This document shows, piece by piece, positions 1 to 64,000 of a DNA stretch of 64,000 nt. The position numbers and the translations under genes were made by a program. The notes under the pieces are model-generated. The model was not told the DNA's origin. It worked only from the letters and a program-made list of their open reading frames with translations, and did no database searches. The stretch comes from a virus. Its lineage: Duplodnaviria > Caudoviricetes. Within the stretch, counting starts at the first letter, position 1; each line of letters begins with the position of its first letter. Location of the stretch: the IMG/VR virus record IMGVR_UViG_3300033463_000005, positions 1 to 64,000 of that record; one strand, 5' to 3'.

Positions 1-883
1 TCATAAATGAAATGTATTGTGACGTGTCACCATTCTGTGAATCAAGCTCCTGAGCGGAACCCAAACTCTTGCATGGAGTAACAAACCTGTAGTTTGCCCA
101 AACATCATCATTGTCACTTGCTTCAGATGCTGATGGTGCGATTGCCAATAATTGATTACCAATACGAACACATGCACTCTGTAAACCAAGCATGACGACC
201 GCGGAATTGATCATCATTTTGACATTATTGATATAAGAATTCCAATCCGATTCAAATGTGTAGAATGGTTGTTGAACACTCAATGACGTCAATAATGGTG
301 CAACAAGATTCGCATTTAGATATCCACTCAGTGATTCGCTGATATAACTTGCAATTGTTGGATTGTTCAACACTTCGGTATCTTCACCAAGGTCGTCAAC
401 GCGGATACCAGCGACAGAAGATGCTTTTGCCGTTTCATATGTACCAGTATCATCAACCATTGCATTTTGATATGTCTGCATCCACGACTCTTGTTCTGCG
501 GCGGATTGTGCACTGTTTCCATTATTCAAACCACTTTCGGAATCCGCTGTTTTACCATAATCACTCAATGCCTTTTTGTATTGATAAATCATACGTAAAG
601 CATTTCCAATGGATGACATGCCACCTGTAAACATCGCGCGTCCAACAACGAAATTGACAACCTGTGCATCTCTTAAGACGTGACGTAAATAAAAATCTCC
701 AACAGGGCCCTCATTCTTTGAGCCAGGTTCTGAACTCATTAATCTCATATCATTTAGACTCGTCAATTGTGGGGGTGAACCAAACAATCTTGGAGAATAT
801 TTATTCAGTAATGGTGCTGACTGTTGTAATCCAGGTGTGTTTGTTTGCGTTGTACCACCGATACCTGGAATAATGTATGCCAT
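1..883 (-). CDS. Probable virion structural protein, truncated by the window start (MAYIIPGIGGTTQTNTPGLQQSAPLLNKYSPRLFGSPPQL...)
   Basis: Open frame from ATG 883 to the window edge, so absent from the ORF track; AAAGGAGG RBS upstream. The structural role is inferred from context. Confidence 0.6.
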   Translation of the reverse strand, partial: MAYIIPGIGGTTQTNTPGLQQSAPLLNKYSPRLFGSPPQLTSLNDMRLMSSEPGSKNEGPVGDFYLRHVLRDAQVVNFVVGRAMFTGGMSSIGNALRMIYQYKKALSDYGKTADSESGLNNGNSAQSAAEQESWMQTYQNAMVDDTGTYETAKASSVAGIRVDDLGEDTEVLNNPTIASYISESLSGYLNANLVAPLLTSLSVQQPFYTFESDWNSYINNVKMMINSAVVMLGLQSACVRIGNQLLAIAPSASEASDNDDVWANYRFVTPCKSLGSAQELDSQNGDTSQYISFM

Positions 884-953
884 ACCACCAACCTCCTTTA
901 TTAAGAATATTACAGTTCGGTCTCGAACAATACACATTGAAAGGATGATTATC

Positions 954-1805
954 ATGTATGCGTTGTCAAATGGCGCGGTTAAAATTGATGCTATTTCAGC
1001 ACCGAATCTTTCAGACAATATGAAGACATTTGTAAATCAATTACTCAATCAACACATATTTCACGACTTGGTGTTTGATCAGATTGAATTCAAAATTCAA
1101 GTTTCATTTGTTGACCCAATTGTCTTCTTTAATCGTTGTATATGGAAAAATATCTCAATGCGTGGATACCATATTAACAAAGACAATGTGAGAATCGTAC
1201 ATCCATCTCACACTGATGGATACGGATACACCGCATTGTTTCCAATTTCATTAACAGAAATTTTCATGTATATTCAATCCGTGTTACCACCGAAACTGAA
1301 AGACCGTGTTGATGAAATAAAATCTATTGATGATGTGCTTATTATACTGGATACATTATTAACAGATAAGACGAATGAGAGTGCACTTACATACAATCTG
1401 GATTATTTCAAACGATTCATGCATTTCACAGCCGATATGATACAGAGCGATTTTAAACCAGAATCTGCGACAAAGAAACTTGATTTCATTGAAACGAAAA
1501 TTAATCAGGATTCATTGCAAGAAAAACCACTCGGCATTCTTGTTGCTTCGAATTACTCCCTCGATGATTTGATTGATAACGTGAAAGATGATGGTGATAT
1601 TCAAGTAATACTGATGATGAAAGTATCACATGAGAATCTTTCAAAAGTTTATTTTTCTCAAATTCATATGGATGCGACAATTACGAATATTTATTATGAG
1701 AAATACAATCGATTTTATGTGTCATTATATATTAATAGAATGACAAAAGAATTGCGAGAATATCTGTCATTGATATATAGAGGCATCATTCAAAAACTTT
1801 CATAA
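954..1805 (+). CDS. Hypothetical protein
   Basis: ORF 837..1805; likely start ATG 954 after GAAAGGA, divergent from the 883 gene. Confidence 0.7.
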   Translation: MYALSNGAVKIDAISAPNLSDNMKTFVNQLLNQHIFHDLVFDQIEFKIQVSFVDPIVFFNRCIWKNISMRGYHINKDNVRIVHPSHTDGYGYTALFPISLTEIFMYIQSVLPPKLKDRVDEIKSIDDVLIILDTLLTDKTNESALTYNLDYFKRFMHFTADMIQSDFKPESATKKLDFIETKINQDSLQEKPLGILVASNYSLDDLIDNVKDDGDIQVILMMKVSHENLSKVYFSQIHMDATITNIYYEKYNRFYVSLYINRMTKELREYLSLIYRGIIQKLS

Positions 1806-1824
1806 AAAATATATTTTATATACA

Positions 1825-1839
1825 TATATTCTTTCTGTG
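1825..1839 (+). promoter_or_regulatory. Early-type promoter motif TATAT-N-ATT-N4-TG (representative copy, variant TATATTCTTTCTGTG)
   Basis: Other copies: + 7611, 10390, 13911, 21824, 24744, 34995, 43936, 54427, 59967; - 18931, 21797, 38377, 40756, 54234. All are intergenic and face a downstream gene. Resembles the TATATT-type early promoters of phiKZ-like phages. Confidence 0.75.
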
Positions 1840-1904
1840 GAGAAGGAGATATTATATTGAATCCGCGATAATATCAACAATCCGATCATGCATGAAAGGA
1901 GAAT

Positions 1905-2489
1905 GTGTATATGGCTTTATCAGCTTCTGCTGTTGCTGGTATTGCGGGTGCTGCACTTGCAGTTGGAACGTTGCTTGCAACATTCCTGAACAGCCGCAAT
2001 AACAATCAGGGACCGCCTACATTCGAGTCCAAGGGCCAAGGACCGGTAGGCACAAATTATGATCCCAACCAGCATGCGCCACAACCGGGACCTGCGCCGA
2101 TGCAGCCTCCGGTGAATCCTGCACCGTATGCATCCATGTATCCGTGGGGATACAATGCATATATTGCATCAATCGCAAATACACCGATGGCACAACCGAC
2201 ATATGGATATACCGCATATTATCCGTATAATGGTATGTGCTATGCGGGTTATTCCAGCCCGCAAGTATATTCCTATAATTTCAATAACCAATATGGGACT
2301 TATGGATGGGAGAATCAATCACCTCTCATCCGTCCCAGTCCGATGGGCGCGCCGCCAGGGTTTCAGCAACCGCAACAATGTACGTATAACTTTCATGGAA
2401 GCTATACGAGAGAATATCCAACTGGCGCGGTATCATTTGCACCAATACCTGCGTGCTACAATGATGATGGCACGTGGCGTGGTTGGTAA
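1905..2489 (+). CDS. Membrane-anchored low-complexity (P/Q/Y/G/N-rich) protein
   Basis: N-terminal hydrophobic helix ASAVAGIAGAALAVGTLLATFL followed by a nearly uncharged P/Q/Y-rich region; RBS GAAAGGAG. Confidence 0.75.
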   Translation: MYMALSASAVAGIAGAALAVGTLLATFLNSRNNNQGPPTFESKGQGPVGTNYDPNQHAPQPGPAPMQPPVNPAPYASMYPWGYNAYIASIANTPMAQPTYGYTAYYPYNGMCYAGYSSPQVYSYNFNNQYGTYGWENQSPLIRPSPMGAPPGFQQPQQCTYNFHGSYTREYPTGAVSFAPIPACYNDDGTWRGW

Positions 2490-2584
2490 TAATGCATCAA
2501 TGTATCAAAACAATTGATTACATGTATTTCCGAGGATTGTCAGGGCCTTGGATGAATGTGATCAATAAAAAGGAGGAAAATTAT

Positions 2585-2992
2585 ATGAACCAAACTGTTG
2601 AAGATGTGTTCAACGGCATTTCGTCTGTTGCGAATGGTGCCGCTGCCGCATGTAGTGGCATTCAAAGTGGTTTCACAACATTTGAGACACTGCAGAATCA
2701 GCGTATGCAACAGCAACAGGGACAACCGGGAGATTTCTCGAGAAGAAATATGCCGCAGTTCCAGCAGGCTCAGTATCAGTATCAGCCGCCGATTTATCCG
2801 TGGGCTGATGCGAATTATACTGGATATGGATTTGGGGTTCAACCGACAATGATGAATGTCGGTTATCCGGGCATCACAAATCCGAACTATGGCAAGGTTG
2901 GCTTCTACAGACAGCAGACACAACTGGGTGCATGGGGTTCCTCAATGCGCAACAATAACAATGGAATGATTGGAGGTGGTTGGGCATGGTAA
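2585..2992 (+). CDS. Q/G/Y/N-rich low-complexity protein
   Basis: ORF 2474..2992; start ATG 2585 after AAGGAGG. Confidence 0.75.
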   Translation: MNQTVEDVFNGISSVANGAAAACSGIQSGFTTFETLQNQRMQQQQGQPGDFSRRNMPQFQQAQYQYQPPIYPWADANYTGYGFGVQPTMMNVGYPGITNPNYGKVGFYRQQTQLGAWGSSMRNNNNGMIGGGWAW

Positions 2993-4068
2993 ACTTCCTC
3001 ACATTCTGTAAGCAGTTTGCATCACCCGACGACATTACGACTGAAGTGAAACCGGATTATGATATTCCGGTGGAACTGGAAGAGGTTGAGAAGCGTATTG
3101 TAAAAGCTCTGGATGATTGTGGCTTCGATATCAATGATATGGATGATGAAGATATCTATATCGATGGAGTGACCAACACTCTCTCCGACATGGATAATGT
3201 CATCAATATCATGTCGAGCTGTGACATTCCGGATGCATTGCCGAATCGCATTGCGCTCGATCTCGCCGGTGTTCCCTATAATGATCTGACGGATGATCAA
3301 AAAGCTATAATTAAAACTTTGACGGCATACATCATTGTATCCGTGAAAGGAAAGTATACCCCTAAAAATACAACTGTCAAGGAGGAAAAACCTATGTCCA
3401 CACCTATGAAGTCTCATCTGACTGAAATCCCGGTTAAGCATGCAAGAATCTCCTCATCCGATGTCGTTGCACATCTCCAGGACCTGCTTGGTTTTGGATT
3501 TGATTGCGACTTCATCCTCTGCGATAACAGAGCGGATTGGGAGAAGCCGATGACAACCAACAAGTGCTACGTTATCATGCGTACCGTGTTCCGTCCGGAA
3601 GATATCACGGTCGAAGCAACTTCCAGTGATTATGCTGATCGCATTCTCAAGGCAACTGGTGCGGCAACACAGTTCAAGCAGAATGTCATCAAGACTCTGG
3701 AACCGTTCATGTTCCCGGAGAACATGGCACAGGTCGACCGCATGCCCGAGAAGCTTCAGCAGCTTGCGGAGCAGGGTATTGCCGGTAGCAGACTCGATGA
3801 ACTGAAGCGTCGTCCGCGTCTGTTCTATGATCAGGTGAACCAGCGTTTCGGTCTGTATCTCCGTCCGGAATGCATCATCAAAGATATTGTTGCACGTCAC
3901 TATGGTGATGAGAATGGTGTCTTCAAGGGTGTTATGGGCTTCGGTTATCTGTCCGGTGATAACCAGAATGCTGCAGCAATCACCTGGGGCGTCAATATCT
4001 ATGAGAACATGTCCAATACTCCGTCCGGTGTGACGATCGATGCCGTGTTCGCGGGTATCAAGGCATAA
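2980..4068 (+). CDS. Hypothetical protein, probably with a second in-frame start at 3394
   Basis: 362-aa ORF with GGAGG RBS; internal AAGGAGG-N8-ATG at 3394. Confidence 0.75.
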   Translation: MGMVNFLTFCKQFASPDDITTEVKPDYDIPVELEEVEKRIVKALDDCGFDINDMDDEDIYIDGVTNTLSDMDNVINIMSSCDIPDALPNRIALDLAGVPYNDLTDDQKAIIKTLTAYIIVSVKGKYTPKNTTVKEEKPMSTPMKSHLTEIPVKHARISSSDVVAHLQDLLGFGFDCDFILCDNRADWEKPMTTNKCYVIMRTVFRPEDITVEATSSDYADRILKATGAATQFKQNVIKTLEPFMFPENMAQVDRMPEKLQQLAEQGIAGSRLDELKRRPRLFYDQVNQRFGLYLRPECIIKDIVARHYGDENGVFKGVMGFGYLSGDNQNAAAITWGVNIYENMSNTPSGVTIDAVFAGIKA

Positions 4069-4080
4069 TCAAATTCGTGG

Positions 4081-4106
4081 ATGTGGTGGGAGTAATCCCA
4101 CCACAT
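4081..4106. terminator. Intrinsic terminator-like hairpin
   Basis: ATGTGGTGGGA-GTAA-TCCCACCACAT, 11-bp perfect stem just after a stop codon. Confidence 0.7.
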
Positions 4107-4131
4107 ACCATTCTAAAAGAGGTGATTTCCA

Positions 4132-5199
4132 ATGATTCTCGAGATATCGGAAATGATCAATCGAATCGAAGATCACTTCCAAACAAACTGGGGTTCTGAT
4201 AAAATTTTGACAGTCGGTGGCGTTGTTGGAACATCACTGTTCAAATACGGAGTTCATGCATGCATGCGACATGTGCCATTTGAAAAGATCATGGTATTAG
4301 ATGGATGCCAGGATTACATCGGTTTGTTGCGGAAACCGTTGTTCAATTACAAATATTACATGAGCATGTTTTCATCGATCGAGATACCTTCCATTGATGA
4401 ATTGCATGAACCTTTTCACCGTTCCATGTTAACACCACATCCCGGATATCAGACATTGTTGAACGAAAAGATGATTATCGGATATGATGCACTGATTATC
4501 AATAATGCACATCTGATTCCGCCAATGTATTTGGATGCATTGTGTGATACTTTCCGTGGAAAAGTATTGCTGATTGTTGATCCATTAGACATTGCTGGTG
4601 AACGTTACCACACAACCGTTCCAACATTGTACGACTCATTGTCAAAACAATCTACATTGGTTGCGTTGGCTCGTTCCATGTATAACATCGAGACACGTGG
4701 TATTGACAGAACCGTCAGATCAGATTTCAAACAAATCAAAATGAGCAAACGTAGTGTCGGTAAAATCGATGCAAATCAGTATGTAACAAATTCTGAAAAT
4801 ATCTTACAAGCCATTCAGGAAAAACAATTACATGCTTTACCCCGGCGCAGCCAGAAAGTAATCGTGGCACAACCGTTCATTCAATATATGAACAATCAAG
4901 ACAGAGAACCTTGTGCGATTGGCCCTCGTACAATGTTATCTATTACGACTGCATCGAAGCCGTTGATGAGGTTGCGGATTCACTCATCGACATCAAACAT
5001 TTATGCGAATTTCACATACATCGACAACCGTCGTGGACTTTATGTGAAACCAGCGAACATTCTTTCTATGCAGGATGCTATTCATCATCGTTTTCAATCA
5101 TTGGTAATCGTGTTGGGTGAAGAGCCCATGAGAAACCGAGATTGGTATTCGTTGATGAAAATCGCGAATACCATATCGGTGGTGCATATCAATGTTTAG
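4132..5199 (+). CDS. Dda/RecD-like SF1 helicase homolog with degenerate catalytic motifs
   Basis: ILTVGGVVGTSL (Walker A position, no GKT); ALIINNAHLI (DE replaced by NN); VLLIVDPLDI (GDxxQL position); C-terminal ANILSMQDA...WYSLMKIA at the positions of YAxTxHKSQG and LYTAxTRA. Confidence 0.6.
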   Translation: MILEISEMINRIEDHFQTNWGSDKILTVGGVVGTSLFKYGVHACMRHVPFEKIMVLDGCQDYIGLLRKPLFNYKYYMSMFSSIEIPSIDELHEPFHRSMLTPHPGYQTLLNEKMIIGYDALIINNAHLIPPMYLDALCDTFRGKVLLIVDPLDIAGERYHTTVPTLYDSLSKQSTLVALARSMYNIETRGIDRTVRSDFKQIKMSKRSVGKIDANQYVTNSENILQAIQEKQLHALPRRSQKVIVAQPFIQYMNNQDREPCAIGPRTMLSITTASKPLMRLRIHSSTSNIYANFTYIDNRRGLYVKPANILSMQDAIHHRFQSLVIVLGEEPMRNRDWYSLMKIANTISVVHINV

Positions 5200-5857
5200 A
5201 AAACGAAAAAAGAAATTACAACAAGAACTGGATACCTTTCAGAATGTTGTCATAGCATTAATGGACGGCATTCACAAATTTGATTCACATTTGGAAAAGA
5301 CACTCCATGAGGAATATTATTCGTATGACAATATAGCATTCATCGCACGATCTGTTGAGGATTTGAATTCGGCCTGTGATGTATACAAGGATAATTATTT
5401 TTTCCATAATTATAATGCTTTTCGGATGAATAAATGCATGGAATTGTTAACAAAAGCTTTGCATGACGTTGAGCCATTAACAAGAGATCTTCACTTTATC
5501 GTGGATGCATATAAACAGGGTATCGCACTTCTTGAAAAGATAGAAGAAATAGACGAAATCGAATCCTACCAAGAAGAATTCGATGATACAAAAATAAAGC
5601 TAAAAGAAGTACAAGTTCATATTCAAAAAGTGTCATCACAAATCGGTACTGATATTCTGTTAATGCGGAGCATGTTACTTCTGATACGAGAAACTGTATC
5701 GAAAGATTATTTCAAAATCATATTAAAATCGGATTTAATCGAAGCATACGAGATCGAAGAAAAACGAATGAAACATGAAATCAAAGCCGTCGTTCGATAT
5801 CACGAAAAGATGGATAAAAAGTCATTATTAGCAAAGGAGAATGTTGATCATGAATGA
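5192..5857 (+). CDS. Hypothetical helical/coiled-coil protein
   Basis: 221-aa ORF overlapping both neighbours in an operon. Confidence 0.7.
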   Translation: MFRKRKKKLQQELDTFQNVVIALMDGIHKFDSHLEKTLHEEYYSYDNIAFIARSVEDLNSACDVYKDNYFFHNYNAFRMNKCMELLTKALHDVEPLTRDLHFIVDAYKQGIALLEKIEEIDEIESYQEEFDDTKIKLKEVQVHIQKVSSQIGTDILLMRSMLLLIRETVSKDYFKIILKSDLIEAYEIEEKRMKHEIKAVVRYHEKMDKKSLLAKENVDHE

Positions 5858-7595
5858 TAACATTATGCCCCCAATGGAAGAATTGGGTTATACGAAATCA
5901 TATGATTTTACACAATACGCACATGACAACAATGTGAATGTTATTCCCGAAGATTCCTTCAAACATCTGATTGAAGAAACATTCCGTATCATTGCGGATA
6001 TTCTACGAAATACATATGGTCCGTATGGTTCCACTGTTGTAATCTCCGATCAGTCTGAAACAACTACGACAAAAGATGGATACAATGTATTCAATGCGGT
6101 CGGATTCTCTCATACATACAAGAGAATGGTATATCTTGCCATTAAAAAGATTATTGATCGTGTCAATAACAATGTTGGTGATGGTACGACTTCATGCATT
6201 CTGCTTGCCGAGAAGATGTTCCGGGAGATTGAGAAGACTTTGAAAACTGTGGATGATAAACGAAACATCCTGAAAGTATTGACACAGTTTGAAGAAATGA
6301 TTCAATCAAAAGATGCGGTTGTGGAAGACATTCGTGAAGGCACTGTTCAACCGTTGCATATTGACGCACTCCGTGGTCTGATTACTGTTTCTGACAATTA
6401 CGACGAGAATCTTGCTTATGTAATTGAAGAAGCTCTGGATCCGAAATGGGATGAAGATACTGGAATCATGACATCTGTTCGGAATGTTGTTGTGGAATCA
6501 ACGGTTGATATTGATGCAGATGCATCATCCATGTATAAGATTGATTATCTCCCCGGTGATTATCGCGTTCGTTGTAACATGGATTCTGAAGTTGCATTGT
6601 TATTTGATCAACCAAAGAAGATTCGTGTTGCTTTATATGACCACGTGTTCTCTGCATCTGACTGGAATTTCTTTATGCATGATTATGATAAAGAAACCGA
6701 AACTTTGATTCTTGCACGAAGTTTCAATCGTTCTTTTATGGATCATGAATACACAAAATATTTGAAAGAACGAATGATGGTAAAGCAAGATGTAAAGATT
6801 CTGCTTGCAGAAATCAAAGGTGATTTCCTTCGGGATGAAATCAAAGACCTCGCAGCAGCCATTGGTACGGAAGCAATCGGGCTACATGCACAAGCAGTGG
6901 ATCACTCCATGCTTCCAGTTGTAAGCATCCAGGTTTACCAAGGAAACTGCATGTGCTTTGATATGGATGAAATTCCGGATAAATATATTGAAGCATTGCA
7001 GTTTGAAATGGAAACCGACACAACAAAGAGTATGGTAAAACATCAGCTATACAAAGATCGTATTCGTGCATTATCGAAACAATCAAAGGATTCCTTGATT
7101 ACGGTCCATGCATCATCATCTCTGGAGTCAAAAATGATTGCAGATAAAATTGATGACTGCATTTCCATTGTGAATTCTGCAATGGAATATGGTATCGTCC
7201 CGAATATGCTTGTGTATGGATATTGGCGTATTATGCGTTACAAACATTCCTTGGATGACAAACTTGAAATGGAAAAGAACGTTGCGACTGCAATCATGGA
7301 ATCCATCAAAGGATTGTTCAAAGATATTTGGTCATCCAAACATGGTGATCAACAGAATGCAAAATGTGATGCGATTATGAAAGATCTGTATGATTCTCCG
7401 AATAACGGTTTTGATATCACAAAAGAAGCATTCGTTGATATCACCACATTACCAACATCCGCACAATATGACCTGGAAGTGATTGCTGCATCCATTTCAA
7501 TTGTGAAATATCTGTTGACATCCCGTGCATTAATCTTTGATGCACATATCCTGAAACCTGTGGATGATACTGGTCGATACACACCAATGGAATAA
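5850..7595 (+). CDS. groEL: Phage chaperonin (GroEL/Cpn60 family)
   Basis: TYGPYG, TTKDG and VGDGTTS ATP-binding motifs; about 580 aa; start ATG 5850 after AAAGGAG. Confidence 0.9.
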   Translation: MNDNIMPPMEELGYTKSYDFTQYAHDNNVNVIPEDSFKHLIEETFRIIADILRNTYGPYGSTVVISDQSETTTTKDGYNVFNAVGFSHTYKRMVYLAIKKIIDRVNNNVGDGTTSCILLAEKMFREIEKTLKTVDDKRNILKVLTQFEEMIQSKDAVVEDIREGTVQPLHIDALRGLITVSDNYDENLAYVIEEALDPKWDEDTGIMTSVRNVVVESTVDIDADASSMYKIDYLPGDYRVRCNMDSEVALLFDQPKKIRVALYDHVFSASDWNFFMHDYDKETETLILARSFNRSFMDHEYTKYLKERMMVKQDVKILLAEIKGDFLRDEIKDLAAAIGTEAIGLHAQAVDHSMLPVVSIQVYQGNCMCFDMDEIPDKYIEALQFEMETDTTKSMVKHQLYKDRIRALSKQSKDSLITVHASSSLESKMIADKIDDCISIVNSAMEYGIVPNMLVYGYWRIMRYKHSLDDKLEMEKNVATAIMESIKGLFKDIWSSKHGDQQNAKCDAIMKDLYDSPNNGFDITKEAFVDITTLPTSAQYDLEVIAASISIVKYLLTSRALIFDAHILKPVDDTGRYTPME

Positions 7596-7624
7596 TTTTT
7601 TCTTCATAGATATATCGTTCATGT

Positions 7625-7657
7625 GTAGAGTGGGGTGCGCAAGCACCCCAATTCTAC
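7625..7657 (+). terminator. Hairpin with GCAA tetraloop and U-rich tail
   Basis: TGGGGTGC-GCAA-GCACCCCA, extended by GTAGA/TCTAC and followed by TTTCTTTT. Confidence 0.65.
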
Positions 7658-7710
7658 TTTCTTTTATTTCGGAACAGAACTATACAATTTGAAATTGGAG
7701 GTATTCTACT

Positions 7711-8947
7711 ATGAAAACATTAAAGACGAATATATGGAAAAACATTGCGTCCATATTATCATCAGACCATATGGATTGGCGTTCTGCACAGAACATGATT
7801 CTATTTGCTCGAGTGATTTCAACGTACCCTTCGAAATCAATATTCTATATGGTGTGTGTGCGTCTATTGCATTTCATGGAACAGAACGTATTTTCAATCC
7901 CACTGATTGTCGAGACAATGAAAGATGAAGGCGAAGATGAAGAGATTATATCCAATATTGAATTACTGAATAAACAACCAACAGTTACAACATTGGCCGA
8001 AGTACAAAAGCTTTGTATCGTATTGGCAGACTATGTAAAATATGCAAAAATTTTAAAAGTAAAAGATTCATTCTTAACGACGTTGGATATGATTGATGAT
8101 GATGAAGCAAATATCAAAACAACGGTTGACACATTATACAAAATTTCAAATGAAATTGTAAACGCTTACAATTCAGCATCATTTCAACAAATATCACATT
8201 CATTTGATACCAATAACAAAGATCAAATGCGCAATGTGTTGGCTGTTGCAAAAGACGCCCGTTCATCAGACAAAACAATTATCACCGGAATCAGAGGTTT
8301 AAATAATCTACTTTCGCCAGGATACTTGTCTGGATGTTTGTATATTTATGCTGCGTTGCCAGGTTGTTATAAATCGGGAATTCTATTGCAATCCCATATT
8401 GATACATGTAAATACAATGAGCATATCAAACATACGACAAATGGAAAGACACCAATTTCCATGTATATCTCAATGGAGAATACGATGTCACAAACGATTC
8501 GTCGATTGTGGTCATTGCTATTTCCGGCGGCAGATCTTTCCATGTATTCTGTTGAAGAAGCGATGGAGATGATTGATGGCGCTTTGACCGCAAAGGGGTT
8601 TCGTTCTGTTATTTTGTATTATGGATACAGAGAGAAATCAACTTCGGATTTATATGAAATCATACGTGGATTCAATACAGACGATAGTGTTGTCGTCGCT
8701 CTGTATCTGGATTATATCAAACGAATTCGCCCCGCAAGAACAGAAGCTTCTGTCACTTCATCCGAGAAATCGGAATTGCATGCAATTATGAATGAATTGA
8801 AGACAATTGCTTCTCAATTTGATATCCCGATTGTTTCTGGTCATCAGCTGAATAGAATGGCTGCACAAGCAGTTGATCAAGTTGTGAGTTCTGGTGGATA
8901 TGGAAAAACAAGTGAAGTGTTGGGTAGATCACAAATATCAGTCGCGT
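7711..8947 (+). CDS. dnaB: DnaB-like replicative helicase, exon 1
   Basis: Walker A ALPGCYKS, YISMEN, LYLDYIKRI, IVSGHQLNR. Splicing to 10124 gives ...QISVA-W-EIMEVADW, a 496-aa product. Confidence 0.9.
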
Positions 8948-10123
8948 AAATACTATTGCGCCTTAATGTGGTGACACATTTCGAAAAACCTTTTTAATTG
9001 CTGGGAATCCGTAACGAAACGTCGTGAGACAGTGTCAGGTGATCAGCAGTCAAGTTATTGTCGAAATTCACAAAACTATGAAAGTGGTGATGTGAATGGA
9101 AGAGTCGTGGAAACCTGTAATTTATCGAGACATTAAACCGGATATGTACGAAGTATCGAATTTTGGTAGATTCAGAAATCGTATCACCGGTCATCTATTG
9201 ACACCGTGTCCTTCTGAAAAAGGATATTTGATGGTAGAAGTTCGTTGTGTATCTGGAAAAAGTCGATCAATAAAGCTACATAGGATTGTGGCATGGATGT
9301 TTGTCCCCGGATATGATGAACTACACAACGAAGTCAATCACAAAGATGGGAATAAATTAAATAATCATGTCAATAATCTAGAATGGACAACTCATCTAGA
9401 AAATATCAGACATGCTTATCGTAACAATCTGATTCCAATTGCATATGGTGAGTCACATCCAAATCATAAAATGTCTGATGATGACATAGTTATTATATGC
9501 GAATCACTTTTAAAATTTAATGGTAACGCATATAAAACTCATGACTTTATAAAGACATTAAATATGCCGAATATAACATTAAACAGTATTTATCGTGTGA
9601 AATATAAGAATACCGGAAAACATATTTCCGATTCATATTTTGATGATAAACGCTTTAACATTCGACATAGAATTATGGGCGATGATATGGATATCATATG
9701 TAAAGCCATCTGTGATTTTAATGGAAAATATTCCGACATAAAAGCTTTCCTATCATCAAATTATGATATTACTGTTCAAATTGGAACGATTCGTAATATC
9801 ATAAATAAGGTATCATATGTTGCGTCATCTGATAAATATTTCAAAAAAGGAGAAATAGAATTTCGACAATAAAAGATTCAACGACTATCGAAAGCTTAAT
9901 CCAATTGGATGAAGATAAGGTATGTGAAATGCATACACGAAGCAAGTAGAGTAGCGCCAAAGCGATGTGTGGTTCGGGTGTAGAGTAATAATCTTATAAA
10001 TCCCGATTAAAGCGAAATGGAAGGGATCTGAATTTCAGATCGTGATATAGTCTGGTCATCCATTGTAATGATGGAGAAGTTCATAAGAGAACTGCGTGAC
10101 GTAGCGAATCACGTGAACTGACG
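8948..10123 (+). mobile_element. Group I intron with homing endonuclease
   Basis: Exon ends in U8947 with P1 GCGU/GCGC (U.G pair); core elements AATTGCTGGGA, ATCAGCAG, TTCAACGACTA, GATATAGTCT; terminal G at 10123; splicing restores the frame. Confidence 0.9.
9096..9872 (+). CDS. NUMOD4-HNH homing endonuclease
   Basis: WKPV..YEVSNFGRFRN, HRIVAWMF, VNHKDGNKLNNHVNNLEW; two C-terminal repeats (IICE/IICK...FNG...SDSYF/SDKYF). Confidence 0.93.
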   Translation: MEESWKPVIYRDIKPDMYEVSNFGRFRNRITGHLLTPCPSEKGYLMVEVRCVSGKSRSIKLHRIVAWMFVPGYDELHNEVNHKDGNKLNNHVNNLEWTTHLENIRHAYRNNLIPIAYGESHPNHKMSDDDIVIICESLLKFNGNAYKTHDFIKTLNMPNITLNSIYRVKYKNTGKHISDSYFDDKRFNIRHRIMGDDMDIICKAICDFNGKYSDIKAFLSSNYDITVQIGTIRNIINKVSYVASSDKYFKKGEIEFRQ

Positions 10124-10377
10124 GGGAGATTATGGAAGTCGCCGACTGGTTGGCAGTTATGAACATTGAAAATGATGGCGAAAATAAAATGTTAATGATT
10201 AAAGCGGTAAAACAACGTGACTTGGATAATTCCGTTGATGTTACAATAACGGCAATTCGTCACCCATTCTTGTCGCCAGAGTCATTTGCTTTGAGACAAG
10301 ATATCATGGAGAATTGTTCGATATCGATTCCAATTTATACTGGAAAACATCAGCTCAATTATATGGCAAATATTTGA
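10124..10377 (+). CDS. dnaB: DnaB-like helicase, exon 2
   Basis: EIMEVADW...IKAVKQRD (arginine-finger region), in frame after splicing. Confidence 0.85.
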
Positions 10378-10475
10378 TTTTTATATATGTATATAATTAT
10401 TTCGAATAAGCGGGTATACAATGAAATATCCGCCTATTGAAATAATTCATTCTTTTGTGGTAGGAGGTACCAGGT

Positions 10476-11114
10476 ATGATTGGCAACTATCAAAATCGTG
10501 TCCTGAGTCCGGCTGAAGTGATTGATTATTCCGCGGAGATGATCAATGGATTCATGCCGGAACACTTGCACCAGGAACCAATGGTCGGTTTCAAGGTCCT
10601 GTGTAAAGATCTGAATGCGTATTCTATGACGCAGGCAGATCGTTTCCAGTTGATTGAAAGAAACATTGGCTTCTTGAATCAGAGTGGATGTGTTATCCGG
10701 GAAGCACATCTCAACGAAGCACCGGATGGCTTTTGGGTCATCACATTCCCGGTTCCGCAGTCACAGCTGATGCGTCAGTTGAATTCTCTGATGAATATTC
10801 TGGGATTCATGGCGAATCAGTTCGGAATCGTTTCAACCGATGTATGTGAAATCAATGTATCCGGAAGATGTGGTATGGCAGAAACGGAAGCACGTCTTGC
10901 AAATATCTGCATTCCGCCACAGTATGGATATGCGTTGGTTGAACCGCAAAACACACCGTATAAAATGGGACATGTTCTGAGAATCAATGAAGAGTTCATT
11001 CTTCTGCGAACCATGTGGGACTTCTCTCGTAATCGTACGAATCCTGGTAAGGTTTCAAATCGGTATACAGAGCTCACAATTATCCCGCAGCTTCTCATGA
11101 ACGCGTTTCATTAA
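10476..11114 (+). CDS. Hypothetical protein, possible inactive amidoligase-fold (COOH-NH2 ligase) homolog
   Basis: Motif order VGFKVL / DGFWVITFP / TDVCEINVS / FILLR parallels FGxELE / GFExVTHP / CGLHVHVS / TIEFR, with the catalytic residues replaced. Confidence 0.45.
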   Translation: MIGNYQNRVLSPAEVIDYSAEMINGFMPEHLHQEPMVGFKVLCKDLNAYSMTQADRFQLIERNIGFLNQSGCVIREAHLNEAPDGFWVITFPVPQSQLMRQLNSLMNILGFMANQFGIVSTDVCEINVSGRCGMAETEARLANICIPPQYGYALVEPQNTPYKMGHVLRINEEFILLRTMWDFSRNRTNPGKVSNRYTELTIIPQLLMNAFH

Positions 11115-11133
11115 TTAAAAGGAGGAACACATT

Positions 11134-11826
11134 ATGGCAATCTTCAATCCAAATCCGGATCCGGATTATCCGGTTCTGAACGGTCCTGGTTTCATCCAGC
11201 ACACCTACAATCAGCCGTTGGCTCAACAGCAGCAGTTCTATTATAATGGACAGGCCGTTGTTCCGACGATGGTTCCGGCACAGCCCGCTATGCCGATGAT
11301 GGGGAGCATGAATCCGATGGATCAGTCCAGACGGTATGATGCACAGCCGACACCGATGATGGTTCCGGCGCAACAGGCACAGCAGCCGACATTCGGTTTC
11401 AATCAGTTGGCAGAACAGTCCAGACGGAATATGACGACGATTCCGAACCCGGCTCCCCAGCCTGTTCAGACTCCTGCAACAACTACATCGCCGTGGGCTG
11501 TTCAGACACAGCCTGTTCAGGTTCCCGCTATGACACCGCAGTTTGCACCTCAGCAGGCACAGCCGGCATCCATGTATGATCCGAGATATTCCGCAATCTA
11601 TAACTGTCATCCGTCTATTGACAGAAAGTCTGGTGTGTGGGGTGTTCAGGAAGTGTATACACCGTGCATGGCTCCGAGTGTGAATTGGAATGCAATGCAG
11701 ACAGCCGCACCGGCACAGTATCCCCAGATGACATATCCGGCAGTGTATCAGTATCCGCAGCAGGTACAGCAGCCGATGCAGACAAACTGGGAGCAGATTG
11801 CTAAGCAGACATGGGGCAACCAGTAA
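11134..11826 (+). CDS. P/Q/M/Y-rich intrinsically disordered protein
   Basis: AAGGAGG RBS; composition dominated by Q, P, A, T, M and Y. Confidence 0.8.
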   Translation: MAIFNPNPDPDYPVLNGPGFIQHTYNQPLAQQQQFYYNGQAVVPTMVPAQPAMPMMGSMNPMDQSRRYDAQPTPMMVPAQQAQQPTFGFNQLAEQSRRNMTTIPNPAPQPVQTPATTTSPWAVQTQPVQVPAMTPQFAPQQAQPASMYDPRYSAIYNCHPSIDRKSGVWGVQEVYTPCMAPSVNWNAMQTAAPAQYPQMTYPAVYQYPQQVQQPMQTNWEQIAKQTWGNQ

Positions 11827-11844
11827 CAATGGAGGAAAGTCACA

Positions 11845-12675
11845 ATGCTCGTGAAATATCGATCGAGATTGTGTGAACTTCCGAAGAATGTACGTGAAGG
11901 GTTGGGTGAAGTGTCATATCAAATTGGTATGACACCATCTGCCCGCAGGGAGCGCTGTATCAATGTATTGAAAGAAAACAATATTCCGTTTAAAGATATC
12001 GGAACCGGAACAAACAGGTTCATTATCAAATATGACGGATATGTGATCAAGATTGCATTGGACCAAGAGGGTGTTGCGGACAATAAACAAGAATGGGTCA
12101 TGTCATCTATTCTCGCACCACATGTTGCGCCCGCACATGAAATTAGTAGAGGAGGCCACCTGTTGGTGGCCTCATACGCTCCCGCATTTTCATCATATTC
12201 GGAATTCATATCATACCGTTCAGACATATCCAGTATCTTGGAAAGATGGGGTGCTAGATATCTGCTTGGCGATGTCGGTATCACACAGATTAATTATGCG
12301 AACTGGGGAATGCTATGTGGTAAACCGGTTTGCATTGATTATGCATATATCTTTCCGGTATCCATGGATGTGTTTACATGCGTCTGTGGAAATAAGGAAA
12401 TGTCATTCGCAGACAATTCTTTTACAACATACAAATGCACGAATCCAAAATGTGGCATGACATATACAGACCGTGATTTACGTGCAAAAATATCAAATGA
12501 AGAACGGTTAACATTATTTCAAAATGTGTCCGAAAATGCAATTGCGATGACAGAACCTGTTAAAACCATGGAAGTATCTGATCTATTGATTGAAAGAGAC
12601 ATCGATCCGGATATGCCGGATCCATACAAGGTGTCCGATGCTGTCAATCAAGCATGGGGATATCCGAAATTATAA
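11845..12675 (+). CDS. Protein kinase-like protein with C-terminal Zn ribbon
   Basis: IGTGTNR (Gly loop), VIKIA (Lys), NKQE (helix C Glu), GDV...NWG (catalytic loop), IDYAY (DFG equivalent); CVCG...CTNPKC. Confidence 0.75.
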   Translation: MLVKYRSRLCELPKNVREGLGEVSYQIGMTPSARRERCINVLKENNIPFKDIGTGTNRFIIKYDGYVIKIALDQEGVADNKQEWVMSSILAPHVAPAHEISRGGHLLVASYAPAFSSYSEFISYRSDISSILERWGARYLLGDVGITQINYANWGMLCGKPVCIDYAYIFPVSMDVFTCVCGNKEMSFADNSFTTYKCTNPKCGMTYTDRDLRAKISNEERLTLFQNVSENAIAMTEPVKTMEVSDLLIERDIDPDMPDPYKVSDAVNQAWGYPKL

Positions 12676-12687
12676 AGGAGGATTATA

Positions 12688-13257
12688 ATGAAATATCAAA
12701 AACTGATCAATCCGAATTTTAACATCAGCAACATTCCGGAAGAAGAAACTCTTCCGGAAGAGCCTACAACTGTAGTTGATGATGCTGAACCGACGGTCGC
12801 ACTCGTGACAACATCCACCGATTCTACTGATGTTATCTGTGACCCGAATCCGAATCCAATTGCAACAGGTGATGAATACAAACCGATTCTGACAATTGAT
12901 CAAGTCAATGAGCTGATGCAAAAGCTTGACTATTATCGGACTGAAATCTTCGACAATAAGATTCCATTGAAGCATCAGCAAGAATCCCGTACCATGTGGA
13001 ATATTCCACTGGAAATTATCAAGGGTATGTGGGATGCTGACAACAGAAGCGATGTACCGGAAGTATTGAATCCGGCAATTCTCGTGTACATGTTGGCTGC
13101 CGAAAATCCGTATGCTGCAATGGGATATTACATGCAGAAGATTCAGGAACTGATTCTTGAAAATCAGCAGTACATTGATGATGATGCATTGAGTTATGTT
13201 GCTGATCTGATGGATGGTGAGACTTCAGAAGACGAGGAGGATGACCATGTCGAATGA
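12688..13257 (+). CDS. Acidic hypothetical protein
   Basis: 189 aa, AAGGAGG RBS. Confidence 0.7.
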   Translation: MKYQKLINPNFNISNIPEEETLPEEPTTVVDDAEPTVALVTTSTDSTDVICDPNPNPIATGDEYKPILTIDQVNELMQKLDYYRTEIFDNKIPLKHQQESRTMWNIPLEIIKGMWDADNRSDVPEVLNPAILVYMLAAENPYAAMGYYMQKIQELILENQQYIDDDALSYVADLMDGETSEDEEDDHVE

Positions 13258-13906
13258 TATCAGGGTGTCGGGTACACCGATTTCATACGGCGATGGTGCA
13301 ACACGGAATTCCAAGGAGGGAAAGGGTCGTTTCGACCTGATCCCTCCGGGACCGTATAGCATTCTTTTAAGCCGTTTAATTTTTTTATGTGAACATGATC
13401 AAAAGATTCCATGTTATCCAATGGAAAAAATATATGCATTGGCATTTGTTGATAAGAATTATGTGGACACCATTCTTGCATTAACTGCAAAACATTATAT
13501 TGAAACGCATGCTGTTAAAGTATCCAAAAATTTTGATGGGATGGTAGATCATGATGCCATCATGCTCGGTTGGTGGGAAATGTTATATGCATTGGCACAA
13601 CATTTCCAGAAAGGTGCCGAGATATATGGTCCACATAATTGTGAAAAAGGGATTCCTGCATGGAGTTTTCAGGATTCTGGTTTGAGACATATGTCGCAGT
13701 ATTTGAATGGTGAAAAAGATGAACCACACTGGATCTCTGCAATCTGGAATTTCTGGATGTTACTATGGACTGAATTGAAAGAGTTCGAAACAGCGATTGA
13801 TACAGTAAAGCAGGAAATGGTGAAGACAAATCAGGAGGTTGAAAACAAAGATTTGAAATTCTCCATGAATGTGAATAATAATATATTCTTTAAAAATAAT
13901 AATTGA
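13247..13906 (+). CDS. dATP/dGTP diphosphohydrolase domain protein (DUF5664-like)
   Basis: GATRNSKEGKGRFDLIP and HFQKGAEIYGPHNCEKGIP...LRH...DEPHWISAIWN motifs; start ATG 13247 after GGAGG. Confidence 0.8.
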   Translation: MSNDIRVSGTPISYGDGATRNSKEGKGRFDLIPPGPYSILLSRLIFLCEHDQKIPCYPMEKIYALAFVDKNYVDTILALTAKHYIETHAVKVSKNFDGMVDHDAIMLGWWEMLYALAQHFQKGAEIYGPHNCEKGIPAWSFQDSGLRHMSQYLNGEKDEPHWISAIWNFWMLLWTELKEFETAIDTVKQEMVKTNQEVENKDLKFSMNVNNNIFFKNNN

Positions 13907-13943
13907 TACATATATGATTTCTCTGAAGGGAGAGTGATCTTAT

Positions 13944-14867
13944 ATGATCTTTTGCTCAAGAAGAGTATTTCTCAATGTATTAACCCAGTTGATGGATTTG
14001 GATACATTGTTGAATGCAAACTATTTTCTAGTTGATCAAACAAAACCAACCGGGTATGCATCCATTGAGGATTATCCAACTCCGTTTATGTCACAGAGTG
14101 GTGAGATCACATATAACTCGGGTCTATCATTGGATTTCTCACAGCAGGTTCAATCCATCAGCAAATATTTCGTAACATATTCCAATGTGTTCGAAACCGC
14201 ACCATTCTTTTCTATCACAACAGCATCATTGCGGAATGATTTTGCAACACCGGTAGAACGATTTGTACATCATCTGAAAATGACCGATACGCAGATTAGT
14301 GTATATGATACGTTGTTCAATGTTCAATTACAGGGAAATGGTTTGCAGATTCTGATTATGAAAGATGATGTTGGATGCGAGCAATTCGGAAATATCATCT
14401 GCAGTTATTTGGCAGAGGTGTTCGGTGCGGATGTCACATTCATTGATCCGAAGTATCGTCCAAAGACAAAAGGGCAATTGCAATATATTGGCAATAAAGA
14501 ATTTGCAAAGCAACATATCATGGAATTGCGGGATCATAAGCTGCGGGCAAATATTCAACTCATGATTGATACTGCGGGATATGGCGATGGATTAAATAAT
14601 CTGATGCAATTTCTCAATAATACGGATTTGAGTATGGATGATTTGTTCCATGTGTATAATATCATATTCCCGAATGCCCCATTGCCGCCGGGAAATTATA
14701 CACGTGATCATTTGATTCATATCATCACGGGTCAAATCCTGGATTCAACTGGACGGAGAAAAGAAATAACGGAATTACAAAATCTCGGGACATCCTTCTA
14801 TGCATTCGATCAAATGATCGATGATTACAGTAAAATGATCGAAGAAGACTTTTCAGATATATCATAA
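13944..14867 (+). CDS. Hypothetical protein
   Basis: 307-aa ORF with its own early-type promoter (13911) and terminator. Confidence 0.75.
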   Translation: MIFCSRRVFLNVLTQLMDLDTLLNANYFLVDQTKPTGYASIEDYPTPFMSQSGEITYNSGLSLDFSQQVQSISKYFVTYSNVFETAPFFSITTASLRNDFATPVERFVHHLKMTDTQISVYDTLFNVQLQGNGLQILIMKDDVGCEQFGNIICSYLAEVFGADVTFIDPKYRPKTKGQLQYIGNKEFAKQHIMELRDHKLRANIQLMIDTAGYGDGLNNLMQFLNNTDLSMDDLFHVYNIIFPNAPLPPGNYTRDHLIHIITGQILDSTGRRKEITELQNLGTSFYAFDQMIDDYSKMIEEDFSDIS

Positions 14868-14891
14868 ACATGGGGGCATTGCCCCCATGTT
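14867..14891. terminator. GGGGGC-loop-GCCCCC terminator family (representative copy)
   Basis: AACATGGGGGC-ATT-GCCCCCATGTT plus T tract. Related copies near 18958, 22584, 26236, 34943, 35847, 38394, 40774, 45797, 50891, 52036, 53869, 54258, 59928 and 61238, several of them between convergent genes. Confidence 0.85.
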
Positions 14892-14912
14892 TTTTTGTTC
14901 ACGTTTCTTAAA

Positions 14913-14924
14913 AACGAATTCGTA
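14913..14924 (+). promoter_or_regulatory. Late-type promoter motif NAC(A/G)-N6-TA (representative copy AACG-AATTCG-TA)
   Basis: Also + 7673, 34743, 43926, 54479, 61286; - 50858, 52009, 53611, 54415. Matches the AR9 non-virion RNAP consensus AACA-N6-TA/G. The motif is short, so single hits are weak. Confidence 0.6.
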
Positions 14925-14951
14925 ACAATTTCTACGTAAGGAGGAATTTTT

Positions 14952-17921
14952 ATGAACAATCTTCAATTGATGAAAAACCAAAAGAAGAATGCAATGAGCG
15001 AATATTTGTTGAAGATTCAAATCATTGTAACACATACAGAATTCAAGAACAAAGATGAAGCGGATAAATATGAAACATTGGATTCCAGATTGAATGGAGA
15101 TAAATATTGTCGCGCGATGAATCATACTGACATATTTGAATCTTATGAATACAACCCAATTGTCATATATCAAACGTTGATAGAATATGGGTTTGATGAT
15201 CAACAGGCACAGCGAATGTTGCATGATTTGAATATCATTCCATATCCAATCAAACAGAAACTGATGGTATCTGCAAGGGAACAATTCATTGCATCATATA
15301 CGGAACCAAACCCATACTATGTGATGTTAACCGGCAAACCATTCCAAGGAACCACACAACTTCCGCCGGAGCATGTTGTCACAATCCCGGATGAATTTTA
15401 CAACATTTATCAGAATGAACATGTGATATCACGCAATCAAGCGATTCATGAATTACCACCAAAATATCAGGAATTGTTCATGAATTCAAAATACTATCAA
15501 CAAGTATTGGACGAAAATCCAAATCATCCGTATCTAAAATACATTGGTTCCAATGCGATTCCGATTCATGTCGCGAGAAAAGCACATGACGGGGATATTA
15601 TGAAAATCAATACGGATCATCTGACGATGTCACATCCGGTATTTGGTAATGTGTCGGTTGAATCGGATTTGATTCATCTGTTCACAAACGTTTATCAAGA
15701 TACGCACAAATACATTTACCAAACATTACGCGGTGACTTCAATGACATCTATCCAAATTACAATTCGTTTATTCGGTTCTTGACGATTTACATGGCAATC
15801 GGTGGCTGCATGAATGAATTGATGAAAAAATCAACGTCCATGATTTACATGAATCAAACAACAGCAAATGATTTCTTCATGCTGTATGGATTACCATCCG
15901 TCATCATGTCAGGTCAATCCATGATTTCATTCCTGAAACAATTCCGATTGATTCTGATGGACAAAGGAACGAACATCGTATATCGTGTGAAAGATTTGAT
16001 TGGATACGAGTACACGGATATCTATACACTTGTCATGGTAAAACAACAAGTGTTTGAACAAGGTAAACCGAAATTCATTGAGAAAGATGGCGAACGTGTA
16101 CCGGTACAAGAAATTGTATTCCGTCGATTGGGAACGACTGCGGACAATACATCATATTTCAAATACCGTGATTCGGATATATCATATCCATGGGAAACGA
16201 TTGCATCCGGTGATCCGCGTTGGTGGAATACACCCGAGATGGAATCGATTCTCAATGACATGAATTACACATTATCCAATTCGAAATATATTCAATTGTC
16301 AACACACCTATCCATGTCGGATATTTATTGGCAATGCGTCATTTTGATTCGTGGTTTATTGGATAATCGAAATGAAACCCAGTATACAAATATCGCGTTA
16401 TCCACCATGATCAATGGAAAAAGTGAAATGTCCATATTTGAGGCAGTATTGATTCTGGAAATTTTGATGAATTGGCAGATTACGACTGCGCGTGGAGATT
16501 CATTGCGTGGTGACATGTATTTGCCAAATGGAAGATTCAATGGAGCTGCTGCATGTCTGGATATGTTATTCAACGGATTACAATACTATGATCCCGTGTT
16601 GTATCCGGATGTTACCCAAGAACAAGATGGTTTACCAAATCCATTGATCGAAGGTCTCCCATATAAAGTGTCATCATTCAATTTCAATTTACGAACGGAT
16701 GACAATGATTTCTATCAAAGCATTCAGTATATGGAATACTTGGAACCAGAAACGTTGTATTCAATGTTGGATCGTATTTATGACAGAAATGAAAATAATG
16801 TCGGATCCGTATTAATGGGAGATGTGAAAAAAGTATTTTCGTTCTTGGAAACGAAACTGCAACAAGCATCCAATATCCATGAATTCCGTCAAGTGACTGA
16901 AGCTTATAATCATCTATTCCTGGTTGATCCAAATCGAAATTGGTATGACGAGGGAACCATTAATGTTGATGCATATCTCACGGAAGCATATCAGTTGTCG
17001 TATAATGAATTGACACAATTGAAAACATTCTTTGAACCAAATCATGAAGACCTGACAATTGAGTATCAGAATGAAACATTCCCAATCTCCATATATAATA
17101 TCATGAACGAAGATGCATACACATTGGAAATTAATGGAACCTATCCGTTCCAGCAGAATCAATTTGTTTCATTATTCCAAACTGCAATGGATACATATCA
17201 ATCAGAAGCATTTATTTCTGCTCGCGGTATTTCATCCAGTTTGAAGAATGTGTATACGGATGTCATTGTTGACAAAGTGATTTTGGATACTGGTAATAAT
17301 CTACTTGGTCCAAAAACATTTGACGCATTGTTGTTCCGTATGGATGCATCTACATATCGTTATCTTGTATCATTGAAATCAAATCCGGATATGATGCTGA
17401 TGACAGTTCGTTCGATTGTGAAATCATTGGAAAGTTATGTGAATACATCGTTATCTGGTTTGGAATTCAAAGCACTTGGAGAAGATAACTATTTTGACAT
17501 TCTGAAACAAGTTATTGGATATTTCAAATCATACATGGTTGAATACACGAAAGATGAATTTGTGTATATCTTTGATGGATTATTTGACCATGGTGGAAAT
17601 TCAAATATGTTGAATCTATATGATGAGATCTCACATGGGTTATTACGTGTCATTCCAAAAGATTCCTTAACATTACATGATGCATCACATGCATTACGTG
17701 GATATGGTATGGAAGACTATGGACTTCGGTCATTGTATGATGAAGCACAAGTTCATCGTCGTGTAACATACAAAAAAATCAAGGAATTGGGCTATGACAT
17801 CATATTTGACACTGGTAAGAAGTTGACACAAACTCCCGATAATCTTCCGGATGACAATGACAAAGTTGAATTCTCATTGTATCAGACAGGAAACACATAT
17901 CAAGTCAGAATTTATTTATAA
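14952..17921 (+). CDS. Virion structural protein, baseplate wedge-like
   Basis: 989 aa; YTEPNPYYVMLTG, ILMDKGT, DPRWW and VIGYFKSY recall large baseplate proteins of phiKZ/AR9-like phages; late-type promoter. Confidence 0.6.
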   Translation: MNNLQLMKNQKKNAMSEYLLKIQIIVTHTEFKNKDEADKYETLDSRLNGDKYCRAMNHTDIFESYEYNPIVIYQTLIEYGFDDQQAQRMLHDLNIIPYPIKQKLMVSAREQFIASYTEPNPYYVMLTGKPFQGTTQLPPEHVVTIPDEFYNIYQNEHVISRNQAIHELPPKYQELFMNSKYYQQVLDENPNHPYLKYIGSNAIPIHVARKAHDGDIMKINTDHLTMSHPVFGNVSVESDLIHLFTNVYQDTHKYIYQTLRGDFNDIYPNYNSFIRFLTIYMAIGGCMNELMKKSTSMIYMNQTTANDFFMLYGLPSVIMSGQSMISFLKQFRLILMDKGTNIVYRVKDLIGYEYTDIYTLVMVKQQVFEQGKPKFIEKDGERVPVQEIVFRRLGTTADNTSYFKYRDSDISYPWETIASGDPRWWNTPEMESILNDMNYTLSNSKYIQLSTHLSMSDIYWQCVILIRGLLDNRNETQYTNIALSTMINGKSEMSIFEAVLILEILMNWQITTARGDSLRGDMYLPNGRFNGAAACLDMLFNGLQYYDPVLYPDVTQEQDGLPNPLIEGLPYKVSSFNFNLRTDDNDFYQSIQYMEYLEPETLYSMLDRIYDRNENNVGSVLMGDVKKVFSFLETKLQQASNIHEFRQVTEAYNHLFLVDPNRNWYDEGTINVDAYLTEAYQLSYNELTQLKTFFEPNHEDLTIEYQNETFPISIYNIMNEDAYTLEINGTYPFQQNQFVSLFQTAMDTYQSEAFISARGISSSLKNVYTDVIVDKVILDTGNNLLGPKTFDALLFRMDASTYRYLVSLKSNPDMMLMTVRSIVKSLESYVNTSLSGLEFKALGEDNYFDILKQVIGYFKSYMVEYTKDEFVYIFDGLFDHGGNSNMLNLYDEISHGLLRVIPKDSLTLHDASHALRGYGMEDYGLRSLYDEAQVHRRVTYKKIKELGYDIIFDTGKKLTQTPDNLPDDNDKVEFSLYQTGNTYQVRIYL

Positions 17922-17930
17922 ACAAAAAAA

Positions 17931-17958
17931 GAGAAGCGCGGGGTCACCCGCGCTTCTC
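17931..17958. terminator. Terminator between convergent genes
   Basis: GAGAAGCGCGGG-GTCA-CCCGCGCTTCTC with an A tract on the left (U tract on the minus strand). Confidence 0.8.
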
Positions 17959-18363
17959 AACCTCGTCGACCCGGACTTTCCATGTCCGGGTCTTCTTCCG
18001 TTTTTGGATGACGATGTACTCGCCATCCAAACTTTTAATTTTGTAATTCCCAGGGCGGATGACAAATCCGCCCTGGGAAATCACTCCGTCGGGAACGAAA
18101 ACTGTGTCCCCAACGGAGTATATACAGTGGGCATCAGAGTCTTCCGACTCGACGCCCACTGCTTCTGCATCGATGGTCGTGCTGTCGTCAGCAACGACAG
18201 CATTAACCTCACCGCACGTATTTTTGAAGTCACGCGCGGCGCTCATGGACTCGTAAACGGCGTCCATGACTTTTCTATTCTGGTGGACCTGGCGTCCACC
18301 AAAAAGCGCACCACCAAGCAGTGCGCCAGTTGCTGCCGATGCAGCAATCGCGATCAACATCAT
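17944..18363 (-). CDS. Small protein with N-terminal membrane anchor (early GC-rich operon)
   Basis: AAAGGAGG RBS; hydrophobic GxxxG-rich N-terminus. Confidence 0.75.
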   Translation of the reverse strand: MMLIAIAASAATGALLGGALFGGRQVHQNRKVMDAVYESMSAARDFKNTCGEVNAVVADDSTTIDAEAVGVESEDSDAHCIYSVGDTVFVPDGVISQGGFVIRPGNYKIKSLDGEYIVIQKRKKTRTWKVRVDEVEKRG

Positions 18364-18485
18364 CTGATTACCTCCTTTGTGTGACTGGCTTTATGGCGGA
18401 TAACCACAAGCCAGTCTTCGATCTCCTCGATACTCACATCCCCACCATCAGGCGGGGATGCGTTTTTTCGGTGGGGGCAGAGCAT
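18360..18485 (-). CDS. 41-aa ORF not in the track (MLCPHRKNASPPDGGDVSIEEIEDWLVVIRHKASHTKEVIR)
   Basis: Fills the gap between two genes; GGGGGTG RBS-like site; its TGA overlaps the next ATG (ATGA coupling). Confidence 0.55.
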   Translation of the reverse strand: MLCPHRKNASPPDGGDVSIEEIEDWLVVIRHKASHTKEVIR

Positions 18486-18489
18486 TGGC

Positions 18490-18792
18490 TCACACCCCCA
18501 GATCATCGATCATTTCTGCCGGCATCTCTGCCAGCAGATCTTCCTGCTGTTCCGGCGTTGGGCTAGTGGGCTCAGTACTCCCACCGGAGCTTTCACGGCT
18601 CTGTGCGTATGCATACGCACAGCCTGCTGCGGCGCCGATTGCGGCACCGATCAGCAGCCCCTTGCATGTTGCGCGGAGGGTATCTTTTCTGCCCTCCGCT
18701 TTGCAGGCCTTGATGTAGGCCTGCTCTTCCTCGGTGAGAATGGTTTCCCTCGGCTGCTCTTCAGCAGACTCCTTCTTCCAAAACCATTTCAT
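18490..18792 (-). CDS. Small single-pass membrane protein
   Basis: GAAAGGGGAG RBS; GLLIGAAIGAAAG helix. Confidence 0.75.
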   Translation of the reverse strand: MKWFWKKESAEEQPRETILTEEEQAYIKACKAEGRKDTLRATCKGLLIGAAIGAAAGCAYAYAQSRESSGGSTEPTSPTPEQQEDLLAEMPAEMIDDLGV

Positions 18793-18994
18793 GATATACT
18801 CCCCTTTCTGTCCCTATTAGGGACACTTAAAATTGGATTTCGAATCAACGACAATGATATTCGTTATGATCCACCGCTATCACCTGGGGATCAATTGAAT
18901 ACCATCATCTTGTATTCATATTAATAATATATATATGAAAATATAAAAAAATAGATATATGTGGGGGCTTAAGCCCCCACATACAATTCATACA

Positions 18995-19204
18995 TCAACG
19001 AACAGAATAGTTCATCTGATACTTTGCCCAGAATGCTGCTGGGTCTTTGATCAGTAAATCAATTTCCTGCGGGGTTCGACATGTCACCAGATATACACTA
19101 TTATCTGGGATTGTTAGTTTGTACCAAGTTCCTTTGAAATCTTGATTGACAAATTCATATCGATATCCATTCACAGTTCCTTGAAGCGGCATCACGGTTG
19201 CCAT
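18995..19204 (-). CDS. Small hypothetical protein
   Basis: Coupled to the sbcC-like stop (TAATG); GGGAGG RBS. Confidence 0.7.
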   Translation of the reverse strand: MATVMPLQGTVNGYRYEFVNQDFKGTWYKLTIPDNSVYLVTCRTPQEIDLLIKDPAAFWAKYQMNYSVR

Positions 19205-21756
19205 TATGAATTCCTCCCTTCTTGAATGATTTCAGCAAGATCAATCGTATATACAATGTGAGAGAATTGTCCTGCTTGTAGATTATGAGATATCAGAAAC
19301 ATTTGTTCCATACCAAGCATTGACATCATAGATTCCAACATGAGAATGAAGTCATCACGGATGGATGCATCCAGATAAGCATCCAATTCATCACACAATG
19401 GAATCGAATATGTCGTCAATGCAGAAGCCAATGATAATGATAATGCTAATGATAACAATGTGGATTCTGATTGAGAACCATATCGAATATCAGCGGATTT
19501 GTTTGAACCGCATCGGAATGGTAATGAGAAATTATTCTCATCGATAATCGGTTGCAGCAATTCAATTTCAGAATCGTACATGATATTCAATAATTTATTT
19601 GTCATCATAATCGCATGATCAACCGTATTCCGAATTGCAATAACCGGCATTCCTTTTGTAGACGATGTCGCTTCTGCAATTGCTTTGTATTGTTCATCAT
19701 TTGATAGATGCTGTTCGATCTCGGATGTTGTCTTAACATATTGATCGAATGCTTTTTCCAATGTATCCAATTCGGACAACAATGTGGATTGTTGCATCGA
19801 TTTGTTTTGATATTCCATGTAAAGTGTTTGATACTGCTGTTCAGCATCGTGTAGTTGAGATAACATCATTTCCAATTGTTGTTTTCTTTTTTCCAATGAT
19901 TGAATATTGACGTGTTTGATTTTTGATAACAACAATCGTTTATTTTCATTTTCATTTAATTGTGTCTGTAATATTTCAATATCCGATTCAATCTTGGATA
20001 ATGTGGCTTGCATTGTTTGCACATTTGATTGAATTGTCTGTAAGGAATCGGATTGATTTTCATTATGAGACAATCGCTCTTTCATTAATTGAATCGATTG
20101 TTCGGTATCATGCAATTGTTGGATATAATGATTTCGTTGTTCCTTTCTGGCAGCATCCTCAATCAATTCTTTGATATAATCAACATCAACACCAATCTTT
20201 CCTTTTGTTAAATTTGTCAAGATTGTTTTGATATGAAATAATTCTCGTAATACACCATCGGGAATATCAACGTTGATTAATCTTCTGATTGTCATAATAT
20301 TCTTATATGCATGATCCAATTGTTCCAAATCATACCGTGTTAACTTTCCTTTGGATTGACTTTGATAGGAATGGAAGTATGTTTGGAACGCATCGTAAAC
20401 GTTTCGATACAGACAATTTTGTATGTTACACCGCGAAGTATCTGGGATTTCACCGTCAACCGATTGCATCATGGATTGAATATACGATATCACAGATTTC
20501 TCTTTTTCGGAATCCATCAATGACACGCCTTGTTGCATCAGGAATGCGGAAACATCAATTCCGTGTAATATCATATCAACCATTGTTTGCAACTGATCTT
20601 CCTTCAATGATGATGTTATTTCTTTGCATGTAGAATTGATTGCTTGTGCCAACGACATCATACTGAATAAGTATTGGGATGATGCATCCATGTCAAATTG
20701 AATGTGAATCGATTTGATTGTTTGCTCCAGTGATTCCTTCATATGAATCATATCGTCATAATCTCGTTGCATCTGTTCATTTGAATGAATGTTTGTTTCA
20801 ATTTCATATTGTTTCGCATGTGATTCATCCAAATCATGCATACACATGGAACGCTTTGCTTTTAATTCCGATAATGTTTGATTCATTTTGATTTGTTCAT
20901 CAACCAATTTGTCATATAATGAATCATCATATTGGTTCTGGAATAATTGCATTGTTTGAATATAATTTGAAATGGATTCCTGAATCTCTCTGTATTCGGA
21001 TTCCGGATTTTGATTTCGAATCGTTTGCATGGTTCCGGAATATGAATCCATTTGTGATTTCATTTGCTGTAATTCAAATGCAAATTGATCGCGTTCAGAA
21101 CGTTTTGCGTCCAACAACGCAAACAATGTTTCATATGAACCATATGTCGATAACAAGTATTCTTTTGTGTGATTCAACGATGTAATCAACTTATTTGTGA
21201 ATCGATAATCATCCGTTGCCAATTTATGAATCTTATCATAAATATCAATTCCCATTGCACGATTCAGAATTGTCTTTCGTTGTGTTGCATTCATTCCGGA
21301 AAACGATGTCAGATTGGTTCCGTTAATTATGAACTGGAATATATACTTATTTATACCCAATTCTTTTTCAATAATCGAATTGAATGTGTTCACGCCACCA
21401 TTCGAATTTAACTCCACACCATTCTTTTGTATGGATGACGATACCGTATGTGATTTACCGGATGGACGATATGTGTGCATGATATTGTACACGTTACCAT
21501 CTGATTCATATACGATATTCTTATACCCAATCTCGTTTGGAATAATCAACGATAAATCTGCACGTTCGTCACCATTTAAGTTAATGGATGAAAACGGATG
21601 ATGTTGTTGTATCATAACGGTTTTGCCACAACGATTCTTTCCATATAATTGGATGATAGGTTGTTTGATTTTATCATATGAAAATGAAATCTCATTTAAA
21701 CCAGTTGCGGCTTTTACACCAATGAAATTGACTAAACGTAAATATACAATCTTCAT
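19204..21756 (-). CDS. sbcC: SbcC/Rad50-like SMC ATPase
   Basis: GKNRCGKT Walker A, long coiled coils, central CNIQNC, GSQSE signature, LCDELDAYLD Walker B/D-loop, ISH. Confidence 0.88.
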   Translation of the reverse strand: MKIVYLRLVNFIGVKAATGLNEISFSYDKIKQPIIQLYGKNRCGKTVMIQQHHPFSSINLNGDERADLSLIIPNEIGYKNIVYESDGNVYNIMHTYRPSGKSHTVSSSIQKNGVELNSNGGVNTFNSIIEKELGINKYIFQFIINGTNLTSFSGMNATQRKTILNRAMGIDIYDKIHKLATDDYRFTNKLITSLNHTKEYLLSTYGSYETLFALLDAKRSERDQFAFELQQMKSQMDSYSGTMQTIRNQNPESEYREIQESISNYIQTMQLFQNQYDDSLYDKLVDEQIKMNQTLSELKAKRSMCMHDLDESHAKQYEIETNIHSNEQMQRDYDDMIHMKESLEQTIKSIHIQFDMDASSQYLFSMMSLAQAINSTCKEITSSLKEDQLQTMVDMILHGIDVSAFLMQQGVSLMDSEKEKSVISYIQSMMQSVDGEIPDTSRCNIQNCLYRNVYDAFQTYFHSYQSQSKGKLTRYDLEQLDHAYKNIMTIRRLINVDIPDGVLRELFHIKTILTNLTKGKIGVDVDYIKELIEDAARKEQRNHYIQQLHDTEQSIQLMKERLSHNENQSDSLQTIQSNVQTMQATLSKIESDIEILQTQLNENENKRLLLSKIKHVNIQSLEKRKQQLEMMLSQLHDAEQQYQTLYMEYQNKSMQQSTLLSELDTLEKAFDQYVKTTSEIEQHLSNDEQYKAIAEATSSTKGMPVIAIRNTVDHAIMMTNKLLNIMYDSEIELLQPIIDENNFSLPFRCGSNKSADIRYGSQSESTLLSLALSLSLASALTTYSIPLCDELDAYLDASIRDDFILMLESMMSMLGMEQMFLISHNLQAGQFSHIVYTIDLAEIIQEGRNS

Positions 21757-21782
21757 GTATGTAAGTTCCTTTCTGTTATTGT

Positions 21783-21838
21783 CACATCAATCATATATCT
21801 ATAAAATACTTTATTTCCAGATATATATGATTGATGTG
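21783..21838. promoter_or_regulatory. Back-to-back identical early-type promoters
   Basis: CACATCAATCATATAT (21783-21798) and ATATATGATTGATGTG (21823-21838) form a perfect 16-bp inverted repeat facing divergent genes. Confidence 0.75.
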
Positions 21839-21904
21839 GAATTGGGAATAGATTGTTTATTTGTTCCATCCAAATCCAATATCATTTATAAAGGAGAAAT
21901 TGCT

Positions 21905-22576
21905 ATGAATGAAAGAATCAATTATTCGGAACGTCGTCAGAGATTCATGGAGACGTTTAAGAATGATCCGGTGCTGACGGAGACACTTCCAAAACTTGCG
22001 GCGGAATTGTTCTATGATGAATTCGGAGTCTCGATCGATGATCTCACATTCATTCCGATTGTCTGGTCGACATATTGGAGTCGATTGATGGTCTTTCTGC
22101 ATTCCCAGAAAGCAGATTCATTCTCTGTTTCAACATGTGGTTTTTCGGTGGAATATATGACACAACTGTCTGAATCCGATAAAGCCAGAAACATCGTTCC
22201 TGAACTGTATCACGAATATATTCCGATTTTCACAAAGAAGCATCACGATGTTGTGACTGGTGCAAATTATAATCAGGAACTGTTGTCGAAATATAATGAT
22301 TGGAGAACGGTCAATCTGACAGAAACAATCGACATGGTTGAACGTGAAGTGTTCCAGGAAGTCAATGACAAGTACGGTATCTATCTGATGATTTCTGCAA
22401 CCGTGTTCCCGTTGGTTGCAGCAATCTATTCTGCAGCAGTTCATATTGCACTGAAAGAAGGGAAGCCGGTCAACATGTATAACTGGTTCACCATCACGGC
22501 ACGTGCAGATGACAAAATCATTCTGACTCCGCTTGCATCCATCAAGCAGGGTCTGAAAGATGATGCAAAGCATTGA
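21905..22576 (+). CDS. Hypothetical protein
   Basis: ORF 21623..22576; start ATG 21905 after AAAGGAG. Confidence 0.75.
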   Translation: MNERINYSERRQRFMETFKNDPVLTETLPKLAAELFYDEFGVSIDDLTFIPIVWSTYWSRLMVFLHSQKADSFSVSTCGFSVEYMTQLSESDKARNIVPELYHEYIPIFTKKHHDVVTGANYNQELLSKYNDWRTVNLTETIDMVEREVFQEVNDKYGIYLMISATVFPLVAAIYSAAVHIALKEGKPVNMYNWFTITARADDKIILTPLASIKQGLKDDAKH

Positions 22577-22623
22577 TAAAATCATGGGGGTGGAAACACC
22601 CCCATTTCATTTGAGGTGTTTCC

Positions 22624-23337
22624 ATGAAGTTCAATTTATCAATCGATCTTCCGGATGATACAATTACCGGGGAAGATATCCTCGCAATGTTTCATGAAGA
22701 TTCAAATTCTGTCGAGGTGACAGTTCCGGATAACATTGAAGTCATTCAAGATGACAAAGATGTTCATCTTGATATTCATTCGGATGAACATGCAGAAAAC
22801 TTTCCATTTGCATATGGAAACGTTGTGCGTATCATTCAAAAGATGTTATGTTTATTCAATGAAGATTTGGATGATGCGGTATATCCTTCTCGTATGGTGA
22901 TTCCATATTTGACAGAATTGATGGATGGTATGGCAAAATTTCCATCTGCACCAAAACTGTTGTCAGTTGATTACAACTATGGAAGTTGGTCAAACGAAGA
23001 AGAATATGCGAAAGCAAAAAAGCAATCATCCGAACTTGTATTGGAGATCCGATTACCGGATGATTTCAATATCCCGGACTTTGCAGATCATGTTGCAAAA
23101 CGTTTTCCAGATTACTTTTGTCGTGATAATCAGCATGATATATGTGCTGGATATGTTACCGAAGATTGGTTTACATATACACCACAGTTTGTGTATGGAA
23201 TCAATATGCAAACACCGATTGATTATCCTGTAGATGATGTTGATAGATCTCATCCGTCAGCAAAACCAATCGGATTTGCACAGGGTGTTTTAAATATATT
23301 ATATGAGATGACAGACAAAAAGGATGAAGAAAAATGA
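22624..23337 (+). CDS. Acidic hypothetical protein
   Basis: 237 aa, GAGGTG RBS. Confidence 0.7.
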   Translation: MKFNLSIDLPDDTITGEDILAMFHEDSNSVEVTVPDNIEVIQDDKDVHLDIHSDEHAENFPFAYGNVVRIIQKMLCLFNEDLDDAVYPSRMVIPYLTELMDGMAKFPSAPKLLSVDYNYGSWSNEEEYAKAKKQSSELVLEIRLPDDFNIPDFADHVAKRFPDYFCRDNQHDICAGYVTEDWFTYTPQFVYGINMQTPIDYPVDDVDRSHPSAKPIGFAQGVLNILYEMTDKKDEEK

Positions 23338-23561
23338 AGTATGTTGTTTATGAAAATGATGAGACTGGTACAAATGTTCAATTAACTGTGAAAGAAAACT
23401 TTGTGGACGCTGAATACTATTTAAAGAAACAATTTCCACATTTGATAAAATTGTCAACGGAAATATATAATGGCGTAGAACGAACCAATTATCGAGAAGA
23501 TTATGGTTCTGAGCGGTACTTCGTCATTGAAAAATTTTATCGAAGGAAACGAAAGGGATGA
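23334..23561 (+). CDS. Small hypothetical protein
   Basis: ATGA overlap with the upstream gene. Confidence 0.65.
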   Translation: MKYVVYENDETGTNVQLTVKENFVDAEYYLKKQFPHLIKLSTEIYNGVERTNYREDYGSERYFVIEKFYRRKRKG

Positions 23562-23567
23562 TCTACA

Positions 23568-24713
23568 ATGTCTTTCAGTCTCATTATCGGTATCGGTAAT
23601 ACTGGCACGCAGATTGTGAAACTATTGTCACAGTCACCAAAGATCTCAAACTGCAAAATGTATGCAATCGATTCTGTTGCAATGTCTGCTGACATGGAAT
23701 CTGTTCAGAATGTCAAAATGATTCCAGTTATTTCTGATGAAAAGTGTGGTTCGGGTCGTTCTCGTGAACGTGGTGCAGAAATGTTTAAACATCATGATTC
23801 ATTAGGCACATTCAATGAACTATATGATGATGCATCACAGGCATTACAACCAATCTTTGTCATTACATCAACTGCGGGTGGCACTGGCTCTGGTATCACT
23901 CCGGAGTTAATCAAAAAGATTCGTTCATTTGATACAACCGCTGAATCAGAAGAACGAGAAAACAAATACCGTTTCATACCTGTATTGGTATTTCCATCAC
24001 TGGAAGATCCGGATGCATATCATATGAATACATCCGATTTGATGTTGGATTTACAGAATGCAGGAATTGAGACATACACTGTGTTCCGTAATAAATATGG
24101 AACAGCAAACTATTCTAAAATCAATCAGGATATTGTGAATTCGATTGAATTGATTCTCGGAAAACTTTATGGTGATACAAATGTTGATTCTATTGATGAA
24201 TCTGATTTGGATGTCATCTTGAGTGTACCTGGAAGATTCATATCCTGCATCGTGGAATCGGAAGACCCGACAAAACTAAAAAGATTGATTACGGAGAGCG
24301 CACTTCATAGTTATCAACCTGGATGGGATCCGGATGATACAAAGGAAGGTGCGATTATTTATACTGCGTTCGACCTATGCTCTCCGTTTGCAAAAGATGA
24401 TTTCGCAGATGTGTTTTCCGATATCCGTGCAAGAATCAAACACTATCATGATGAGTACAAAAATATTTGTGAAAAGGATGGAAAGAGTTCAGCCTCATTT
24501 ATCATTGCGGGATTGCCAAATGTTGAATTAAAGAATATCAATATTGATTATGATGAAACCAAAGGGATTGCAGATGGTGCGAAACGTTCGAAACGTCCAG
24601 GATTCCTCTCAAAGAAAAAACCAATTATGGAACAAAAAATTACGAAAACTGATGAAACTGTAAAATCGCAGAAAACTGGTTTAAAAGGTATCGATAATTA
24701 CGATTGGAAATAA
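23568..24713 (+). CDS. phuZ: Tubulin/FtsZ-family GTPase (PhuZ-like)
   Basis: IGIGNTG, AIDS, GSGRSRERG, AGGTGSG signature and SIDESD T7 loop. Confidence 0.9.
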   Translation: MSFSLIIGIGNTGTQIVKLLSQSPKISNCKMYAIDSVAMSADMESVQNVKMIPVISDEKCGSGRSRERGAEMFKHHDSLGTFNELYDDASQALQPIFVITSTAGGTGSGITPELIKKIRSFDTTAESEERENKYRFIPVLVFPSLEDPDAYHMNTSDLMLDLQNAGIETYTVFRNKYGTANYSKINQDIVNSIELILGKLYGDTNVDSIDESDLDVILSVPGRFISCIVESEDPTKLKRLITESALHSYQPGWDPDDTKEGAIIYTAFDLCSPFAKDDFADVFSDIRARIKHYHDEYKNICEKDGKSSASFIIAGLPNVELKNINIDYDETKGIADGAKRSKRPGFLSKKKPIMEQKITKTDETVKSQKTGLKGIDNYDWK

Positions 24714-24807
24714 TTGACTCTGAATATTCTGATATCAGATATATACATAATTGCTGTGATATCTGGTACCTCAGAATATCAAAATATCATAAGGAGGAAC
24801 ACCTATT

Positions 24808-25713
24808 ATGCAAACCATGGTTTACTCGCAAATGTATCCAGGAGATGTGAATTTCCTGGATTCTGTCGAGACCTATCTGAGAAAGACAGGACTCCCGGCA
24901 GGAATCACACCACAGGAGCGTCTGATCGTCGCGGAGCAGGCTCGTAACACACTGTATTCGTATGATGTGCAGTGCATTCCGAGAATTGCAAACAAGATTC
25001 TTACCTCTGATATGGAGAGTGATCAGGAAGCACGTGCTTTGTGGCTGGCCTTCACAAATCATGTGATGGATCCCATCTTTGTCCAGTTCCTGATGCAGTA
25101 TCTCGCTACAAGAGGTGACCTGTCTCTGAATGGTCAGGTTGGTGCGTTGCTTTCAAAAGCGCTCGACAAATTTTTCAAAGATCACAAAGCAGAGATTGAT
25201 GAAAAGAAAAAGGAAAACAAGCTTCCTGAAATCGAAGAAGTGAAGCATATCCAGGCGGCAATGGAATCGTTGCTTGGTAAAACTGCTGCTGATATTCAGG
25301 TGAGTGTTGCCGGTCTTTCTCATCCGGAAGCATTGTTTGTCGCCTCCTGCATCAACATCAATTCCAAAGAAACGATCATTGAACTGCTCGATTCCGGTCT
25401 TGGTATCACGGCAGATATCTTTGATCTGATCAAAGACCCTGATAATCTGGTGAGAGGTTGTCTGTCACTTCTGAAGTCAGAGGTTCCGACAAAGCCGAAT
25501 AAGAACCAGACTGCATTCCTGGATTCAATCAAGCGTTGGACATTCCTGAAGCTTGAACACATTCCTGGTGGAAATGCGGTATGTTATCAGTATCTCGTCG
25601 GTGTATATGGTAGCGTGAAGCCCGATGTATCACCGTACTATATCCAGATCAAGGATTGCGGTACAACGTTTCCAAATCTGATTCAAGTTGCGAAGCAGAT
25701 TGTGAATAAATAA
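24808..25713 (+). CDS. Hypothetical protein
   Basis: AAGGAGG RBS; early-type promoter at 24744. Confidence 0.8.
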   Translation: MQTMVYSQMYPGDVNFLDSVETYLRKTGLPAGITPQERLIVAEQARNTLYSYDVQCIPRIANKILTSDMESDQEARALWLAFTNHVMDPIFVQFLMQYLATRGDLSLNGQVGALLSKALDKFFKDHKAEIDEKKKENKLPEIEEVKHIQAAMESLLGKTAADIQVSVAGLSHPEALFVASCININSKETIIELLDSGLGITADIFDLIKDPDNLVRGCLSLLKSEVPTKPNKNQTAFLDSIKRWTFLKLEHIPGGNAVCYQYLVGVYGSVKPDVSPYYIQIKDCGTTFPNLIQVAKQIVNK

Positions 25714-25727
25714 GGGAGGTATATACA

Positions 25728-26228
25728 ATGTTAGAAAAGATCAATCCGAATGTTCAGAGACTCATCACCCCGATCGTTCAGAGAATGACTTCGATTTATA
25801 TCACAGAGAAGTCAAATCCTGTGATTGGCAATACGAATCACGGTGATCAGTACAAGCGTGAGAAGCAGGAATGCGTTCACATCATCTTTGATGGCAATTC
25901 TCCTGTTTGCAAACTCGAGAAGACTGCCGACGGAAAGTTGAAGTGCGCTGCTTGCGGTCGTGAAATCTACAGCAAGTTCGATGGTTCCAATGTGAAAGCG
26001 CTCCTGGAAGCAAGACAGGTTGTTGAGCAGGTCATGTATTTTGGCATGGTGAACAACCTGAACGCAGATATCGTTGCAGGTTGCATCGATATGAAGAAGA
26101 TGCTTCCGGACCTCGCTCAGATTGCTGCAGAGCTGAACGAATATGTCAAGCGTGAAGACAGCAACACCGACACGGTCAATAACGTCGGTAATGAATATCG
26201 CTTCGGTGGTATCACTTCCGGTTTCTAA
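25728..26228 (+). CDS. Hypothetical Zn-binding protein
   Basis: CVH...CAACG; GGGAGG RBS. Confidence 0.75.
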   Translation: MLEKINPNVQRLITPIVQRMTSIYITEKSNPVIGNTNHGDQYKREKQECVHIIFDGNSPVCKLEKTADGKLKCAACGREIYSKFDGSNVKALLEARQVVEQVMYFGMVNNLNADIVAGCIDMKKMLPDLAQIAAELNEYVKREDSNTDTVNNVGNEYRFGGITSGF

Positions 26229-26274
26229 TGTGAAGAATGTATATGGGGGCATATGCCCCCATATACATTTTTTG

Positions 26275-27537
26275 TTAATTTGAACATAGTTCCATTGTTG
26301 TTTGCGTAACGAATTTATCACCAGAGCTATTTGTCAACACATGACACACGTATTTTGGTCTATATGATGATGCGATGTTCAATCCGCGAATCGGTGATTC
26401 GAACACAAGATTGAATCTCGCGGTCGGTTGGAATTCATCGATATAAAATCCCGCACCAGATATATCAACATGTGTGATACGTTCATTCAATCGTGCAGCT
26501 TCTTGTATTGATATGGAACGCTTGTCTGTTTTGTGTAAGCGGTTCTTTTGATCAATTCTGTTTTGTATTGTATCAATATCAGTTGTATCAAACAATTGCT
26601 TTAGTTGAACCGAATTTGCTTGTAATGTATTCACGTTAATATCAGATATGATCTCCGGATTTAATACACGTTCAATATCTGATTCTGATAGTATGGATAC
26701 GTGTATTGCAGCAGTTTGAAATTTGTATTTTCCTCCTGTTAACAGTATACCGCTTTCATCTGTATTCAATTTTTCCGTTCGAACATAAATCGGAATTGTT
26801 TGAGTCTGGTTGTATGATGCGGAATTACACAAGTACATTTTTTCTTGTGTAAAATCATAATACAACATTCCACCATGATCATACAATCCATAATATCGAT
26901 CAAAGTATGTAAATGATTCAATCATTGTTAAATTCGGAATGAGTATCTGATCATATCGTGTTTGATTGTGAATTGGATCAATCGTGAGTTTGTTATTATT
27001 GATTCCGGTTCGTTTCAATAAGTCTCGGACAACTGTCTCCACTGTTGTATTCCGATAGATGGAAGGTGCCCGTTGACGCATTTTATGGGTGATACTGTTA
27101 TCATATGCGAACAGTTCAAATGCGGTTTTCTGATCAACGTTCAAATCGGTTGAATCTTTTTCACCAAGTTTATATTGATCCATTTGTGAAATTGGTATAT
27201 TTTTATTTGCAATATATCCTTTGACTGAAAATCGAATAGATGGAACCGATCGAACAATCATAACAGTTTCATCATTTGATCGGTATATTCCACCATCCAT
27301 ATTACATACGATTGATATATTATTTGGATCAACATTGATATTTTCAATCAAAGATGTATCCGCATAAAATCGAAATCGCACAATTGGATATGTTGATGTA
27401 TCATATCGATGGATGATTGCAATGGATATAATATCACTTGGTTTGAGTTCGTAATATACATTCTGAACCCATAAACCAAGTGTGACATTGTACATTGTAT
27501 TGTACACATCTGCCATGAAGCTCACTTCTTTCATCAT
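26275..27537 (-). CDS. Probable virion structural protein (baseplate hub-like)
   Basis: 420-aa beta-rich ORF with QILIPNL and RYYGLY; the start may be 27516. Confidence 0.5.
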   Translation of the reverse strand: MMKEVSFMADVYNTMYNVTLGLWVQNVYYELKPSDIISIAIIHRYDTSTYPIVRFRFYADTSLIENINVDPNNISIVCNMDGGIYRSNDETVMIVRSVPSIRFSVKGYIANKNIPISQMDQYKLGEKDSTDLNVDQKTAFELFAYDNSITHKMRQRAPSIYRNTTVETVVRDLLKRTGINNNKLTIDPIHNQTRYDQILIPNLTMIESFTYFDRYYGLYDHGGMLYYDFTQEKMYLCNSASYNQTQTIPIYVRTEKLNTDESGILLTGGKYKFQTAAIHVSILSESDIERVLNPEIISDINVNTLQANSVQLKQLFDTTDIDTIQNRIDQKNRLHKTDKRSISIQEAARLNERITHVDISGAGFYIDEFQPTARFNLVFESPIRGLNIASSYRPKYVCHVLTNSSGDKFVTQTTMELCSN

Positions 27538-27615
27538 ATTATAAAGAGTCCACGACCCCTTTATAAGCCCGTATCACAAGGGTGTTTCTTATTTTTTATG
27601 AAAGGGATGTTATCA

Positions 27616-28572
27616 ATGATTGTATTCCAAGAAGCTGCAGTTCATCAGCTACCACAGCTTTCACAATCGTCTCTGTTTATAAAGTTTAACGAACAGAGCC
27701 AGTTGTTTCAAAAAGTAAAAGATACATTGATGAATAAAGAATCATATGTCAATCCGGAAGAGATGAAGGAAATCATGGCGTTGATTCGTTTGAACGGCAG
27801 CCCGATTGCAAAGAAAGCCGTACAGAAATTTGAAGACGGCGATATGAAAATTATATTCAACAAAACAAATAGTCAGATTCCGAATGTGTTACCATACATC
27901 ATCATTCAAGATAAGACTGGTAAAATCACTGCGTACATCTTTGCAGATCGCGTGATGAGTAATATCAATTCATCTGCAGAATATCAAAATCTGATGGCAA
28001 CAATGGAAGCAGCATATCTTGCAGCAGCATTGCGGAAAGATCCTGCACAATTCTTATTGAACAGAAACCTTGTTCTGACATTGTGTGAATTATACAACTA
28101 TCTGTGGATTGTTCCGCTTGAGCAAAAGCTGTATGTAAAAGGCGAGAATCTGACAAAGATTCAAGCATATGTCATCTCTTACTTCTATCGCATGGTTGAT
28201 GACAATAAGATTGATGCAAAGACAATTCCATTCAATCGTATTCTGAAAGATAAGATTCCGGAAGGAACATTGACACAAATTATCACAGAAGTGAAAACAA
28301 TGCCTTCGTTGGCATTGGGAAATCTGATTCAACTGATTCAGAAAATCAATCCTGTTCGTTATAAGAATCTGGAAACAACGTTCATGACATATTTTGCATC
28401 CGCATGTGGTATTCCGTTGATTTTTGCATTGGAGAATCTGCAGTATCTATTCCTGTTGATGTCCAGTGCGAATTACAAAACAAAGTTGACTGCATGGAGT
28501 TTGAACAAGGTTGCTTCCAAGAGTGCAAAGACATGTCTGACAACATTGAACGGGATGGATATTCGATACTGA
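27616..28572 (+). CDS. Probable head/virion protein
   Basis: Start after GAAAGGGA; N-terminal VFQEAA resembles a prohead-protease site; operon with the portal. Confidence 0.5.
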   Translation: MIVFQEAAVHQLPQLSQSSLFIKFNEQSQLFQKVKDTLMNKESYVNPEEMKEIMALIRLNGSPIAKKAVQKFEDGDMKIIFNKTNSQIPNVLPYIIIQDKTGKITAYIFADRVMSNINSSAEYQNLMATMEAAYLAAALRKDPAQFLLNRNLVLTLCELYNYLWIVPLEQKLYVKGENLTKIQAYVISYFYRMVDDNKIDAKTIPFNRILKDKIPEGTLTQIITEVKTMPSLALGNLIQLIQKINPVRYKNLETTFMTYFASACGIPLIFALENLQYLFLLMSSANYKTKLTAWSLNKVASKSAKTCLTTLNGMDIRY

Positions 28573-28592
28573 TAAGAACGGGGTGATTGATT

Positions 28593-30566
28593 ATGCCGTC
28601 GATCGAAGATCATCTTCGTAATTTACAGAAAGAACCGCACACAATGGATCCCCCTGTACATGATATTGCGTTAATCGATTATCTAAATGACAAGGGAACA
28701 GATGTCGGTGGATTGCCGATGGATCCAGGAATCGCGGAAATCTTTCGTACGAAAAAGCAAGAGACCACGATCGAATCATATCCATATAAAGGATATGAGA
28801 AAATGAATGGTGTTATTGAAAAACGCAACTTCCCGATCAGTGGTGGTCCTCTTTATATTGCGGATAATCCGGGTATTGTGATTCGCCCGGAAATGCATTT
28901 TGTAAATTACCTGCCTCAATATTCACAATTTGAACGATCCACACGTTTCGTCACAGAAGATGGAAAACCCGTCAAATGGAACTGGATTTATGCGCGTAAT
29001 AAAGAAGCGCATATTACGAGCCGTGATGATTATGAACCGATCAAATACACGGAGAGTAATCCATATCCAATCGAATATATTCCGGGTACCAGCGAGCCAA
29101 TTGGTATGTGGAATATTCCGAATCGAAAGGATTGCCATCTGTATCAGTTCCGTGGTGCTGTTACATTCCTGAATCCGGAGAATGATCCTGATAAAGAAAC
29201 GATCATGACAATGGGTTTGGAGACATATGACAAACAGCAAAATGGGTTTGATGTCGTTGATAAAAGGGAAGCGCGTCATGTTAAGAAAGCATATAGCATG
29301 CTATATGAAAACATGGCGGCGCCATTAACACCAACATCGCCATTGCATCCATTCACTCGGTCATATCCGGATCGTTCGCGAAATGCGATTGTCACATCAT
29401 ACAATAGAACAAAACTTCCGATTGTTGATATTGAACATCGAAAAGCATTTCGACATATCTTTATCACAAGACCGGAATGCTACATGATGGCAAATGGCGA
29501 TCAGCCTTCCTATCAGGTGTTGAATGATGACGACATGGCAACGTGTTGGATGCGTTTTCCACATGTTATCCGATCATTGTCTCCTGTGTATGTGACATCA
29601 TCCACGTTTGCACCACAATATGCAAACTGGAATTGGTTGTTGTGTAATCGTGTTCTCGGATTACAGACTGCGAATAATACAATTGATCTGGTTGAATCTG
29701 CAGTCAAGAGTGTTCATGGTAATACAGTGACGATGGGGAAATCATTGAAAACAAACATGGGTGGAACATTGTCGTTGTCTTTCCGTGATACAAAATATAT
29801 GGATGTATTTGAGATGTTGCGAATCTGGATGTTGTATATTCATAAACGTAGAATGGGAACATTCTTCCCATCATTCAATGGATATCAACAGGTAAACGGA
29901 TTCTATCAGAATGGTTCATCGGTATTCATGCCCGGTGGATATTCGACATTACATCCATATGATCGTGCTTTGGATTATTGTGCATCTATATACGATATTG
30001 TCACAAATGAAACTGGTACAAAGATTTTATATTGGTGCAAATATTATGGGGTGTATCCGACTGATCTTTCAAATGGTATGTTGTCAAATGACAACAATGC
30101 ACCATTGACTTCGGAGGCAAGGATATCCGCCACATTCCAGTATCAATATAAACAAGAGAATATTTTCAAGAATCTGATTGAATTCAACTACAATGCAGGA
30201 ATCTGTGACGCTGTTGGAAATATGCGATCCGATGTATCAACTGTGTTGCGTAAATCAGTTCCATTCTTATATCGTGAAAAAGGTGAAGGTGGAACACAGT
30301 ATACGAATCCCAATTTACCAAATTACATTGGTGCAGCAAGTATGTTCACGGGTTCTCCATATATCATCACGGAATTCAGTGGTTCATATGATCCGTGGGA
30401 TTGGAATTCATCTATGAAGAATAATATGGTACAAGCAAACCTATGCTTCGTGCCAATCTTCTATGGCGATTCTGATGAAAATGATATCATGAATCTTGGT
30501 ATATCGAATGAGTTAGCCCCAACACGTGAAGAACGTGACATCATGGTTCTACAATCACGTGTTTAA
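28593..30566 (+). CDS. Virion structural protein with tail-tube-like domains (baseplate)
   Basis: HIFITRPEC, LSLSFRDTKY, DYCASIY and ILYWCKYYGVYP recall jumbo-phage baseplate/tube-fold proteins. Confidence 0.6.
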   Translation: MPSIEDHLRNLQKEPHTMDPPVHDIALIDYLNDKGTDVGGLPMDPGIAEIFRTKKQETTIESYPYKGYEKMNGVIEKRNFPISGGPLYIADNPGIVIRPEMHFVNYLPQYSQFERSTRFVTEDGKPVKWNWIYARNKEAHITSRDDYEPIKYTESNPYPIEYIPGTSEPIGMWNIPNRKDCHLYQFRGAVTFLNPENDPDKETIMTMGLETYDKQQNGFDVVDKREARHVKKAYSMLYENMAAPLTPTSPLHPFTRSYPDRSRNAIVTSYNRTKLPIVDIEHRKAFRHIFITRPECYMMANGDQPSYQVLNDDDMATCWMRFPHVIRSLSPVYVTSSTFAPQYANWNWLLCNRVLGLQTANNTIDLVESAVKSVHGNTVTMGKSLKTNMGGTLSLSFRDTKYMDVFEMLRIWMLYIHKRRMGTFFPSFNGYQQVNGFYQNGSSVFMPGGYSTLHPYDRALDYCASIYDIVTNETGTKILYWCKYYGVYPTDLSNGMLSNDNNAPLTSEARISATFQYQYKQENIFKNLIEFNYNAGICDAVGNMRSDVSTVLRKSVPFLYREKGEGGTQYTNPNLPNYIGAASMFTGSPYIITEFSGSYDPWDWNSSMKNNMVQANLCFVPIFYGDSDENDIMNLGISNELAPTREERDIMVLQSRV

Positions 30567-30594
30567 TTATGTATCATGAAAGGAGGAATGTACG

Positions 30595-32964
30595 ATGCCC
30601 ACAAAAACACAATCGAGAGAAGAAATTCTGATTCATGGTTTGATGAATGATGTAACCGGTGGTGATCTGGTTATGTCGAAGGATGAGTTGCAAGAAACAA
30701 TTTCCGAAATTCTGAAACGATATAATCTGTCGACCGATATGTCATTCATTGAAAAAGTTGCAACCATGAAATTTCCAAATTCCAATGAAACATTGTCACT
30801 GGATTTGTTGCCAAAGGAATTGACGGATGCGGCATTCTTGCCAGTTACAACAATTGCAGATATCGCGTTACGTCAAGATTTGGATATGGTTGTATCCCAG
30901 ATTCCAGAATGGTATAACGCATTGGTTATTACCCGTGATGCAATCTGCGAATCAGATGTTGTGGATGGTACACTTGCGAGAACAATTGTGTTTGATAAAA
31001 CGAAACTGGATGATATTCAAGAACAGAATGTCATTAAGAAAGTTGAAGCAGTCGAAGAGAAATTGCATCTGCATTCTATTATCAAAAACCATGTTGTGTT
31101 CAATACACTCTTCTATGGTGAAGGTTATCTTTACGCAATTCCATACGCAAAAGTCTTTGAGGATTTGTACAAGTATCGTTTAAAGAACGATTCCAAACGT
31201 GATCCTCGGAATTCGGTTGCAAGTATGTTTGATACCACATCATCATCTTTGACCGGATATGGATACGGATATGGTGAAAGCACGGTTGAGGTATCATTGA
31301 AAGATACAATCGTACAAGAAACCGCGACAAATCAAAAGAAGTTAATATCATCCAAGAAGCAATCCGGTTTGTTCACAGAAGCAGAAATCATGGAAATCGT
31401 TCCAGGATATCATGCAAAAACATTGACTGAAGAAGATCCGGATAAGAAAGCGGATGCGAAACGGGATGATGAATTCGATGAGTATGTGTCAATGATTTCC
31501 AATAACATTCGATACATTCACGAAGATATCGCGCTTCCGGTTATCGAAGAATCCGCACATGATTTGAAAGCAGTATATGATGCAAAATATCATGACGCGG
31601 AATTTTATCAAGAATCGAAATCCGTATTTGAACATGTGATGGAGGCAGAAGGAGATTTTGAAACAGTCTCCAGAGAATTCAAGAATGTTCGCGGTGTGTA
31701 TCTGAAGATATTACCTGCAACAAAATTGATTCCGATTCGTATTGATCGTACTGTCATCGGATATTATTACGTATCGGATCTCACACGTCCAGAAGAAACT
31801 GGTGATCGTCGTAATTCAGGTTTATCCGGGTATACACTTCGTTCTCCATCGGTTGGATATGATACATATGCACCGGATAGAATGTTCTGTGAAAAGTTGG
31901 CATCAAAGATCATCAACAACTTTGATCTGAAATTTATGCGTGATAATGCGGGCTTACATCAGCAGATTGTTACAATCCTCGAAGCGCATAAATTCAATGA
32001 TGCTATTATGCGTTTCATTTATATTCCGGCAGAGCATGTTTGTCAATGTACAATCAATGAAGATGGTGCAGGTAAAGGTCATTCCATGTTGGAAGGCGGA
32101 TTGATTACAGCGAGAATGTATATGTTCTTGAAGCTGTATTCCATCTTATTCCAAATCAACAATTCTGCGATTCGTGTGTATCATTTGCGTTCGTCCGGTA
32201 TTGATAAGAATTACAAACAATTCGTTCAACAGACAATGCGCAAGTTTGCTGCACGTCGTGTTACCTCTAATGATATCTTCAATTATCGTTCATCGATGAC
32301 GAAAGTTTCTGGTGGATCGGAATTGATTATGCCAACTGGTGCAAACAATGAACCTGCACTGAGCATTGAAACAATACCTGCATCCGAAGCACCGCTCAGT
32401 ACGGATCTGTTGGACAATCTTCGTGCAGAAGCATTGAACTCGACTCCAGTTCCTGCAATCATGGTACAAAATGGTGGTGTTACTGAAATCGAATTCTCGA
32501 AGGAAACTGAATTGGCAAATACAAGATTCAATTCATTTATTGCTTCTTGTAAGATTGATTTCAATCGTGACATCACGAAGCTGTATCGAAAGATTCTTCG
32601 TTGGGAAACTGATATTGATCCGGATATTCTACATAGTTTGAAATTCATGTTCCGTATGTCAACTGCAAAAGAATTGTCTGTTACTGCAGAAAAGTTGAAT
32701 AACTTTGAAGCGTTGTTCAATATGGCGGTTCAAACATTCTTGACAGAAGATGAATCAAAACCGAATGGTGAAGAAAACATGACATCAAATGTTGTAAGAG
32801 AATTCCGGAAACAAATGATTGGTCGGTATCTACCAGAAATCGATATTGAGGATCTGGAAGACTTGGCAAATCTTGCACGTATTGAAGCCAACAAAGAAAC
32901 GTTGGGTGAAACTCCTCCAGAAGAGAATCTCGCAAATGCAGATAGTATTCCAGAGGAGGCTTGA
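30595..32964 (+). CDS. Portal protein
   Basis: 789 aa; TLFYGEGY, LIPIRID..VIGYYY, STPVPA and ELANTRF are typical of jumbo-phage (T4 gp20-fold) portals. Confidence 0.75.
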   Translation: MPTKTQSREEILIHGLMNDVTGGDLVMSKDELQETISEILKRYNLSTDMSFIEKVATMKFPNSNETLSLDLLPKELTDAAFLPVTTIADIALRQDLDMVVSQIPEWYNALVITRDAICESDVVDGTLARTIVFDKTKLDDIQEQNVIKKVEAVEEKLHLHSIIKNHVVFNTLFYGEGYLYAIPYAKVFEDLYKYRLKNDSKRDPRNSVASMFDTTSSSLTGYGYGYGESTVEVSLKDTIVQETATNQKKLISSKKQSGLFTEAEIMEIVPGYHAKTLTEEDPDKKADAKRDDEFDEYVSMISNNIRYIHEDIALPVIEESAHDLKAVYDAKYHDAEFYQESKSVFEHVMEAEGDFETVSREFKNVRGVYLKILPATKLIPIRIDRTVIGYYYVSDLTRPEETGDRRNSGLSGYTLRSPSVGYDTYAPDRMFCEKLASKIINNFDLKFMRDNAGLHQQIVTILEAHKFNDAIMRFIYIPAEHVCQCTINEDGAGKGHSMLEGGLITARMYMFLKLYSILFQINNSAIRVYHLRSSGIDKNYKQFVQQTMRKFAARRVTSNDIFNYRSSMTKVSGGSELIMPTGANNEPALSIETIPASEAPLSTDLLDNLRAEALNSTPVPAIMVQNGGVTEIEFSKETELANTRFNSFIASCKIDFNRDITKLYRKILRWETDIDPDILHSLKFMFRMSTAKELSVTAEKLNNFEALFNMAVQTFLTEDESKPNGEENMTSNVVREFRKQMIGRYLPEIDIEDLEDLANLARIEANKETLGETPPEENLANADSIPEEA

Positions 32965-32969
32965 TGTGA

Positions 32970-33340
32970 ATGAAAATTGAAAAAACGACAACCGGTGTGA
33001 TTATCCGTGAGCCAAATGATATGGTAAAACGGAAATGTTTGGCTTATTTTTCATTAGACAAACCTCTTCGTGAATTTTTTATCTACACAGGTAATGATCC
33101 GGATAACCATGGATGGTTTGGTGGTGAACGTGATGTTATTTACATCACTTCAGGATTCTTATCGTTATCTGATCCGGACATTCATAAGTTGAAAGTGGAT
33201 TCCGTAAAACCAATTCCAACTCCAAAAAAGATCGAGTTGAAAATGAACCGAGAACCCCGTTCCGATTTACAACGTGATTGCATTCAAAAAGTAACAACAT
33301 CGAATACAAATAAAATCACAATGGAACTAAAGCCTGGTGT
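32970..33340 (+). CDS. SF2 (UvsW-like) helicase, exon 1
   Basis: PRSDLQ Q-motif; splicing restores Walker A ELKPG-V-GKT; 481-aa product. Confidence 0.88.
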
Positions 33341-33667
33341 TGAACTTTACCGGCACCCGCGTACGGTGACGTGCGTGAAAAATACACCCCATTGAATTGC
33401 TGGGACGATAACTCTAATGCTCACAATGCTACAACGTAACGATGAAATATGCGTAAGCGTGAATGCGACGAAAGTAGAAAGAAATTGTGAGATGATGCAT
33501 GGTTAAATCCTAAACATCACAAGAATGAGCAATCAGCAGCGAAGCCTTGAATAGAGGAACGTTCGTCGGTCATTCTGTGTTTAACAGATTAGGAGTTTCA
33601 TTAGCTCCGAAGCGGTGGGCATCTCATATATATGAGATGATGATATGACCAAGCGGGTTGAACGCCG
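33341..33667 (+). mobile_element. Group I intron without ORF (327 nt)
   Basis: P1 GGUGU/GCACC with the U.G pair at 33340; P10 UUUACCG/UGGUAAA; AATTGCTGGGA and AATCAGCAG core; P7 GGTCA/TGACC; terminal G 33667. Confidence 0.9.
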
Positions 33668-34742
33668 TGGTAAAACGTTCATTGCATTATATTCCGCATC
33701 AAAGTTGGGATTGAAACCATTGATTGTTGCACCAACATCATTATTGAAAAACCAATGGATTGAGAATATCGTTGAACTTGGTATTGATAAGAATGATATT
33801 GCAACAAAGATATGGGATGCACCCGATAAGAAAGTTTGTGTTGTAACAATTTCCTCATTGGAATTGGCAATCCGTGATGATTGGAATCGGTTATTGAAAA
33901 CATTGGATAATTCCGGATTTGGTATCAAAGTTATCGATGAAGCGCATCTTCATTTGAAAGGTATGCTGAAATTTGATGCTTTGTGTAATATCAAACACAA
34001 CTGGTATCTGTCCGCAACACTTGGAAGATCTGATGCAAAAGAGGATCGTATTTTAAATCGTGCTTTAAAAGATGCGGAACGATTCGTTGGAAATTCATCG
34101 TATGAAGAATATCAAAATGAATATGTCCAAGTATATTTCCAAGATATCTACTATTTCCCGTCATCCAGTTTATGTAAAAAATATTTCAAATATGGATCAA
34201 AGGGATTAATCAGAGCTTCTTATTATAAGATGCTTTTGAATTATCGCGGTGGAGATGCATTCATACGAAATCTGATTACGTTGATGAAACGCACAAAAGA
34301 ACTGTTGAATTATGATGCAAAGATTCTGTTGCTGGTTCCGTTGATTGACATTTTGAAACGGCTGTATGATGTTATGAAACGTGATCCATATTTCAGCAGA
34401 TACAAATTTGCAATCATTGAGGGTCATCTGACATTGTCGGAAAGACGTGAAGCAATGGAATCGGATTTCATTCTGTCAACATCTCTATCGATGGGAACTG
34501 GTGTCGATGTTTCAAATCTTGGTGCTGTGATCAATTTTGACCAATATGCATCACCGATTATTACGGAGCAGATCTTTGGTCGACTTAGAGATCGAGGAAA
34601 GGAAACATACTACATCGACGTTTGTGATCATGTCCGGCAAGCACGCGTGATTGCAAACTGGGGTGAACGCAGAAGAATCTTGATTCCATATTTCCCGGGT
34701 GCAAAACAAACGATCAAAAAGTTTTCACGCATTATATGCTAA
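33668..34742 (+). CDS. SF2 helicase, exon 2
   Basis: GKT, IVAPT, IDEAH, LSAT, GTGVD and EQIFGRLR. Confidence 0.9.
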
Positions 34743-34753
34743 AACATGAAAGT

Positions 34754-34966
34754 AATCCGGAATGTGTTTCGAATCGTTACACCACGTGAATCTTCTCTCG
34801 AAAGATTGGTTACCTGACCCAATCTTTGGTTCACGCAAAATGTTGAGATTCCATCATATGCGAGTCATGATGGGTGTGTTCCTCCGAACCTCCGAGCACA
34901 ATGCCATTCTCGATTAACAACATTCCGGATTTTAGGGTTGTAAGTGTGGGGCTTCGGCCCCACACT
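34754..34966 (+). ncRNA. Candidate structured small RNA A (multibranch, anti-SD loop)
   Basis: AACA-N6-TA promoter puts +1 at 34754, the first base of a 12-bp closing stem (34754-65/34920-31); several inner stems; terminator 34943-66; no credible ORF. Confidence 0.7.
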
Positions 34967-35077
34967 GTATCCTATTATTCTGACTTTTCATATATATATT
35001 ATTAATATGAAGAGAGAATAAATTACTCTCTTTACAAAATTTTTACTGGTCTCTATGAGACCGGAAAGGAGAAAACA

Positions 35078-35413
35078 ATGTTTGTAGTAATATTAAAAGT
35101 TAGGCGGATGACCACAGAAAATGATGAGGTTGTCCTTGACGAAAGATCAGAGAGAGTAATCTCTCTGAGAGCCGATTTGGCTTCCGCAATTGTGGATGCC
35201 AAAAAAGCATCCGACAGTATATGGCTGTCCACATGCCTACTTGAGTATGAAACGACCATGGAATGCGAGCTTGGTGGGCGGTTGAACAACACATGGTGTT
35301 CGCCCGGCGAAAATCCCACAGAATTCGGTGGATATATAGACGATGGCGTCAACCACTTCAATTGGACGACCATTGTTGAGGAAGGTGACTTTTGGGAAGC
35401 AGAAGAATCTTGA
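35078..35413 (+). CDS. Acidic hypothetical early protein
   Basis: GAAAGGAG RBS; early-type promoter at 34995. Confidence 0.75.
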   Translation: MFVVILKVRRMTTENDEVVLDERSERVISLRADLASAIVDAKKASDSIWLSTCLLEYETTMECELGGRLNNTWCSPGENPTEFGGYIDDGVNHFNWTTIVEEGDFWEAEES

Positions 35414-35470
35414 TTCCATTCTTCTGCTTCCCAGGAAATAACGATCAATCGGAACCGGATTGAAAGGGGT

Positions 35471-35857
35471 ATGTATATGAAACGATATATTTGCAATGTA
35501 GATATTGGGCATCACATTTATACCGAGCTCGGAGTTCTTTGGATATGTGGAGAAAATGGACTCTTCGTCACCTATGACGAAAATATTACGATATCGTGGC
35601 GGTATGATAATGGCCGTGCAACCGGTCCACGGTTGGAAACAGATGCCATTAGAAGAGCAGCCGAGAGAGTCTCGGCTGCGGCAAATGCTGGTGAGCTCAC
35701 AGAGAAGCACATTGCGGATCTCGTATCCGCAATGATCACGGGCAAATATGATATGACGGAGGATGAGAGATATATCCTCCGGGCAAAGCGCGGTTATTAC
35801 CGTGCCAGAACTGGTGAACTTGTAAAGGTTCACCAGAGGAAGAGAAGGGGCGCTTAA
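35471..35857 (+). CDS. Hypothetical early protein with basic C-terminus
   Basis: GAAAGGGG RBS; C-terminal RGYYRARTGELVKVHQ resembles short nucleic-acid-binding beta-hairpin motifs. Confidence 0.75.
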   Translation: MYMKRYICNVDIGHHIYTELGVLWICGENGLFVTYDENITISWRYDNGRATGPRLETDAIRRAAERVSAAANAGELTEKHIADLVSAMITGKYDMTEDERYILRAKRGYYRARTGELVKVHQRKRRGA

Positions 35858-35880
35858 TGCGCCCCACTCTTTTTTTTTGT

Positions 35881-38016
35881 TTAAAATGTCTGATTGACGT
35901 CATAGAAGAATGATAGATCAGATACAGAAACCTGCTGATCCAATTCTGATTTTTTTGCAATACCAGCGTATTGATTTCTTTGATATCCATATTCGTCGCG
36001 ATCATTTTGACCAATCACATGCATTGGGTCTTGAGATGTTAAATCACGCAGCATTTGATTTTCAAATGCATACGGATTTGCATATGGAATCATATTGTTG
36101 ATTTGTTCGACTTCTAATTCCCGGTCATATTCTTTGACAACTTGTTTTGCATTTTTAAATACACATAATGTTTTGTCAATGTTAAACCGTTCAATTTTGT
36201 ATCCATAATAGAAAACATATAGCACATGGTTGTATGCCATGACCATGTCATCATGGAAACCGGTTGCTGCTTCAACTTTTCCATTTTTAGCACGGACGAG
36301 ATTCGTAATATCCCGTGCAAGATATCTTGTGCACAGCAGATGCGTATAATCTTTCACATGAAGCTTCAATAAGTCGAACATATTCTTTCTGATTTGTGGT
36401 GTGACGTATGTTCCAATATATCCTTTTTCTTTTGCTTTCCGTTTCATTGTCATTTCCGGAGTTTCGTATTCTGTAACATTCTTTGCCATATCCAATTTTG
36501 GATCATGATAGAAGCGATGTTCCAGATGTGATTCCTGAATGAAATCGACAATCGCTTTACCAATGGAATTTGTTTCAACACAGAATACACCGGATGGACA
36601 TAGTTTTGCAATGTCCGTAATGATACGCATCAGATCCATCACACCGATATATGGTGAAATCAATTCACCAACGACTTCAAATGTATATGGATGCACAATG
36701 CAGATCGCGGTATTATCTCCATCACCACCAGCAGCAACGTCGATTCCGATTAGATACGGGATTGTGATATCGAAATACGGTGTATCGGAATTTAAATCGG
36801 TTACTTGTACTTGATGTTTGTATACATATAAGAAGAATTTCTTTCTTAAGAAGATTTCATAATCTGGCTGTTTTGTATTTTGTACAATGTAATCAATGTC
36901 TTTTTGTTCAAACAATACGCTGCCAGAACCACGGTATCTTTGTAACAAAACACCGCGTCGATACTCGTCTGTTTTACCAAGATTTACAACCAATTCTTGA
37001 TGTTGTTGACGTAACCATTTATCATCTTTGCGTAGTTGTTTATAATTGAATTCTATATAGAAACCTGTAATCGGTTTACGAACTTCACCATTATCCAAAA
37101 CAACTTCATCGAACAATGCTTTCAATTCGTCTTCTGTCAAATCATATAACTTTTCACTGAATGTTGGAGTTGCTTCAATCATTCGTAATGCATCACGACC
37201 TTCATCGGTTTCCAAATCTCCAGGTGTAGAATACATCATGATGCATGTTCTACCACCGACAGCACGAATGATATTACGTGCAGATGTAATAGCTGGTGCG
37301 CCGCCTTCCATAACATCTGCGAAGTGTGGAATATATTCATACTCATCGAATGCACCTGCTGCGGAAGTCGCACCACGTAATGCATCGCGAGCTTTTTCTT
37401 TGGAATCAGATTGTGCCAATACAGCAAGTTTTGTTTTATGTGCATCATATATCAATGACTTTGGTCCAGGCGGTTTTGTTTTTTCATACCATGGATTCAG
37501 ATATGAAGGTAATGCATAAACATAATCACGGAATAATGTTGCATTCTGTAAACAGCGTTCCAATTTCAAATGCATCATTGGAATTGTTGCATTCTGATAT
37601 TCGAACAGCATCATGTATTCCAGGATAATGGTACACCATGTCGTCTTGTGTGTCTGACGCGGTTGACATAGTTTGAAATCAAAACTGTGAATGAAGCACC
37701 AGCATATTGCCAATGATGCTCGTGTCAATATTGGTGGGACATTACCAGCACCGATGACGGGAACACGTGCAATCTCTCGAAAAAAGAACCATGGATTCTT
37801 TTTACATTCCACAACAATTCTTCCAATTTCTTCGGCTTTGATATCACTTTTATATGGATCGATATCCTGAACGTTTAAATTCGGATATGCGACTTCTAAC
37901 ATGAAATACCAATTCTTGATACCAAGTGTTTTTAATTCTTGAGCAGTTGTTAAGAATGATGCGTTCTTTGTTCCAAAGTCGTAAAACTTATTTCCAATCT
38001 TAACAATTTTACTCAT
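35881..38016 (-). CDS. terL: Terminase large subunit
   Basis: NPWFFFREI, QPRQTHKT Walker A, FDEYEY Walker B, STPG, IGIDVAAG and HDDMVMAY nuclease motifs. Confidence 0.92.
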   Translation of the reverse strand: MSKIVKIGNKFYDFGTKNASFLTTAQELKTLGIKNWYFMLEVAYPNLNVQDIDPYKSDIKAEEIGRIVVECKKNPWFFFREIARVPVIGAGNVPPILTRASLAICWCFIHSFDFKLCQPRQTHKTTWCTIILEYMMLFEYQNATIPMMHLKLERCLQNATLFRDYVYALPSYLNPWYEKTKPPGPKSLIYDAHKTKLAVLAQSDSKEKARDALRGATSAAGAFDEYEYIPHFADVMEGGAPAITSARNIIRAVGGRTCIMMYSTPGDLETDEGRDALRMIEATPTFSEKLYDLTEDELKALFDEVVLDNGEVRKPITGFYIEFNYKQLRKDDKWLRQQHQELVVNLGKTDEYRRGVLLQRYRGSGSVLFEQKDIDYIVQNTKQPDYEIFLRKKFFLYVYKHQVQVTDLNSDTPYFDITIPYLIGIDVAAGGDGDNTAICIVHPYTFEVVGELISPYIGVMDLMRIITDIAKLCPSGVFCVETNSIGKAIVDFIQESHLEHRFYHDPKLDMAKNVTEYETPEMTMKRKAKEKGYIGTYVTPQIRKNMFDLLKLHVKDYTHLLCTRYLARDITNLVRAKNGKVEAATGFHDDMVMAYNHVLYVFYYGYKIERFNIDKTLCVFKNAKQVVKEYDRELEVEQINNMIPYANPYAFENQMLRDLTSQDPMHVIGQNDRDEYGYQRNQYAGIAKKSELDQQVSVSDLSFFYDVNQTF

Positions 38017-38149
38017 ATCATACACCTCCTCGTGTGATGTGATTTATAATCGATGTTTGATGGCATATTGATAAACATGACGTTTTGTATAACAAAAAAA
38101 TATGCGGGTATTGTGTGTGAATACCCGCATACAAAATAGATGTCCGTGA

Positions 38150-38335
38150 TTATTCTTTACAGAATGGATCCGATGACATCGATAATTGATGTATATGTTG
38201 CAACAGTTGGGTGTTGTCATCTGTCAGAATATGACAGACGGTTTTTAACATAACATCAATGCTTTTGTTTCTGGTTGGACATGCGATCTGAATGGGTTCA
38301 AATTCAGATCGCCCAACCACCATCGATTGACTCAT
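38150..38335 (-). CDS. 61-aa ORF in a highly structured early transcript
   Basis: Own early-type promoter (38377), AAAGGTGG RBS and terminator (38101-38131). Confidence 0.5.
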   Translation of the reverse strand: MSQSMVVGRSEFEPIQIACPTRNKSIDVMLKTVCHILTDDNTQLLQHIHQLSMSSDPFCKE

Positions 38336-38448
38336 ATGATTCACCACCTTTCATGTGTGATTCATATGAATAATATATATAAATAAAAAATATAATATGG
38401 GGGCCATCGGCCCCCATATTTCAATTCATGTGCACGATCTGATATCCG

Positions 38449-40662
38449 TCAGGAGTATTGTTTTAATTGTTGCAGAATTGGTAAGAGTTGCGTGAATCGC
38501 TCATAGATGGATTCAATATAATCACGTGAGCATCCTTCAAACAGATTGGTTTCGTCGATCATTTTATAGAATTCTATCATGTCTACGAATGGATGTGATT
38601 CTTGATAATACATGAAATAGGAATGCATGATCAAGAAGAATCGAAGATCCGGAATGGATACATCGATTTTCACATTATTGATGTAAACAGGATACGTTTT
38701 ATCAACCGCGCCAATTGTTGAAAATCCAAAGATGTCTGGACGTAATTTGATACCCATAAATTTGAGCGTATTCTTCAGGTTATCCAATTGTGGGAATTGA
38801 TTGTACTTCGACAGATCAACACCCATATCATTCAGCTGCGACATCAGAATGGAATTCTCTTCATATTGTGATCCACGGAAATATGTTGTGATTTTTGAGA
38901 AATCCCGAACACCAACTCCAGCGAGGAAATTGTATGTGTCATATTCACCAAATTTCACGGGGTTATCGGAATAATGACGGAGATTCTTATTGAACTGATG
39001 TGTCTTAACAGGTTGATCATAAAGCGTTGTACGACCAGTCGAAACTGCGGCCAATGATTTAGAAGGCTCCTGCTTTAACACCCAAGTATACTGGAATCCG
39101 ACTGGATATTTATCATCCAATTTGACCCAACGTTTATGAAGCTTTGTGAATACATTATAATGCTTCATAATATCCGGGTATTTATCATATGCTTCCAGAA
39201 TTGCGTCACGAATGCAAACTTCATTAAACGGTTTGATTTGAATAATGTTTCCATTTGTCAGAATGTCATTGATGACAGCATTCGGATTCTCGGCATATAA
39301 CCGGCGAATTTCATCCGCTTGTTGTGGATTGAAGATTCCGACGAAGTCAGAAGTAATCTTCACAATGTCATCATTGGAAGCACCGTCATGATGCATTTTT
39401 GCAATATGTTGATTCATGCGATCCATCATGAACGTCATGGAACCTTCGTATGTTGCGAATGCAATGATACGGTTTGGAACCGCCAACGCATTTGCTAACA
39501 TATGAATCGGTCTACCATCATCCGTTCTCGGCATATCTTCCGTCGGAATGATTTTGGAAATAACGGATTTGTTTCCGTAACGTCCAACGACTTTCTGACC
39601 AACGGCAATCTTCATGGGTTGTAACATCGTGAATTTGATAATGGTATCCGCAATGTATTCCTTTGTAACCCATGTTGAATGATTCAAATACTTTTCTGCT
39701 TGATGGTAGATATCCAGCAGCGAAGTATCATCTTGAAATTTATCATCAAGCAATGCGGAAATATATGCATAGATGTCAGAATACCATTGACGAATTTGTG
39801 TCAGATACATGTTGAATTGCTCGTTCTCAACATCAACATTTGAAAAGATATCAATATCTACAACAGTTCCATGTGAGAAGTAATTCGTGTCATTGATATG
39901 TGGGATGGATGCTTCTGCAAATGTTGATACATATGAATTCTCACGAATGGAGCATAAGATGTTATCCTGCACCTCTTCACCAATATTCGGAAATGGTTTG
40001 TATTCTCCGTCTCTGCCATAACGGTTCAACAGGAATGATTTCTTTGACACATTTACTGTGACAATGTCAACCATATCATATTCCAATGCTTTTGCGGCAT
40101 CCGAAGAAATGATCAACGAATCTTCTGTTAATTGTGGAAGAACCGCATATGCCATTCGAAGATTCACACCAGCACAGTAATTGTCATTTACATATGAAGA
40201 TGATTGTGCAATTGCAGCGCCCTTCTTCAACACATCTCCTTCACGAATCTGTTGAATGTAATTCTTCATTCTGAATCCATATTTCTCAACAAGATTCACG
40301 GCCGGTTTATAAATCTTACAAATGTATTTTCCCGTCGCTAAATTCTGAAAGATGTATGCAATTGGAGAAAATGGTGCATTTGGGAATTTTACAAACTTTT
40401 TCATCAATTTGTAATCGTCAGTTGCACGGACATTCCATGATGAACGTTTTCCAAATTCATTTTCTGCACCGGAGAAAATCATAGGGAATTCCGGATTCCG
40501 CAGAACCAATCTCTGTGACACATGCTTCACCATCATTCCACCACGTGTTGTAGAGATCTTTTCAGGAAATCCCATTGCAGACATTCCAGTTAGTGACAAC
40601 GGATCGACATCAGCACATCTCCGATCGATATCCGATGCATTATTCATAACTTGTTTCGGCAT
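38449..40662 (-). CDS. rpoB: RNA polymerase beta subunit, C-terminal part (probably non-virion RNAP)
   Basis: EDSLIIS, GQKVVGRYGNKSVIS, MPRTDDG, NALAVPNR, VKFGEYD; the early-type promoter suggests nvRNAP. Confidence 0.9.
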   Translation of the reverse strand: MPKQVMNNASDIDRRCADVDPLSLTGMSAMGFPEKISTTRGGMMVKHVSQRLVLRNPEFPMIFSGAENEFGKRSSWNVRATDDYKLMKKFVKFPNAPFSPIAYIFQNLATGKYICKIYKPAVNLVEKYGFRMKNYIQQIREGDVLKKGAAIAQSSSYVNDNYCAGVNLRMAYAVLPQLTEDSLIISSDAAKALEYDMVDIVTVNVSKKSFLLNRYGRDGEYKPFPNIGEEVQDNILCSIRENSYVSTFAEASIPHINDTNYFSHGTVVDIDIFSNVDVENEQFNMYLTQIRQWYSDIYAYISALLDDKFQDDTSLLDIYHQAEKYLNHSTWVTKEYIADTIIKFTMLQPMKIAVGQKVVGRYGNKSVISKIIPTEDMPRTDDGRPIHMLANALAVPNRIIAFATYEGSMTFMMDRMNQHIAKMHHDGASNDDIVKITSDFVGIFNPQQADEIRRLYAENPNAVINDILTNGNIIQIKPFNEVCIRDAILEAYDKYPDIMKHYNVFTKLHKRWVKLDDKYPVGFQYTWVLKQEPSKSLAAVSTGRTTLYDQPVKTHQFNKNLRHYSDNPVKFGEYDTYNFLAGVGVRDFSKITTYFRGSQYEENSILMSQLNDMGVDLSKYNQFPQLDNLKNTLKFMGIKLRPDIFGFSTIGAVDKTYPVYINNVKIDVSIPDLRFFLIMHSYFMYYQESHPFVDMIEFYKMIDETNLFEGCSRDYIESIYERFTQLLPILQQLKQYS

Positions 40663-40811
40663 AATAGATACTCCCTTCCGTAACATAAATTGTATTTGTT
40701 AGTTACAATGCTTATGATATTAAACACAATCATTGTACATACACGGAAATCATATACATGCCAAAATAAAATTAATATATGTGGGGGCATATGCCCCCAC
40801 ATATATTACCA

Positions 40812-41666
40812 TCATAGAACCGATGCGACGTTTCGAATAAATGTAACTGCTTCAGATTCTGTATGAATCTTCATATCAGCACATGCATATGATGCATTCA
40901 GATAAACACCCAGAACAATGAAGATATCGGATTTGATTGTGATATTGGTGAACAAGCGTTTGATCAGATCATCCAAATCAAACTTCGGAACGAATTCATC
41001 TTCCGTCGTCATATAGAATTTTGTGATCATCTGATAATCAGGTCCGAAGAAAAGTAGATCATCATACTTGTCCATTTTCTCCAGATCAATCTTGCTCCGC
41101 ATCAGATAGTTATTCAAATCTTCATAGGAAACTTCTCTTGCAACATATTCAATGACAGGAGTCATATTAGAGAAGATTTGAATCCGAATGCGTTCAATCT
41201 GATCAATATACTTGAATAGACAATAATAAATGAAAATGTCATCGATGACATCGTCCATTGTAACTTTATTGTCATTCAATGCGACAATAACCGGATGTGT
41301 TTCTCCGAGAGTATGACGCAGTTCTTCCGGCGTGACTCTGGATTTGATTCTACCGTATTCCGGAACGGTTTGATTTGTGACAAATAGCTTTGTCTTTTTC
41401 GGTTGACGTTCCGTGGATTCCGGTTCTTCTACTGGTTTATCATCATCGGTACATGGAATGAATGCATCCAATGGTAATGTCTCTAGTTCAATATCCCATG
41501 TGAATGCTTTGTAATACTTCGTATAATCATCACGTGTTAGAATTGTATGACGTCCATTCAATAATCGAATGTTTTGGAAAAATACATCACACGAAGAAAT
41601 CAACATCTTGTGTCGTTCCAGACGTTTCTCGAATTCTAATACAGATGCTTTTGGAATCATAATCAT
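40812..41666 (-). CDS. Hypothetical protein
   Basis: 284 aa; ATGA overlap with the upstream small ORF. Confidence 0.75.
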   Translation of the reverse strand: MIMIPKASVLEFEKRLERHKMLISSCDVFFQNIRLLNGRHTILTRDDYTKYYKAFTWDIELETLPLDAFIPCTDDDKPVEEPESTERQPKKTKLFVTNQTVPEYGRIKSRVTPEELRHTLGETHPVIVALNDNKVTMDDVIDDIFIYYCLFKYIDQIERIRIQIFSNMTPVIEYVAREVSYEDLNNYLMRSKIDLEKMDKYDDLLFFGPDYQMITKFYMTTEDEFVPKFDLDDLIKRLFTNITIKSDIFIVLGVYLNASYACADMKIHTESEAVTFIRNVASVL

Positions 41667-41854
41667 GATTGTGATCTTCCTTCCATTGTGTTTGATTGCT
41701 GCCTTGCATTATTTTTATTCTCGTAATATTCATTTCGAATTGGTTGATAATTCTCGACAACATACGAAATTCCATTACGTTGTATGAAAACATGAACGAA
41801 GTCGTTCAACCGAATTTGTTGAACGACTTCGAATGTCGTGATCGTGGCCACCAT
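41663..41854 (-). CDS. Small hypothetical protein
   Basis: GAAAGGA RBS; coupled to the downstream gene. Confidence 0.55.
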   Translation of the reverse strand: MVATITTFEVVQQIRLNDFVHVFIQRNGISYVVENYQPIRNEYYENKNNARQQSNTMEGRSQS

Positions 41855-41892
41855 ATGATTCAGATCCTTTCATAATGAATATTTTTGTTTGA

Positions 41893-42120
41893 TTATGAAA
41901 GTTCATCGACCAGATCATCAATTGCCGTATCATGAAATACCTGACGTGCATGATTAATCGAATCTGTATGCGATGAATTCATCGCCTGCATATTCTGTTT
42001 CGCTTGATGTTCTTTCTGTATCTTTCGAATCTCTCGGAGACGGTTTACGAATTTTCGTGGCATTCGTAAGAGTGTCTCTATTGGCAAACATCGATTGAAT
42101 AAGTCACCCAATTCAATCAA
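41893..42120 (-). CDS. Small protein coupled to the baseplate assembly gene
   Basis: TTGA overlap with 42117..43889; GGAG RBS. Confidence 0.6.
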   Translation of the reverse strand: MIELGDLFNRCLPIETLLRMPRKFVNRLREIRKIQKEHQAKQNMQAMNSSHTDSINHARQVFHDTAIDDLVDELS

Positions 42121-43889
42121 TTCGACTCCATCCCGATCAAGTTTATTTCGGTAGACGACAGCCTCCGAGCAAGTTGGAAAATCAAGTCTTCTCCAATGTC
42201 AGGAATAATGATACGGTCGTCATGGTGACCACAATTATCACATGTGAAGTTCTCGATATAGAACTGCATGGGTGATGCGGTCTTCTTTGCAATTGTCTGA
42301 ATCAGATTCAACAGGATTGCCTGATCCTTCATATCCAATGATGTTGTGATAATCTTCTCGATATCATCCCAATCATCAAACCGATATTCAACCTCTTCAC
42401 CCTTGTTATTCTTCTTGATGATAGAGATTGCGGTGATGAACAGAGCATGTGTCAACAGATAACCATGCTCCGGATTCTCCTCGGTATCATCGGTTCTGCC
42501 ATCCGGATAGAATCGTTTCTCCAAAGCATTCATCAGAGGATAACGACGATTCAAGAAATCGTATGCAGAAGGACGATCATCGATTTCAACAATGAATCCG
42601 GTGTTCGGAAGCTTGTACCGTTTCAATGTGGAATTAATTTTGTTATAATGGTCAATTGCGGGTTGACCATAGCCAACAGTATGTGTTGTTTCATACTGGT
42701 ATTCTTTCATCAATTCATCATCAACATGAATGATGGTGCGAGGACGATACTTCAAGCTATGGACCTTTTTACATTTCGGATTCGAGCAACGAATCGGAAC
42801 CGTCTCCTCATCATCTGCAGCACCAATCAGGATACCCCACATCAACAGCTCACGATCACCATACTTGGTTTTCTTCAAGAAATCTTCGAAATCTTTGAAC
42901 TCACCGATGGAAACGTTCTTGATATGATCGTAAATAATAGACCACTGTTTCTTATCCTGGTCAACAGAATTACCGGACATCGGTGTAGAACCAAGCTGAA
43001 TGAATTCATAATAGTTGACCGGTTTCAATGTGCAACGATATGCAGACAACGGAAGTGTCAGCGGCACATCACCGAGTTCTGCAACATACGGTTCAATGAT
43101 ACCAGCCTGCTGTGAATTATGAATCACCTTTGATGACATCAATTCTTGTTGTGTCACTTCTTTCACGATGATGTTGATCTGATTGGTTGTTGTCATTGCC
43201 TGTACAACATCCTGGTCCACATTCACCGTGACAGGAGAACCTTTCTCAACACTGATGTTGATCGTTGGCGGTTCTTGGCTTGGCATCTGATTGTCTGATG
43301 CAACCGTTTCTGTTGTTTCTACTGCATCCTGTGTTTCCTGCTTTGGTTCTTCCGGCTGTACTTCCGCAGGAACCCAGTTCCTGATGATCAGCTGTTCAAA
43401 TTCCGGTGTAATCGTCGTGCCAGAAACATGATAGATGGAAACCAATTCGCCCATGATGTGACGCTGCAACTCCGGATCGTCATCGGTTGAAACCGGGATG
43501 CCACCAACAGGAAGATTGTTCTTCTTCACAACTTCATCAATCATCTGACCAACAATATCAAGTGTCGTTGCTTGGAATGTAATAGCTTGATTTTGATATT
43601 CTTTGTCAATTGAAATCGGGGGCATAGCAACCTTCTTGGCTTCTTCTTGCTCTCGTTCAATACGAGACTGTGCTGCACGCAAAGCGCGTTCTTCAGCATC
43701 TGCTTCCTCTTCACGTGCAATTTCTGATGCAAGATCATTTACGCCATATTCATCATCAGCATCAGAAGTTTGATTTGCCATTTCTGATGTTGCTTCAACT
43801 GCATCAGAAATGGGTTCGGAACTTGGTTCTGTTTTTGACACACGAGACATCAGTTCCTCGAGCGGATCTATGAATTGTGTATTATCCAT
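42117..43889 (-). CDS. Baseplate hub assembly protein-like (T4 gp26-like) with acidic N-terminal extension
   Basis: LTLPLSAY, DRELLMWGI, CSNPKC, YKLPNTG and CDNCGH follow the gp26-like chaperone pattern; near tail genes. Confidence 0.55.
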   Translation of the reverse strand: MDNTQFIDPLEELMSRVSKTEPSSEPISDAVEATSEMANQTSDADDEYGVNDLASEIAREEEADAEERALRAAQSRIEREQEEAKKVAMPPISIDKEYQNQAITFQATTLDIVGQMIDEVVKKNNLPVGGIPVSTDDDPELQRHIMGELVSIYHVSGTTITPEFEQLIIRNWVPAEVQPEEPKQETQDAVETTETVASDNQMPSQEPPTINISVEKGSPVTVNVDQDVVQAMTTTNQINIIVKEVTQQELMSSKVIHNSQQAGIIEPYVAELGDVPLTLPLSAYRCTLKPVNYYEFIQLGSTPMSGNSVDQDKKQWSIIYDHIKNVSIGEFKDFEDFLKKTKYGDRELLMWGILIGAADDEETVPIRCSNPKCKKVHSLKYRPRTIIHVDDELMKEYQYETTHTVGYGQPAIDHYNKINSTLKRYKLPNTGFIVEIDDRPSAYDFLNRRYPLMNALEKRFYPDGRTDDTEENPEHGYLLTHALFITAISIIKKNNKGEEVEYRFDDWDDIEKIITTSLDMKDQAILLNLIQTIAKKTASPMQFYIENFTCDNCGHHDDRIIIPDIGEDLIFQLARRLSSTEINLIGMESN

Positions 43890-44041
43890 ATCGCTTCAAT
43901 TCTCCTTTATCATAATTTAATTTCAAACAGAAACATATATGATTATTATGAATCATCATATGAAATAAGTATGAAATTATAAGGACTGTTTAAGGAATGT
44001 CTGTATAAAAATAAATAACTTCATTTGAAAGGAATGAGTTC

Positions 44042-44770
44042 ATGATGACTGTTACATTTAACAGAGAAAACGAAACAGATATCTTTGGCAAATTATTATG
44101 GGAAAATCCGGAGTTTCCATATGTCTTTAGAAAGAACATTGTTGAATATGATATGCGGTCTGCATCATTGTCCGTATCACGTAGATTCAAACTGTTACCG
44201 GATCAACAGTTGGATCAATTCGAACGCATGCCAAAAGAGAAACGAACAAAAGAAGTTGGTTTGATTCAACGGGACAACAAAGAATTCTCGGAAAATATGA
44301 TCAATGGTATTCTGCAAACCAGAAAAGAATTTCTGACATTGAATCATTTGGATGAATCGAATATCATCACATTGCATTCCGATGCAATCATATTCATCCA
44401 ATCATCCGATGTGATTGACAAAATTGATTGTGTTCCATTTATCAAGAAACACACATGGTCATCTTATCTACGATATGACCGTGTCGAAATGTTTTATGAC
44501 AATGGAATCATCACATATAAAGGAATTCCAAAACAAATGTTACAGCAACATACACTTGGTATCTGTCAATATCTATTAAAAGTATTTGAGATGATTGAAG
44601 AATACGATGATTCCATTTTCCAATATCTAAATAAATTTCAAAAGATGTATTTGCAAGACAAATTTCCGGAATACTATTATATCCCATTTGGAAACACCGG
44701 AAAATACAAACGTGAAAATATGCGATTGTTTTCGTATATCGCAAAGATTGCACTACAGGAGGTGCGGTGA
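44042..44770 (+). CDS. Small family-B polymerase palm-like protein
   Basis: IVEYDMRSASLS (motif A-like), LHSDAI (motif C-like) and TYKGI. Confidence 0.55.
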   Translation: MMTVTFNRENETDIFGKLLWENPEFPYVFRKNIVEYDMRSASLSVSRRFKLLPDQQLDQFERMPKEKRTKEVGLIQRDNKEFSENMINGILQTRKEFLTLNHLDESNIITLHSDAIIFIQSSDVIDKIDCVPFIKKHTWSSYLRYDRVEMFYDNGIITYKGIPKQMLQQHTLGICQYLLKVFEMIEEYDDSIFQYLNKFQKMYLQDKFPEYYYIPFGNTGKYKRENMRLFSYIAKIALQEVR

Positions 44771-44773
44771 ATC

Positions 44774-45391
44774 ATGACTGCGAAGGGATATAAATTCACA
44801 TGGAAACCAATGATTCAAAATGCCAATACAACATTCCAAACCGTATGTGCATATGACAGAGAATCCATCACAATGTTTCTCACACAGCATGGATTTGATC
44901 CGAATACAGCACATATCGAAATCGTATATGACGAAGAGGAGATTGAAGATGGATGCCTGCTACACATCCATCATTTCGGATCAAGAAACAGAGACCGGCT
45001 GTATGATGTTATGACATGTGAAGAAATCATGACATATGTCATTACACGTGTCGGTGATGAATTAAATTCGACAATGGAATTGGGTGCATGTGCATTACGT
45101 GGCGAGATTGAATTATTCGGAAAAATATCAAAGTTATTGGAACAATTGGAATATACATTCATACAAGATCCATTTGCTGCTGATGCATCCGGATATGATT
45201 CCGTTGATCCGAAAGAATATGGGAATGGATATCCGTATTATGAATCGTTCGCAATCACAAAAGATGAATATGTCGATGCATTGTATGAGTTTCTACACAC
45301 GGAAAGTCATTATAGCAGACCAGTACAACCAATTACATTGGAATCATATGTGAATATATTCACATCAGGATTATTGTTAGGAGGACATTGA
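44774..45391 (+). CDS. Hypothetical protein
   Basis: 205 aa, in operon. Confidence 0.7.
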   Translation: MTAKGYKFTWKPMIQNANTTFQTVCAYDRESITMFLTQHGFDPNTAHIEIVYDEEEIEDGCLLHIHHFGSRNRDRLYDVMTCEEIMTYVITRVGDELNSTMELGACALRGEIELFGKISKLLEQLEYTFIQDPFAADASGYDSVDPKEYGNGYPYYESFAITKDEYVDALYEFLHTESHYSRPVQPITLESYVNIFTSGLLLGGH

Positions 45392-45392
45392 T

Positions 45393-45791
45393 ATGCCAAA
45401 GAAACCAGAACCAACATTGGTTGAATTAATTGAATCTCATAAACCAAAGAATTTCAAATATTACTTTCATATGAAAGATGATGCCTATCTGATCGAACTC
45501 GAGAATCAGAAGTATGATCTGACAAATCTTGATACAATTCAGAATTCCGAATTGATTCATGCTGCGATGGAAGCACCATTTCAGTATTATGATAGAAGCA
45601 TTGTTGCAAAAGCAAAGGAACCATCTGTCATGGAACACGGGGTGTTATTGACAAAGAAGATGGCAACGAAAACAGACAAGAAGTTATCACAAGTTGGTTT
45701 GGGTTATTTCACACTCAATCAGGTATCATATGTCACAATCAAATTATGTTATGACAAATTTGATATCTATGAGATTTTCATATTGACATAA
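45393..45791 (+). CDS. Hypothetical protein
   Basis: 132 aa, TAGGAGG RBS. Confidence 0.7.
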   Translation: MPKKPEPTLVELIESHKPKNFKYYFHMKDDAYLIELENQKYDLTNLDTIQNSELIHAAMEAPFQYYDRSIVAKAKEPSVMEHGVLLTKKMATKTDKKLSQVGLGYFTLNQVSYVTIKLCYDKFDIYEIFILT

Positions 45792-45832
45792 AGAGATATG
45801 TGGGGGCTTTCGCCCCCACATACCATCTTCGA

Positions 45833-46948
45833 TTACTCGTTATCTTTTTTCTTGATGACCGGACGATACGGGTCAGCAATAGAGGTATAACTACCTTGTG
45901 GGTCGTTATAGATACGAGAGTGATCAGCAGGTGTGATTGCAGCTTCCGGTTTCGCCGCACGAACAACATTACGCTGCTCGGCTTCGAATACAGGAATGTT
46001 ACCGACACCAGACTGAACAGCATCCAGATCAGGACGTCTACCCTTATTGAACATATCGGTGTTGATATCACCATATGTTGTCGGGTTCGCAGTCGTGAAG
46101 AATGCATCGCCAGCACCAGGATTGAAGTTGAGCTTGTTGCCAAAGATCGCAAACTGTTGAACATATCTTGCAGCAAGGTCATTGACATATGCAGACTCGA
46201 CGAACTGACAGTTGTATGTCAGTGTAAGTGTCTGCAGATTAGATTGACCCTGACCATTATGATTGAAGAGATCATATCCAACCTTTGCAGTCGGAATGCA
46301 ACCAAGTGCCATCAGAGCACCCTCAACACGTGCACCAGATCTATCGAGTGCAATGATGAGGAATTCTGCAACTTCCCATGCAGGGGATGGCTCCAGTGCC
46401 AGAGAAGATCCGCCACCGTTTGCCGGCATGAAGATACGCTGCGGAACTTCATTTGCATCAACAGAACCTGCAACAAGACCCTGATAATGTGTGAGACCAG
46501 TGATCTCATCAGCAATACCATCAATCCACATATTATGGAAGTTCGCTGCAGGACGACCCTGAAGTTCAGGAATCGTGATGCTCAATTGTTGGTTATTGTT
46601 CGCATTCTGAACAGTCGGAATGGCGATGCTTCTTGCAGCAAAACCACCCTGCAGGTTCGTGAATGCCAGTGAGTGATCACCAGGCTGAACCTGAATGCCA
46701 GTATTGTAGAATTCAACCAACTTCTTGTATGTCGCAAATTGAGTGTTGGTATATGCATCTCTTCCGTCACCGAAATAATGCATCAAGAAGAAAGGACCGC
46801 GATACATGACACAGATAACACGGTTTGTTGTCTCGGGGTTTAGACTCCGGAGTGTATGAACATCCGGAGTCAAACCGCCGAGCATACCTGTATACTGGGA
46901 GAGATCTCCATTGTATTCGCGAATACCAGTTTGAAGGCTAATCGGCAT
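45833..46948 (-). CDS. Tail tube protein
   Basis: Directly downstream of the sheath; ITIPELQG...WIDGIADEITG tube-fold pattern. Confidence 0.75.
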   Translation of the reverse strand: MPISLQTGIREYNGDLSQYTGMLGGLTPDVHTLRSLNPETTNRVICVMYRGPFFLMHYFGDGRDAYTNTQFATYKKLVEFYNTGIQVQPGDHSLAFTNLQGGFAARSIAIPTVQNANNNQQLSITIPELQGRPAANFHNMWIDGIADEITGLTHYQGLVAGSVDANEVPQRIFMPANGGGSSLALEPSPAWEVAEFLIIALDRSGARVEGALMALGCIPTAKVGYDLFNHNGQGQSNLQTLTLTYNCQFVESAYVNDLAARYVQQFAIFGNKLNFNPGAGDAFFTTANPTTYGDINTDMFNKGRRPDLDAVQSGVGNIPVFEAEQRNVVRAAKPEAAITPADHSRIYNDPQGSYTSIADPYRPVIKKKDNE

Positions 46949-46973
46949 AATCGTTTACTCTCCTTTCTGTAAA

Positions 46974-49900
46974 TTAGCTGGAACGTCTGTTGACATTCAC
47001 GATGACCGGGATCCGGAGAGTGATACCACGGAATGTGACGTTCACATAGCAGACAACAACCTCACCACCGTCGATTGGATCGATGTCGCGAGCAAACTCA
47101 ATTTGAAGTGATTCAACCAAGTTGCCAGCCCAGTTGGAGAACATGTTGTTGACTTCATCAGAGATTGTCTTCAGCACAGAATCATCCGTATACTCAAACA
47201 GCTTCTCTTCCAACTTGTTCTGGAGCATATAGCAGAGTTGAGAGAGTGTTCTCATATTGGATTCCTGGAGCAGGTCTGATGTCGAAGAAGATCTCATGAG
47301 CGTGCGCTGAGATTTACGAACGAGGTTGCCGTTCACATCCGGTACCCAAACGTTACCACCAGCATTATACAGAAGCTCTCTGTAATCCCAATCTGTGACG
47401 TCGAGATCCGGGAAGAAGGAGAGATATTCGGTTGGACGAATCATTGTATAGTTGCCAGTGAACGGTTTGTTGACCGTCGTGGACTTGCAGTGTCTTGCCA
47501 GATTGTCTGCAATTCTCTTGACGAATGTGTATGGGTTGCCATCTGCTGCAGAGACATAACCACCAATATCCCAAGAACCGTTCGGGTTATCGAAACGCTT
47601 CAGGAAGGAATTGTTGATTGCAGTTGCAGAGATGGAATCAGACATACCACCATCAAGATGCAGTGACAGGCCATAACCAGGACCGAGCGGACGCTTTGAT
47701 TCTGGCATGCCATAGTAGCAACGGTACACCATCAGATCATACATTGCAGCCTTAACGTCAATGTCAGCAGAATCCCAAGTGATGATATTCGGATGGAGCA
47801 TAACTTCATCTTTCTCATCTGCAGTGAAGATTGTGGAAGCATTGATCAATTCAGCCGGAGTGTACTGAATCGACGGAAGTACAGTCTGTCCAACGATTGT
47901 GTTCGTACCACCGTCAAACAGATATTTTGCCGCGCATCTGACAGGAGACATGATTCTCGGATCAAGTTGACCGCGATATGCACGAACAAGCAGTTGTGAA
48001 TATCTCCACTTGAACTCGATATCATTCAGAGCATCATCGAAGAAACCGGTGTAACCATCGTGGAGTTTCACACCACCATAGTTCGAAGTGACGTTGATGC
48101 CGTAGTTATTGGAGTAATAATCATTCGGAATCACGACAGCGGTTTCTTCTTGTACACGGAAGATGGAACCAATGGAACCAGTCACCATGTAACGAACGAT
48201 GTCCTTCGGAATGAAGTTGTCGCCAATGACCTGTGTGAAGTCATTCGCTGTGAATGCGAAGTTTGTCACCTTCACGATTTCGGTTGCTGAAGAATCATCG
48301 GTATAACCGGATGCACTCTTCACAACCATCCTGACGAATTTGTCGCTCTTCTGGAATGCATCTGCTGCAGCCAGATAGTAGTAATCACCAGCAACCTGAT
48401 CGAAGTATCTCGTGTGATTATCCTGGGTGAGTTCAGTGGTGTATGCAGCATCCGAATAGAACTTTCCATCTTCGGTCTTGTAATAACCAGCAACATCTTT
48501 CGTGACGAGACGATATGTGCCAGCAATATCATCAAGATCTTGCATGTTCGGTTCTGCAGCAGTACCATAATTGATGAACGGATGATTCTTCGCGTTATAT
48601 TGCTGCAGACGAACAGTACCTTCTGATGTTGCATAACCATCGAGCAGAGAAACGATCTTCTGACCGATGTAATATGTATCAGTAGTCCATTCCGGAGCAG
48701 TATCACCGACAACAGGCTTGTATTCAACATTATCGCCACTACCAGTTTTCACGAAGTAGTTCTTATAATGATCAGCCCAATCAGAAGGTGCAGCATTCAG
48801 TAATGTATACTGATAGGATTCAAACGCATACTTTCTGTCAGTACCGACAGTTGACATATAGGTGAGTTGTTCCTGGGAGAAACCACTACCAGATGTCACA
48901 GCGCTCTTTGGCTGATAGTACTGGAAGTCATCTTCACTGACCTGGAAGACATCAAACTCGGTACCAATCACATCTGCATCAACAGAGACATTAGAAGGAA
49001 CAGCACCATACTTCTTGGTTGCAGCAGTAACTTCAACCAGTTCATCCAGCTTCGATTCAATGTTAGAAGCATCGATCGGAGTCTCGGTATACGGAACGAC
49101 ATACACTTTCGATGCAGTATCATCAAGATCGATGTAGGTGCTTCCGATTGTGATGTCAGGAGCCTGTTGACCAGCAGGTGGAGTCAACTCAGTAGACAAT
49201 GTGACCAGATTCGAATGCTGAACAGCATCCCAATTGATCTTGCTGTAGATATCACCTGTCAGCTCGTCAACGCTGTCAAGTGCATTGACAACGAAGAGCT
49301 TCCATGATGTGTTATTGGTATCTTCTGTATCAACACCAACCACATGCTTTGCAATGATATCACCGAGGTGAACAGAACCGTTGTCAAGCTTTCTCTTCAA
49401 TGCTGCCGTGATGTCATCTGTGATTGCATTGACATCAAAGATTGCACTCAGCGTTGCCGGAGTGTTATTGTTGTTCAGGAGTGAATTGGTTCTGATTGTG
49501 GTAATTGCACCACTGAACTGATTCACACCAGTAACAACATACAAGAACGGATTCGTCATGGAGGATGTGCCAGAATAGAGATAAACATCACCAACATAAG
49601 TCGTTGAACCATCACCATTCACACCCTTTGTCATCGGAAGCAGCTTGTCATTCAACAGCTGCGGAGCATTCTTGTTTTCCTCTGTGGTGTAGATGCAATT
49701 GGATGCAGGAAGCATCTGAATATCAGCAGAACGCATATCAACCTGGAAGAACGGAAGCTTCACAGCTTCATCAGTTCCACCATAGATATACAGACCAAAG
49801 ATCGGATCAAACGTATTGATGTTCATGAATGTGAACACTTCGCGCTGATAATCTGTGATCAGACTGCCGTCAGACATATTGACGAGATTCTGGTAGTTTG

Positions 49901-50753
49901 CACGATACTCATTGTAGAGTTCGCGAACTGCAGCTTCATTCACAAAGTTGACAACAACGGAAGAACCATCGACACGACGTTTCATCGCAACATTAACGCA
50001 TTCAACTGCATCGTCACGATCACCGTTGTTTTCATTGATCAATGATGCGAAATACTGTTCAACGTATACGCTTCTGGTTGTGTCATATGTGGAGAACATA
50101 TAACGAACATTTGCAGGACGTTTACCCTGAACAGTCTGGTTGATCATCGTCGAATAGACATTATATGCAGAACCACGACCAGCAGAGATGTTGACCATGA
50201 ATGCACGACGCTTCCACGGAATCTGGTACGGATCATTTGCAGCAGGTGCGACTTCACCAGCAGCAGCTTTCACGATAGCAGCATTCAGACGTTCTTTATT
50301 GCTGTAATTTGCAAGAGAACGATTCTGCATCAATGTTGCGTTGTCGAGTGTGTTGTAACGGACATGCATTTTCTGCTCATCCGGAATCCAACGCCATTCA
50401 ACTGTCACACAAGAATACGCATAACATGCATCATCCGGTGTAACACGCATCAGCTTGACCGGTGCACCCTGTTCAATCAAAGATAATGGATATGTGATTG
50501 TTTGTCCATATTTTTGAATATCACTTGTGGCAAGATTGCCGAGACCGAATGCAACATTCAGAACATCTGAACGTGTGACATTGATCATCTTTCTGTCTTC
50601 ACCCAACGGCGTACCGACAACAACAATGGTTCCATACAGAGATGGATCGTCCGCCGTCAAGACACCGAGCTCACCCGTGTACGATGAGTTATCCACGATA
50701 TGGATTAACACATGCGGAAACGGATATTTCAGACCAAACTTTGTCTCAAGCAT
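46974..50753 (-). CDS. Tail sheath protein (large, with insertions)
   Basis: KYGQ..YP, MRVTPDDA, YLFDGG, SQRTL...LLQESNMRTL and C-terminal VNVTFRG are contractile sheath signatures. Confidence 0.88.
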   Translation of the reverse strand: MLETKFGLKYPFPHVLIHIVDNSSYTGELGVLTADDPSLYGTIVVVGTPLGEDRKMINVTRSDVLNVAFGLGNLATSDIQKYGQTITYPLSLIEQGAPVKLMRVTPDDACYAYSCVTVEWRWIPDEQKMHVRYNTLDNATLMQNRSLANYSNKERLNAAIVKAAAGEVAPAANDPYQIPWKRRAFMVNISAGRGSAYNVYSTMINQTVQGKRPANVRYMFSTYDTTRSVYVEQYFASLINENNGDRDDAVECVNVAMKRRVDGSSVVVNFVNEAAVRELYNEYRANYQNLVNMSDGSLITDYQREVFTFMNINTFDPIFGLYIYGGTDEAVKLPFFQVDMRSADIQMLPASNCIYTTEENKNAPQLLNDKLLPMTKGVNGDGSTTYVGDVYLYSGTSSMTNPFLYVVTGVNQFSGAITTIRTNSLLNNNNTPATLSAIFDVNAITDDITAALKRKLDNGSVHLGDIIAKHVVGVDTEDTNNTSWKLFVVNALDSVDELTGDIYSKINWDAVQHSNLVTLSTELTPPAGQQAPDITIGSTYIDLDDTASKVYVVPYTETPIDASNIESKLDELVEVTAATKKYGAVPSNVSVDADVIGTEFDVFQVSEDDFQYYQPKSAVTSGSGFSQEQLTYMSTVGTDRKYAFESYQYTLLNAAPSDWADHYKNYFVKTGSGDNVEYKPVVGDTAPEWTTDTYYIGQKIVSLLDGYATSEGTVRLQQYNAKNHPFINYGTAAEPNMQDLDDIAGTYRLVTKDVAGYYKTEDGKFYSDAAYTTELTQDNHTRYFDQVAGDYYYLAAADAFQKSDKFVRMVVKSASGYTDDSSATEIVKVTNFAFTANDFTQVIGDNFIPKDIVRYMVTGSIGSIFRVQEETAVVIPNDYYSNNYGINVTSNYGGVKLHDGYTGFFDDALNDIEFKWRYSQLLVRAYRGQLDPRIMSPVRCAAKYLFDGGTNTIVGQTVLPSIQYTPAELINASTIFTADEKDEVMLHPNIITWDSADIDVKAAMYDLMVYRCYYGMPESKRPLGPGYGLSLHLDGGMSDSISATAINNSFLKRFDNPNGSWDIGGYVSAADGNPYTFVKRIADNLARHCKSTTVNKPFTGNYTMIRPTEYLSFFPDLDVTDWDYRELLYNAGGNVWVPDVNGNLVRKSQRTLMRSSSTSDLLQESNMRTLSQLCYMLQNKLEEKLFEYTDDSVLKTISDEVNNMFSNWAGNLVESLQIEFARDIDPIDGGEVVVCYVNVTFRGITLRIPVIVNVNRRSS

Positions 50754-50919
50754 CAGGATATCTCTCCTTTACTATAGATTTTAAATTGGCTATATTATGA
50801 AGATCTGGCATGAAGAATCGCAATTCATGCAGATAAACCTCACAATTATCTTTTTGTGTGAAGGCGCATTTGGACACGTGATATAAATGAGATATGGGGG
50901 CAAACGCCCCCATATCGTA

Positions 50920-51888
50920 TTATAAATCTCTCTTAAATTTAACCTTGTACACCTGCATCAAATCATCTGTCGCAGATGAATTCTCACCATCCCGGACGAC
51001 ATCGACAATCTTTGTATCCGGTTTCGGATAATCGGGAAGTAGTTCTCCTGATGCAGAATATGTAATGAAATCATAATCAGAATCTGTATCACCAAGAAGA
51101 ACATATGTTGTTGGGTTATCTTTTTCATATTGCACAGTTGGATTAATAGACTGCGCTTCACCGATAATATCATCTAATACCACAGAAGCTTGATCTGGAT
51201 TTACCGTTGGGAAATTTGTAGATGCTGTAGCCGTGTCAACTTGTGTTTGTGATGGATTCATATCGAAGATTGTATCCATAATCGTCCTTCCCATTTCAAA
51301 TGGAGTCGAAGGTCTTCCGCCAGATACTTGATTCGGATTCGCTCCTTGTCCCGACTGTTGCTGTTGCTTAATTTTCAATTCAGCAATGTTTTTCTTAATT
51401 CCAATCTGTTCTTTATTGATTGCGGTAATTGCGGAACGAGCAGATGTCAATGCTTGCATTGCTGCAATGTCATCTTCATTCAATCCAAATTTTCCTTTGT
51501 CATTTAAGCTCTCCAGCAGTTTCCGTTCAAATACACGGATCACTTTAATTTGATCCGCAGCCAGTGTTCTCAATGCCGCAATGTCAGATGTAAATATCTT
51601 ATTTGGATCTAAACGTTCTTGTAGTGGTCCAAGTTCCAACTGGGATGATAGCTTCTGCATGATATCAGATGAAGCACCCCAGTGTCCACTTGCATATGGT
51701 GAAATATATCCATCGATATTTGGATTAAATTTCGGACGTTCGGAAAATTGTGCATATCGATCTAACCACACATGTGGATCATCTGCAGGACGATCCCATT
51801 CAGCTTGTGGTTGTGCTTGCATTGTTTCCGCCACTTGCTCGAATGATTGCATTTGATCTGCTTGACGGAATGAATCTAACATACTCAT
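50920..51888 (-). CDS. Hypothetical protein with coiled coil
   Basis: 322 aa, GAGGAG RBS. Confidence 0.75.
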   Translation of the reverse strand: MSMLDSFRQADQMQSFEQVAETMQAQPQAEWDRPADDPHVWLDRYAQFSERPKFNPNIDGYISPYASGHWGASSDIMQKLSSQLELGPLQERLDPNKIFTSDIAALRTLAADQIKVIRVFERKLLESLNDKGKFGLNEDDIAAMQALTSARSAITAINKEQIGIKKNIAELKIKQQQQSGQGANPNQVSGGRPSTPFEMGRTIMDTIFDMNPSQTQVDTATASTNFPTVNPDQASVVLDDIIGEAQSINPTVQYEKDNPTTYVLLGDTDSDYDFITYSASGELLPDYPKPDTKIVDVVRDGENSSATDDLMQVYKVKFKRDL

Positions 51889-51919
51889 GGAGATTCTCCT
51901 CTCAATATACTATTATAAA

Positions 51920-51998
51920 ATGATAGAGAGGGTGGAGGATGTTAGGAGGTTGACATATCACGGGCAAATATGATATGAATGGCAGCCCTCTCTATCAT
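51920..51998 (-). ncRNA. Candidate small RNA B (or structured leader of the 51888 gene)
   Basis: AACA-AAAGGA-TA puts +1 at 51998, the first base of a 13-bp perfect stem (AUGAUAGAGAGGG/CCCUCUCUAUCAU) followed by UUU; inner 7-bp hairpin; two CCUCC motifs. Confidence 0.7.
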
Positions 51999-52065
51999 AT
52001 CCTTTTGTTCAGATAAATTCAAATATCAAAAAAAAATATGGAGGGACATTGTCCCTCCATATCGT

Positions 52066-53571
52066 TCATTCCATTTTGGTTAAACCATACAAACCATTCA
52101 ATGCTTCTTTCTCTATCGGGAAAGCTGCACTCAAATCAGGACGAATATTATATGCTTTTGATACCATCAATTTTTCTGCTTGTTCATTTGCTTCATCCGA
52201 CCATATTCCAGTACTCTTAACCGTATCACCATCGTAGTCGCCATTCAAATTAATCAGTCTTGCATTTGACATCTGCAACACATCAATGAACGATGTTGAA
52301 GCAACAGCATGGGATGCTTGTGGATCTACTATTGGATATGTCTGATACGTTTCACCCATGAACTGAACTGGGATTGTATTATTCGTTGACAACACATGGA
52401 TCTTTGTAAAGAATGCACCAAGATAATCACCGATTGGATATCGAACGGTGTAAACATGCTTGTTTCCTTTGACACAAGCGTTGTAGCAACATAGATAAAT
52501 AACGTCAGTTAATGTCAATTCTCTTGTGATCGGTTCTTTCGTTTTCAAGTTCATGGCAGAGAAAGTGATGGGTCTCTTATTCTCTGGATCCGCATAAAGG
52601 ATTCTAAATCTACTACCAGGGTTTTGCATAAAGATTCGCATCAATTCTTCCATCGCTCTATCATCATAGATATTATCAATGTCCGAACGTTTGATATCAT
52701 CCGGACTTGGATCAAATGAAACGATATTATCATATGACAAAAATTGTTTCATTTGGAATTTTACAAATGGATGGAACATGGACACGAGTGACATCATTGG
52801 ATAACCCGTTCGATAGATACCGATCACTGGATTATTGGATCGATAGGATGGTGCAGAAATGACATTACGAACAGTTCCAACTGTATTCTTTGCCAATAGA
52901 TTCTTTTGTAAGAATCCATTCTTTGTGCCACAATATTTATGGACATACGAGTATACTTCGATTACAGCATTTTGAATCTGGTTGTATACCTTATATACAT
53001 TTGCCGTTGTATGTGCTGTGACACTCTGATATCCAAGTAGCTTAATATAAATAGAATTCAATTCGGATTTAACGGGTCTACCATTTCGCATACCAGTTGG
53101 ACGCATTGCGGGTGGAAGTACCAAAAGCTTATCAATGAATAATAAACGTTTTGGAGTCTTGATTAAAATCTCAATATTTTCTTCTCGACGAGATTTCATT
53201 GTTTTCGCAATATCAATCTGATCCCAGATCTCATATAGATCTTTTAAACCACAATACTTACCATTTTCATTTTCGTGTAAGACACCGTCTACAAGATCAC
53301 ATTTAATTTCTGCAAATGCCAACTTTCGAATGATTCCACCAGATCGACCGATGATAGTTTTTGCAATATGTGGATTAAATACGTGGATTGGTAATTTCAG
53401 ATATCCACATTTGTATTTTCTTTCATCTTCCGTTTGTCCGAATATTTCCTCTGAAAATAATCCGGTTGGATTCCATTGGTTTGTTGATCGATATATTGCT
53501 GCGGATGTGACTTCTTGTAAATTATTAACTTTGATATCTTGGTCGATATCATACAATCCCTGAATCTTCAC
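52066..53571 (-). CDS. rpoC: RNA polymerase beta-prime subunit, N-terminal/catalytic part (probably virion RNAP)
   Basis: GLFSEEIFG, GYLKL, LVLPPAMRP, RNVISAP, VRYP and the catalytic NGDYDGD; GTG start with AAGGAGG; late-type promoter. Confidence 0.9.
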   Translation of the reverse strand: MKIQGLYDIDQDIKVNNLQEVTSAAIYRSTNQWNPTGLFSEEIFGQTEDERKYKCGYLKLPIHVFNPHIAKTIIGRSGGIIRKLAFAEIKCDLVDGVLHENENGKYCGLKDLYEIWDQIDIAKTMKSRREENIEILIKTPKRLLFIDKLLVLPPAMRPTGMRNGRPVKSELNSIYIKLLGYQSVTAHTTANVYKVYNQIQNAVIEVYSYVHKYCGTKNGFLQKNLLAKNTVGTVRNVISAPSYRSNNPVIGIYRTGYPMMSLVSMFHPFVKFQMKQFLSYDNIVSFDPSPDDIKRSDIDNIYDDRAMEELMRIFMQNPGSRFRILYADPENKRPITFSAMNLKTKEPITRELTLTDVIYLCCYNACVKGNKHVYTVRYPIGDYLGAFFTKIHVLSTNNTIPVQFMGETYQTYPIVDPQASHAVASTSFIDVLQMSNARLINLNGDYDGDTVKSTGIWSDEANEQAEKLMVSKAYNIRPDLSAAFPIEKEALNGLYGLTKME

Positions 53572-53680
53572 GATAATACCTCCTTGACATGTAGGATGTT
53601 ATCGAGACGTTTTTATATTCATCCATTACAGAACAAAAAATAAAGAGCCGAAATGTTCCCGCATTCCAGCTCTTTATTTT

Positions 53681-53836
53681 TTATTTCGACCATGGTCTTG
53701 CAATGGATGATTTACTCTTTATTGCTTTATGGCAATAGCGAGATTCAATCATCTGTGCAGTTTCCATGATCGATTTCCGTGTGTTCGATGCTTTGGGGTT
53801 GCAGGGAGACACACGGATAATGGATGATTGGTGCAT
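53681..53836 (-). CDS. 51-aa basic ORF not in the track (MHQSSIIRVSPCNPKASNTRKSIMETAQMIESRYCHKAIKSKSSIARPWSK)
   Basis: Perfect AAAGGAGGTG RBS; followed by a terminator hairpin near 53634-53682; the mRNA is almost entirely paired. Confidence 0.5.
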   Translation of the reverse strand: MHQSSIIRVSPCNPKASNTRKSIMETAQMIESRYCHKAIKSKSSIARPWSK

Positions 53837-53878
53837 TCTGACACCTCCTTTCCAAACGTGGGATTAGATTGGGGCGCA

Positions 53879-54163
53879 TCAGCGCCCCAACCGTCCCATG
53901 TTCTTCTTCCACCGAGCGATGTACTCGCTCGGCGTTTCTTTATTTCTGATTGTCACCCAGAAGACAATCAGAATATTCGCACAGATCATCCAAGGATGAT
54001 CTTCCGCGATGGGGTTGTACCCCTCACGGATCAGATAATACAGGGATACAATCGTATTGATCCCTGTGAACCCGAAGAACATTAACCAGGATACAAACCA
54101 ACCAATGTTCTTCCAATTGAGGTGTCTTTTCACAGACGCCTTTCTTTCTAGCTTCTTAACCAT
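53879..54163 (-). CDS. Small two-helix membrane protein
   Basis: Start ATG 54163 after GAAAGGAG; two hydrophobic segments; early-type promoter at 54234. Confidence 0.75.
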   Translation of the reverse strand: MVKKLERKASVKRHLNWKNIGWFVSWLMFFGFTGINTIVSLYYLIREGYNPIAEDHPWMICANILIVFWVTIRNKETPSEYIARWKKNMGRLGR

Positions 54164-54257
54164 TTTGATCTCCTTTCTGTGACATGAGTTGAAATTTATT
54201 TGTTTAAAATATCTCATGTCAATATAATAATATATATATATGTAATATGAAAAAAGA

Positions 54258-54404
54258 AGAATGTGGGGCAAAAGCCCCACATTCAAATCAGGGTGATTCT
54301 TACCCGATGAGTTAAGGTAAGAATCGGCTAGGAGGCAAGCAATGGCCCAATGAGTTCGGAAAATCTTCAACGGCAAGTGAAGATTGGGTTCATCAGATGA
54401 ACTT
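54258..54404 (-). ncRNA. Candidate small RNA C
   Basis: GACA-AAATTG-TA puts +1 at 54404; stems 54362-69/54378-85 and 54295-304/54316-25; GCCAUUGCUUGCCUCCUA between them; ends at terminator 54258-83 with a U tract. Confidence 0.6.
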
Positions 54405-54524
54405 ACAATTTTGTCGGTTGAATATGTATATTATTAAAATGATTTCGGAGAGATTTAACATAATAAATAGAATCCGAAAACAAACAATTATACCGTTTAT
54501 CAATCATAAGGAGGATACAGACAC

Positions 54525-56846
54525 ATGCCGAAAATGAAAGATGACAAAATCACCATTATAACCAATGACATTGAACGTATTCGGAAACGCCCGAGTATGA
54601 TCATTGGTTTTCTGGGTGAGAGAGGTATTCTGCATTTATGCAAAGAAATCATTGACAACAACCGGGATGAATGTATGAAAACGGAATCTCCTGGTAATAC
54701 AATTGAAATTGAAATTTATAAAGACCATATTGTGTCAAGAGATAATGGTAGAGGTTTACCAACAAATCTACTGCGTACGATTCATGAAACATCGCAGGCG
54801 GGTTCTAATATGACACGTTCTCATGGTACAACTGCAGGTGAGAATGGCATTGGTACAACCGCATTCACAGCATTATCCGCAGTATTGATTGTAACGACAT
54901 ATCGGCCACAAGAGAAAAAGAAATTGACATTGGAATATCATGAGGGTATTCTAGTGAATGAAAAACTGGAAGACTATTCGGGAAGTCATCATGGTTTGGA
55001 GACATATTTCAAACCATCAAAGAAGATTCTCGGTGAATCAGATATCCCGATTGATCAATTGATTGAATGGATTCGGGATTTCGAATATACACTTCCGAAG
55101 AAGACAAACATGTCATACACATTGAATGGTGAGAAACATGAACTGAAACACATTCAATTGAGCGATTATTTCATGGAGAATATTCCGAATGATATGTTCA
55201 TGTCTGCACCCGTTACCATTGAATGCAATGGTGAATTACAAGAGATCATCAATGAGAAAACATATGATCGGCATTTTCATGTGGAAGCATCCGTGATGTA
55301 TGCATCGCCGGATTATCGTGGTGAAGACATCAGAAAATCATGGATGAATATGATTTATACATCACAGAATGGTTCTCATATGAATGGTGTCGTGAATGGT
55401 TTGACAAAGTATCTGTCTGATCGTGCAAAAGCCAAGAAGAAAACATTGGAAAGTGAAGATCTGAAACGCGATATTTTATCACATTTGAATGTCGTTGTTA
55501 AAGCCGAATGTGACTTTGCAAACATGTTCTCGTCTCAAGCGAAGTCCACTGTTTTCCCGAGACAGTTGACAACATCGATTGGTGATGCTGTGTACAAAGA
55601 ATTGTGTGATATGAATCAATCAAAACTGAATGAATTAGTTGAGATTGTGATTCAGAATAACCGTGTTCGAAAAGAAGGAGAACGGGTTCGCAATATTGCG
55701 ACGGAGACGAAAAAGAAACAATGGACAAAGCCGGATTCATATCTTCCGTGCGCTTCCATTAAGACGCCTGAACCAAAAGAACTATTCTTGGTTGAGGGTA
55801 ATTCTGCAGCAGGTGGAATCAATGCAGCACGAAATGCAAAGTATCAAGCAATCTTGATGTTCCGTGGTAAATCGCTGAATGCATGGGATTTGACACTGGA
55901 TCAGACACTGAAATCAAATGTTTGGTTTGATTTGGTGAAGGTTCTTGGGTGTGGAATTGGTCCAACATTTGATATCAAGAAATTAAACTTTGATAAAATC
56001 ATCATCTCAACAGATGCTGACGTTGATGGATATCATATTCGTGTCGGTATGTGTTCCTTCTTCCTTCGTTTCATGCCGGAATTATTGGAAGCGGGAAAGA
56101 TTTATATCGCAGAACCACCGTTATACAAACTCGTCAATGGCAAGCAGATTTTGTATGTTGCATCTCACAGTGAGTATATTCAGGAATGTATTCATTCTGT
56201 CGGTAATGCAACATTACAATTCCAAGACAAGAAAGTCAAAGCCGATGTTTTCATTGAACATGCTTTTGATTATTTGAATACACTGGTTGAAGTATCACTG
56301 GATCGTTCGGTGAATCGTTATCTGTTGGAACACATTGCACATGGTATGGCAATTGCAGGATCTGTTGATGCATTCATTGATGATATTGATGAATGGATTC
56401 GTTCTCTGACAAAGACTTATCCAGAACTTGGATTTGATCATAAATCGCATCAGATTATGGCAACGATCGATCTTGTAGATCAGGTGGTTGTTGTGGATGA
56501 AGCATTGTACAATGCGTTGATTTATGTGATTAACATTCAAAAAGAATATGGTATGATTGTAGCATTCGATTGCAGGACAACATCGATTGGACGTTTCTTT
56601 GAGGATATTCAAAAGAAATATCCCGTCATCAAAGAGCGTTATAAAGGTCTCGGCTCATCTGATGCAAAAGTATCAAAGGAAATTATCATGGATCCTCGCA
56701 CAAGAAGAATCTTCAGAATCGACGCATCTGATGTCAATATCATGAAGACATATGACATGTTGGTTGGTAAGACACCGGATGATATCAAAGCGCGAAAAGA
56801 AATGTTAATGAATTTCGAATGGAAACCGTCTGACATCGATACATGA
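54525..56846 (+). CDS. gyrB: DNA gyrase/type II topoisomerase subunit B
   Basis: IRKRPSM, EIIDN, DNGRG, LFLVEGNSAAG, FRGK, TDADVDG and RYKGLG. Confidence 0.95.
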   Translation: MPKMKDDKITIITNDIERIRKRPSMIIGFLGERGILHLCKEIIDNNRDECMKTESPGNTIEIEIYKDHIVSRDNGRGLPTNLLRTIHETSQAGSNMTRSHGTTAGENGIGTTAFTALSAVLIVTTYRPQEKKKLTLEYHEGILVNEKLEDYSGSHHGLETYFKPSKKILGESDIPIDQLIEWIRDFEYTLPKKTNMSYTLNGEKHELKHIQLSDYFMENIPNDMFMSAPVTIECNGELQEIINEKTYDRHFHVEASVMYASPDYRGEDIRKSWMNMIYTSQNGSHMNGVVNGLTKYLSDRAKAKKKTLESEDLKRDILSHLNVVVKAECDFANMFSSQAKSTVFPRQLTTSIGDAVYKELCDMNQSKLNELVEIVIQNNRVRKEGERVRNIATETKKKQWTKPDSYLPCASIKTPEPKELFLVEGNSAAGGINAARNAKYQAILMFRGKSLNAWDLTLDQTLKSNVWFDLVKVLGCGIGPTFDIKKLNFDKIIISTDADVDGYHIRVGMCSFFLRFMPELLEAGKIYIAEPPLYKLVNGKQILYVASHSEYIQECIHSVGNATLQFQDKKVKADVFIEHAFDYLNTLVEVSLDRSVNRYLLEHIAHGMAIAGSVDAFIDDIDEWIRSLTKTYPELGFDHKSHQIMATIDLVDQVVVVDEALYNALIYVINIQKEYGMIVAFDCRTTSIGRFFEDIQKKYPVIKERYKGLGSSDAKVSKEIIMDPRTRRIFRIDASDVNIMKTYDMLVGKTPDDIKARKEMLMNFEWKPSDIDT

Positions 56847-56859
56847 GGAGGTGCCCGTT

Positions 56860-58866
56860 ATGGCATTTGATTGGATGCATGACCCGAAATATGAATTGTT
56901 TGATGATTTATCACAGATTAACGAAATCACAACCCCCGAGCAGATACATGAACTGCTCGGGGATCCCATTGTGTTAGAGCGATATCAAAACAATTATGAT
57001 TACTTGTTCAACCGTGTTGTCGCAATCGGTGAACTGTGCTGGGGTAATCGAGATGAAAATGGCAATAAACTTCAGAAGACTATGATTCAAATCAAAAAGA
57101 GTATTGAAGATAATGTGACAACAGATGTCCGTGTATTACCATTGAATCGATTGATGATGTCATTAACGTTCCTTCGTCCAATTATGATGTATCTGGAATA
57201 CATCAATCTGGATGAATTTCTGTTGGATACCAATATGACAGAAAAACGCAGAAGGACTGTACAAGATCGAATCGTGCATGTTCTCCAACAATTCGGAACA
57301 CCGATTGTGGAGATTCAAGAAAAGATGTCACGGTTATCGCTGGATTGGAAAATGTTGATGATCACATTCTCCGAAGCAGATATGCAAATCTATACCGCAG
57401 AGAATCTGTTCCTTGATCATTATCGGGATTCTGAAATCATCCGCGAAATCAACAACACGGAATATCCACCTGATATGCAGACTGCAGATATTGTGGAAGA
57501 AAATGCAAAACGCTATGAAGTTTTGGAGAAGATTATGCTGGAACGTGGAAACCCGTTCTTTGTCGGAAATAAATATACAAAACTCGTGAAACCGAAACAA
57601 ATGGAAGAGTTGTATATTAACTTCTCACAGATTCCAGATGGTAGAAATATCATTCCGGTTATCATGAATGGAAATGGTTTCCGTGCAGGATATCATTCGC
57701 TGCCAGTGTTCTATACTGGTGCAATTGCAGCACGTGTTCCTGATATCATGAATAAGGACTATATGGGTCAAGCGGGATACTTCAACCGAAATCTGATGAT
57801 GCTTGCATATGGAACCGTATCACCAACCGTGTATGATTGTGGATCACAGAATCCGATTCCGATTACAATTGATGATGTGAATCTTCAAATGTTTGACGGA
57901 AGATACTATTATAATGATCCGCATGATGGTGTTCTTCATGTATTACATAAGAACCAAAAAGACATGATCGGAAAGAAACTGTGGTTCCGTTCTCCGTGTA
58001 CATGCAATCTGAATGAAGATTGCTGTCATATCTGCTATGGTCAACGCGCATTGAAGGTTGCTGATCTAAAAGGTGGATTCATTTATACAACTGAGCTGAT
58101 GACATCACGTGTCTCACAGAACATTCTTTCCGCAAAACATCTTCTGAAAAGTAATGCAGAAAAGATCGAATATTCTGAAAGCTTCGATAAATACTTCATC
58201 GTTGATATGTCAACCATTATCCCGAAAGATGATAAGCGGTTTGACATTTTCATCAGAGAAGATTACATGGATGATATTTCCGAAAAGTTCACATGTTATG
58301 TGACAAAGGATATGATTCCAGTTACAATCTCGAAGTATGCATCATTGTCAATTCCGGATAGTATTATGGATAAATGCAAAGACGTTGTCATTGATGATGT
58401 GACATATCATAAGATTACATCATACAAAATCATTGAATCCGGTGGACAATTTGCAGTTGTCATTCCGATCAATATCATGATGACAAAGAAATACATGGAC
58501 ATCATGCGGTTATTCGAATCTGATATTACGAAGTTTGATTCCATTGAAGCAATTGTGGATGCATTGTCTCATATGTGTTATGGTGTGATTCCAATTCTAT
58601 CAACACATGGCGAAATTTTGATTGGACATCATATTCGTTCTATGGAGAATCGGTTACTGCGACCCGATTGGTTGGTTCCGAATCAGAAATATCAAATCAT
58701 GCGTTTGAAAACAGTGTTGCAGAATATCGAATCGTTTGCAACGGCAATGTCGTTTGAACAAACAAAACACCATCTGTATCATTCTATCTTTGACGAAAGA
58801 AATGAGATCAATCGTGTTGGTGCACGTTCGTTCTCTGATTACATCTTCGGATCCGAGACTTTGTGA
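56860..58866 (+). CDS. rpoC: RNA polymerase beta-prime subunit, C-terminal part (probably non-virion RNAP)
   Basis: AGYFNRNL bridge helix, YDCG, FRSPCTC...CCHICYG Zn site and SQNILSAKH trigger loop. Confidence 0.88.
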   Translation: MAFDWMHDPKYELFDDLSQINEITTPEQIHELLGDPIVLERYQNNYDYLFNRVVAIGELCWGNRDENGNKLQKTMIQIKKSIEDNVTTDVRVLPLNRLMMSLTFLRPIMMYLEYINLDEFLLDTNMTEKRRRTVQDRIVHVLQQFGTPIVEIQEKMSRLSLDWKMLMITFSEADMQIYTAENLFLDHYRDSEIIREINNTEYPPDMQTADIVEENAKRYEVLEKIMLERGNPFFVGNKYTKLVKPKQMEELYINFSQIPDGRNIIPVIMNGNGFRAGYHSLPVFYTGAIAARVPDIMNKDYMGQAGYFNRNLMMLAYGTVSPTVYDCGSQNPIPITIDDVNLQMFDGRYYYNDPHDGVLHVLHKNQKDMIGKKLWFRSPCTCNLNEDCCHICYGQRALKVADLKGGFIYTTELMTSRVSQNILSAKHLLKSNAEKIEYSESFDKYFIVDMSTIIPKDDKRFDIFIREDYMDDISEKFTCYVTKDMIPVTISKYASLSIPDSIMDKCKDVVIDDVTYHKITSYKIIESGGQFAVVIPINIMMTKKYMDIMRLFESDITKFDSIEAIVDALSHMCYGVIPILSTHGEILIGHHIRSMENRLLRPDWLVPNQKYQIMRLKTVLQNIESFATAMSFEQTKHHLYHSIFDERNEINRVGARSFSDYIFGSETL

Positions 58867-58877
58867 GGTGATCATAT

Positions 58878-59924
58878 ATGAACAAAGTTTCGAGTGGAAT
58901 TATCAGTGGATTATTAAAACCGAAATACAAATTCATTTCAACAGTTTTGGGTGAATTGTATGATGCACCGAATGGTTTGGATATTTATATCGATTTCAAT
59001 ACATTTGTGCATGCTTTATCAAAATATCAAAAATATCTGAATTATCTCCCGTTTGCCGGAGAAGACGTTGAAGTCGATTTGATATCATCCATTCTCATGA
59101 CATTAAACCATTGGAAAAACTTTGCAAAGAAATGGGACAATGTCCGTATTATTGGAATCATGAATGCATTCAAAATGACGAAAGTTGCCGAATCCGTTCA
59201 ACTGAAATCATATCTGATTCCACATATGCACAAATTTGAGAATGAACGTTATACACAATTCACATATTACATGACAGAAGCAATCAAGAAAGTGCAAGCC
59301 ATTCTCAAGTATGTTCCGAATATGTATTTCATTACGTCTGATGAATTTGATTCATATGTCATTCCAAATGTATTAACGGATTATGAGAAAACAAAACGGA
59401 ATCGAATCGTGATATCCGGTGATTCATTGATGACCGGATATCACAACATTCCAAACACAAAAATGATATATGCAAAATTCCGTCGGAATGGCATATCGCA
59501 AATTTCTGATCCAATGATGATCGTGCAATCCATTACGAAAGTTGACGAAGATATCGTCGGTGAATTCACAAAGAACAAAGTATTCTATAATCTACTGAAT
59601 ATCATTGTCGGTGATTTTGATCGTGGTATCGTTGGTATGACACAATTGGGCATTACGACATTTGCATATAATCTATTACGCGGGATTGAACAGAACAAGA
59701 TTCAAGCAAATCCAAAGAGTGTGGAATCTACATTGAAAGTCATCGACACCGTATATCATGATTACATTCTGAAATCATATCCACTTGTGGATATTGAAAC
59801 ACATTCGAAAATGATTCCGCAATCATCCATTCAAAAGATGAAATCAGAAATGATTGATTTGATTGATATCGATGGTTTACGGAGTTTATCGATTGACGGT
59901 TTGAATCTGTTGGAACTGTTGTAA
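58878..59924 (+). CDS. PIN/5'-3' exonuclease-like protein, possibly degenerate
   Basis: IYIDFN, DEFDS, VISGD and IVGDFDRGIVG (H3TH-like). Confidence 0.55.
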   Translation: MNKVSSGIISGLLKPKYKFISTVLGELYDAPNGLDIYIDFNTFVHALSKYQKYLNYLPFAGEDVEVDLISSILMTLNHWKNFAKKWDNVRIIGIMNAFKMTKVAESVQLKSYLIPHMHKFENERYTQFTYYMTEAIKKVQAILKYVPNMYFITSDEFDSYVIPNVLTDYEKTKRNRIVISGDSLMTGYHNIPNTKMIYAKFRRNGISQISDPMMIVQSITKVDEDIVGEFTKNKVFYNLLNIIVGDFDRGIVGMTQLGITTFAYNLLRGIEQNKIQANPKSVESTLKVIDTVYHDYILKSYPLVDIETHSKMIPQSSIQKMKSEMIDLIDIDGLRSLSIDGLNLLELL

Positions 59925-60038
59925 TCGTATCGGGGGCATTTGCCCCCGATATAATTTTTTCGTATATATATAATTAATTTGTATACATAGCATATCGTTG
60001 TATGCAATTTGCCAACTTTTAATGAAAGGAAAATGAAA

Positions 60039-61250
60039 ATGAAAGAGAAGCTATTTTCAAAATTACCGTTTGGATTATTGAATCCAATCACAGAGCCCAT
60101 CATATCAACAATTCGAGATGCGACATCCAATCTCATGTGGTATGAGATTGATATGTCATACATCAGATGGTCCTTGAAAGCCGAGGTATTAAGCAAATAT
60201 TTCAAGCATTATCCGAAGGCACTCAATACGTACTCGGATAATGGAAAAGTCAAATTCCAAATGGAGAGATTGCAACTCCACAAACATCATATCGATGTGT
60301 GTATTTTCAAAGGTGTAACGATCTTCTTGGATTCCACCACAGAATCCAAAAAGAATGAACAATCCAACATATGGGATATGTCTCTCAAAGTCATCCACAC
60401 AAAGAGGAATGCCAAAGTTCTCGATGAGTTTATCAAGAGACTTGTAAATGAATCCAGAAAGATTGAAACCAAGAATGCACGAAATACATATCACATCGTG
60501 AAAGTTCGGAACATGGAAGAATACACCCGCACCAATCATCGTTCATTTGATGATGTGTTCATCCCGAATGAACAGGAATCATTGATTCGGGATGCTGTAA
60601 CGAAATTCTGTAAATCCCGAACATGGTACAAGAGTCATCATATCCCGTATCATTTCGGAATTATGTTACACGGATTTCCCGGTACCGGTAAGAGTTCCGT
60701 TGTCCAGGCGATTATCAACATGATTCCGTGCGATGTTTACTATGTGCCGATTGAATACCTGAAAGCCGCAATCGCAGATCCATACTGGATCAAATATGGT
60801 TCTGGTGACAGAATGCGAATTGTCATCATCGAAGATGTCGACACGGTTGCATTCTCTAGGAATCGTCATCCTGATGATGTTTCAATTACATCTCCGGATT
60901 ATTATGATTCTGATTTGGATTGTCACAGAAACGCAATTCAATCAATCGGAACATTGTTAAACTTCATTGATGGATTTGAATCACCGGAGAATGTCATTTA
61001 CGTCATGACAACGAACCATCTTAATGATTTGGACCCGGCATTGATTCGTCCCGGTCGAATTGATCTGTCATTGGAGATTGGTTATGTCACGGATGAAACA
61101 TTCGGATACTTCATGGAATACCATTTTCATGAGAAGGTTCCTGAAACTGTACATGTTTGCGATGGCATCACCTTTGCTGAGCTGCAGACGCTCATCATGC
61201 GTGGATATACATTCGAACAAATGTGTGATTTTGTGGGAGATGGGGCTTAA
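60039..61250 (+). CDS. BCS1-like AAA+ ATPase
   Basis: RSFDDVFI, WY...IPY.FGIMLHGFPGTGKSS, IIEDVD, LLNFIDG and MTTNH..LDPALIRPGRID. Confidence 0.9.
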   Translation: MKEKLFSKLPFGLLNPITEPIISTIRDATSNLMWYEIDMSYIRWSLKAEVLSKYFKHYPKALNTYSDNGKVKFQMERLQLHKHHIDVCIFKGVTIFLDSTTESKKNEQSNIWDMSLKVIHTKRNAKVLDEFIKRLVNESRKIETKNARNTYHIVKVRNMEEYTRTNHRSFDDVFIPNEQESLIRDAVTKFCKSRTWYKSHHIPYHFGIMLHGFPGTGKSSVVQAIINMIPCDVYYVPIEYLKAAIADPYWIKYGSGDRMRIVIIEDVDTVAFSRNRHPDDVSITSPDYYDSDLDCHRNAIQSIGTLLNFIDGFESPENVIYVMTTNHLNDLDPALIRPGRIDLSLEIGYVTDETFGYFMEYHFHEKVPETVHVCDGITFAELQTLIMRGYTFEQMCDFVGDGA

Positions 61251-61323
61251 TGCCCCATCTTCTTTTTTGTTTACAACAATCGAAAAACGGTTTCATAACT
61301 TTATATAGAAAGGAGTTGTCGAT

Positions 61324-61518
61324 ATGGCAGTTGCTAATACCGCGCCATTGGTATTTGACTTACCAGATGGAGACCATGCTGAATTGTACACATGGGAAGG
61401 AATTGTATATAAGCTCACAGATTTCATGAATCGTTTATCGACTGCAGAAGAAACTGTGAATGAATCTTTGTTACAGATTGAAGCGAAGATTGATACGTGG
61501 ATTGACGATCAATCTTAA
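61324..61518 (+). CDS. Small late protein
   Basis: GAAAGGAG RBS; late-type promoter at 61286. Confidence 0.7.
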   Translation: MAVANTAPLVFDLPDGDHAELYTWEGIVYKLTDFMNRLSTAEETVNESLLQIEAKIDTWIDDQS

Positions 61519-61539
61519 TTTTTATAAGGAGATGATTTT

Positions 61540-61935
61540 ATGGATCAGATTTTTGAGAGATTGGTATCTGCAATTGAAACGCAGCAGCAAATCATCAAAC
61601 GTCTCGCAGATAAAATAGATCTGATTGAAAGTATCGGCGGAGGAGGTGGAGGTTCCGCATCCATCGAAGATTATGAATCTGGAAAAGATTATACCAGAAA
61701 TATGTTGATTGTTGATCCGAATACAGAAACAGTTTATCGTGTTCTATCAGAATATACATCTGAAACTGTTGAAGATGATATTGCGAATGGATACTTGAAA
61801 CTGGTTGGATATGAATCACAAGTTATCACATTCTCACATCAACCTTCACAAACAGAAATTGAGACATTGCCGGATGATGCATTGGTTGCTGTGTATTCTC
61901 CGACTGATACACCGTATTCACCAGATTCACAATAA
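61540..61935 (+). CDS. Small virion/tail-associated protein
   Basis: Coiled coil, GGGGGS linker, then YESGKDY...VYRVLSEYTS (small beta carbohydrate-binding-like module). Confidence 0.6.
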   Translation: MDQIFERLVSAIETQQQIIKRLADKIDLIESIGGGGGGSASIEDYESGKDYTRNMLIVDPNTETVYRVLSEYTSETVEDDIANGYLKLVGYESQVITFSHQPSQTEIETLPDDALVAVYSPTDTPYSPDSQ

Positions 61936-61949
61936 TGGTGGTGATATAA

Positions 61950-64000
61950 ATGGCAAGATTTTTAGGATATGCAAATCATATCTGGAAAGAACATCAATCC
62001 TTCACATATACCGGTGTACCACAATCTTTCACATTACAACCCGGCACATATTTGTTGACATGTGGTGGTGCACAAGGTGGGCATACATTTGCTGCTGATA
62101 GTGGTGATGATACAACCCGCACAACAGGTATTGGTGGTGTTTCATATGGTATCATTCAATTGAATGAATCAAAAACACTACAAGCATATGTGGGTGGGGA
62201 TGGTGAGAATAGTTATGCAGCAACACGTACATATGGGCGTGGTGGCTGGAATGGTGGTGGAGATGGTGCTCCATCTTATCATGCATTAAATACATCACCA
62301 ACTTATCCATATGATTTTGGTGCAGGTGGTGGCGGTGCATCTGATATTCGTTTATTATCTGAAGATGATGTGCCCGTTACATTTCAACCAACATTACCAG
62401 ATGAATATCAACAAGTTGAATACTTGGATACAACAAATGTGACCCAATATTTGAATACTGGTTGGACACCCACTTCAACTGATACTATCGAGACAAAAAT
62501 ATCATTTGCATCTGATATCGCATCTTCACAATCTGTATGCGGTGTGAATGTACCTTCATCAGTATGGAATTTCAATATTAAAAATGAAACAATTGCGACA
62601 ACAGATCCATTGATTCCAAATATGACATCTAACTCTGATCAGATTGGTATCATCACATATGGTGGTGGATACTGTTATGGTTCATTTGGATATATTGAAC
62701 CATGGAATGCATTCGATGGTAATACATCAACAAGTGTATATTATAAAGATTATGATGTGACAAATGGTTGGTTACAATATGAATTCCGAACTGCAAAATC
62801 GATTGCAACAATTGTTGCAAGAATGAGCAGTAGTTCAGGTCCAACAGACGTTTCATTATATGTATATGATGAAAATGATACGGAAACATTGATTGAAACA
62901 AAATCCATTTCATCAACAGCAGACTATACATTTACATTGAATCAAATCGTAAAACGATTTAAATTTGTATATGGATATTCATCATGGAATCAGAATTGTT
63001 TCACATATACTGTGCAAGCATATGCAATGACAGATATGATTCAACCAATGGTTCAGAATATTTATGGCTCTGGAACGGCATCATTTATAAATACTGGCAT
63101 TCCCGCAAATACACCCGCAATTTACAAGATAACACCAACCAACATAGTCGTTGATGATATTACTGTTGATACCGAAACGACAACTGGTTCTGTTGCAAAT
63201 TCACCAATGGGACTATTTGCAACACGTTCAAATGATTCACCCGCGGTATATTCCAATCCATTCCATGGTAAGTTATACTTCTTCCGGGCTATCAGTTATA
63301 AAACGAATGCTCAATTTGTATGTGATCCCGGGTTTTATTTCGATTCCCCTGTATCATGTGTCATTGCTGGACGAACTTTTACATCCACTGGAACTTCACC
63401 AATTATTGCATTCGTTGTTCATATGAATGGATATAGTGCAATGCAAATTATATCTACTGATCGTAATAGTGTGCAATATACATGTTCATTTGGATCAAAT
63501 AATATTGTTAACGCATCAGTTGAATATAAAGGGATGACATTTTATTGGGGTGACATAGATTATTCAATGGAGGGTGAATATTATGATGATTCATCTGGAA
63601 ATTTGCAAACCTATCCTGGATCACTCGAATATTCATCTGGTGCCACACCATCTGCAATTTTACAAGTATTGGAATCATTGCATGTCAAACCCGCGTCAGA
63701 TGAGAATATAAAAAAATGTGAATTGATTCCTTGTTATCGAAAATCTGATCATGTTCCTGGAATGTATGACACTGTATCTGAACAATTTATCACGGGTGAA
63801 GTATTTGGTGTTACATTTGGAATTGGTCCAGAAGGAACATATGAAATCCCCATACCACTATCACAAACTACTGAATCATATCAACATAAACAGTCATTGT
63901 TATCTCGTATCATTGTTGCAGGTGGTGCTGGTGGTGGTTCTAAATGCGCAGGAAATGCAGCTGTTGATTATAATCGACCTGATATTTGCAACTATGGTGG
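61950..64000 (+). CDS. Tail fibre/receptor-binding protein with glycine-rich domain and lectin-like insertions (truncated by the window end)
   Basis: Open frame from ATG 61950 to the window end, translated by hand; FTYTG.PQSFTLQPGTY, GAQGG, YVGG, GWNGGG, GGGGASDIR ... SRIIVAGGAGGG. Confidence 0.8.
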   Translation, partial: MARFLGYANHIWKEHQSFTYTGVPQSFTLQPGTYLLTCGGAQGGHTFAADSGDDTTRTTGIGGVSYGIIQLNESKTLQAYVGGDGENSYAATRTYGRGGWNGGGDGAPSYHALNTSPTYPYDFGAGGGGASDIRLLSEDDVPVTFQPTLPDEYQQVEYLDTTNVTQYLNTGWTPTSTDTIETKISFASDIASSQSVCGVNVPSSVWNFNIKNETIATTDPLIPNMTSNSDQIGIITYGGGYCYGSFGYIEPWNAFDGNTSTSVYYKDYDVTNGWLQYEFRTAKSIATIVARMSSSSGPTDVSLYVYDENDTETLIETKSISSTADYTFTLNQIVKRFKFVYGYSSWNQNCFTYTVQAYAMTDMIQPMVQNIYGSGTASFINTGIPANTPAIYKITPTNIVVDDITVDTETTTGSVANSPMGLFATRSNDSPAVYSNPFHGKLYFFRAISYKTNAQFVCDPGFYFDSPVSCVIAGRTFTSTGTSPIIAFVVHMNGYSAMQIISTDRNSVQYTCSFGSNNIVNASVEYKGMTFYWGDIDYSMEGEYYDDSSGNLQTYPGSLEYSSGATPSAILQVLESLHVKPASDENIKKCELIPCYRKSDHVPGMYDTVSEQFITGEVFGVTFGIGPEGTYEIPIPLSQTTESYQHKQSLLSRIIVAGGAGGGSKCAGNAAVDYNRPDICNYG

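Follow-up and report, generated by a model that had tools for sequence, protein, structure and literature searches.

A compact cassette of three linked open reading frames (ORFs), g100, g41 and g139, occupies the minus strand between positions 17931 and 18941 of the window, the 64,000-nt stretch of DNA that was analysed as a whole (Table 1). The window represents the first 64 kb of a 258,509-bp source record with 38.8% GC. The cassette is predicted to form a single transcription unit, which runs from a promoter through a leader and the three ORFs to an intrinsic terminator. It is located two genes away from the gene for an SbcC-like ATPase, and the terminator of the unit that comprises this gene and a 69-aa gene is identical in relatives. 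At the other end, a convergent gene coding for 989 aa ends at 17921 and faces the cassette terminator. The GC content of the cassette peaks at 59% (300-nt window), the highest value in the genome, and the GC island extends over approximately 17931–18800.

Table 1. Features of the cassette and its immediate surroundings (positions in the window)
Feature	Position	Strand	Details
Upstream unit, SbcC-like 850-aa gene and 69-aa gene	ends at 18956..18985	(-)	
Intrinsic terminator of the SbcC-like/69-aa unit	18956..18985	(-)	13-bp stem and T-run, immediately 5' of the early promoter
AR9-type early (virion RNA polymerase) promoter, predicted	18915..18941	(-)	core ATATATATATTAT 18936-18924; 6-nt spacer TAATAT 18923-18918; +1 G 18917
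5' leader, 125 nt	18793..18917	(-)	MFE -43.5 kcal/mol
Hypervariable segment	17960..18826	(-)	70-86% nucleotide identity among haplotypes
g100, 100-aa protein	18490..18792	(-)	dN/dS 0.12-0.22; helices 1-7; codon-shuffle z -5.7
Helix 5, palindromic hairpin over A-Y-A-Y-A codons	18597..18624	(-)	both wobble-wobble pairs (221/236, 224/233) covary
g41, 41-aa ORF (PPDGGD..EIEDWLxVIRHKASH)	18360..18485	(-)	dN/dS 0.12-0.45
g139, 139-aa protein	17944..18363	(-)	helices 11-24; codon-shuffle z -11.3
Helix 20	18085-18117	(-)	12 bp, 100% paired across haplotypes
Helix 21	18043-18084	(-)	18 bp, 97.8% paired across haplotypes
Cassette intrinsic terminator (helix 24)	17931..17958	(-)	12-bp stem, T-run to ~17921, one compensatory pair

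The source phage is uncultured. Its SbcC-like ATPase shares 27–37% identity with Staphylococcus jumbo phages S6/PALS_2 and Bacillus phages AR9 and PBS1, and its genome contains two separate polymerase beta-like (PF00562) genes and one beta'-like (PF00623) gene. From this gene set we deduce two multisubunit RNA polymerases and assign the source to the AR9/phiKZ-style jumbo phages, with packaging of a polymerase into the virion as a prediction.

The early promoter of AR9 has been defined experimentally as the 13-nt AT-rich sequence AAATATATATTAT, followed by N6 and G(+1) (PMC5312081). The cassette promoter, ATATATATATTAT-TAATAT-G, matches this consensus at 12 of 13 positions and has both the 6-nt spacer and the G at +1, which bears out the claim of an earlier, sequence-only reading that the unit is of early type; the assignment to this promoter class rests on the motif. 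Exact TATATATTAT sites occur 13 times in the genome, and in all 13 a G follows after 6 nt. The identical 27-bp promoter block is found at three further sites, 34985, 145359 and 171562, all on the plus strand, with predicted starts at 35009(+), 145383(+) and 171586(+). A terminator hairpin lies directly 5' of the early promoter at each of the nine promoters that were inspected, four of which share the 27-bp block.

Both ends of the predicted transcript are folded. In the leader, +1 pairs with +76 (18917–18842) to close a long stem-loop, and a second hairpin, GTCCCTA/TAGGGAC (18809–18825), is situated just 5' of the Shine-Dalgarno sequence AGAAAGGGGAG. Up to about 18830, the leader is almost invariant in the alignment of relatives. 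The terminator at the 3' end encodes the last residues of g139 in its 5' arm, and the g139 stop codon begins in its loop.

In relatives, indels keep the frame and dN/dS amounts to 0.12–0.45 for all three ORFs, indicating that these are real genes under purifying selection. The g100 protein has a single central hydrophobic segment of the glycine-zipper type (residues 45–63) and an acidic C-terminal tail. The g139 protein has a hydrophobic glycine-zipper segment at its N-terminus, followed by an acidic linker, and its C-terminal part forms an SH3-like small beta-barrel (residues ~79–139). The structure predicted for residues 79–139 has a pLDDT of about 85, and a Foldseek comparison of this fold with the PDB returned generic SH3/Tudor-like small barrels alone, with E > 0.01. 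Two small membrane proteins had been proposed for the region; the Kyte-Doolittle maximum over 19 residues agrees with this for g139 (1.94), whereas g100 is borderline (1.54). The hidden 41-aa ORF, proposed in the same reading, is confirmed by its conservation in all relatives that cover it, and g41 encodes a small soluble peptide. Its start codon is located 4 nt past the g100 stop in the loop of helix 8, with the ribosome-binding site sequestered, and its stop codon overlaps the start of g139 (ATGA).

Searches of Pfam, PHROGs, PADLOC and NCBIfam with g100, g41 and g139 gave no family above threshold, the weak matches of g100 to glycine-zipper Pfam families included. When 1.84 billion representative proteins were searched with a profile, only the clade itself and one weak match in a 3190-aa protein were recovered. 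At the RNA level, the best Rfam score at a permissive threshold is 24 bits, compared to a gathering threshold of 50, and a tRNA search of the region found none. No complementary stretch of at least 15 nt that could make an antisense or trans partner for the transcript is present elsewhere in the genome, the promoter repeats excepted.

Five of five related metagenomic contigs, to which we refer as haplotypes, carry the cassette in the same place, following the SbcC-like gene and the 69-aa gene. Their identity to the window is 94–99.5% in the flanks and 70–86% in the coding part. Just past the leader stem-loop, identity falls from about 99% to the lower range, and it rises again at the terminator; g139 also contains mosaic junctions, and the window equals haplotype L004 over approximately the last 100 nt of this gene. 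Pairwise dS between haplotypes ranges from 0.27 to 1.9. The cassette is the fastest-diverging locus of its neighbourhood, and from these comparisons its alleles are much older than the sequences that flank them. No further relatives came from nucleotide searches of the phage collection, nor from scans of viral and metagenome contigs with a peptide pattern and with a conserved 20-mer of the leader, so that the haplotypes remain five.

We defined a strict hairpin as a perfect stem of at least 8 nt with a loop of 3–20 nt. The segment 17931–18941 contains 11 such hairpins, compared to a mean of 0.26 and a maximum of 3 in 300 dinucleotide-preserving shuffles, and 6 stems of at least 9 nt, compared to 0.04 in the shuffles. 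This makes it the hairpin-densest 1-kb window of the 258.5-kb genome, which has a mean of 1.37 per kb. The four inverted repeats quoted in the sequence-only reading are all present (18047–18079, 14 nt; 17968–17992; 18281–18301; 18383–18416), and its description of the stretch as GC-richer and tiled with hairpins is correct. GC content as the cause of the hairpins is rejected: other GC-rich genes of the genome (47–52% GC) contain zero perfect hairpins, and composition alone is thus insufficient to explain the hairpin density. The tiling is all the more unusual since the locus also diverges faster than anything else in its neighbourhood.

In order to separate folding from protein coding, we used codon-preserving shuffles and calculated the mean local MFE in 90-nt windows. 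The resulting z-scores are -5.7 for g100, -3.3 for g41 and -11.3 for g139, compared to a genome baseline of -2.3 ± 1.7 with a minimum of -7.2. The value for g139 is thus extreme, that for g100 high and that for g41 ordinary. This comparison with shuffles and other genes had been named beforehand as the one that could refute selection for RNA structure; the claim withstands it, but as a far outlier in g139 alone, partly in g100 and not in g41. Homologs down to 57% protein identity have codon-shuffle z-scores of -4.2 to -9.1. With dinucleotide shuffles, the mean z over the first 630 nt of the transcript is -3.03, whereas 50 control genes, defined by crude gene calls, give -0.61 ± 0.42 with none below -1.83. 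The MFE of the whole transcript is -48.3 kcal/mol per 100 nt, compared to -23.9 ± 2.5 for 15 control mRNAs.

An RNAalifold consensus was computed on a six-row alignment of the window and the five haplotypes. It contains 190 pairs in 24 local helices, and 94.9% of cells are paired, as scored on the same alignment that yielded the prediction. Changes on both sides of a pair are found at 24 pairs, compared to 10.2 ± 2.1 in column shuffles (0 of 500 reach the observed number) and 2–7 when partners are slid by 1–3 columns; these counts come from five haplotypes and do not represent independent events. Pairs that join two wobble positions have covaried in 11 of 19 cases. There is no preferred codon register that joins wobble to wobble, and the three registers hold 58, 80 and 38 pairs. 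A clear example is helix 5, in which haplotype L002 replaces GCG TAT GCA TAC by GCA TAC GCG TAT, a synonymous change that switches both pairs. Helices 20 and 21, which stand back to back (18043..18117), show G·U/A-U/G-C exchanges and one compensatory pair.

The pairing is also reflected in rates and composition. Third codon positions are variable in 51% of the paired and 81% of the unpaired columns (p = 9e-8), and paired columns have a GC content of 64.7%, compared to 46.6% for unpaired columns. GC3 is 0.52–0.65 in every haplotype, compared to 0.35 genome-wide. Unpaired wobble positions are GC-enriched as well (0.53 vs 0.35), which the consensus stems alone leave unexplained. Since GC3 is held high despite near-saturated synonymous sites, the GC richness of the cassette appears to be maintained and not to be inherited baggage.

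The last point bears on the idea that the island is a foreign GC-rich moron that arrived recently from a donor of higher GC, with its composition and repeats carried along. Like a moron, the cassette is equipped with a separate promoter and terminator and exceeds the rest of the genome in GC content, and its proteins are orphans. However, all five haplotypes carry it at the same site, so that it does not show the presence/absence pattern of a moron, it uses the phage's own early promoter, its high GC3 is retained between alleles whose synonymous sites are near saturation, and no homolog was found outside the phage clade among the 1.84 billion representative proteins. We consider a recent foreign origin to be very improbable.

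An equally slim chance is given to the hairpins being a mutational by-product, in which template switching at quasi-palindromes keeps the two arms complementary and the structure has no function. Template switching changes both arms at once and can thus mimic covariation, and several of the stems are perfect over 9–14 nt. Nevertheless, the positions of the helices are kept through dS of about 1–2 and down to 57% protein identity, G·U pairs persist, wobble positions in stems evolve more slowly than those in loops, GC3 is held far above the level of the genome, and other GC-rich genes of this genome lack such hairpins.

Taken together, the structure of the cassette is very probably under selection at the level of RNA. 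It had been proposed that RNA structure is selected over protein sequence. That base pairing is selected is borne out by the covariation, the slower change of stem wobble positions, the folding excess and the homologs down to 57% identity, but "over protein" is too strong for ORFs with dN/dS of 0.12–0.45. That selection on mRNA structure acts alongside selection on the proteins is well supported.

Since an inverted repeat can pair in DNA as well as in RNA, we compared the two strands. The alifold energy is -165 kcal/mol for the sense and -151 kcal/mol for the antisense strand, and the codon-shuffle z is always lower for sense than for antisense. One-sided changes from Watson-Crick pairs yield G·U in 27 and A·C in 12 cases, isolated internal mismatches are G·U in 12 and A·C in 4 cases (in sequences that are not independent), and G·U is the commonest pair at 15 helix positions. 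The structure defined on the antisense strand still holds 67 G·U cells, compared to 85 on the sense strand, and the strand asymmetry is thus modest. The hairpins span exactly the predicted +1 to the terminator, which fits a function in RNA. The evidence leans to the sense-strand RNA, though it is not decisive.

The alternative is that the hairpins act in DNA, as cruciforms or single-strand hairpins for recombination, replication or an SbcC-like nuclease. This would explain the hot spot of variation, and the locus is indeed the most diverged, mosaic segment seen; many stems are perfect palindromes, the SbcC-like ATPase gene is two genes away and antisense folding nearly equals sense folding. 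On the other hand, G·U is favoured over A·C on the transcribed strand in three counts and prevails at helix positions where the corresponding G·T would be a mismatch in DNA, the sense z-scores are consistently the lower ones, the stems fill exactly the predicted transcript, and the excess of hairpins follows early promoters in the direction of transcription. A function in DNA is therefore improbable in our view, albeit somewhat less so than an origin by mutation or by recent transfer.

The other predicted early transcripts of the genome share part of these properties. In 13 of 13, the first paired base lies at +1 to +3 (at +1 in 11), compared to 46.5% of random GA-starting sites. Perfect hairpins downstream of the 13 early promoters average 3.5 per 800 nt, compared to 1.09 genome-wide. 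Six of the 13 early regions have a mean z below that of every control gene, namely 54220 (-4.99), the cassette (-3.03), 145383 (-2.53), 190819, 38363 and 35009, whereas four (144282, 208684, 235102 and 236125; mean z -0.57 to +0.37) do not exceed the average control gene in folding. The early cassette that starts at 54220 is comparably structured and also codes for a small membrane protein. The statement that core genes lack such a hairpin density thus applies to the bulk of the genes but not to a few other predicted early cassettes, of which 54220 is one.

We also considered hairpin tiling as a general trait of the AR9 lineage and rejected it as far as AR9 was sampled: in its first 50 kb, the sequence downstream of the 8 promoter-motif sites that a scan identified is neither GC-rich nor hairpin-rich. 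A phage RNase III gene that would call for self-protection was not found in the source genome. RegB has no match in the genome either, which is a weak negative, since the RegB model is also silent in all control genomes.

As to the purpose of the folding, we lean towards stability or shielding of an early mRNA. Transcription by the predicted virion polymerase would initiate at G 18917 (minus strand) and produce an RNA with a stem-loop at +1, about 22 local hairpins over the three coding sequences and an intrinsic terminator at its 3' end. Selection very probably keeps the hairpins by GC-enriched stems, slower change at wobble positions and compensatory repair, at the same time as protein sequences and synonymous sites left unpaired diverge rapidly. 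End-dependent decay may be blocked by the stem-loop at +1 and the hairpin at the 3' end, and the internal hairpins would leave little stable single-stranded RNA for endonucleases or RNA-guided defences, resulting in a long-lived early mRNA. Translation would still be possible by way of the comparatively open ribosome-binding sites of g100 and g139, and g41 is probably reached by translational coupling to the preceding gene. The identity profile suggests that the conserved upstream block of terminator, promoter and leader, together with the downstream terminator, serves as a pair of homology arms by which diverged alleles are swapped between phages.

Accessibility along the transcript bears on a serious rival, in which the structure governs translation: hairpins would slow or gate ribosomes and thereby limit two potentially toxic membrane proteins to a low, coupled output or allow their co-translational insertion. 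Of the three products, g100 and g139 contain a hydrophobic glycine-zipper segment, the start of g41 is placed in a hairpin loop with its site sequestered, the ORFs abut or overlap, and the structured early cassette at 54220 codes for a small membrane protein too. There is also a resemblance to the heavily folded mRNAs of type I toxins and to gene control by RNA structure in single-stranded RNA phages. However, the unpaired probability of the ribosome-binding site is 0.45–0.65 for g100 and g139 and 0.26 for g41, compared to a transcript mean of 0.34–0.37; the sites of g100 and g139 thus belong to the most open parts of the RNA, and the presence of a stem-loop at +1 and of a terminator argues for control of decay. 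Control of translation is compatible with shielding. As the purpose of the folding we consider it rather unlikely, though it ranks first among the alternatives.

A more specific form of the shielding explanation is that the tiling represents an RNA-level counter-defence, in which no stable single-stranded stretch is left and the first mRNAs of an infection would thus escape RNA-guided systems (type III/VI CRISPR) or abortive-infection nucleases that are specific for single strands. On this view, the cassette has diverged almost to saturation at synonymous sites, in genomes that are nearly identical elsewhere, so as to evade sequence-specific RNA targeting while the fold is kept. We regard this as a doubtful proposal, less probable than control of translation and more so than hairpins that act in DNA.

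With a length of about 1 kb and five diverged alleles, the cassette is a compact natural test case for the limits of co-optimising protein coding and RNA folding. It also bears on whether jumbo phages with an injected early polymerase protect their first RNAs by structure. Shielding, if true, would bear on the success or failure of RNA-targeting defences against such phages.

Several known systems are comparable to the cassette in part. Type I toxin mRNAs of the hok/sok type are likewise highly folded, encode a small hydrophobic protein and have a coupled upstream reading frame; the cassette differs in its larger proteins (100 and 139 aa) and has no sequence family match. GORS characterises the entire genomes of RNA viruses that infect vertebrates and has been proposed to hide RNA from host sensors. 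The cassette resembles it in pervasive folding of coding sequence beyond the need of the protein code, seen as an MFE excess over shuffles, but here it concerns one mRNA of about 1 kb from a DNA phage and takes the form of discrete, positionally conserved and covarying hairpins.

The arrangement around the cassette is similar to that of the promoter-early stem-loop (PeSL) cassettes of T4-type phages, in which a terminator stem-loop and an early promoter are repeated round the genome and bracket small, variable and mostly orphan early genes, which they have been proposed to move between phages (PMC2839356, PMC4122927). Common to both are the stem-loop terminator directly 5' of an early promoter, its repetition, and conserved brackets around variable content. 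Lineage, polymerase and promoter differ, PeSLs are without structure inside the ORFs, and swapping is suggested here by the identity profile alone. The likeness to AR9 early promoters comprises the motif, the spacer, the G start and the two polymerase beta-like genes (PMC5312081); the first 50 kb of AR9, in contrast, show no enrichment in GC or hairpins after early promoters.

In the literature that was searched, no DNA-phage mRNA is described whose entire coding region is tiled by positionally conserved covarying hairpins. Stem-loops at the 5' terminus and hairpins at the 3' end are known to stabilise bacterial mRNAs, as in the ompA and papA leaders of E. coli and the aprE leader of B. subtilis (PMC3997798). 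The cassette shares with these the +1 stem-loop, which is present in all 13 predicted early transcripts, and a 3' terminator hairpin, both of a kind that blocks end-dependent decay. In those known cases a single element lies within an untranslated region, whereas the cassette adds about 20 further conserved hairpins within coding sequences. Hairpins that stabilise the ends of an mRNA are textbook knowledge; what sets this DNA-phage cassette apart from end-hairpin stabilisers, GORS and PeSL, its nearest counterparts, is the covarying tiling of whole ORFs at a hypervariable early locus.

The terminator hairpin of the hairpin-rich cassette (17931-17958) is itself part of a gene: the residues E-K-R-G are read from its 5' arm, and the stop codon starts within the loop. 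Since the convergent 989-aa gene has its stop 10 nt away, facing this hairpin, the terminator probably acts in both directions.

The profile of g139, the 139-aa cassette protein with a C-terminal SH3-like small beta-barrel, has a sole match outside this phage clade, the metagenomic protein P0009 (3190 aa; E 1.8e-4). The match comprises three stretches within residues 897-959, which suggests that the SH3-like barrel is present as a repeat in this giant protein.

Comparison with L001, a related metagenomic contig of 17.8 kb carrying the cassette at the same site, reveals a second, milder divergence zone at 25000-27400 (82-92% identity, with 94-99% around it). A tubulin-like gene (Pfam Tubulin_2) lies near the cassette of this AR9-like phage, in L001 at 4084-5229, and is homologous to about 23.6-24.7 kb of the window.

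Predicted early units and transcription starts (window and genome coordinates coincide).
Feature	Position	Strand	Remarks
Early unit	34985-35870	plus	Identical 27-bp promoter, +1 stem-loop, 5 perfect hairpins
Hairpin-dense early unit	53869-54385	minus	Predicted early start 54220
Predicted early starts inside window (n=4)	18917, 35009, 38363, 54220
Predicted early starts beyond window (n=9)	129895, 144282, 145383, 171586, 190819, 208684, 235102, 236125, 240553

The unit starting at 54220 has the lowest mean local folding z-score of all early units (-4.99, against dinucleotide shuffles), and its region ranks second in the genome for hairpin density, with 9 perfect hairpins. The GC content is only 41%, and folding at this site thus occurs without a GC island. 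The transcript spans a small ORF, whose product of approximately 94 aa looks like a two-segment membrane protein. The unit at 34985-35870 has a mean z of -1.96, and one of its perfect hairpins has a 16-bp stem (35393-35433). Crude ORF calling gave an antisense ORF of junk-like appearance here, and small genes in this unit are not reliably called.

Unexpectedly strong folding excess was also found in three control genes, all on the minus strand, when compared with codon-preserving shuffles: 100677-101435 (z -7.2), 190416-190790 (z -5.3) and 200859-201290 (z -5.1), the genome-wide average being about -2.3. The gene at 190416-190790 directly follows the predicted early start at 190819.

In all 13 predicted early transcripts, the first stem-loop starts at +1 to +3, and a GC-rich terminator hairpin precedes the early promoter in each of the nine cases inspected. 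Together, these elements form a repeated terminator-promoter-stem-loop module, which is reminiscent of the T4-type PeSLs.

Follow-up and report, generated by a model that had tools for sequence, protein, structure and literature searches.

Two families of conserved structured RNAs with anti-Shine-Dalgarno-like motifs in a clade of AR9-like rumen jumbo phages

Two elements of an uncultured jumbo phage, here called A and C, are, as judged from conservation and covariation of their sequences, real, conserved, independently bounded and structured non-coding RNA genes, which gives the phage at least two such genes. By the same comparisons they constitute two separate RNA families, and their carriers form a clade of jumbo phages from the rumen, uncultured and distant kin of Bacillus phage AR9. 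A third element, B, forms a structured, lineage-specific 5' leader in front of the gene at 50920-51888. All three lie within the window, the 64,000-nt stretch of phage DNA analyzed here (Table 1); the source phage is AR9-like, its habitat is the rumen and its genome comprises 258.5 kb. By analogy with bacterial regulators, A and C may be unrelated phage small RNAs (sRNAs) that pair in trans with Shine-Dalgarno (SD) and start-codon regions and block initiation, a reading adopted tentatively and given somewhat less than an even chance.

Table 1. Features of elements A, B and C and of the neighboring promoters, in window coordinates
Feature	Position	Strand	Details
A, promoter-like motif AACA-N6-TA	34743..34754	+	AACA 34743-46, T 34753, predicted +1 A 34754
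A-type RNA, 178 nt, multibranch fold enclosed by P1	34754..34931	+	fold, covariance model, covariation
A, hairpin P4, anti-SD-like display	34875..34900	+	stem UGUGUUC/GAGCACA, 12-nt loop CUCCGAACCUCC; read and fold
A, single-stranded 3' junction	34901..34919	+	GCCAUUC; most orthologues have CAUAAUACACCAUUCG
GC-rich terminator hairpin after A	34944..34965	+	same module behind every orthologue
Early-type promoter box (ATATATATTAT-N6-G), operon 35078-35857	34985..35011	+	recurrent box, AR9 early consensus; outside the A RNA
B, hairpin element, 79 nt, 5' leader of gene 50920-51888	51920..51998	-	13-bp closing stem; CAACCUCCUAACAUCCUCCA unpaired
B, 22-nt stretch, perfect complement of + strand mRNA 35735-35756	51957..51978	-	BLAST, E 2e-5
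B, AACA-N6-TA motif	51998..52009	-	AACA 52009-06, predicted +1 51998
C-type RNA, ~145 nt	54260..54404	-	H1 54402-54388, H2 54385-54362, H3 54325-54295, terminator 54283-54260
C, weakly paired linker between H2 and H3	54326..54361	-	CCAUUG 54345-40, CCUCC 54335-31
C, conserved GACA-N6-TA	54404..54415	-	GACA 54415-12, putative +1 54404; off-consensus at -11
Early-type promoter, divergent topoisomerase gene (54525+)	54420..54441	+	early consensus fit; abuts C 5' end

Structure and conservation of A and C

Element A lies directly 3' of the stop codon of a helicase gene, and a strong terminator follows 12 nt past its end. Its fold (MFE -55 kcal/mol, z = -3.8 against dinucleotide shuffles) is enclosed by a perfect 12-bp stem, P1, formed by 34754-65 with 34920-31. 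There are nine distinct A-type sequences, syntenic after the helicase gene, and covariance model R1 detects one copy per genome. All copies keep the closing stem around hairpins, one loop of which is always CUCC(U); the hairpin equivalent to P4 has a CUCCU loop in every orthologue, on a stem whose sequence differs. In the window copy, CCUCC occurs at 34881 and at 34889, both within the 12-nt loop of P4. The conserved blocks are situated in junctions and loops and comprise the P1 sequence itself, a GCGGG loop and CAUAAUACACCAUUCG.

Element C (z = -4.9 against dinucleotide shuffles) is represented by six distinct orthologous sequences, and a covariance model built from one relative (R2) detects the window copy with 37 bits and an E value of 5e-9. 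The common layout starts with a 5' hairpin that does not vary and further comprises two hairpins with covariation, an unpaired linker with CCAUUGU and YCUCC, and a terminator. The linker of C is the reverse complement of UAGGAGG-N6-AUGG; CCAUUGU is found in four of the six orthologues (the window has CCAUUGC) and YCUCC in five.

Pair counts were taken from structure-guided alignments that had been fitted to the model structures: 90.4% of cells are paired in the A-type alignment, against 75.6% in shuffles and 37-54% in slid controls, and 93.5% in the C-type alignment, against 74.6% and 36-44%, respectively. Both sides had changed in 18 pairs of the A-type alignment and in 19 pairs of the C-type alignment, and the z-scores of most copies of the two types range from -3.6 to -5.4. 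G-U cells exceed A-C cells by 13 to 2 in the A-type, which favors the + strand; the corresponding counts for C are 6 to 3. Open reading frames are unconserved on either strand of both elements.

The preliminary description had presented A, B and C as a single candidate family. The strings it quoted for them were all found in place; the family itself breaks up, since neither BLAST nor the two covariance models revealed homology among the three. Two words that A has in common with C, ACCCAAUCUU and UCCGAAC, are missing in the orthologues of both elements (L006 and L083-L090 among others) and are best read as coincidence. The supposed common motif GCCAUU is present in the window (34903-08 in A), but at the family level it reduces to CCAUU, and one A-type copy, L006, has GCCAUA. 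The anti-SD-like motif fared better: every element downstream of the helicase gene retains CCUCC, including those of distant relatives with otherwise different folds, where it lies in loops or unpaired stretches. Across lineages, CUCC is the feature preserved. A comparable element was not found after helicase g156 of AR9. Rfam contained no counterpart of A, B or C: no csRNA or other family matched the window at gathering score, and relaxation to E values up to 10 yielded terminator-like noise only.

Promoter classes and transcription units

The late promoter of AR9, recognized by its non-virion RNA polymerase (nvRNAP), reads AACA-N6-T(A/G), transcription starting on its last base; AAC occupies positions -11 to -9, A(-11) and A(-10) being essential, followed after six arbitrary bases by T(-1) and A/G(+1), and the early consensus is AAATATATATTAT-(6N)-G (Lavysh et al. 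2017, PMC5312081; Fraser et al. 2022, PMC9209446). Recognition of late promoters of this type requires DNA that contains uracil. By sequence, the AAC(G/A)-N6-TA motif of the present phage has the form of this late consensus and likewise places +1 on its final A, except that its clade favors AACG where AR9 has AACA. About 15 copies of this class are located 37-43 nt before an ATG, and the density of AACG-N6-TA is 0.36 per kb in intergenic DNA, against 0.13 per kb in coding DNA and 0.19-0.21 per kb for spacing controls. The genes behind the late-type motif are mostly virion-type, including pieces of RNAP-beta, a virion structural protein and giant proteins, together with DnaB and UvsX; one RNAP-beta piece is fused to a virion-protein domain, and some of these pieces are probably virion RNAP. 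The early consensus ATATATATTAT-N6-G is shared by AR9 and this phage, in whose genome the box occurs more than 10 times. A genome search for a homologue of gp226, the promoter-specificity subunit of AR9, had no hit, and tblastn gave E values of 0.4 or worse; a diverged homologue may have escaped detection because the RNAP subunits of the phage are only ~30% identical to those of AR9.

In all nine A-type copies the AAC(G/A)-N6-TA motif ends on the first base of P1, with AACA in the window and L006 and AACG in the other seven orthologues, and in L007 and L012/13 a terminator precedes this promoter. Element A is very probably made by the phage non-virion RNA polymerase, judging by the motif, in which case it would be a middle or late RNA. 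As proposed earlier, the predicted +1 of A and of B falls on the first base of a perfect closing stem (12 and 13 bp, respectively), and a scan of 3143 NACN-N6-T(A/G) sites in the 258.5-kb genome identified only A and B as intergenic sites at which a perfect stem of 12 bp or more begins exactly at +1.

The AR9-type late promoter ascribed to all three elements can be upheld for A and B, which have AACA, but not for C, whose GACA is wrong at -11 and fails the AR9 rule of an essential A(-11), making the 'late' timing doubtful for C. This GACA is retained in six of six orthologues; no other GACA-N6-TA was found 37-43 nt before a gene in this genome, and the promoter class of C is uncertain. With a promoter motif and a terminator of their own, A and C would each form a separate transcription unit. 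Their predicted starts lie 0-2 nt from the 5' stem, which may stabilize the RNAs against the 5'-end-dependent decay of Firmicutes, and a strong GC hairpin would close the 3' end of both.

Element B as a lineage-specific leader

The 13-bp closing stem of B pairs 51998-86 with 51932-20, and the fold scores z = -5.7 against dinucleotide shuffles. Own bounds, structure and absence of a conserved ORF sustain the proposal of sRNA genes on the given strands for A and C; it does not extend to B, which is a 5' leader without a terminator between the element and the ribosome-binding site (RBS) at ~51900. Conservation with covariation in relatives, likewise found for A and C, is lacking in B, for which none of five relatives (L001-L005) has an orthologue.

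If active, B would have an additional pairing partner through its 22-nt perfect match with the mRNA of gene 35471-35857, a lineage-specific gene in an early-promoter operon within which the complementary site is located; both the 22-mer and the gene are absent from every relative genome retrieved. Dedicated phage antisense regulators with long perfect matches include the c4 RNA of P1/P7, directed against ant, and OOP of lambda. Long perfect complementarity to a phage mRNA is shared by B, which would differ from them in acting in trans from 16 kb away, in residing in a 5' leader and in addressing an internal coding site rather than an RBS. A somewhat unlikely alternative regards B alone as a functionless fossil in which ACCUCCUAAC is left over from the RBS of a reverse-strand gene since lost and the 22-mer represents a duplicated gene fragment. 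In L001, a reverse gene does occupy the position of B with an RBS, GTTAGGAGGT, that is the reverse complement of a string in B; moreover, the 22-mer coincides in frame with seven codons of gene 35471-35857, and B is unconserved. The rarity of a perfect 13-bp stem exactly at the +1 of an AACA-N6-TA motif and the strength of the fold argue against decay, as does the 22-nt identity itself, which is sharply bordered by dissimilar flanks, unlike a decaying duplicate.

Proposed action of A and C and competing readings

The closest known analogues of A and C, by motif content and layout, are the CiaRH-dependent csRNAs of Streptococcus (Marx et al. 2010, PMC3091779), which carry anti-SD and anti-AUG sequences in the unpaired stretch that separates their stem-loops. 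These bacterial anti-SD/anti-AUG sRNAs were overlooked in the preliminary claim of novelty. Both groups are short RNAs (about 90-150 nt is given for both) of Firmicutes-type systems. With the csRNAs, C shares a 5' stem-loop, a terminator hairpin and an unpaired stretch with both a CCUCC-like anti-SD and a complement of the start codon (CAU), the linker being mostly unpaired in the six orthologues; A shares the motif content but differs in arrangement, showing its anti-SD in a hairpin loop of a closed four-helix junction. Sequence similarity to the csRNAs was not found, and whereas csRNAs are bacterial and have a CiaR promoter, A and C are lytic-type jumbo phage genes with a phage RNAP-type promoter. 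A term search of the transcriptome study of AR9 (Lavysh et al. 2017, PMC5312081) yielded antisense transcripts only; the terms 'noncoding' and 'small RNA' were absent.

Under the trans-pairing reading, A and C would expose pyrimidine motifs complementary to phage and host ribosome-binding sites. Element A would display the CUCCU hairpin loop, a CCUUCUCC-type junction and the CCAUU block, which lies 3' of CUCC, the wrong order for a single continuous antisense to an RBS; C would display CCAUUGU...YCUCC in an open linker, the antisense of GGAG...ACAAUGG. Pairing with SD and start-codon regions of mRNAs would then block initiation in a csRNA-like manner. In Firmicutes, sRNAs with C-rich loops (S. 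aureus RNAIII hairpins, RsaE/RoxS) start SD pairing from a C-rich anti-SD-like hairpin loop. Hairpin P4 of A likewise carries its motif in a loop, although it has CUCCU rather than UCCC/CCCC, lacks homology to these sRNAs, is of phage origin and is known here from sequence.

Potential targets were ranked with RNAduplex across four genomes, using orthologue groups and flank-shuffle controls, and no clear conserved target emerged. Every genome offered many comparable partners. For A, the highest-placed orthologue group is that of the gene following the topoisomerase gene (56860-58866); it departs by ~3 sd from the average over 85 groups and ranks only 48th in this genome. The top partner predicted here for C, 193212-193796, lacks orthologues in relatives, and flank shuffles with the core kept beat the real seed in only some genomes. 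Since early and late genes of the phage have the same strong AGGAGG-type SD, a bare anti-SD seed is without early/late selectivity. The proposed action of late RNAs on early mRNAs fits the 22-nt antisense of B.

The lack of a selective mRNA target in this ranking lends weight to an unlikely alternative in which A and C bind proteins or ribosomes (as decoys, scaffolds or mimics of the 16S 3' end), their conserved pyrimidine loops and junctions being recognition elements for a protein of phage or host instead of mRNA-pairing seeds. A generic anti-SD would also strike the late genes of the phage itself, and A, whose multibranch fold is closed, whose two ends are paired and whose conserved blocks lie in junctions and loops, resembles stable RNP RNAs. 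Nevertheless, no candidate partner protein emerged, C shows the open linker that is classic for base-pairing sRNAs, and distant relatives keep only CCUCC in a loop, which is minimal for a protein site and sufficient for SD pairing.

Action in cis, as a 3'-UTR or insulator module by which the upstream transcript is stabilized or terminated, or as a riboswitch-like attenuator gating late read-through into the early operon, is quite unlikely. The attenuator form would consist of an aptamer closed by P1 and then a terminator. The position of A directly after a stop codon and the terminator 12 nt beyond it suit such an aptamer-plus-platform layout, and B is truly a 5' leader without a terminator, whose 3' arm CCCUCUC has a possible alternative partner in the GAGAGGAG SD of its gene. 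The promoter motif, however, abuts P1 in every A-type copy, even behind a terminator; P1 and the terminator show no overlap of the antiterminator kind; and the early operon after A has its own promoter, as does the next gene after C in relatives, directly behind the C terminator in four of them. A platform controlling a downstream same-strand gene was therefore rejected, given these promoters, the absence of a same-strand gene after the A-type terminator in L009 and the null Rfam result. Function of the opposite strand, with AGGAGG hairpins as minigenes, standby sites or CsrA-type GGA-loop sponges, is highly improbable. In the window the reverse complements do read as an RBS plus ATG, and sense and antisense fold about equally; yet the ATG is absent in L008, L009 and L010, the ORFs span 2 to 45 codons, and the G-U against A-C counts as well as the directional promoters and terminator T-tracts support the given strands. 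Many GGA loops, as in sponges of the CsrB/RsmZ type, are not present; each element has just one or two, and the CCUCC strand is favored.

Beyond trans-pairing as such, the clade-wide A-type RNAs next to the helicase gene, together with C, may be the means by which the phage reprograms translation in late infection, and would be products of a non-canonical phage RNA polymerase, a wider reading that is distinctly unlikely. It takes two forms, a general rival of the 16S anti-SD for SD sequences or a selective silencer of early phage mRNAs, such as those of the topoisomerase operon. If true, AR9-like jumbo phages would gain with it their first described functional regulatory sRNA system.

Promoter motifs of the phage and its relatives

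The window is the initial 64 kb of a 258.5-kb phage genome (G+C 38.8%) that encodes split multisubunit RNA polymerase (RNAP) genes of the AR9/phiKZ type. The closest cultured phages are AR9, a Bacillus jumbo phage with its own virion and non-virion RNAPs, PBS1, BpSp and Goe21, at an RNAP subunit identity of only ~30%; a nucleotide search against GenBank phages returned no match. Uncultured relatives form a clade in IMG/VR, with several near-complete contigs of 250-280 kb, and all comparisons were made against these. A search for tRNA and tmRNA genes found none. Under crude gene calling, two long stretches of the genome have no called ORFs; they contain tRNA-like strings and repeated pentamer-like tracts.

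An A/T-rich box, …ATATATATTAT-N6-G, follows elements A and C and occurs more than ten times genome-wide; it is the same as the AR9 early consensus, AAATATATATTAT-(6N)-G, from the AR9 transcriptome paper (PMC5312081). A module combining a GC hairpin terminator with this early-promoter box likewise has more than ten copies genome-wide, among them a 123-nt copy with 87% identity to the module 3' of A. The AR9 late consensus is given in two sources as AACA-(6N)-T(A/G), with the last base as the start and A(-11) and A(-10) essential (PMC5312081, PMC9209446). In this genome, AACG-N6-TA occurs at 0.36/kb in intergenic vs 0.13/kb in coding sequence, and the N5 and N7 spacing controls at 0.19-0.21/kb. 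About ten AACG copies, together with AACA, AACC and AACT variants, are located 37-43 nt 5' of an RBS and ATG; the genes behind them include RNAP-beta pieces (one with a fused virion-protein domain), a virion structural protein, giant proteins, DnaB and UvsX; four relatives have the same motif 5' of their RNAP beta' gene. On intergenic enrichment, fixed distance and recurrence in relatives, the motif class is real, and by analogy with AR9 it would be of the non-virion-RNAP type. Despite this AR9-like usage, BLAST over the whole genome detected no homologue of gp226, the AR9 promoter-specificity subunit.

Coordinates of the elements and neighbouring features (genome positions unless a relative's contig is named)
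Feature	Position	Strand
Element A	34754-34931	+
Element B	51998-51920	-
Element C	54404-54260	-
Helicase, apparently split (region)	32970-33667	
Helicase, first ORF	32970-33395	
Helicase, second ORF	33645-34742	
Gene with the 22-nt complement to B	35471-35857	
22-bp direct repeat, copy inside that gene	35735-35756	
22-bp direct repeat, copy inside B	51957-51978	
Gene behind B	50920-51888	
RNAP-beta gene with virion-protein domain	142275-144197	
Non-coding region 3' of it (possible further element ~142091)	141910-142274	-
Terminator and early-promoter module, examples	18915-18986; 145359-145391; 171525-171645 (123-nt copy)	
Stretches without called ORFs	231800-235150; 244500-248050	
tRNA-like string, example	234339	
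Second element between helicase stop and A-type RNA	L007:6072-6246; L012:2140-2379	

Conserved structure of elements A and C

Orthologues of A, syntenic 3' of the helicase gene, were found in contigs L006, L007, L008, L009, L010/11, L012/13, L109 and L112, and the distinct A-type sequences number nine. In all copies AAC(G/A)-N6-TA ends on the first base of P1, the closing stem. L007 and L012/13 keep this register although the helicase stop is there separated from the motif by a further element and a terminator. The strings quoted for A in the preliminary description are all present. Covariance-model alignments replaced those made with MAFFT, which did not bring the paired positions of the elements into register. 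In the model-guided alignment of seven A-type sequences, 90.4% of cells pair, vs 75.6% in shuffles, 18 of 34 pairs are altered on both sides, and pairing falls to 37-54% in the slid-partner control. A covariance model built from three A-type sequences was run on four near-complete genomes and has exactly one match in each. There are 13 G-U cells to 2 A-C cells, which favours the + strand; folding energy did not distinguish sense from antisense, and a reading of the elements on the opposite strand is unlikely. The terminal inverted repeat of A might also suggest a MITE or other mobile element, a reading rejected on account of the single copy per genome and the conserved synteny. Late expression of A is likely.

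Conserved features of the A-type and C-type elements
Type	Feature	Sequence or property
A	P1, closing stem	AAUCCGGRRUG with CAYYCCGGAUU; CCAG/CUGG in L006
A	Junction	pyrimidine-rich, CCUUCUCC or CCUCUCUCG, then two hairpins
A	P4, third hairpin	loop CUCCU; in the window CUCCGAACCUCC
A	Single-stranded block	CAUAAUACACCAUUCG, 5' of the 3' half of P1
C	Upstream motif	GACA-N6-TA
C	5' hairpin	invariant GUUCAU/AUGAAC; loop 3-6 nt
C	H2, hairpin	stem differs per genome; UUGCCG-type loop
C	Linker	weakly structured, with CCAUUGU and YCUCC
C	H3, hairpin	stem differs per genome
C	Terminator	GC

More distant relatives (helicase ~60% identity) carry other, shorter elements at the position of A, with a closing stem or hairpin and CCUCCUA in a loop or unpaired stretch; AR9 has only a terminator 3' of its helicase, and no A equivalent. 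The helicase of this phage seems split into two ORFs separated by 249 nt, the second of which aligns with relatives only from residue 9. A pattern scan for extra copies of A gave second matches in the large contigs L028 and L044 and ~20 metagenome matches, which were set aside as unrelated, chance or other motifs. An unrelated conserved motif that resembles an operator, ACACCATTCG-N10-CATTCCGGATT, precedes a divergently oriented gene in many contigs from soil metagenomes (L092, L102, L105, L108) and matches the search pattern by chance.

Orthologues of C were found in L083, L085, L087, L089 and L090, and a model from a single relative recovers the C of the window (37 bits, E 5e-9). Among five C-type sequences, 93.5% of cells pair vs 74.6% in shuffles, and double changes affect 19 pairs, with the slid controls 36-44% paired. 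That the loop of the 5' hairpin varies in length speaks for RNA and not for a dimeric DNA operator. In four relatives the C terminator is immediately succeeded by the promoter, of the AACG form, that serves the RNAP beta' gene, so that C constitutes a separate unit. The putative promoter of C is its weak side: it has a conserved G at -11, contrary to the AR9 rule, and no other GACA-N6-TA was found at promoter distance from a gene in this genome; late expression of C is doubtful.

Element B and the relation among the elements

Element B begins with a 13-bp stem at +1 of AACA-N6-TA, which is statistically unusual, and its fold scores z = -5.7. Five relatives lack a counterpart in the interval that follows the RNAP beta' gene up to its neighbour. 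Between B and the RBS of the gene behind it there is no terminator, and B is therefore a 5' leader. In the relative L001 a reverse-strand gene lies at this position, and its RBS, once reverse-complemented, reads the same as the ACCUCCUAAC of B. Over 22 nt, B is moreover perfectly complementary to mRNA from a gene 16 kb away (BLAST E 2e-5, sharp borders), a match visible in the DNA as a perfect direct repeat; both the 22-mer and that gene are exclusive to this genome among the fetched relatives. B is thus a lineage-specific leader, and its non-conservation, the L001 RBS identity and the genome-unique 22-mer point to either a young antisense leader or a recombination relic.

The preliminary description had joined A, B and C in one candidate family of late, trans-acting anti-Shine-Dalgarno (SD) sRNAs, a grouping that the comparison dissolves: neither BLAST nor either covariance model finds homology among them, and the words that A has in common with C here (ACCCAAUCUU, UCCGAAC) have been preserved neither among A-type nor among C-type orthologues. 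What the elements have in common is a style, namely a start at or beside a 5' stem, an exposed CUCC and a CCAUU-type block. A BLAST search for paralogues within the genome yielded only the terminator and early-promoter module repeats. Rfam yielded no match at gathering score anywhere in the window; for the A, B and C regions, relaxing E to 10 brought up only terminator-like noise.

A non-coding region of ~365 nt lies 3' of an RNAP-beta gene whose virion-protein domain makes it probably part of the virion RNAP. It contains the hairpin CAUAUCA-acccaccucc-UGAUAUG, with a counterpart in L130, CUAUUAC-uacccaccuca-GUGAUAG, and may represent a third RNA in the style of A and C. L128/L129 have ~400 nt of conserved non-coding sequence that includes tracts of the CUCC type. 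The second elements in L007 and L012 have their own terminators; the one in L007, in tandem with A, is closed by the stem AUUCCAU/AUGGAAU, displays CCUCC in an apical loop and is a possible further example of the style.

Proposed mechanism and significance

The AGGAGG-type SD that almost all genes in these phages use is complementary to the exposed, conserved CUCC(U), and the C linker is antisense to SD-spacer-AUGG. C-rich-loop sRNAs of staphylococci and bacilli have the same anti-SD display design. The anti-SD/anti-AUG design of the streptococcal csRNAs (PMC3091779) is likewise that of the C linker with the exposed CUCC(U). This complementarity and csRNA-like design make masking of translation starts, in which A and C would pair with SD or start regions, the best-supported mechanism, and an anti-RBS sRNA is a plausible but tentative reading. 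Early genes do not differ from late genes in their SD.

Targets were predicted by single-genome RNAduplex, a check for orthologues of the top C target, four-genome orthologue ranking and flank-shuffle controls. RNAduplex gave many partners at -25 to -34 kcal/mol per genome. For A, the best conserved orthologue group in four genomes is the gene after topoisomerase (~3 sd among 85 groups), which ranks only 48th in this genome; the best C target in this genome has no orthologues in relatives. In the flank-shuffle controls a single seed-genome set, with A as seed, is clearly significant (0/60); three more sets are borderline (2-3/60) and the remaining four are not significant. With many comparable partners and no clear conserved target, two further readings of A and C are possible beside masking: that they are protein-binding RNAs or mimics of the 16S end, and that they are cis-acting modules.

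Regulatory RNAs in virulent jumbo phages are, to our knowledge, nearly unexplored; ncRNAs have been listed for Pseudomonas jumbo phages. A term search of the AR9 transcriptome paper returned antisense transcripts only (PMC5312081). On comparative grounds, A and C are well supported as new families of structured RNA in a jumbo-phage clade so far uncultured: both families have solid comparative support and a conserved anti-ribosome-binding-site motif, and a phage-polymerase promoter additionally sits at the predicted start of A. The early and late promoter rules of AR9 also carry over to this distant, uncultured clade from the rumen, in which AACG is favoured over AACA. Anti-SD/anti-AUG sRNAs are already known in bacteria; what is new is an element resembling them that is encoded by a phage with RNAP promoters of its own, and its sRNA role is putative. 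If true, phages with their own multisubunit RNAPs would also control translation by sRNA at the early-to-late switch.

Follow-up and report, generated by a model that had tools for sequence, protein, structure and literature searches.

The question raised by this locus is whether a structured RNA encoded directly behind a phage helicase gene, here called sRNA A, is a gene in its own right, and whether its complementarity to translation initiation regions elsewhere in the same genome serves to regulate them. The window, that is, the whole stretch of DNA analysed (64,000 nucleotides), covers the first 64 kb of G000, the 258,509-bp record of an uncultured phage with a G+C content of 39%. In the initial annotation, it was proposed that one segment of sRNA A pairs with the ribosome-binding sites and start codons of two early-promoter genes, 24808 and 11134, as a means of repressing their translation. 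Gene 24808 was the best-supported target, and the main support for targeting comes from related phages, rather than from G000 alone.

The helicase encoded at 32970-34742 is 24-28% identical in sequence to the helicases of AR9, PBS1, phiR1-37 and Staphylococcus jumbo phages and, judged by this protein, the phage is a distant relative of AR9 and PBS1. The gene is split here into ORFs of 141 and 365 aa, while in the close relatives L197, L198 and L200 it is a single ORF of 839-840 aa with a LAGLIDADG_3 domain, and the two arrangements therefore represent different mobile insertions in one gene. Elsewhere in the window, positions 54525-56846 specify a GyrB-type topoisomerase subunit (Pfam), and the gene that follows it (56860-58866) has a PHROG match named RNA polymerase beta subunit, and no Pfam match. 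The AR9 study (PMC5312081) gives the early promoter consensus of that phage as ATATATATTAT-N6-G, and the late promoter consensus as AACA-(6N)-TA/G, in which the last base is the transcription start. The early consensus occurs in about 14 copies in the G000 genome. For comparative work, G000 was joined by three whole relative genomes and by eight further loci, each with both an sRNA A homologue and a 24808 orthologue, giving a set of 12 phages.

The core of sRNA A lies on the plus strand at 34754..34931 (178 nt), and consists of a closing helix of 12-13 bp, P1, drawn around several hairpins. It is preceded by a late-type promoter motif, AACA-N6-TA (34743..34754, plus strand), which is an exact match to the AR9 late consensus, and helix P1 begins with the last base of this motif, A34754, at which transcription of the RNA is predicted to start. 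The motif AAC[AG] or CACG-N6-TA directly precedes the first P1 base in most relatives of sRNA A, the majority having AACG or CACG in contrast to the AACA found here; in L200, the spacing of the motif deviates. Across four genomes, AACG-N6-TA is enriched about 3-fold upstream of genes. On its 3' side, the unit is closed by a GC-rich, terminator-like hairpin (34947..34968, plus strand), followed by a repeated early-promoter cassette, and an equivalent hairpin stands 3' of the RNA in those relatives for which downstream sequence was read. The terminator and cassette together (34949-35068) have a second copy at 171525-171645 of the G000 genome, with 87% identity, and are partly repeated at four more places.

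The intergenic stretch that holds sRNA A folds more stably than its shuffled versions (z = -4.8). Homologues, at loci reached via the helicase and via gene 24808, amount to 13 distinct sequences, all in jumbo phages of the related AR9-like group, with RNA lengths of 126-201 nt. Helices P1 and P4 covary across this family, with compensatory changes in P1 at positions 6-9 and 12. Internal hairpins, including the conserved P2 and P3, are common to the family, and a core group shares the motifs CUUCUCC and ACACCAUUCG. Across relatives, the same unit of promoter motif and terminator, with no conserved ORF, is seen at the sequence level. A search of Rfam 15 gave no match at the gathering threshold in the whole window, and only chance-level matches (E >= 1.5) in 34700-35000. 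Pattern scans of viral contigs and one metagenome produced no family members beyond those found via the helicase; other matches in these scans were rejected, as they reflected chance similarity to the palindromic arms of P1. Phage targets were also sought for the other conserved single-stranded motifs, and no consistent gene-start matches were found. As judged from these sequence features, sRNA A appears to be a real, conserved and separately bounded RNA gene with an exposed anti-Shine-Dalgarno (SD) loop.

Additional elements were noticed at the corresponding position in some relatives. Between the helicase and sRNA A, L013 (2140-2370; the same element is found in G003 and L204) and L203 (19264-19600) have extra structured elements that are free of ORFs, each carrying its own terminator. 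The one in G003 likewise begins with TAATCC after an ACA-N6-TA motif and includes GGAGG. It might represent a further sRNA, or else something with which the CCUCC loop described below pairs. In the distant relatives L016-L021, the full RNA is absent and a short CCUCCUA element is found right after the helicase stop, the complement of which, in L018 and L019, resembles a ribosome-binding site and ATG. This element may be a minimal form of an sRNA A-type regulator. In the distant phage G008 (L021/L121), the post-helicase CCUCC element and the site of the 24808 homologue match only in AGGAGGAC, and this phage was left out of the match counts.

The stretch that can pair with ribosome-binding sites and start codons (34866..34885, plus strand) reads CATGATGGGTGTGTTCCTCC and extends into hairpin P4 (34875..34900, plus strand), which has a stem of 34875-34881 / 34894-34900. 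The apical loop, 34882-34893, reads CUCCGAACCUCC and includes two CCUCC motifs with mean unpaired probabilities of 0.77 and 0.92, in agreement with the initial annotation, where the seeds were placed on display in this loop. A CCUCC sequence occupies the apical loop in all 13 family members, with unpaired probabilities of 0.77-1.0, and it is constant while the sequence of the P4 stem varies. Both of the duplexes originally described were reproduced. Pairing with 24793-24810 (18 bp) comprises ten Watson-Crick pairs (34876-34885 with 24793-24802), a 2-nt bulge (34874-34875), and eight pairs (34866-34873 with 24803-24810), two of which are G.U, and has an RNAduplex energy of -28.0 kcal/mol. Pairing with 11121-11137 consists of 10 + 7 pairs, at -26.8 kcal/mol. 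Twelve of the 20 pairing bases are tied up in the RNA's own fold, at an opening cost of about 10 kcal/mol, and the net pairing energy is only about -10 kcal/mol, since P4 encloses the greater part of the segment. Duplex energy and opening energies were used for these estimates. Joint folding of the complete RNA and each start region with RNAcofold was dropped, because P4 lies inside P1 and any intermolecular helix would be a pseudoknot, which RNAcofold is unable to form.

Gene 24808 (24808..25713, plus strand) specifies a protein of 301 aa that is predicted to be all-helical, and its translation initiation region, 24793..24810 (plus strand), runs from the SD sequence GGAGG through the AUG. Upstream is a variant early-type promoter motif, ATACATAAT-N6-G (24743..24758, plus strand; predicted start G24758), followed by a 5' hairpin at 24758-24780, and both motif and hairpin are kept upstream of 24808 orthologues. 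From the likeness of this variant motif to the AR9 early consensus, we infer an early-type timing class for the gene. The original description of the two targets as early-promoter genes is not supported in that form: the 24808 motif is a variant and not canonical, and gene 11134 comes second in an operon that follows a variant promoter similar to that of 24808. The 24808 product belongs to no Pfam or PHROG family, and a protein atlas search returned nothing usable. Its 74 homologues are all unnamed or hypothetical, with the exception of one automatic label. The AlphaFold model is all-helical, with a pLDDT of 89, and had no fold match in PDB or BFVD at E <= 0.001. Immediately preceding the gene is a tubulin-like ORF of 381 aa (23568-24713; Pfam Tubulin_2, Tubulin). 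A tubulin-like gene stands directly upstream of the 24808 orthologue in all relatives, indicating that the AR9-like clade carries a PhuZ-type tubulin.

Within G000, the significance of the complementarity depends on how the question is put. When the CCUCC core was kept fixed and its 25-nt flank shuffled, a best start region as good as that observed was obtained in 26% of shuffles (P = 0.26), and the caution originally attached to the claim, that significance would be moderate given the generic SD bases, was a fair one. The number of starts bound at <= -26 kcal/mol was eight, against 1.8 expected (P = 0.004), and the flank-shuffle p-values for the individual sites were 0.006 (24808) and 0.004 (11134). 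Among 275 SD-bearing starts, genes 24808 and 11134 ranked 1st and 3rd by duplex energy, and 6th and 4th after correction for accessibility, so that both start regions fall within the top 2% of the genome. With accessibility included, six start regions (24808, 11134, 235152, 139839, 236177 and 87478) tie at -10 to -14 kcal/mol. The last four equal or outscore the first two, and the two genes are not singled out as selected targets within this genome. All six have a ribosome-binding site of the GGAGGAA(C/U)A type. The extended site GGAGGAACAC has four copies in G000, all at ribosome-binding sites (11121, 24793, 87465 and 236164). AACAC is the third commonest 5-mer following GGAGG in G000, where only 3 of the 1024 5-mers occur at least four times in that position. 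The tied starts and the result of the shuffles mean that, within G000, the RNA matches a recurrent extended site and not one outstanding gene.

A different picture was obtained for gene 24808 from the related phages. Its orthologues are 51-64% identical, and each lies about 10 kb upstream of the RNA of the same phage. In the four whole genomes, the 24808 orthologue ranked 1st of 275 starts (G000), 2nd of 261, 4th of 379 and 7th of 297 in duplex energy with its own RNA, and 6th (G000), 4th, 14th and 4th by accessibility, and gene 24808 was the best among 66 four-member orthologue groups, whether the discovery genome was included or excluded. Flank shuffles gave p <= 0.028 in 10 of the 12 phages, the exceptions being L199 (p = 0.09), which has a mismatch in the core, and L200 (p = 0.78), which has no extended match. 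The mean duplex energy of RNAs with the target of the same phage was -28.3 kcal/mol, compared with -24.2 kcal/mol for mixed pairs, a difference with a permutation p of 0.0002 over the 12 phages and 0.0012 over nine lineages represented by one phage each; since the phages are related, neither the shuffle nor the permutation tests are independent, and combined p-values overstate their independence. Only three of nine targets were bound best by their own RNA, and the own-pair advantage was weak when the SD was left out (p = 0.04).

The matches themselves extend beyond the SD in different ways. Exact complementary runs of 13-15 nt are present in G002, G006 and L202, and one of 12 nt, GGAGGAACACCC, in L197. 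The match in G003 is AGGAGGAACAUC. The runs in G002, G006, L202 and L197 count among the phage-specific matches at the start codon, and such matches are also found in G005, where GGAGGAAA is accompanied by AUGCCAUG and ACAGCC, in L201, where GGAGGAAA is accompanied by CUCAUGG, and in L203, where GGAGGAA is accompanied by CAUGACGACGG. At the level of sequence, the complementarity to 24808 is kept and partly co-varying in related phages, and the co-change of sRNA and target is a modest effect, with two lineages lacking the match.

Gene 11134 (230 aa; initiation region 11121..11137, plus strand) gave less uniform results. The shuffle p-values of its orthologues were 0.004 (G000), 0.154 (G002), 0.033 (G001) and 0.004 (G003), with accessibility ranks of 4, 35, 45 and 5, respectively, and in these four genomes the phage's own RNA was no better than the RNAs of the other phages. 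The site of the G005 orthologue has a 10-nt run and CAUG. As a pointer to targeting, the complementarity originally described is strengthened for 24808, the match of which is kept in relatives, but is of mixed value for 11134, which has no own-RNA advantage and is a weaker, possibly secondary, target candidate of sRNA A. The genes at 56860 (668 aa) and at 87478 of G000 (134 aa) behave like 11134, and the start region of the former also pairs well with sRNA A in three of the four genomes. All three genes could be additional, secondary targets by virtue of the common site, or they could be bystanders. The extended site GGAGGAACAC of 24808 is also present at 11134, 87478 and 236177, and the genes that share it may likewise be co-regulated, or bystanders. 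The start regions at 11119-11140 and at 87463-87484 of G000 include an identical stretch of 22 nt, from AAGGAGGAACAC through ATGGCAA. The genes that start there, of 230 aa and 134 aa, are unrelated.

Other accounts of the locus need to be weighed against an antisense role. It might be supposed that there is no RNA gene, and that the region is the 3' end of the helicase mRNA with its terminator or, read on the minus strand, a ribosome-binding site (GGAGGAACAC...ATG) serving a very short ORF. The region does lie directly 3' of the helicase stop in the window, and its minus strand resembles a ribosome-binding site and ATG. However, the U.G pairs of P4 favour the plus strand, as they would become A.C on the minus strand, and in several relatives the RNA is parted from the helicase, by a second terminator (L008, L013/G003 and L203) or by an inserted gene (L007), with the promoter motif remaining attached to the RNA, making this explanation highly improbable. 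A small protein gene on the minus strand was considered as a candidate and rejected, the ORF having 4 codons here, 17 and 35 in two relatives, and being absent elsewhere, so that neither its length nor its sequence is conserved. A structured RNA with some other main job, such as binding a phage or host protein, would account for the large size of the RNA (up to 201 nt in the family), its long closing helix, and the conserved hairpins P2 and P3 and single-stranded motifs, for none of which a target in the phage came to light, an architecture that exceeds the needs of a simple antisense RNA. On this view, complementarity to ribosome-binding sites would be incidental, the loop reading CCUCC by accident or going back to an ancient inverted duplicate of the 24808 leader. 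The linker that precedes P4 varies from phage to phage and yet stays complementary to the start of that phage's own 24808 gene. A by-product or decaying copy is disfavoured because this complementarity persists across proteins that are only 51-75% identical, and the explanation is regarded as quite unlikely.

The remaining alternative is that sRNA A is a general anti-SD RNA, with a CCUCC loop that binds many phage or host SD sequences and broadly damps or sorts translation, the longer matches merely reflecting the A-rich spacers usual after GGAGG. Several results fit this view: the tie of six start regions in G000, the excess over chance in the number of strongly bound sites but not in the best site, the frequency of AACAC after GGAGG, the resemblance in every phage of the complement of the P4 arm to a typical A-rich spacer, and the good scores of several orthologue groups other than 24808. 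It does not readily account for phage-specific matches that go past the spacer to the start codon and the opening codons of 24808 orthologues, nor for own pairs outdoing mixed pairs, nor for the position of 24808 at the top of the 66 orthologue groups even without the discovery genome, and is considered unlikely.

The account preferred here, with moderate confidence, is that sRNA A serves its AR9-like jumbo phage as an antisense RNA acting in trans. It would probably be transcribed from the late-type promoter at A34754 and end at the hairpin 34947-34968. The CCUCC loop of P4 would first touch the SD of the gene 24808 mRNA, and pairing would then extend along the 5' side of the P4 stem and on through the preceding linker, over the spacer and the AUG, so that ribosome binding is blocked and translation of the early-type gene 24808 is turned off late in infection; the duplex of sRNA A and 24808 mRNA may also be cut. 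It is reasonably probable that a late RNA acts on 24808 by such seeding, zipping and blocking of initiation, the transcription, timing and translational repression all being what we infer from sequence. The extra conserved parts of the RNA (P2, P3, CUUCUCC and ACACCAUUCG) suggest that base pairing may not be its only job. A broader and decidedly tentative proposal is that, in jumbo phages with RNA polymerases of their own, sRNA A heads a post-transcriptional timing circuit, in which an RNA made by the late polymerase silences a few early-type genes, while its extra domains recruit a protein or nuclease. If so, the early-type set would consist of 24808, 11134 and others with the shared extended ribosome-binding site, and sRNA A would be a phage ribonucleoprotein, more than a plain antisense RNA.

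If sRNA A works as proposed, AR9-like phages would gain an RNA step in their two-polymerase switch from early to late expression, and a conserved gene beside tubulin would be flagged as needing a time-limited product. The related phages provide natural sets of matched RNA and target variants, which can be used for compensatory tests. Literature searches found no trans-acting RNA regulator of virulent or jumbo phages that acts on the phage's own genes.

Pairing of C-rich loops with SD sequences is a feature of the Firmicute sRNAs of the RsaE/RoxS and RNAIII types. Like these, sRNA A is trans-encoded and structured, has C-rich motifs in an apical loop, is proposed to block initiation by pairing with GGAGG and the adjoining bases, and may serve several targets with a common site. 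Unlike them, it comes from a jumbo phage of the virulent type, where an RNA polymerase of the phage probably transcribes it, and the target best supported is one of the phage genes. It displays CCUCC, identical to the anti-SD core of 16S rRNA, whereas their motif is UCCC, and it has no sequence or Rfam relation to them.

The c4 antisense RNA of phages P1 and P7, as summarised in PMC12197685, prevents translation of a phage mRNA by means of loop-displayed sequences complementary to the region of its ribosome-binding site; it is about 77 nt long, has two short complementary loops, is cut from the operon transcript of its target, and serves temperate-phage immunity. sRNA A resembles c4 in its proposed loop-displayed pairing at a phage ribosome-binding site and in a specificity that differs between related phages. 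It differs in forming a gene apart from its target, which lies about 10 kb upstream, and in having a promoter motif and terminator to itself, in being longer throughout its family (126 nt or more) with one main pairing hairpin, and in belonging to a phage without sign of lysogeny. With the late units of AR9, sRNA A shares AACA-N6-TA with a predicted start at the last base, as well as the type of genome. In most of its relatives the promoter has AACG or CACG, and the passages of the AR9 study retrieved by a term search mention no small RNA (PMC5312081). The proposed mechanism is the one already known from Firmicute C-rich-loop sRNAs and from c4 of P1 and P7, while the RNA family and its jumbo-phage setting appear to be new.

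Follow-up and report, generated by a model that had tools for sequence, protein, structure and literature searches.

Does an identity of 22 nucleotides between an early gene and a distant intergenic element of a phage genome mean that the transcripts of the two loci pair with each other, and, if they do, does the pairing have a regulatory consequence? An earlier note on this DNA had answered in the affirmative, reading the intergenic element as a small RNA (RNA B) that regulates the early mRNA in trans as an antisense partner, for example through RNase III-directed decay or antitoxin-like control of a toxic gene.

The window, by which we mean the whole stretch of DNA analysed, is the first 64 kb of a virus record of 258,509 bases that is 96% complete (CheckV) and has a GC content of 38.8%. 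Encoded in the window are the large terminase (35881-38025) and split beta-like subunits of RNA polymerase (38449-40686, 52066-53571), all of them on the minus strand, together with a helicase and a protein like gyrase B. Judged by these sequences, the source is an uncultured jumbo phage of the AR9 side of the phiKZ-related group, a placement made because the terminase, at 26% identity, has its best named relatives in AR9/PBS1-like Bacillus phages and S6-like Staphylococcus phages. Rfam searches of the 64-kb window and of the 145-kb early RNA region yielded no family at its gathering score.

Occurrence of the 22-mer

The 22-mer ATCACGGGCAAATATGATATGA is found exactly at 35735-35756, inside gene 35471-35857 (+), and at 51957-51978, in both cases on the + strand and at loci 16.2 kb apart. 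The earlier note had given both sites correctly, and our search of the whole genome of 258,509 bases adds that there is no third copy, even if three mismatches are allowed. The sequence is not of low complexity, and its pattern was not found in the IMG/VR contigs or the GTDB genome contigs that were scanned. Most other long repeats of the genome are accounted for as terminators, an AT-rich promoter family, tRNAs, tandem repeats or an assembly overlap.

A match of this length had been called very unlikely by chance, which is right in direction and overstated in degree. Two matches to the 22-mer never arose in 100 dinucleotide shuffles of the window; some exact 22-mer repeat, direct or inverted, was present in one of 40 genomes simulated with a third-order Markov model. 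A chance origin of the pair is therefore unlikely, its odds being a few percent for each genome, though they are not vanishingly small. The flanks of the two copies have no residual similarity, with local alignment scores no better than those of shuffles, and this rules out a larger diverged duplication around the 22-mer.

RNA B and the late gene 50920-51888

The late promoter consensus of AR9 is AACA-(6N)-TA/G, with transcription starting at the last base, and its early promoter is AAATATATATTAT-N6-G; AR9 transcripts have long 5' UTRs, and motifs in these 5' UTRs were reported as unexplained (PMC5312081). The present phage is like AR9 in that its early motif is followed by a G start and that the leader described here begins at the A of AACA-N6-TA. 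It differs in the low identity of the terminase (26%), in its GC content (39%) and in the weak genome-wide enrichment of the AACA-N6-TA motif, and its start sites, like the timing of its transcripts, are predicted ones.

All four genes around the intergenic element lie on the minus strand. Read along that strand, the intrinsic terminator of the upstream RNA-polymerase beta-like gene (52066-53571), which consists of a 13-bp stem and a U run at 52035-52063, is succeeded by the motif AACAAAAGGATA, a 79-nt hairpin, 31 nt of further sequence and the ATG of gene 50920-51888. The motif is late-promoter-like, being an AACA-N6-TA at 51998-52009 (AACA at 52009-52006, T at 51999), and its predicted +1, the A at 51998, is at the same time the first base of the outer stem of the hairpin. 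No further copies of the leader start motif were found in IMG/VR or in the rest of the genome. A host-type sigma-70 promoter on the + strand (TTGACA-N18-TATGAA), picked out by eye, was rejected, as it was not listed by the promoter scanner and the phage has its own polymerases. Those sigma-70 sites that the scanner did list are weak (9 of 12) and lie on both strands.

The hairpin, RNA B, extends from 51920 to 51998 and is closed by a 13-bp outer stem. Within it lies an inner hairpin (51954-51977) of 8 bp with the loop AUUUGCCC at 51962-51969; if the closing U.G pair is excluded, the count becomes 7 bp with a loop of 10 nt. The match was said to span this inner hairpin, and it does so, taking in the 5' arm with the loop and reaching 5 nt into the 3' arm, where the minus-strand RNA at 51957-51978 reads UCAUAUCAUAUUUGCCCGUGAU; the loop of 10 nt ascribed to it is one of two admissible counts, the other being 8 nt. 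The 3' internal loop carries the stretch CCUCCUAA (51942-51949), which resembles an anti-Shine-Dalgarno sequence and is single-stranded in the predicted fold. This stretch is identical in the window, in strain L009 and in the sister species L005, despite an otherwise diverged hairpin interior.

Only two species of this clade are present in the databases. The sister species, seen as L005 and L017, has identities of 86%, 68% and 65% to the window in three neighbouring proteins and of 91% in the terminase, and it carries the same leader element in the same place and with the same architecture. Conservation between the two species includes a 22-nt block at the promoter, AACAAAAG[G/A]ATATGATAGAGAG, and the core of the leader loop, UUUG[C/U]CC. 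The inner hairpin of L005 is set apart from that of the window by two changes that are double and compensatory (A-U to C-G, A-U to G-C) and by one additional A-U to G.U change, none of the differences being disruptive. The outer stem of L005 is 17 bp long and includes a U.G pair, and the conserved fold is obtained for L005 on the gene-sense strand only (-33.2 vs -28.0 kcal/mol). Distant relatives (L013, L006 and L003) have AAC-N7-TATG and a short hairpin at the equivalent spot, and in every relative the element stands 31 nt ahead of the start codon of the conserved gene. That RNA B is read from the minus strand, and is hence complementary to the early mRNA, is made most likely by these comparisons: the flanking genes are on that strand, the late motif is conserved, and the fold of the sister species, with its G.U pairs, is specific to it. 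The minus-strand leader and the + strand early mRNA are predicted to be perfectly complementary over 22 nt.

The gene served by this leader (50920-51888, minus strand) encodes a protein of 322 aa and is predicted to be late from its promoter motif. Relatives of the protein occur at 52-68% identity in related jumbo phages, always directly downstream of the RNA-polymerase beta-like gene. Searches of Pfam, PHROG and PDB sequences gave no match, and the AF2 model (pLDDT 52) is too poor for a fold search.

A hairpin at the predicted +1, an orientation shared with the gene and a structure maintained through compensatory change are the marks of a 5'-terminal structured leader. RNA B is probably just this, the 5'-terminal stem-loop of the leader of a late mRNA, whose loop would have been enlarged in the common ancestor of the sister species. 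The description of RNA B as a discrete small RNA is not supported, since a scan for terminators found no intrinsic terminator 3' of it (51920) on the minus strand and the start codon follows after another 31 nt; a separate 3' end of the kind that a trans-encoded small RNA has, at a terminator or a processing site, is not seen in the sequence.

Stem-loops at the 5' terminus stabilise bacterial and phage mRNAs, as is the case for the ompA leader and for the 5' stabilisers of Bacillus, which act against 5'-end-dependent decay. RNA B is like them in the position of its hairpin at the predicted +1, and nearly all predicted early transcripts of the phage, as well as the shorter leaders of the relatives, likewise start with a hairpin. 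It differs in that its loop has been enlarged to 53 nt and holds the conserved inner hairpin and the CCUCCUAA stretch, and these features suggest that the leader has a function beyond end protection.

The early cassette and its mRNA

The gene copy of the 22-mer lies in a cassette on the + strand that begins with an AR9-type early promoter, TATATTAT-N6-G (34995-35009), with its predicted +1 at the G at 35009. This motif has 19 intergenic copies in the genome, all with a G at the predicted start, and almost all of the transcripts predicted from them begin with a hairpin at +1 or +2. The first ORF of the cassette (35078-35413, 111 aa) has no relatives that we could find. The second, the target gene (35471-35857), is an ORFan of 128 aa, or 126 aa from the start at 35477, which has an open frame and coding-like codon usage in both of its halves. 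A bidirectional terminator at 35847-35865 is common to the cassette and the convergent terminase gene, so that the target has the parts of an AR9-type early transcription unit, the motif upstream and a terminator downstream.

Searches for relatives of gene 35471 returned only the gene itself among 5.8e9 clusters and 1.84e9 representatives, and nothing in IMG/VR. Judged by its translated sequence the protein looks charged, helical and hydrophilic; it matched no family in our searches, and its N-terminus has weak matches to long repeat-rich proteins, which we read as YD/RHS-like. An AF2 model of the 126-aa protein is of low confidence (pLDDT 54) and was used for secondary structure alone; in it the C-terminal half is helical. 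Antitoxin-like control of a toxic gene, which had been put forward for this pair, finds no footing here, the target being a hydrophilic ORFan of 128 aa at a distance of 16 kb from RNA B. A type I toxin-antitoxin locus would have a small hydrophobic peptide and an adjacent or overlapping antisense RNA, neither of which is seen.

The cassette (about 34967-35880) is absent from the sister species and also from a relative with 75% terminase identity. In the sister species the terminase is directly followed by a terminator and then by a homologue of the region 34743-34940. The spot is a variable one, occupied by an HNH-like gene in one sister strain and by a helicase with a LAGLIDADG insertion (intein-bearing) in another. 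Inside the cassette there is a diverged duplicate of the 3' end of the helicase gene (34663-34725 vs 35393-35455), now part of a perfect 16-bp hairpin, which by its sequence marks another rearrangement. The cassette genes have no paralogues elsewhere in the phage genome, and the parts of the cassette found in element families are the promoter/5' UTR only (171.5 kb) and the terminator (149.97 kb).

The 3' half of the early mRNA (35645-35842) is predicted to fold into five stem-loops (35657-35679, 35710-35734, 35757-35781, 35788-35805 and 35811-35836). The 3' half of gene 35471 has an MFE of -90.7 kcal/mol with z = -8.56, while the 5' half has z = -1.0. Of 1722 genome windows the 3' half takes second place, and its GC content is 52% vs 39% for the genome. 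The 22-mer fills exactly the gap between the second and third of these hairpins, as the earlier note had observed, the former with a perfect stem of 10 bp and the latter with a perfect stem of 8 bp (9 bp in the MFE structure). Positions 35735-35755 of this linker read ATC ACG GGC AAA TAT GAT ATG, that is, seven in-frame codons for ITGKYDM, so that the 21-nt core begins on a codon boundary of the gene. At low confidence, the AF2 model assigns ITGKYDM to the end of helix 2 and the loop before helix 3.

Within the target site, positions 35736-35744 are weakly paired in the MFE structure, and the site is accessible but not fully free. Opening it costs 5.6 kcal/mol and opening the leader 7.6 kcal/mol (13.2 for both), against a predicted -35 kcal/mol for the 22-nt duplex, in which 22 of the 22 positions are complementary; the net gain is about -22 kcal/mol. 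Complementarity to an accessible site, as is usual for the targets of trans-acting small RNAs, is therefore present. The linker also holds the middle one of three GGCAAA motifs (35680, 35741 and 35782, within 35680-35787) that are complementary to UUUGCC of the leader loop. Each of them sits 0 to 6 nt 3' of a perfect hairpin stem, and nowhere else among the 57 such sites on the + strand of the genome do three fall within 120 nt.

Origin and possible use of the match

In the sister species, which lacks the cassette, the inner hairpin is present all the same, and a second copy of at least 11 nt of the leader interior was not found in about 35 kb of its DNA over the syntenic region (L010, L016 and L017). 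For this reason the primary role of the leader hairpin would seem to be something other than pairing with the early mRNA, and the notion of a specific regulator-target pair is not supported, the inner hairpin being older than its target.

Comparison of strains indicates how the match may have come about. Strain L004 (98.7% identical) keeps the 22-mer at the target and carries little information. The leader of the near-identical strain L009 differs from that of the window almost solely in an 8-nt patch beside the inner hairpin (CTGCCATT in the window vs TGGTCATC in L009) and in a CC indel. At 51978, the partner of target base 35756, the L009 leader RNA has C and not U, which leaves a match of 21 nt. 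The L009 state of the patch looks ancestral, because it resembles that of the sister species. This sole variable patch coincides with a 15-mer, GAATGGCAGCCCTCT (51977-51991, +), that the window's leader has in common with the 5' hairpin of a second early transcript (145393-145407). The derived patch of the window equals the loop of the 145.4-kb hairpin, and it accounts both for the 15-nt match and for the 22nd matching base, which suggests that the 15-mer of the leader stems from a recent short-patch conversion. The resulting 15-nt complementarity between the leader and the 145.4-kb early transcript is in antisense orientation. For the 22-mer itself, the exact length of the L009 match, 21 nt or seven in-frame codons, suggests an origin as a short DNA patch copied from the leader, and so do the flanks without homology and the lack of the cassette in the sister species.

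We tentatively prefer the explanation that the late leader and the early mRNA pair functionally, with a regulatory consequence, while regarding it as possible rather than established. On the most economical history the structured late leader came first, before there was a 22-nt match; 21 nt of its inner hairpin would then have been copied in frame, as a short DNA patch, into the young early cassette, and a later conversion in the strain of the window would have added one further matching base. Once late transcription is on, the leader loop UUUGCCC could nucleate on GGGCAAA in the linker of the early mRNA, and nucleation could lead to a 22-bp intermolecular duplex. This duplex, if it forms in vivo, may silence the mRNA of the early cassette, may remodel or trim the late leader, or may do both, the most plausible route being a double-strand-specific nuclease such as RNase III. 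The match, in origin a side effect of patch copying, would thus have come to tie an early transcript to a late one.

Several observations count for such pairing: the antisense orientation, the predicted early +1 at 35009 vs the predicted late +1 at 51998, the strength of the duplex relative to the cost of opening, the conservation of the leader hairpin with compensatory changes, and the second, 15-nt complementarity of the adjacent leader segment to the 145.4-kb early transcript. Against it count the edge of the match, which differs between strains, and the in-frame length of seven codons, which has the look of a neutral, tolerated insertion. The second recent short-patch conversion in the leader likewise counts against it, since copying at the DNA level is evidently active and needs no RNA function, as do the weak enrichment of the late motif and the lack of comparable matches for RNAs A and C, two other structured RNAs described below.

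The same features could be those of a neutral recombination scar, a reading that we take seriously and that may be correct, if again with less than even confidence. The 21-nt leader patch would have been copied by template switching or short-patch repair, leaving a complementarity without regulatory use, and, being in frame and situated in a loop between helices, it might have been tolerated. The seven codons from a codon boundary agree with this, as does the low-confidence placement of the patch at a helix end and loop; the edges of identity are sharp and the flanks unrelated, the cassette is a recent, species-specific insertion at a variable spot, and the diverged helicase duplication adjoins. 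Moreover, a separate multi-base patch of the leader is identical to another locus, and the hairpin of the sister species has no partner in the roughly 35 kb examined. However, the junctions of the copies show no microhomology, and a random patch would not be expected to fit exactly between two perfect hairpins that are accompanied by two extra GGCAAA seeds. With a net gain of this size, the two RNAs would in any case pair if both were present. It is because the match fits the linker exactly and is accompanied by further seeds complementary to the leader loop that functional pairing is slightly favoured over the neutral scar.

It is improbable that a discrete RNA of about 80 nt is freed by termination or processing to regulate gene 35471 in trans, whether in an antitoxin-like manner or by directing RNase III. 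Besides the lack of an intrinsic terminator 3' of the hairpin, the element is tied to the start codon of a conserved gene in every relative, its hairpin is older than the target, and the target protein was not toxin-like in any search. The outer stem is followed in this phage by UUUUAUAAU, which counts for a released RNA, but a U run is missing at this place in the sister species; the other points in favour of this reading are the promoter-like motif whose +1 lies at the foot of the stem, and the terminators that RNAs A and C possess.

We consider it very unlikely that the identity marks a double-stranded DNA site at which one protein (a regulator, nuclease or recombinase) recognises ATCA-N10-TGAT at both loci. 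This dyad lies within the 22-mer and is partial in both copies, with arms that reach 7 bp in the intergenic copy; the copies have one DNA orientation, and the intergenic one is at +21 to +42 of the predicted late start. However, the asymmetric 10-bp spacer, which an operator does not need, is identical as well, the compensatory hairpin changes in the sister species fit an RNA structure and not a conserved DNA site, and the site is limited to two copies in the genome and was not found in the scanned IMG/VR and GTDB contigs. That an identity of 21-22 nt should have arisen purely by coincidence in an AT-rich genome of 258 kb, for which the one Markov genome in 40 and the drawing of the finding from a scan of very many windows may be cited, is hardly credible in view of the sequence complexity, the shuffles without a second copy, and the conserved hairpin on one side facing an exact inter-hairpin linker on the other.

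Functional pairing, if true, would have parallels in the antisense RNAs of other phages, such as OOP on cII in lambda, sar on ant in P22 and the c4 RNA on the ant operon of P1 and P7. In the lambda OOP, P22 sar and P1/P7 c4 systems nucleation occurs at a hairpin loop, and the RNAs are dedicated small transcripts encoded at or beside the target; c4 RNA pairs through short complementary segments and does not overlap the gene. The likeness is that pairing between phage RNAs sets the timing or level of another phage gene, and the difference is that the predicted partner here is an mRNA leader, 16 kb from its target, with a perfect match of 21-22 nt. Among type I toxin-antitoxin pairs, tisB/IstR-1 is silenced in an RNase III-dependent manner. 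Two papers describe RNase III cleavage of sense/antisense duplexes of about this length in bacteria (PMC3531473, PMC7373196), and the former includes the prophage-encoded txpA/RatA of B. subtilis as a type I pair with RNase III-dependent silencing (PMC3531473). The predicted duplex is comparable in being a perfect RNA duplex of about 20 nt or longer, a length suited to RNase III; it is set apart from these systems by a hydrophilic protein of 128 aa with weak YD-repeat-like similarity in place of a membrane peptide, and by loci that neither adjoin nor overlap.

If the pairing is used, an mRNA leader, and not a dedicated small RNA, would act in trans on another mRNA of the phage, and the early and late gene classes would be linked in a jumbo phage with host-independent transcription. 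It would also provide a simple evolutionary route by which the pasting in frame of some 20 nt of structured RNA brings a new gene under RNA control. If the pairing is not used, the locus would illustrate that perfect matches of about 21 nt arise through short-patch copying in phages and are by themselves no evidence of regulation. Either way, the analysis places promoter motifs of the AR9 type, early as well as late, in an uncultured phage clade, along with universal 5'-terminal hairpins.

A wider proposal, which we think unlikely, is that the structured RNAs with late promoters in this clade (leader B, possibly joined by the free RNAs A and C) are antisense silencers of early transcripts. They would add an RNA-RNA layer to the early-to-late switch. 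Leader B would have two early partners, one for each of two adjacent modules: the cassette mRNA for the 22 nt, and the 5' hairpin of an ORF-poor early RNA at 145.4 kb for the 15 nt; new targets would be recruited by the pasting of leader patches into newly gained early genes. RNAs A (34754, +) and C (54404, -) are free of ORFs and structured, with NACA-N6-TA upstream and terminators downstream. Compared with other loci they gave 13-16-mer matches alone, which is the level of chance. RNA A is conserved at 76% in the sister species, and, because A and C have terminators of their own, small late RNAs probably exist in this phage.

Structured RNAs without ORFs

Two stretches of the window are predicted to encode structured RNAs that lack an ORF. 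For RNA A (34743-34966, + strand), AACATGAAAGTA places the predicted +1 at 34754, exactly where a closing stem of approximately 12 bp begins (34754-34766 with 34924-34936). This stem encloses around 160 nt, CCUCC stretches among them, and a terminator lies 3' of it (34943-34966). The RNA A region has an MFE z of -5.85 and is approximately 76% conserved in the sister species (the nearest other phage species), where it is found immediately beyond terminase. RNA C (54250-54415, - strand) has a predicted +1 near 54404, as placed by GACA-N6-TA, an interior with hairpins and GCCAUUGCUUGCCUCCUAG, and a 3' end formed by a strong terminator (54284-54259) and then a U run. A further AACA-N6-TA site occurs at position 138656 (-) of the whole 258,509-base genome, immediately followed by CCUCCUAAAC; this is the same anti-Shine-Dalgarno-like word that is found in leader B, the predicted 5'-terminal stem-loop (51920-51998, -) of the late mRNA for gene 50920-51888.

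Early promoters and a candidate early non-coding RNA

The early promoter type of the Bacillus jumbo phage AR9, TATATTAT-N6-G, has 19 intergenic copies across the whole genome, examples in the window being those at 18931 (-), 34995 (+), 38377 (-), 54234 (-) and 54427 (+). Genome-wide, the 5' end of nearly all predicted early transcripts is a hairpin that begins at +1 or +2, the arms of which are often AGAGAG/CTCTCT. Beyond the window, the early promoter at genome position 145369 is followed by approximately 600 nt with no ORF of more than 60 aa, closed by a terminator near 145970-145995. No Rfam family was matched in this stretch (genome 145386-146000, corresponding to L019 487-1100), a candidate long non-coding RNA of the early class. 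Its 5' hairpin has a loop complementary to CUGCCAUU in leader B.

The helicase locus and the early cassette

The variable helicase locus adjoining terminase (window 32970-34742; 12371-14893 and 2820-4019 of the sister-strain stretches L016 and L010, respectively) is a mobile-element hot spot. The helicase at this position is 840 aa long with a LAGLIDADG match in one sister strain, and an HNH-like gene occupies the spot in another. The longest frames of the window locus are just 141 aa and 365 aa, and the helicase may be split or truncated here. The 3' end of the helicase gene (34663-34725) has a diverged duplicate at 35393-35455, between the two ORFs of the early cassette (35078-35413 and 35471-35857, +), with an exact core 21-mer. 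The second copy, now a perfect 16-bp hairpin (35393-35433), looks like the scar of the cassette's insertion. In the 128-aa ORFan encoded by the second ORF, the N-terminal half (window 35471-35640) weakly matches two long proteins, of 1988 aa and 830 aa, over multiple stretches (E about 3e-4), and motifs such as WRYDNGR resemble YD/RHS repeats.

Other repeats

An exact 110-nt repeat at both record ends (window 1-110 and genome 258381-258490) is probably an overlap left by the assembly, the genome being circularly permuted or terminally redundant. Exact dispersed repeats are also present, of 44 nt (genome 151359-151402 and 152448-152491), 23 nt (158375 and 159491) and, inverted, 20 nt (155943 and 243170).
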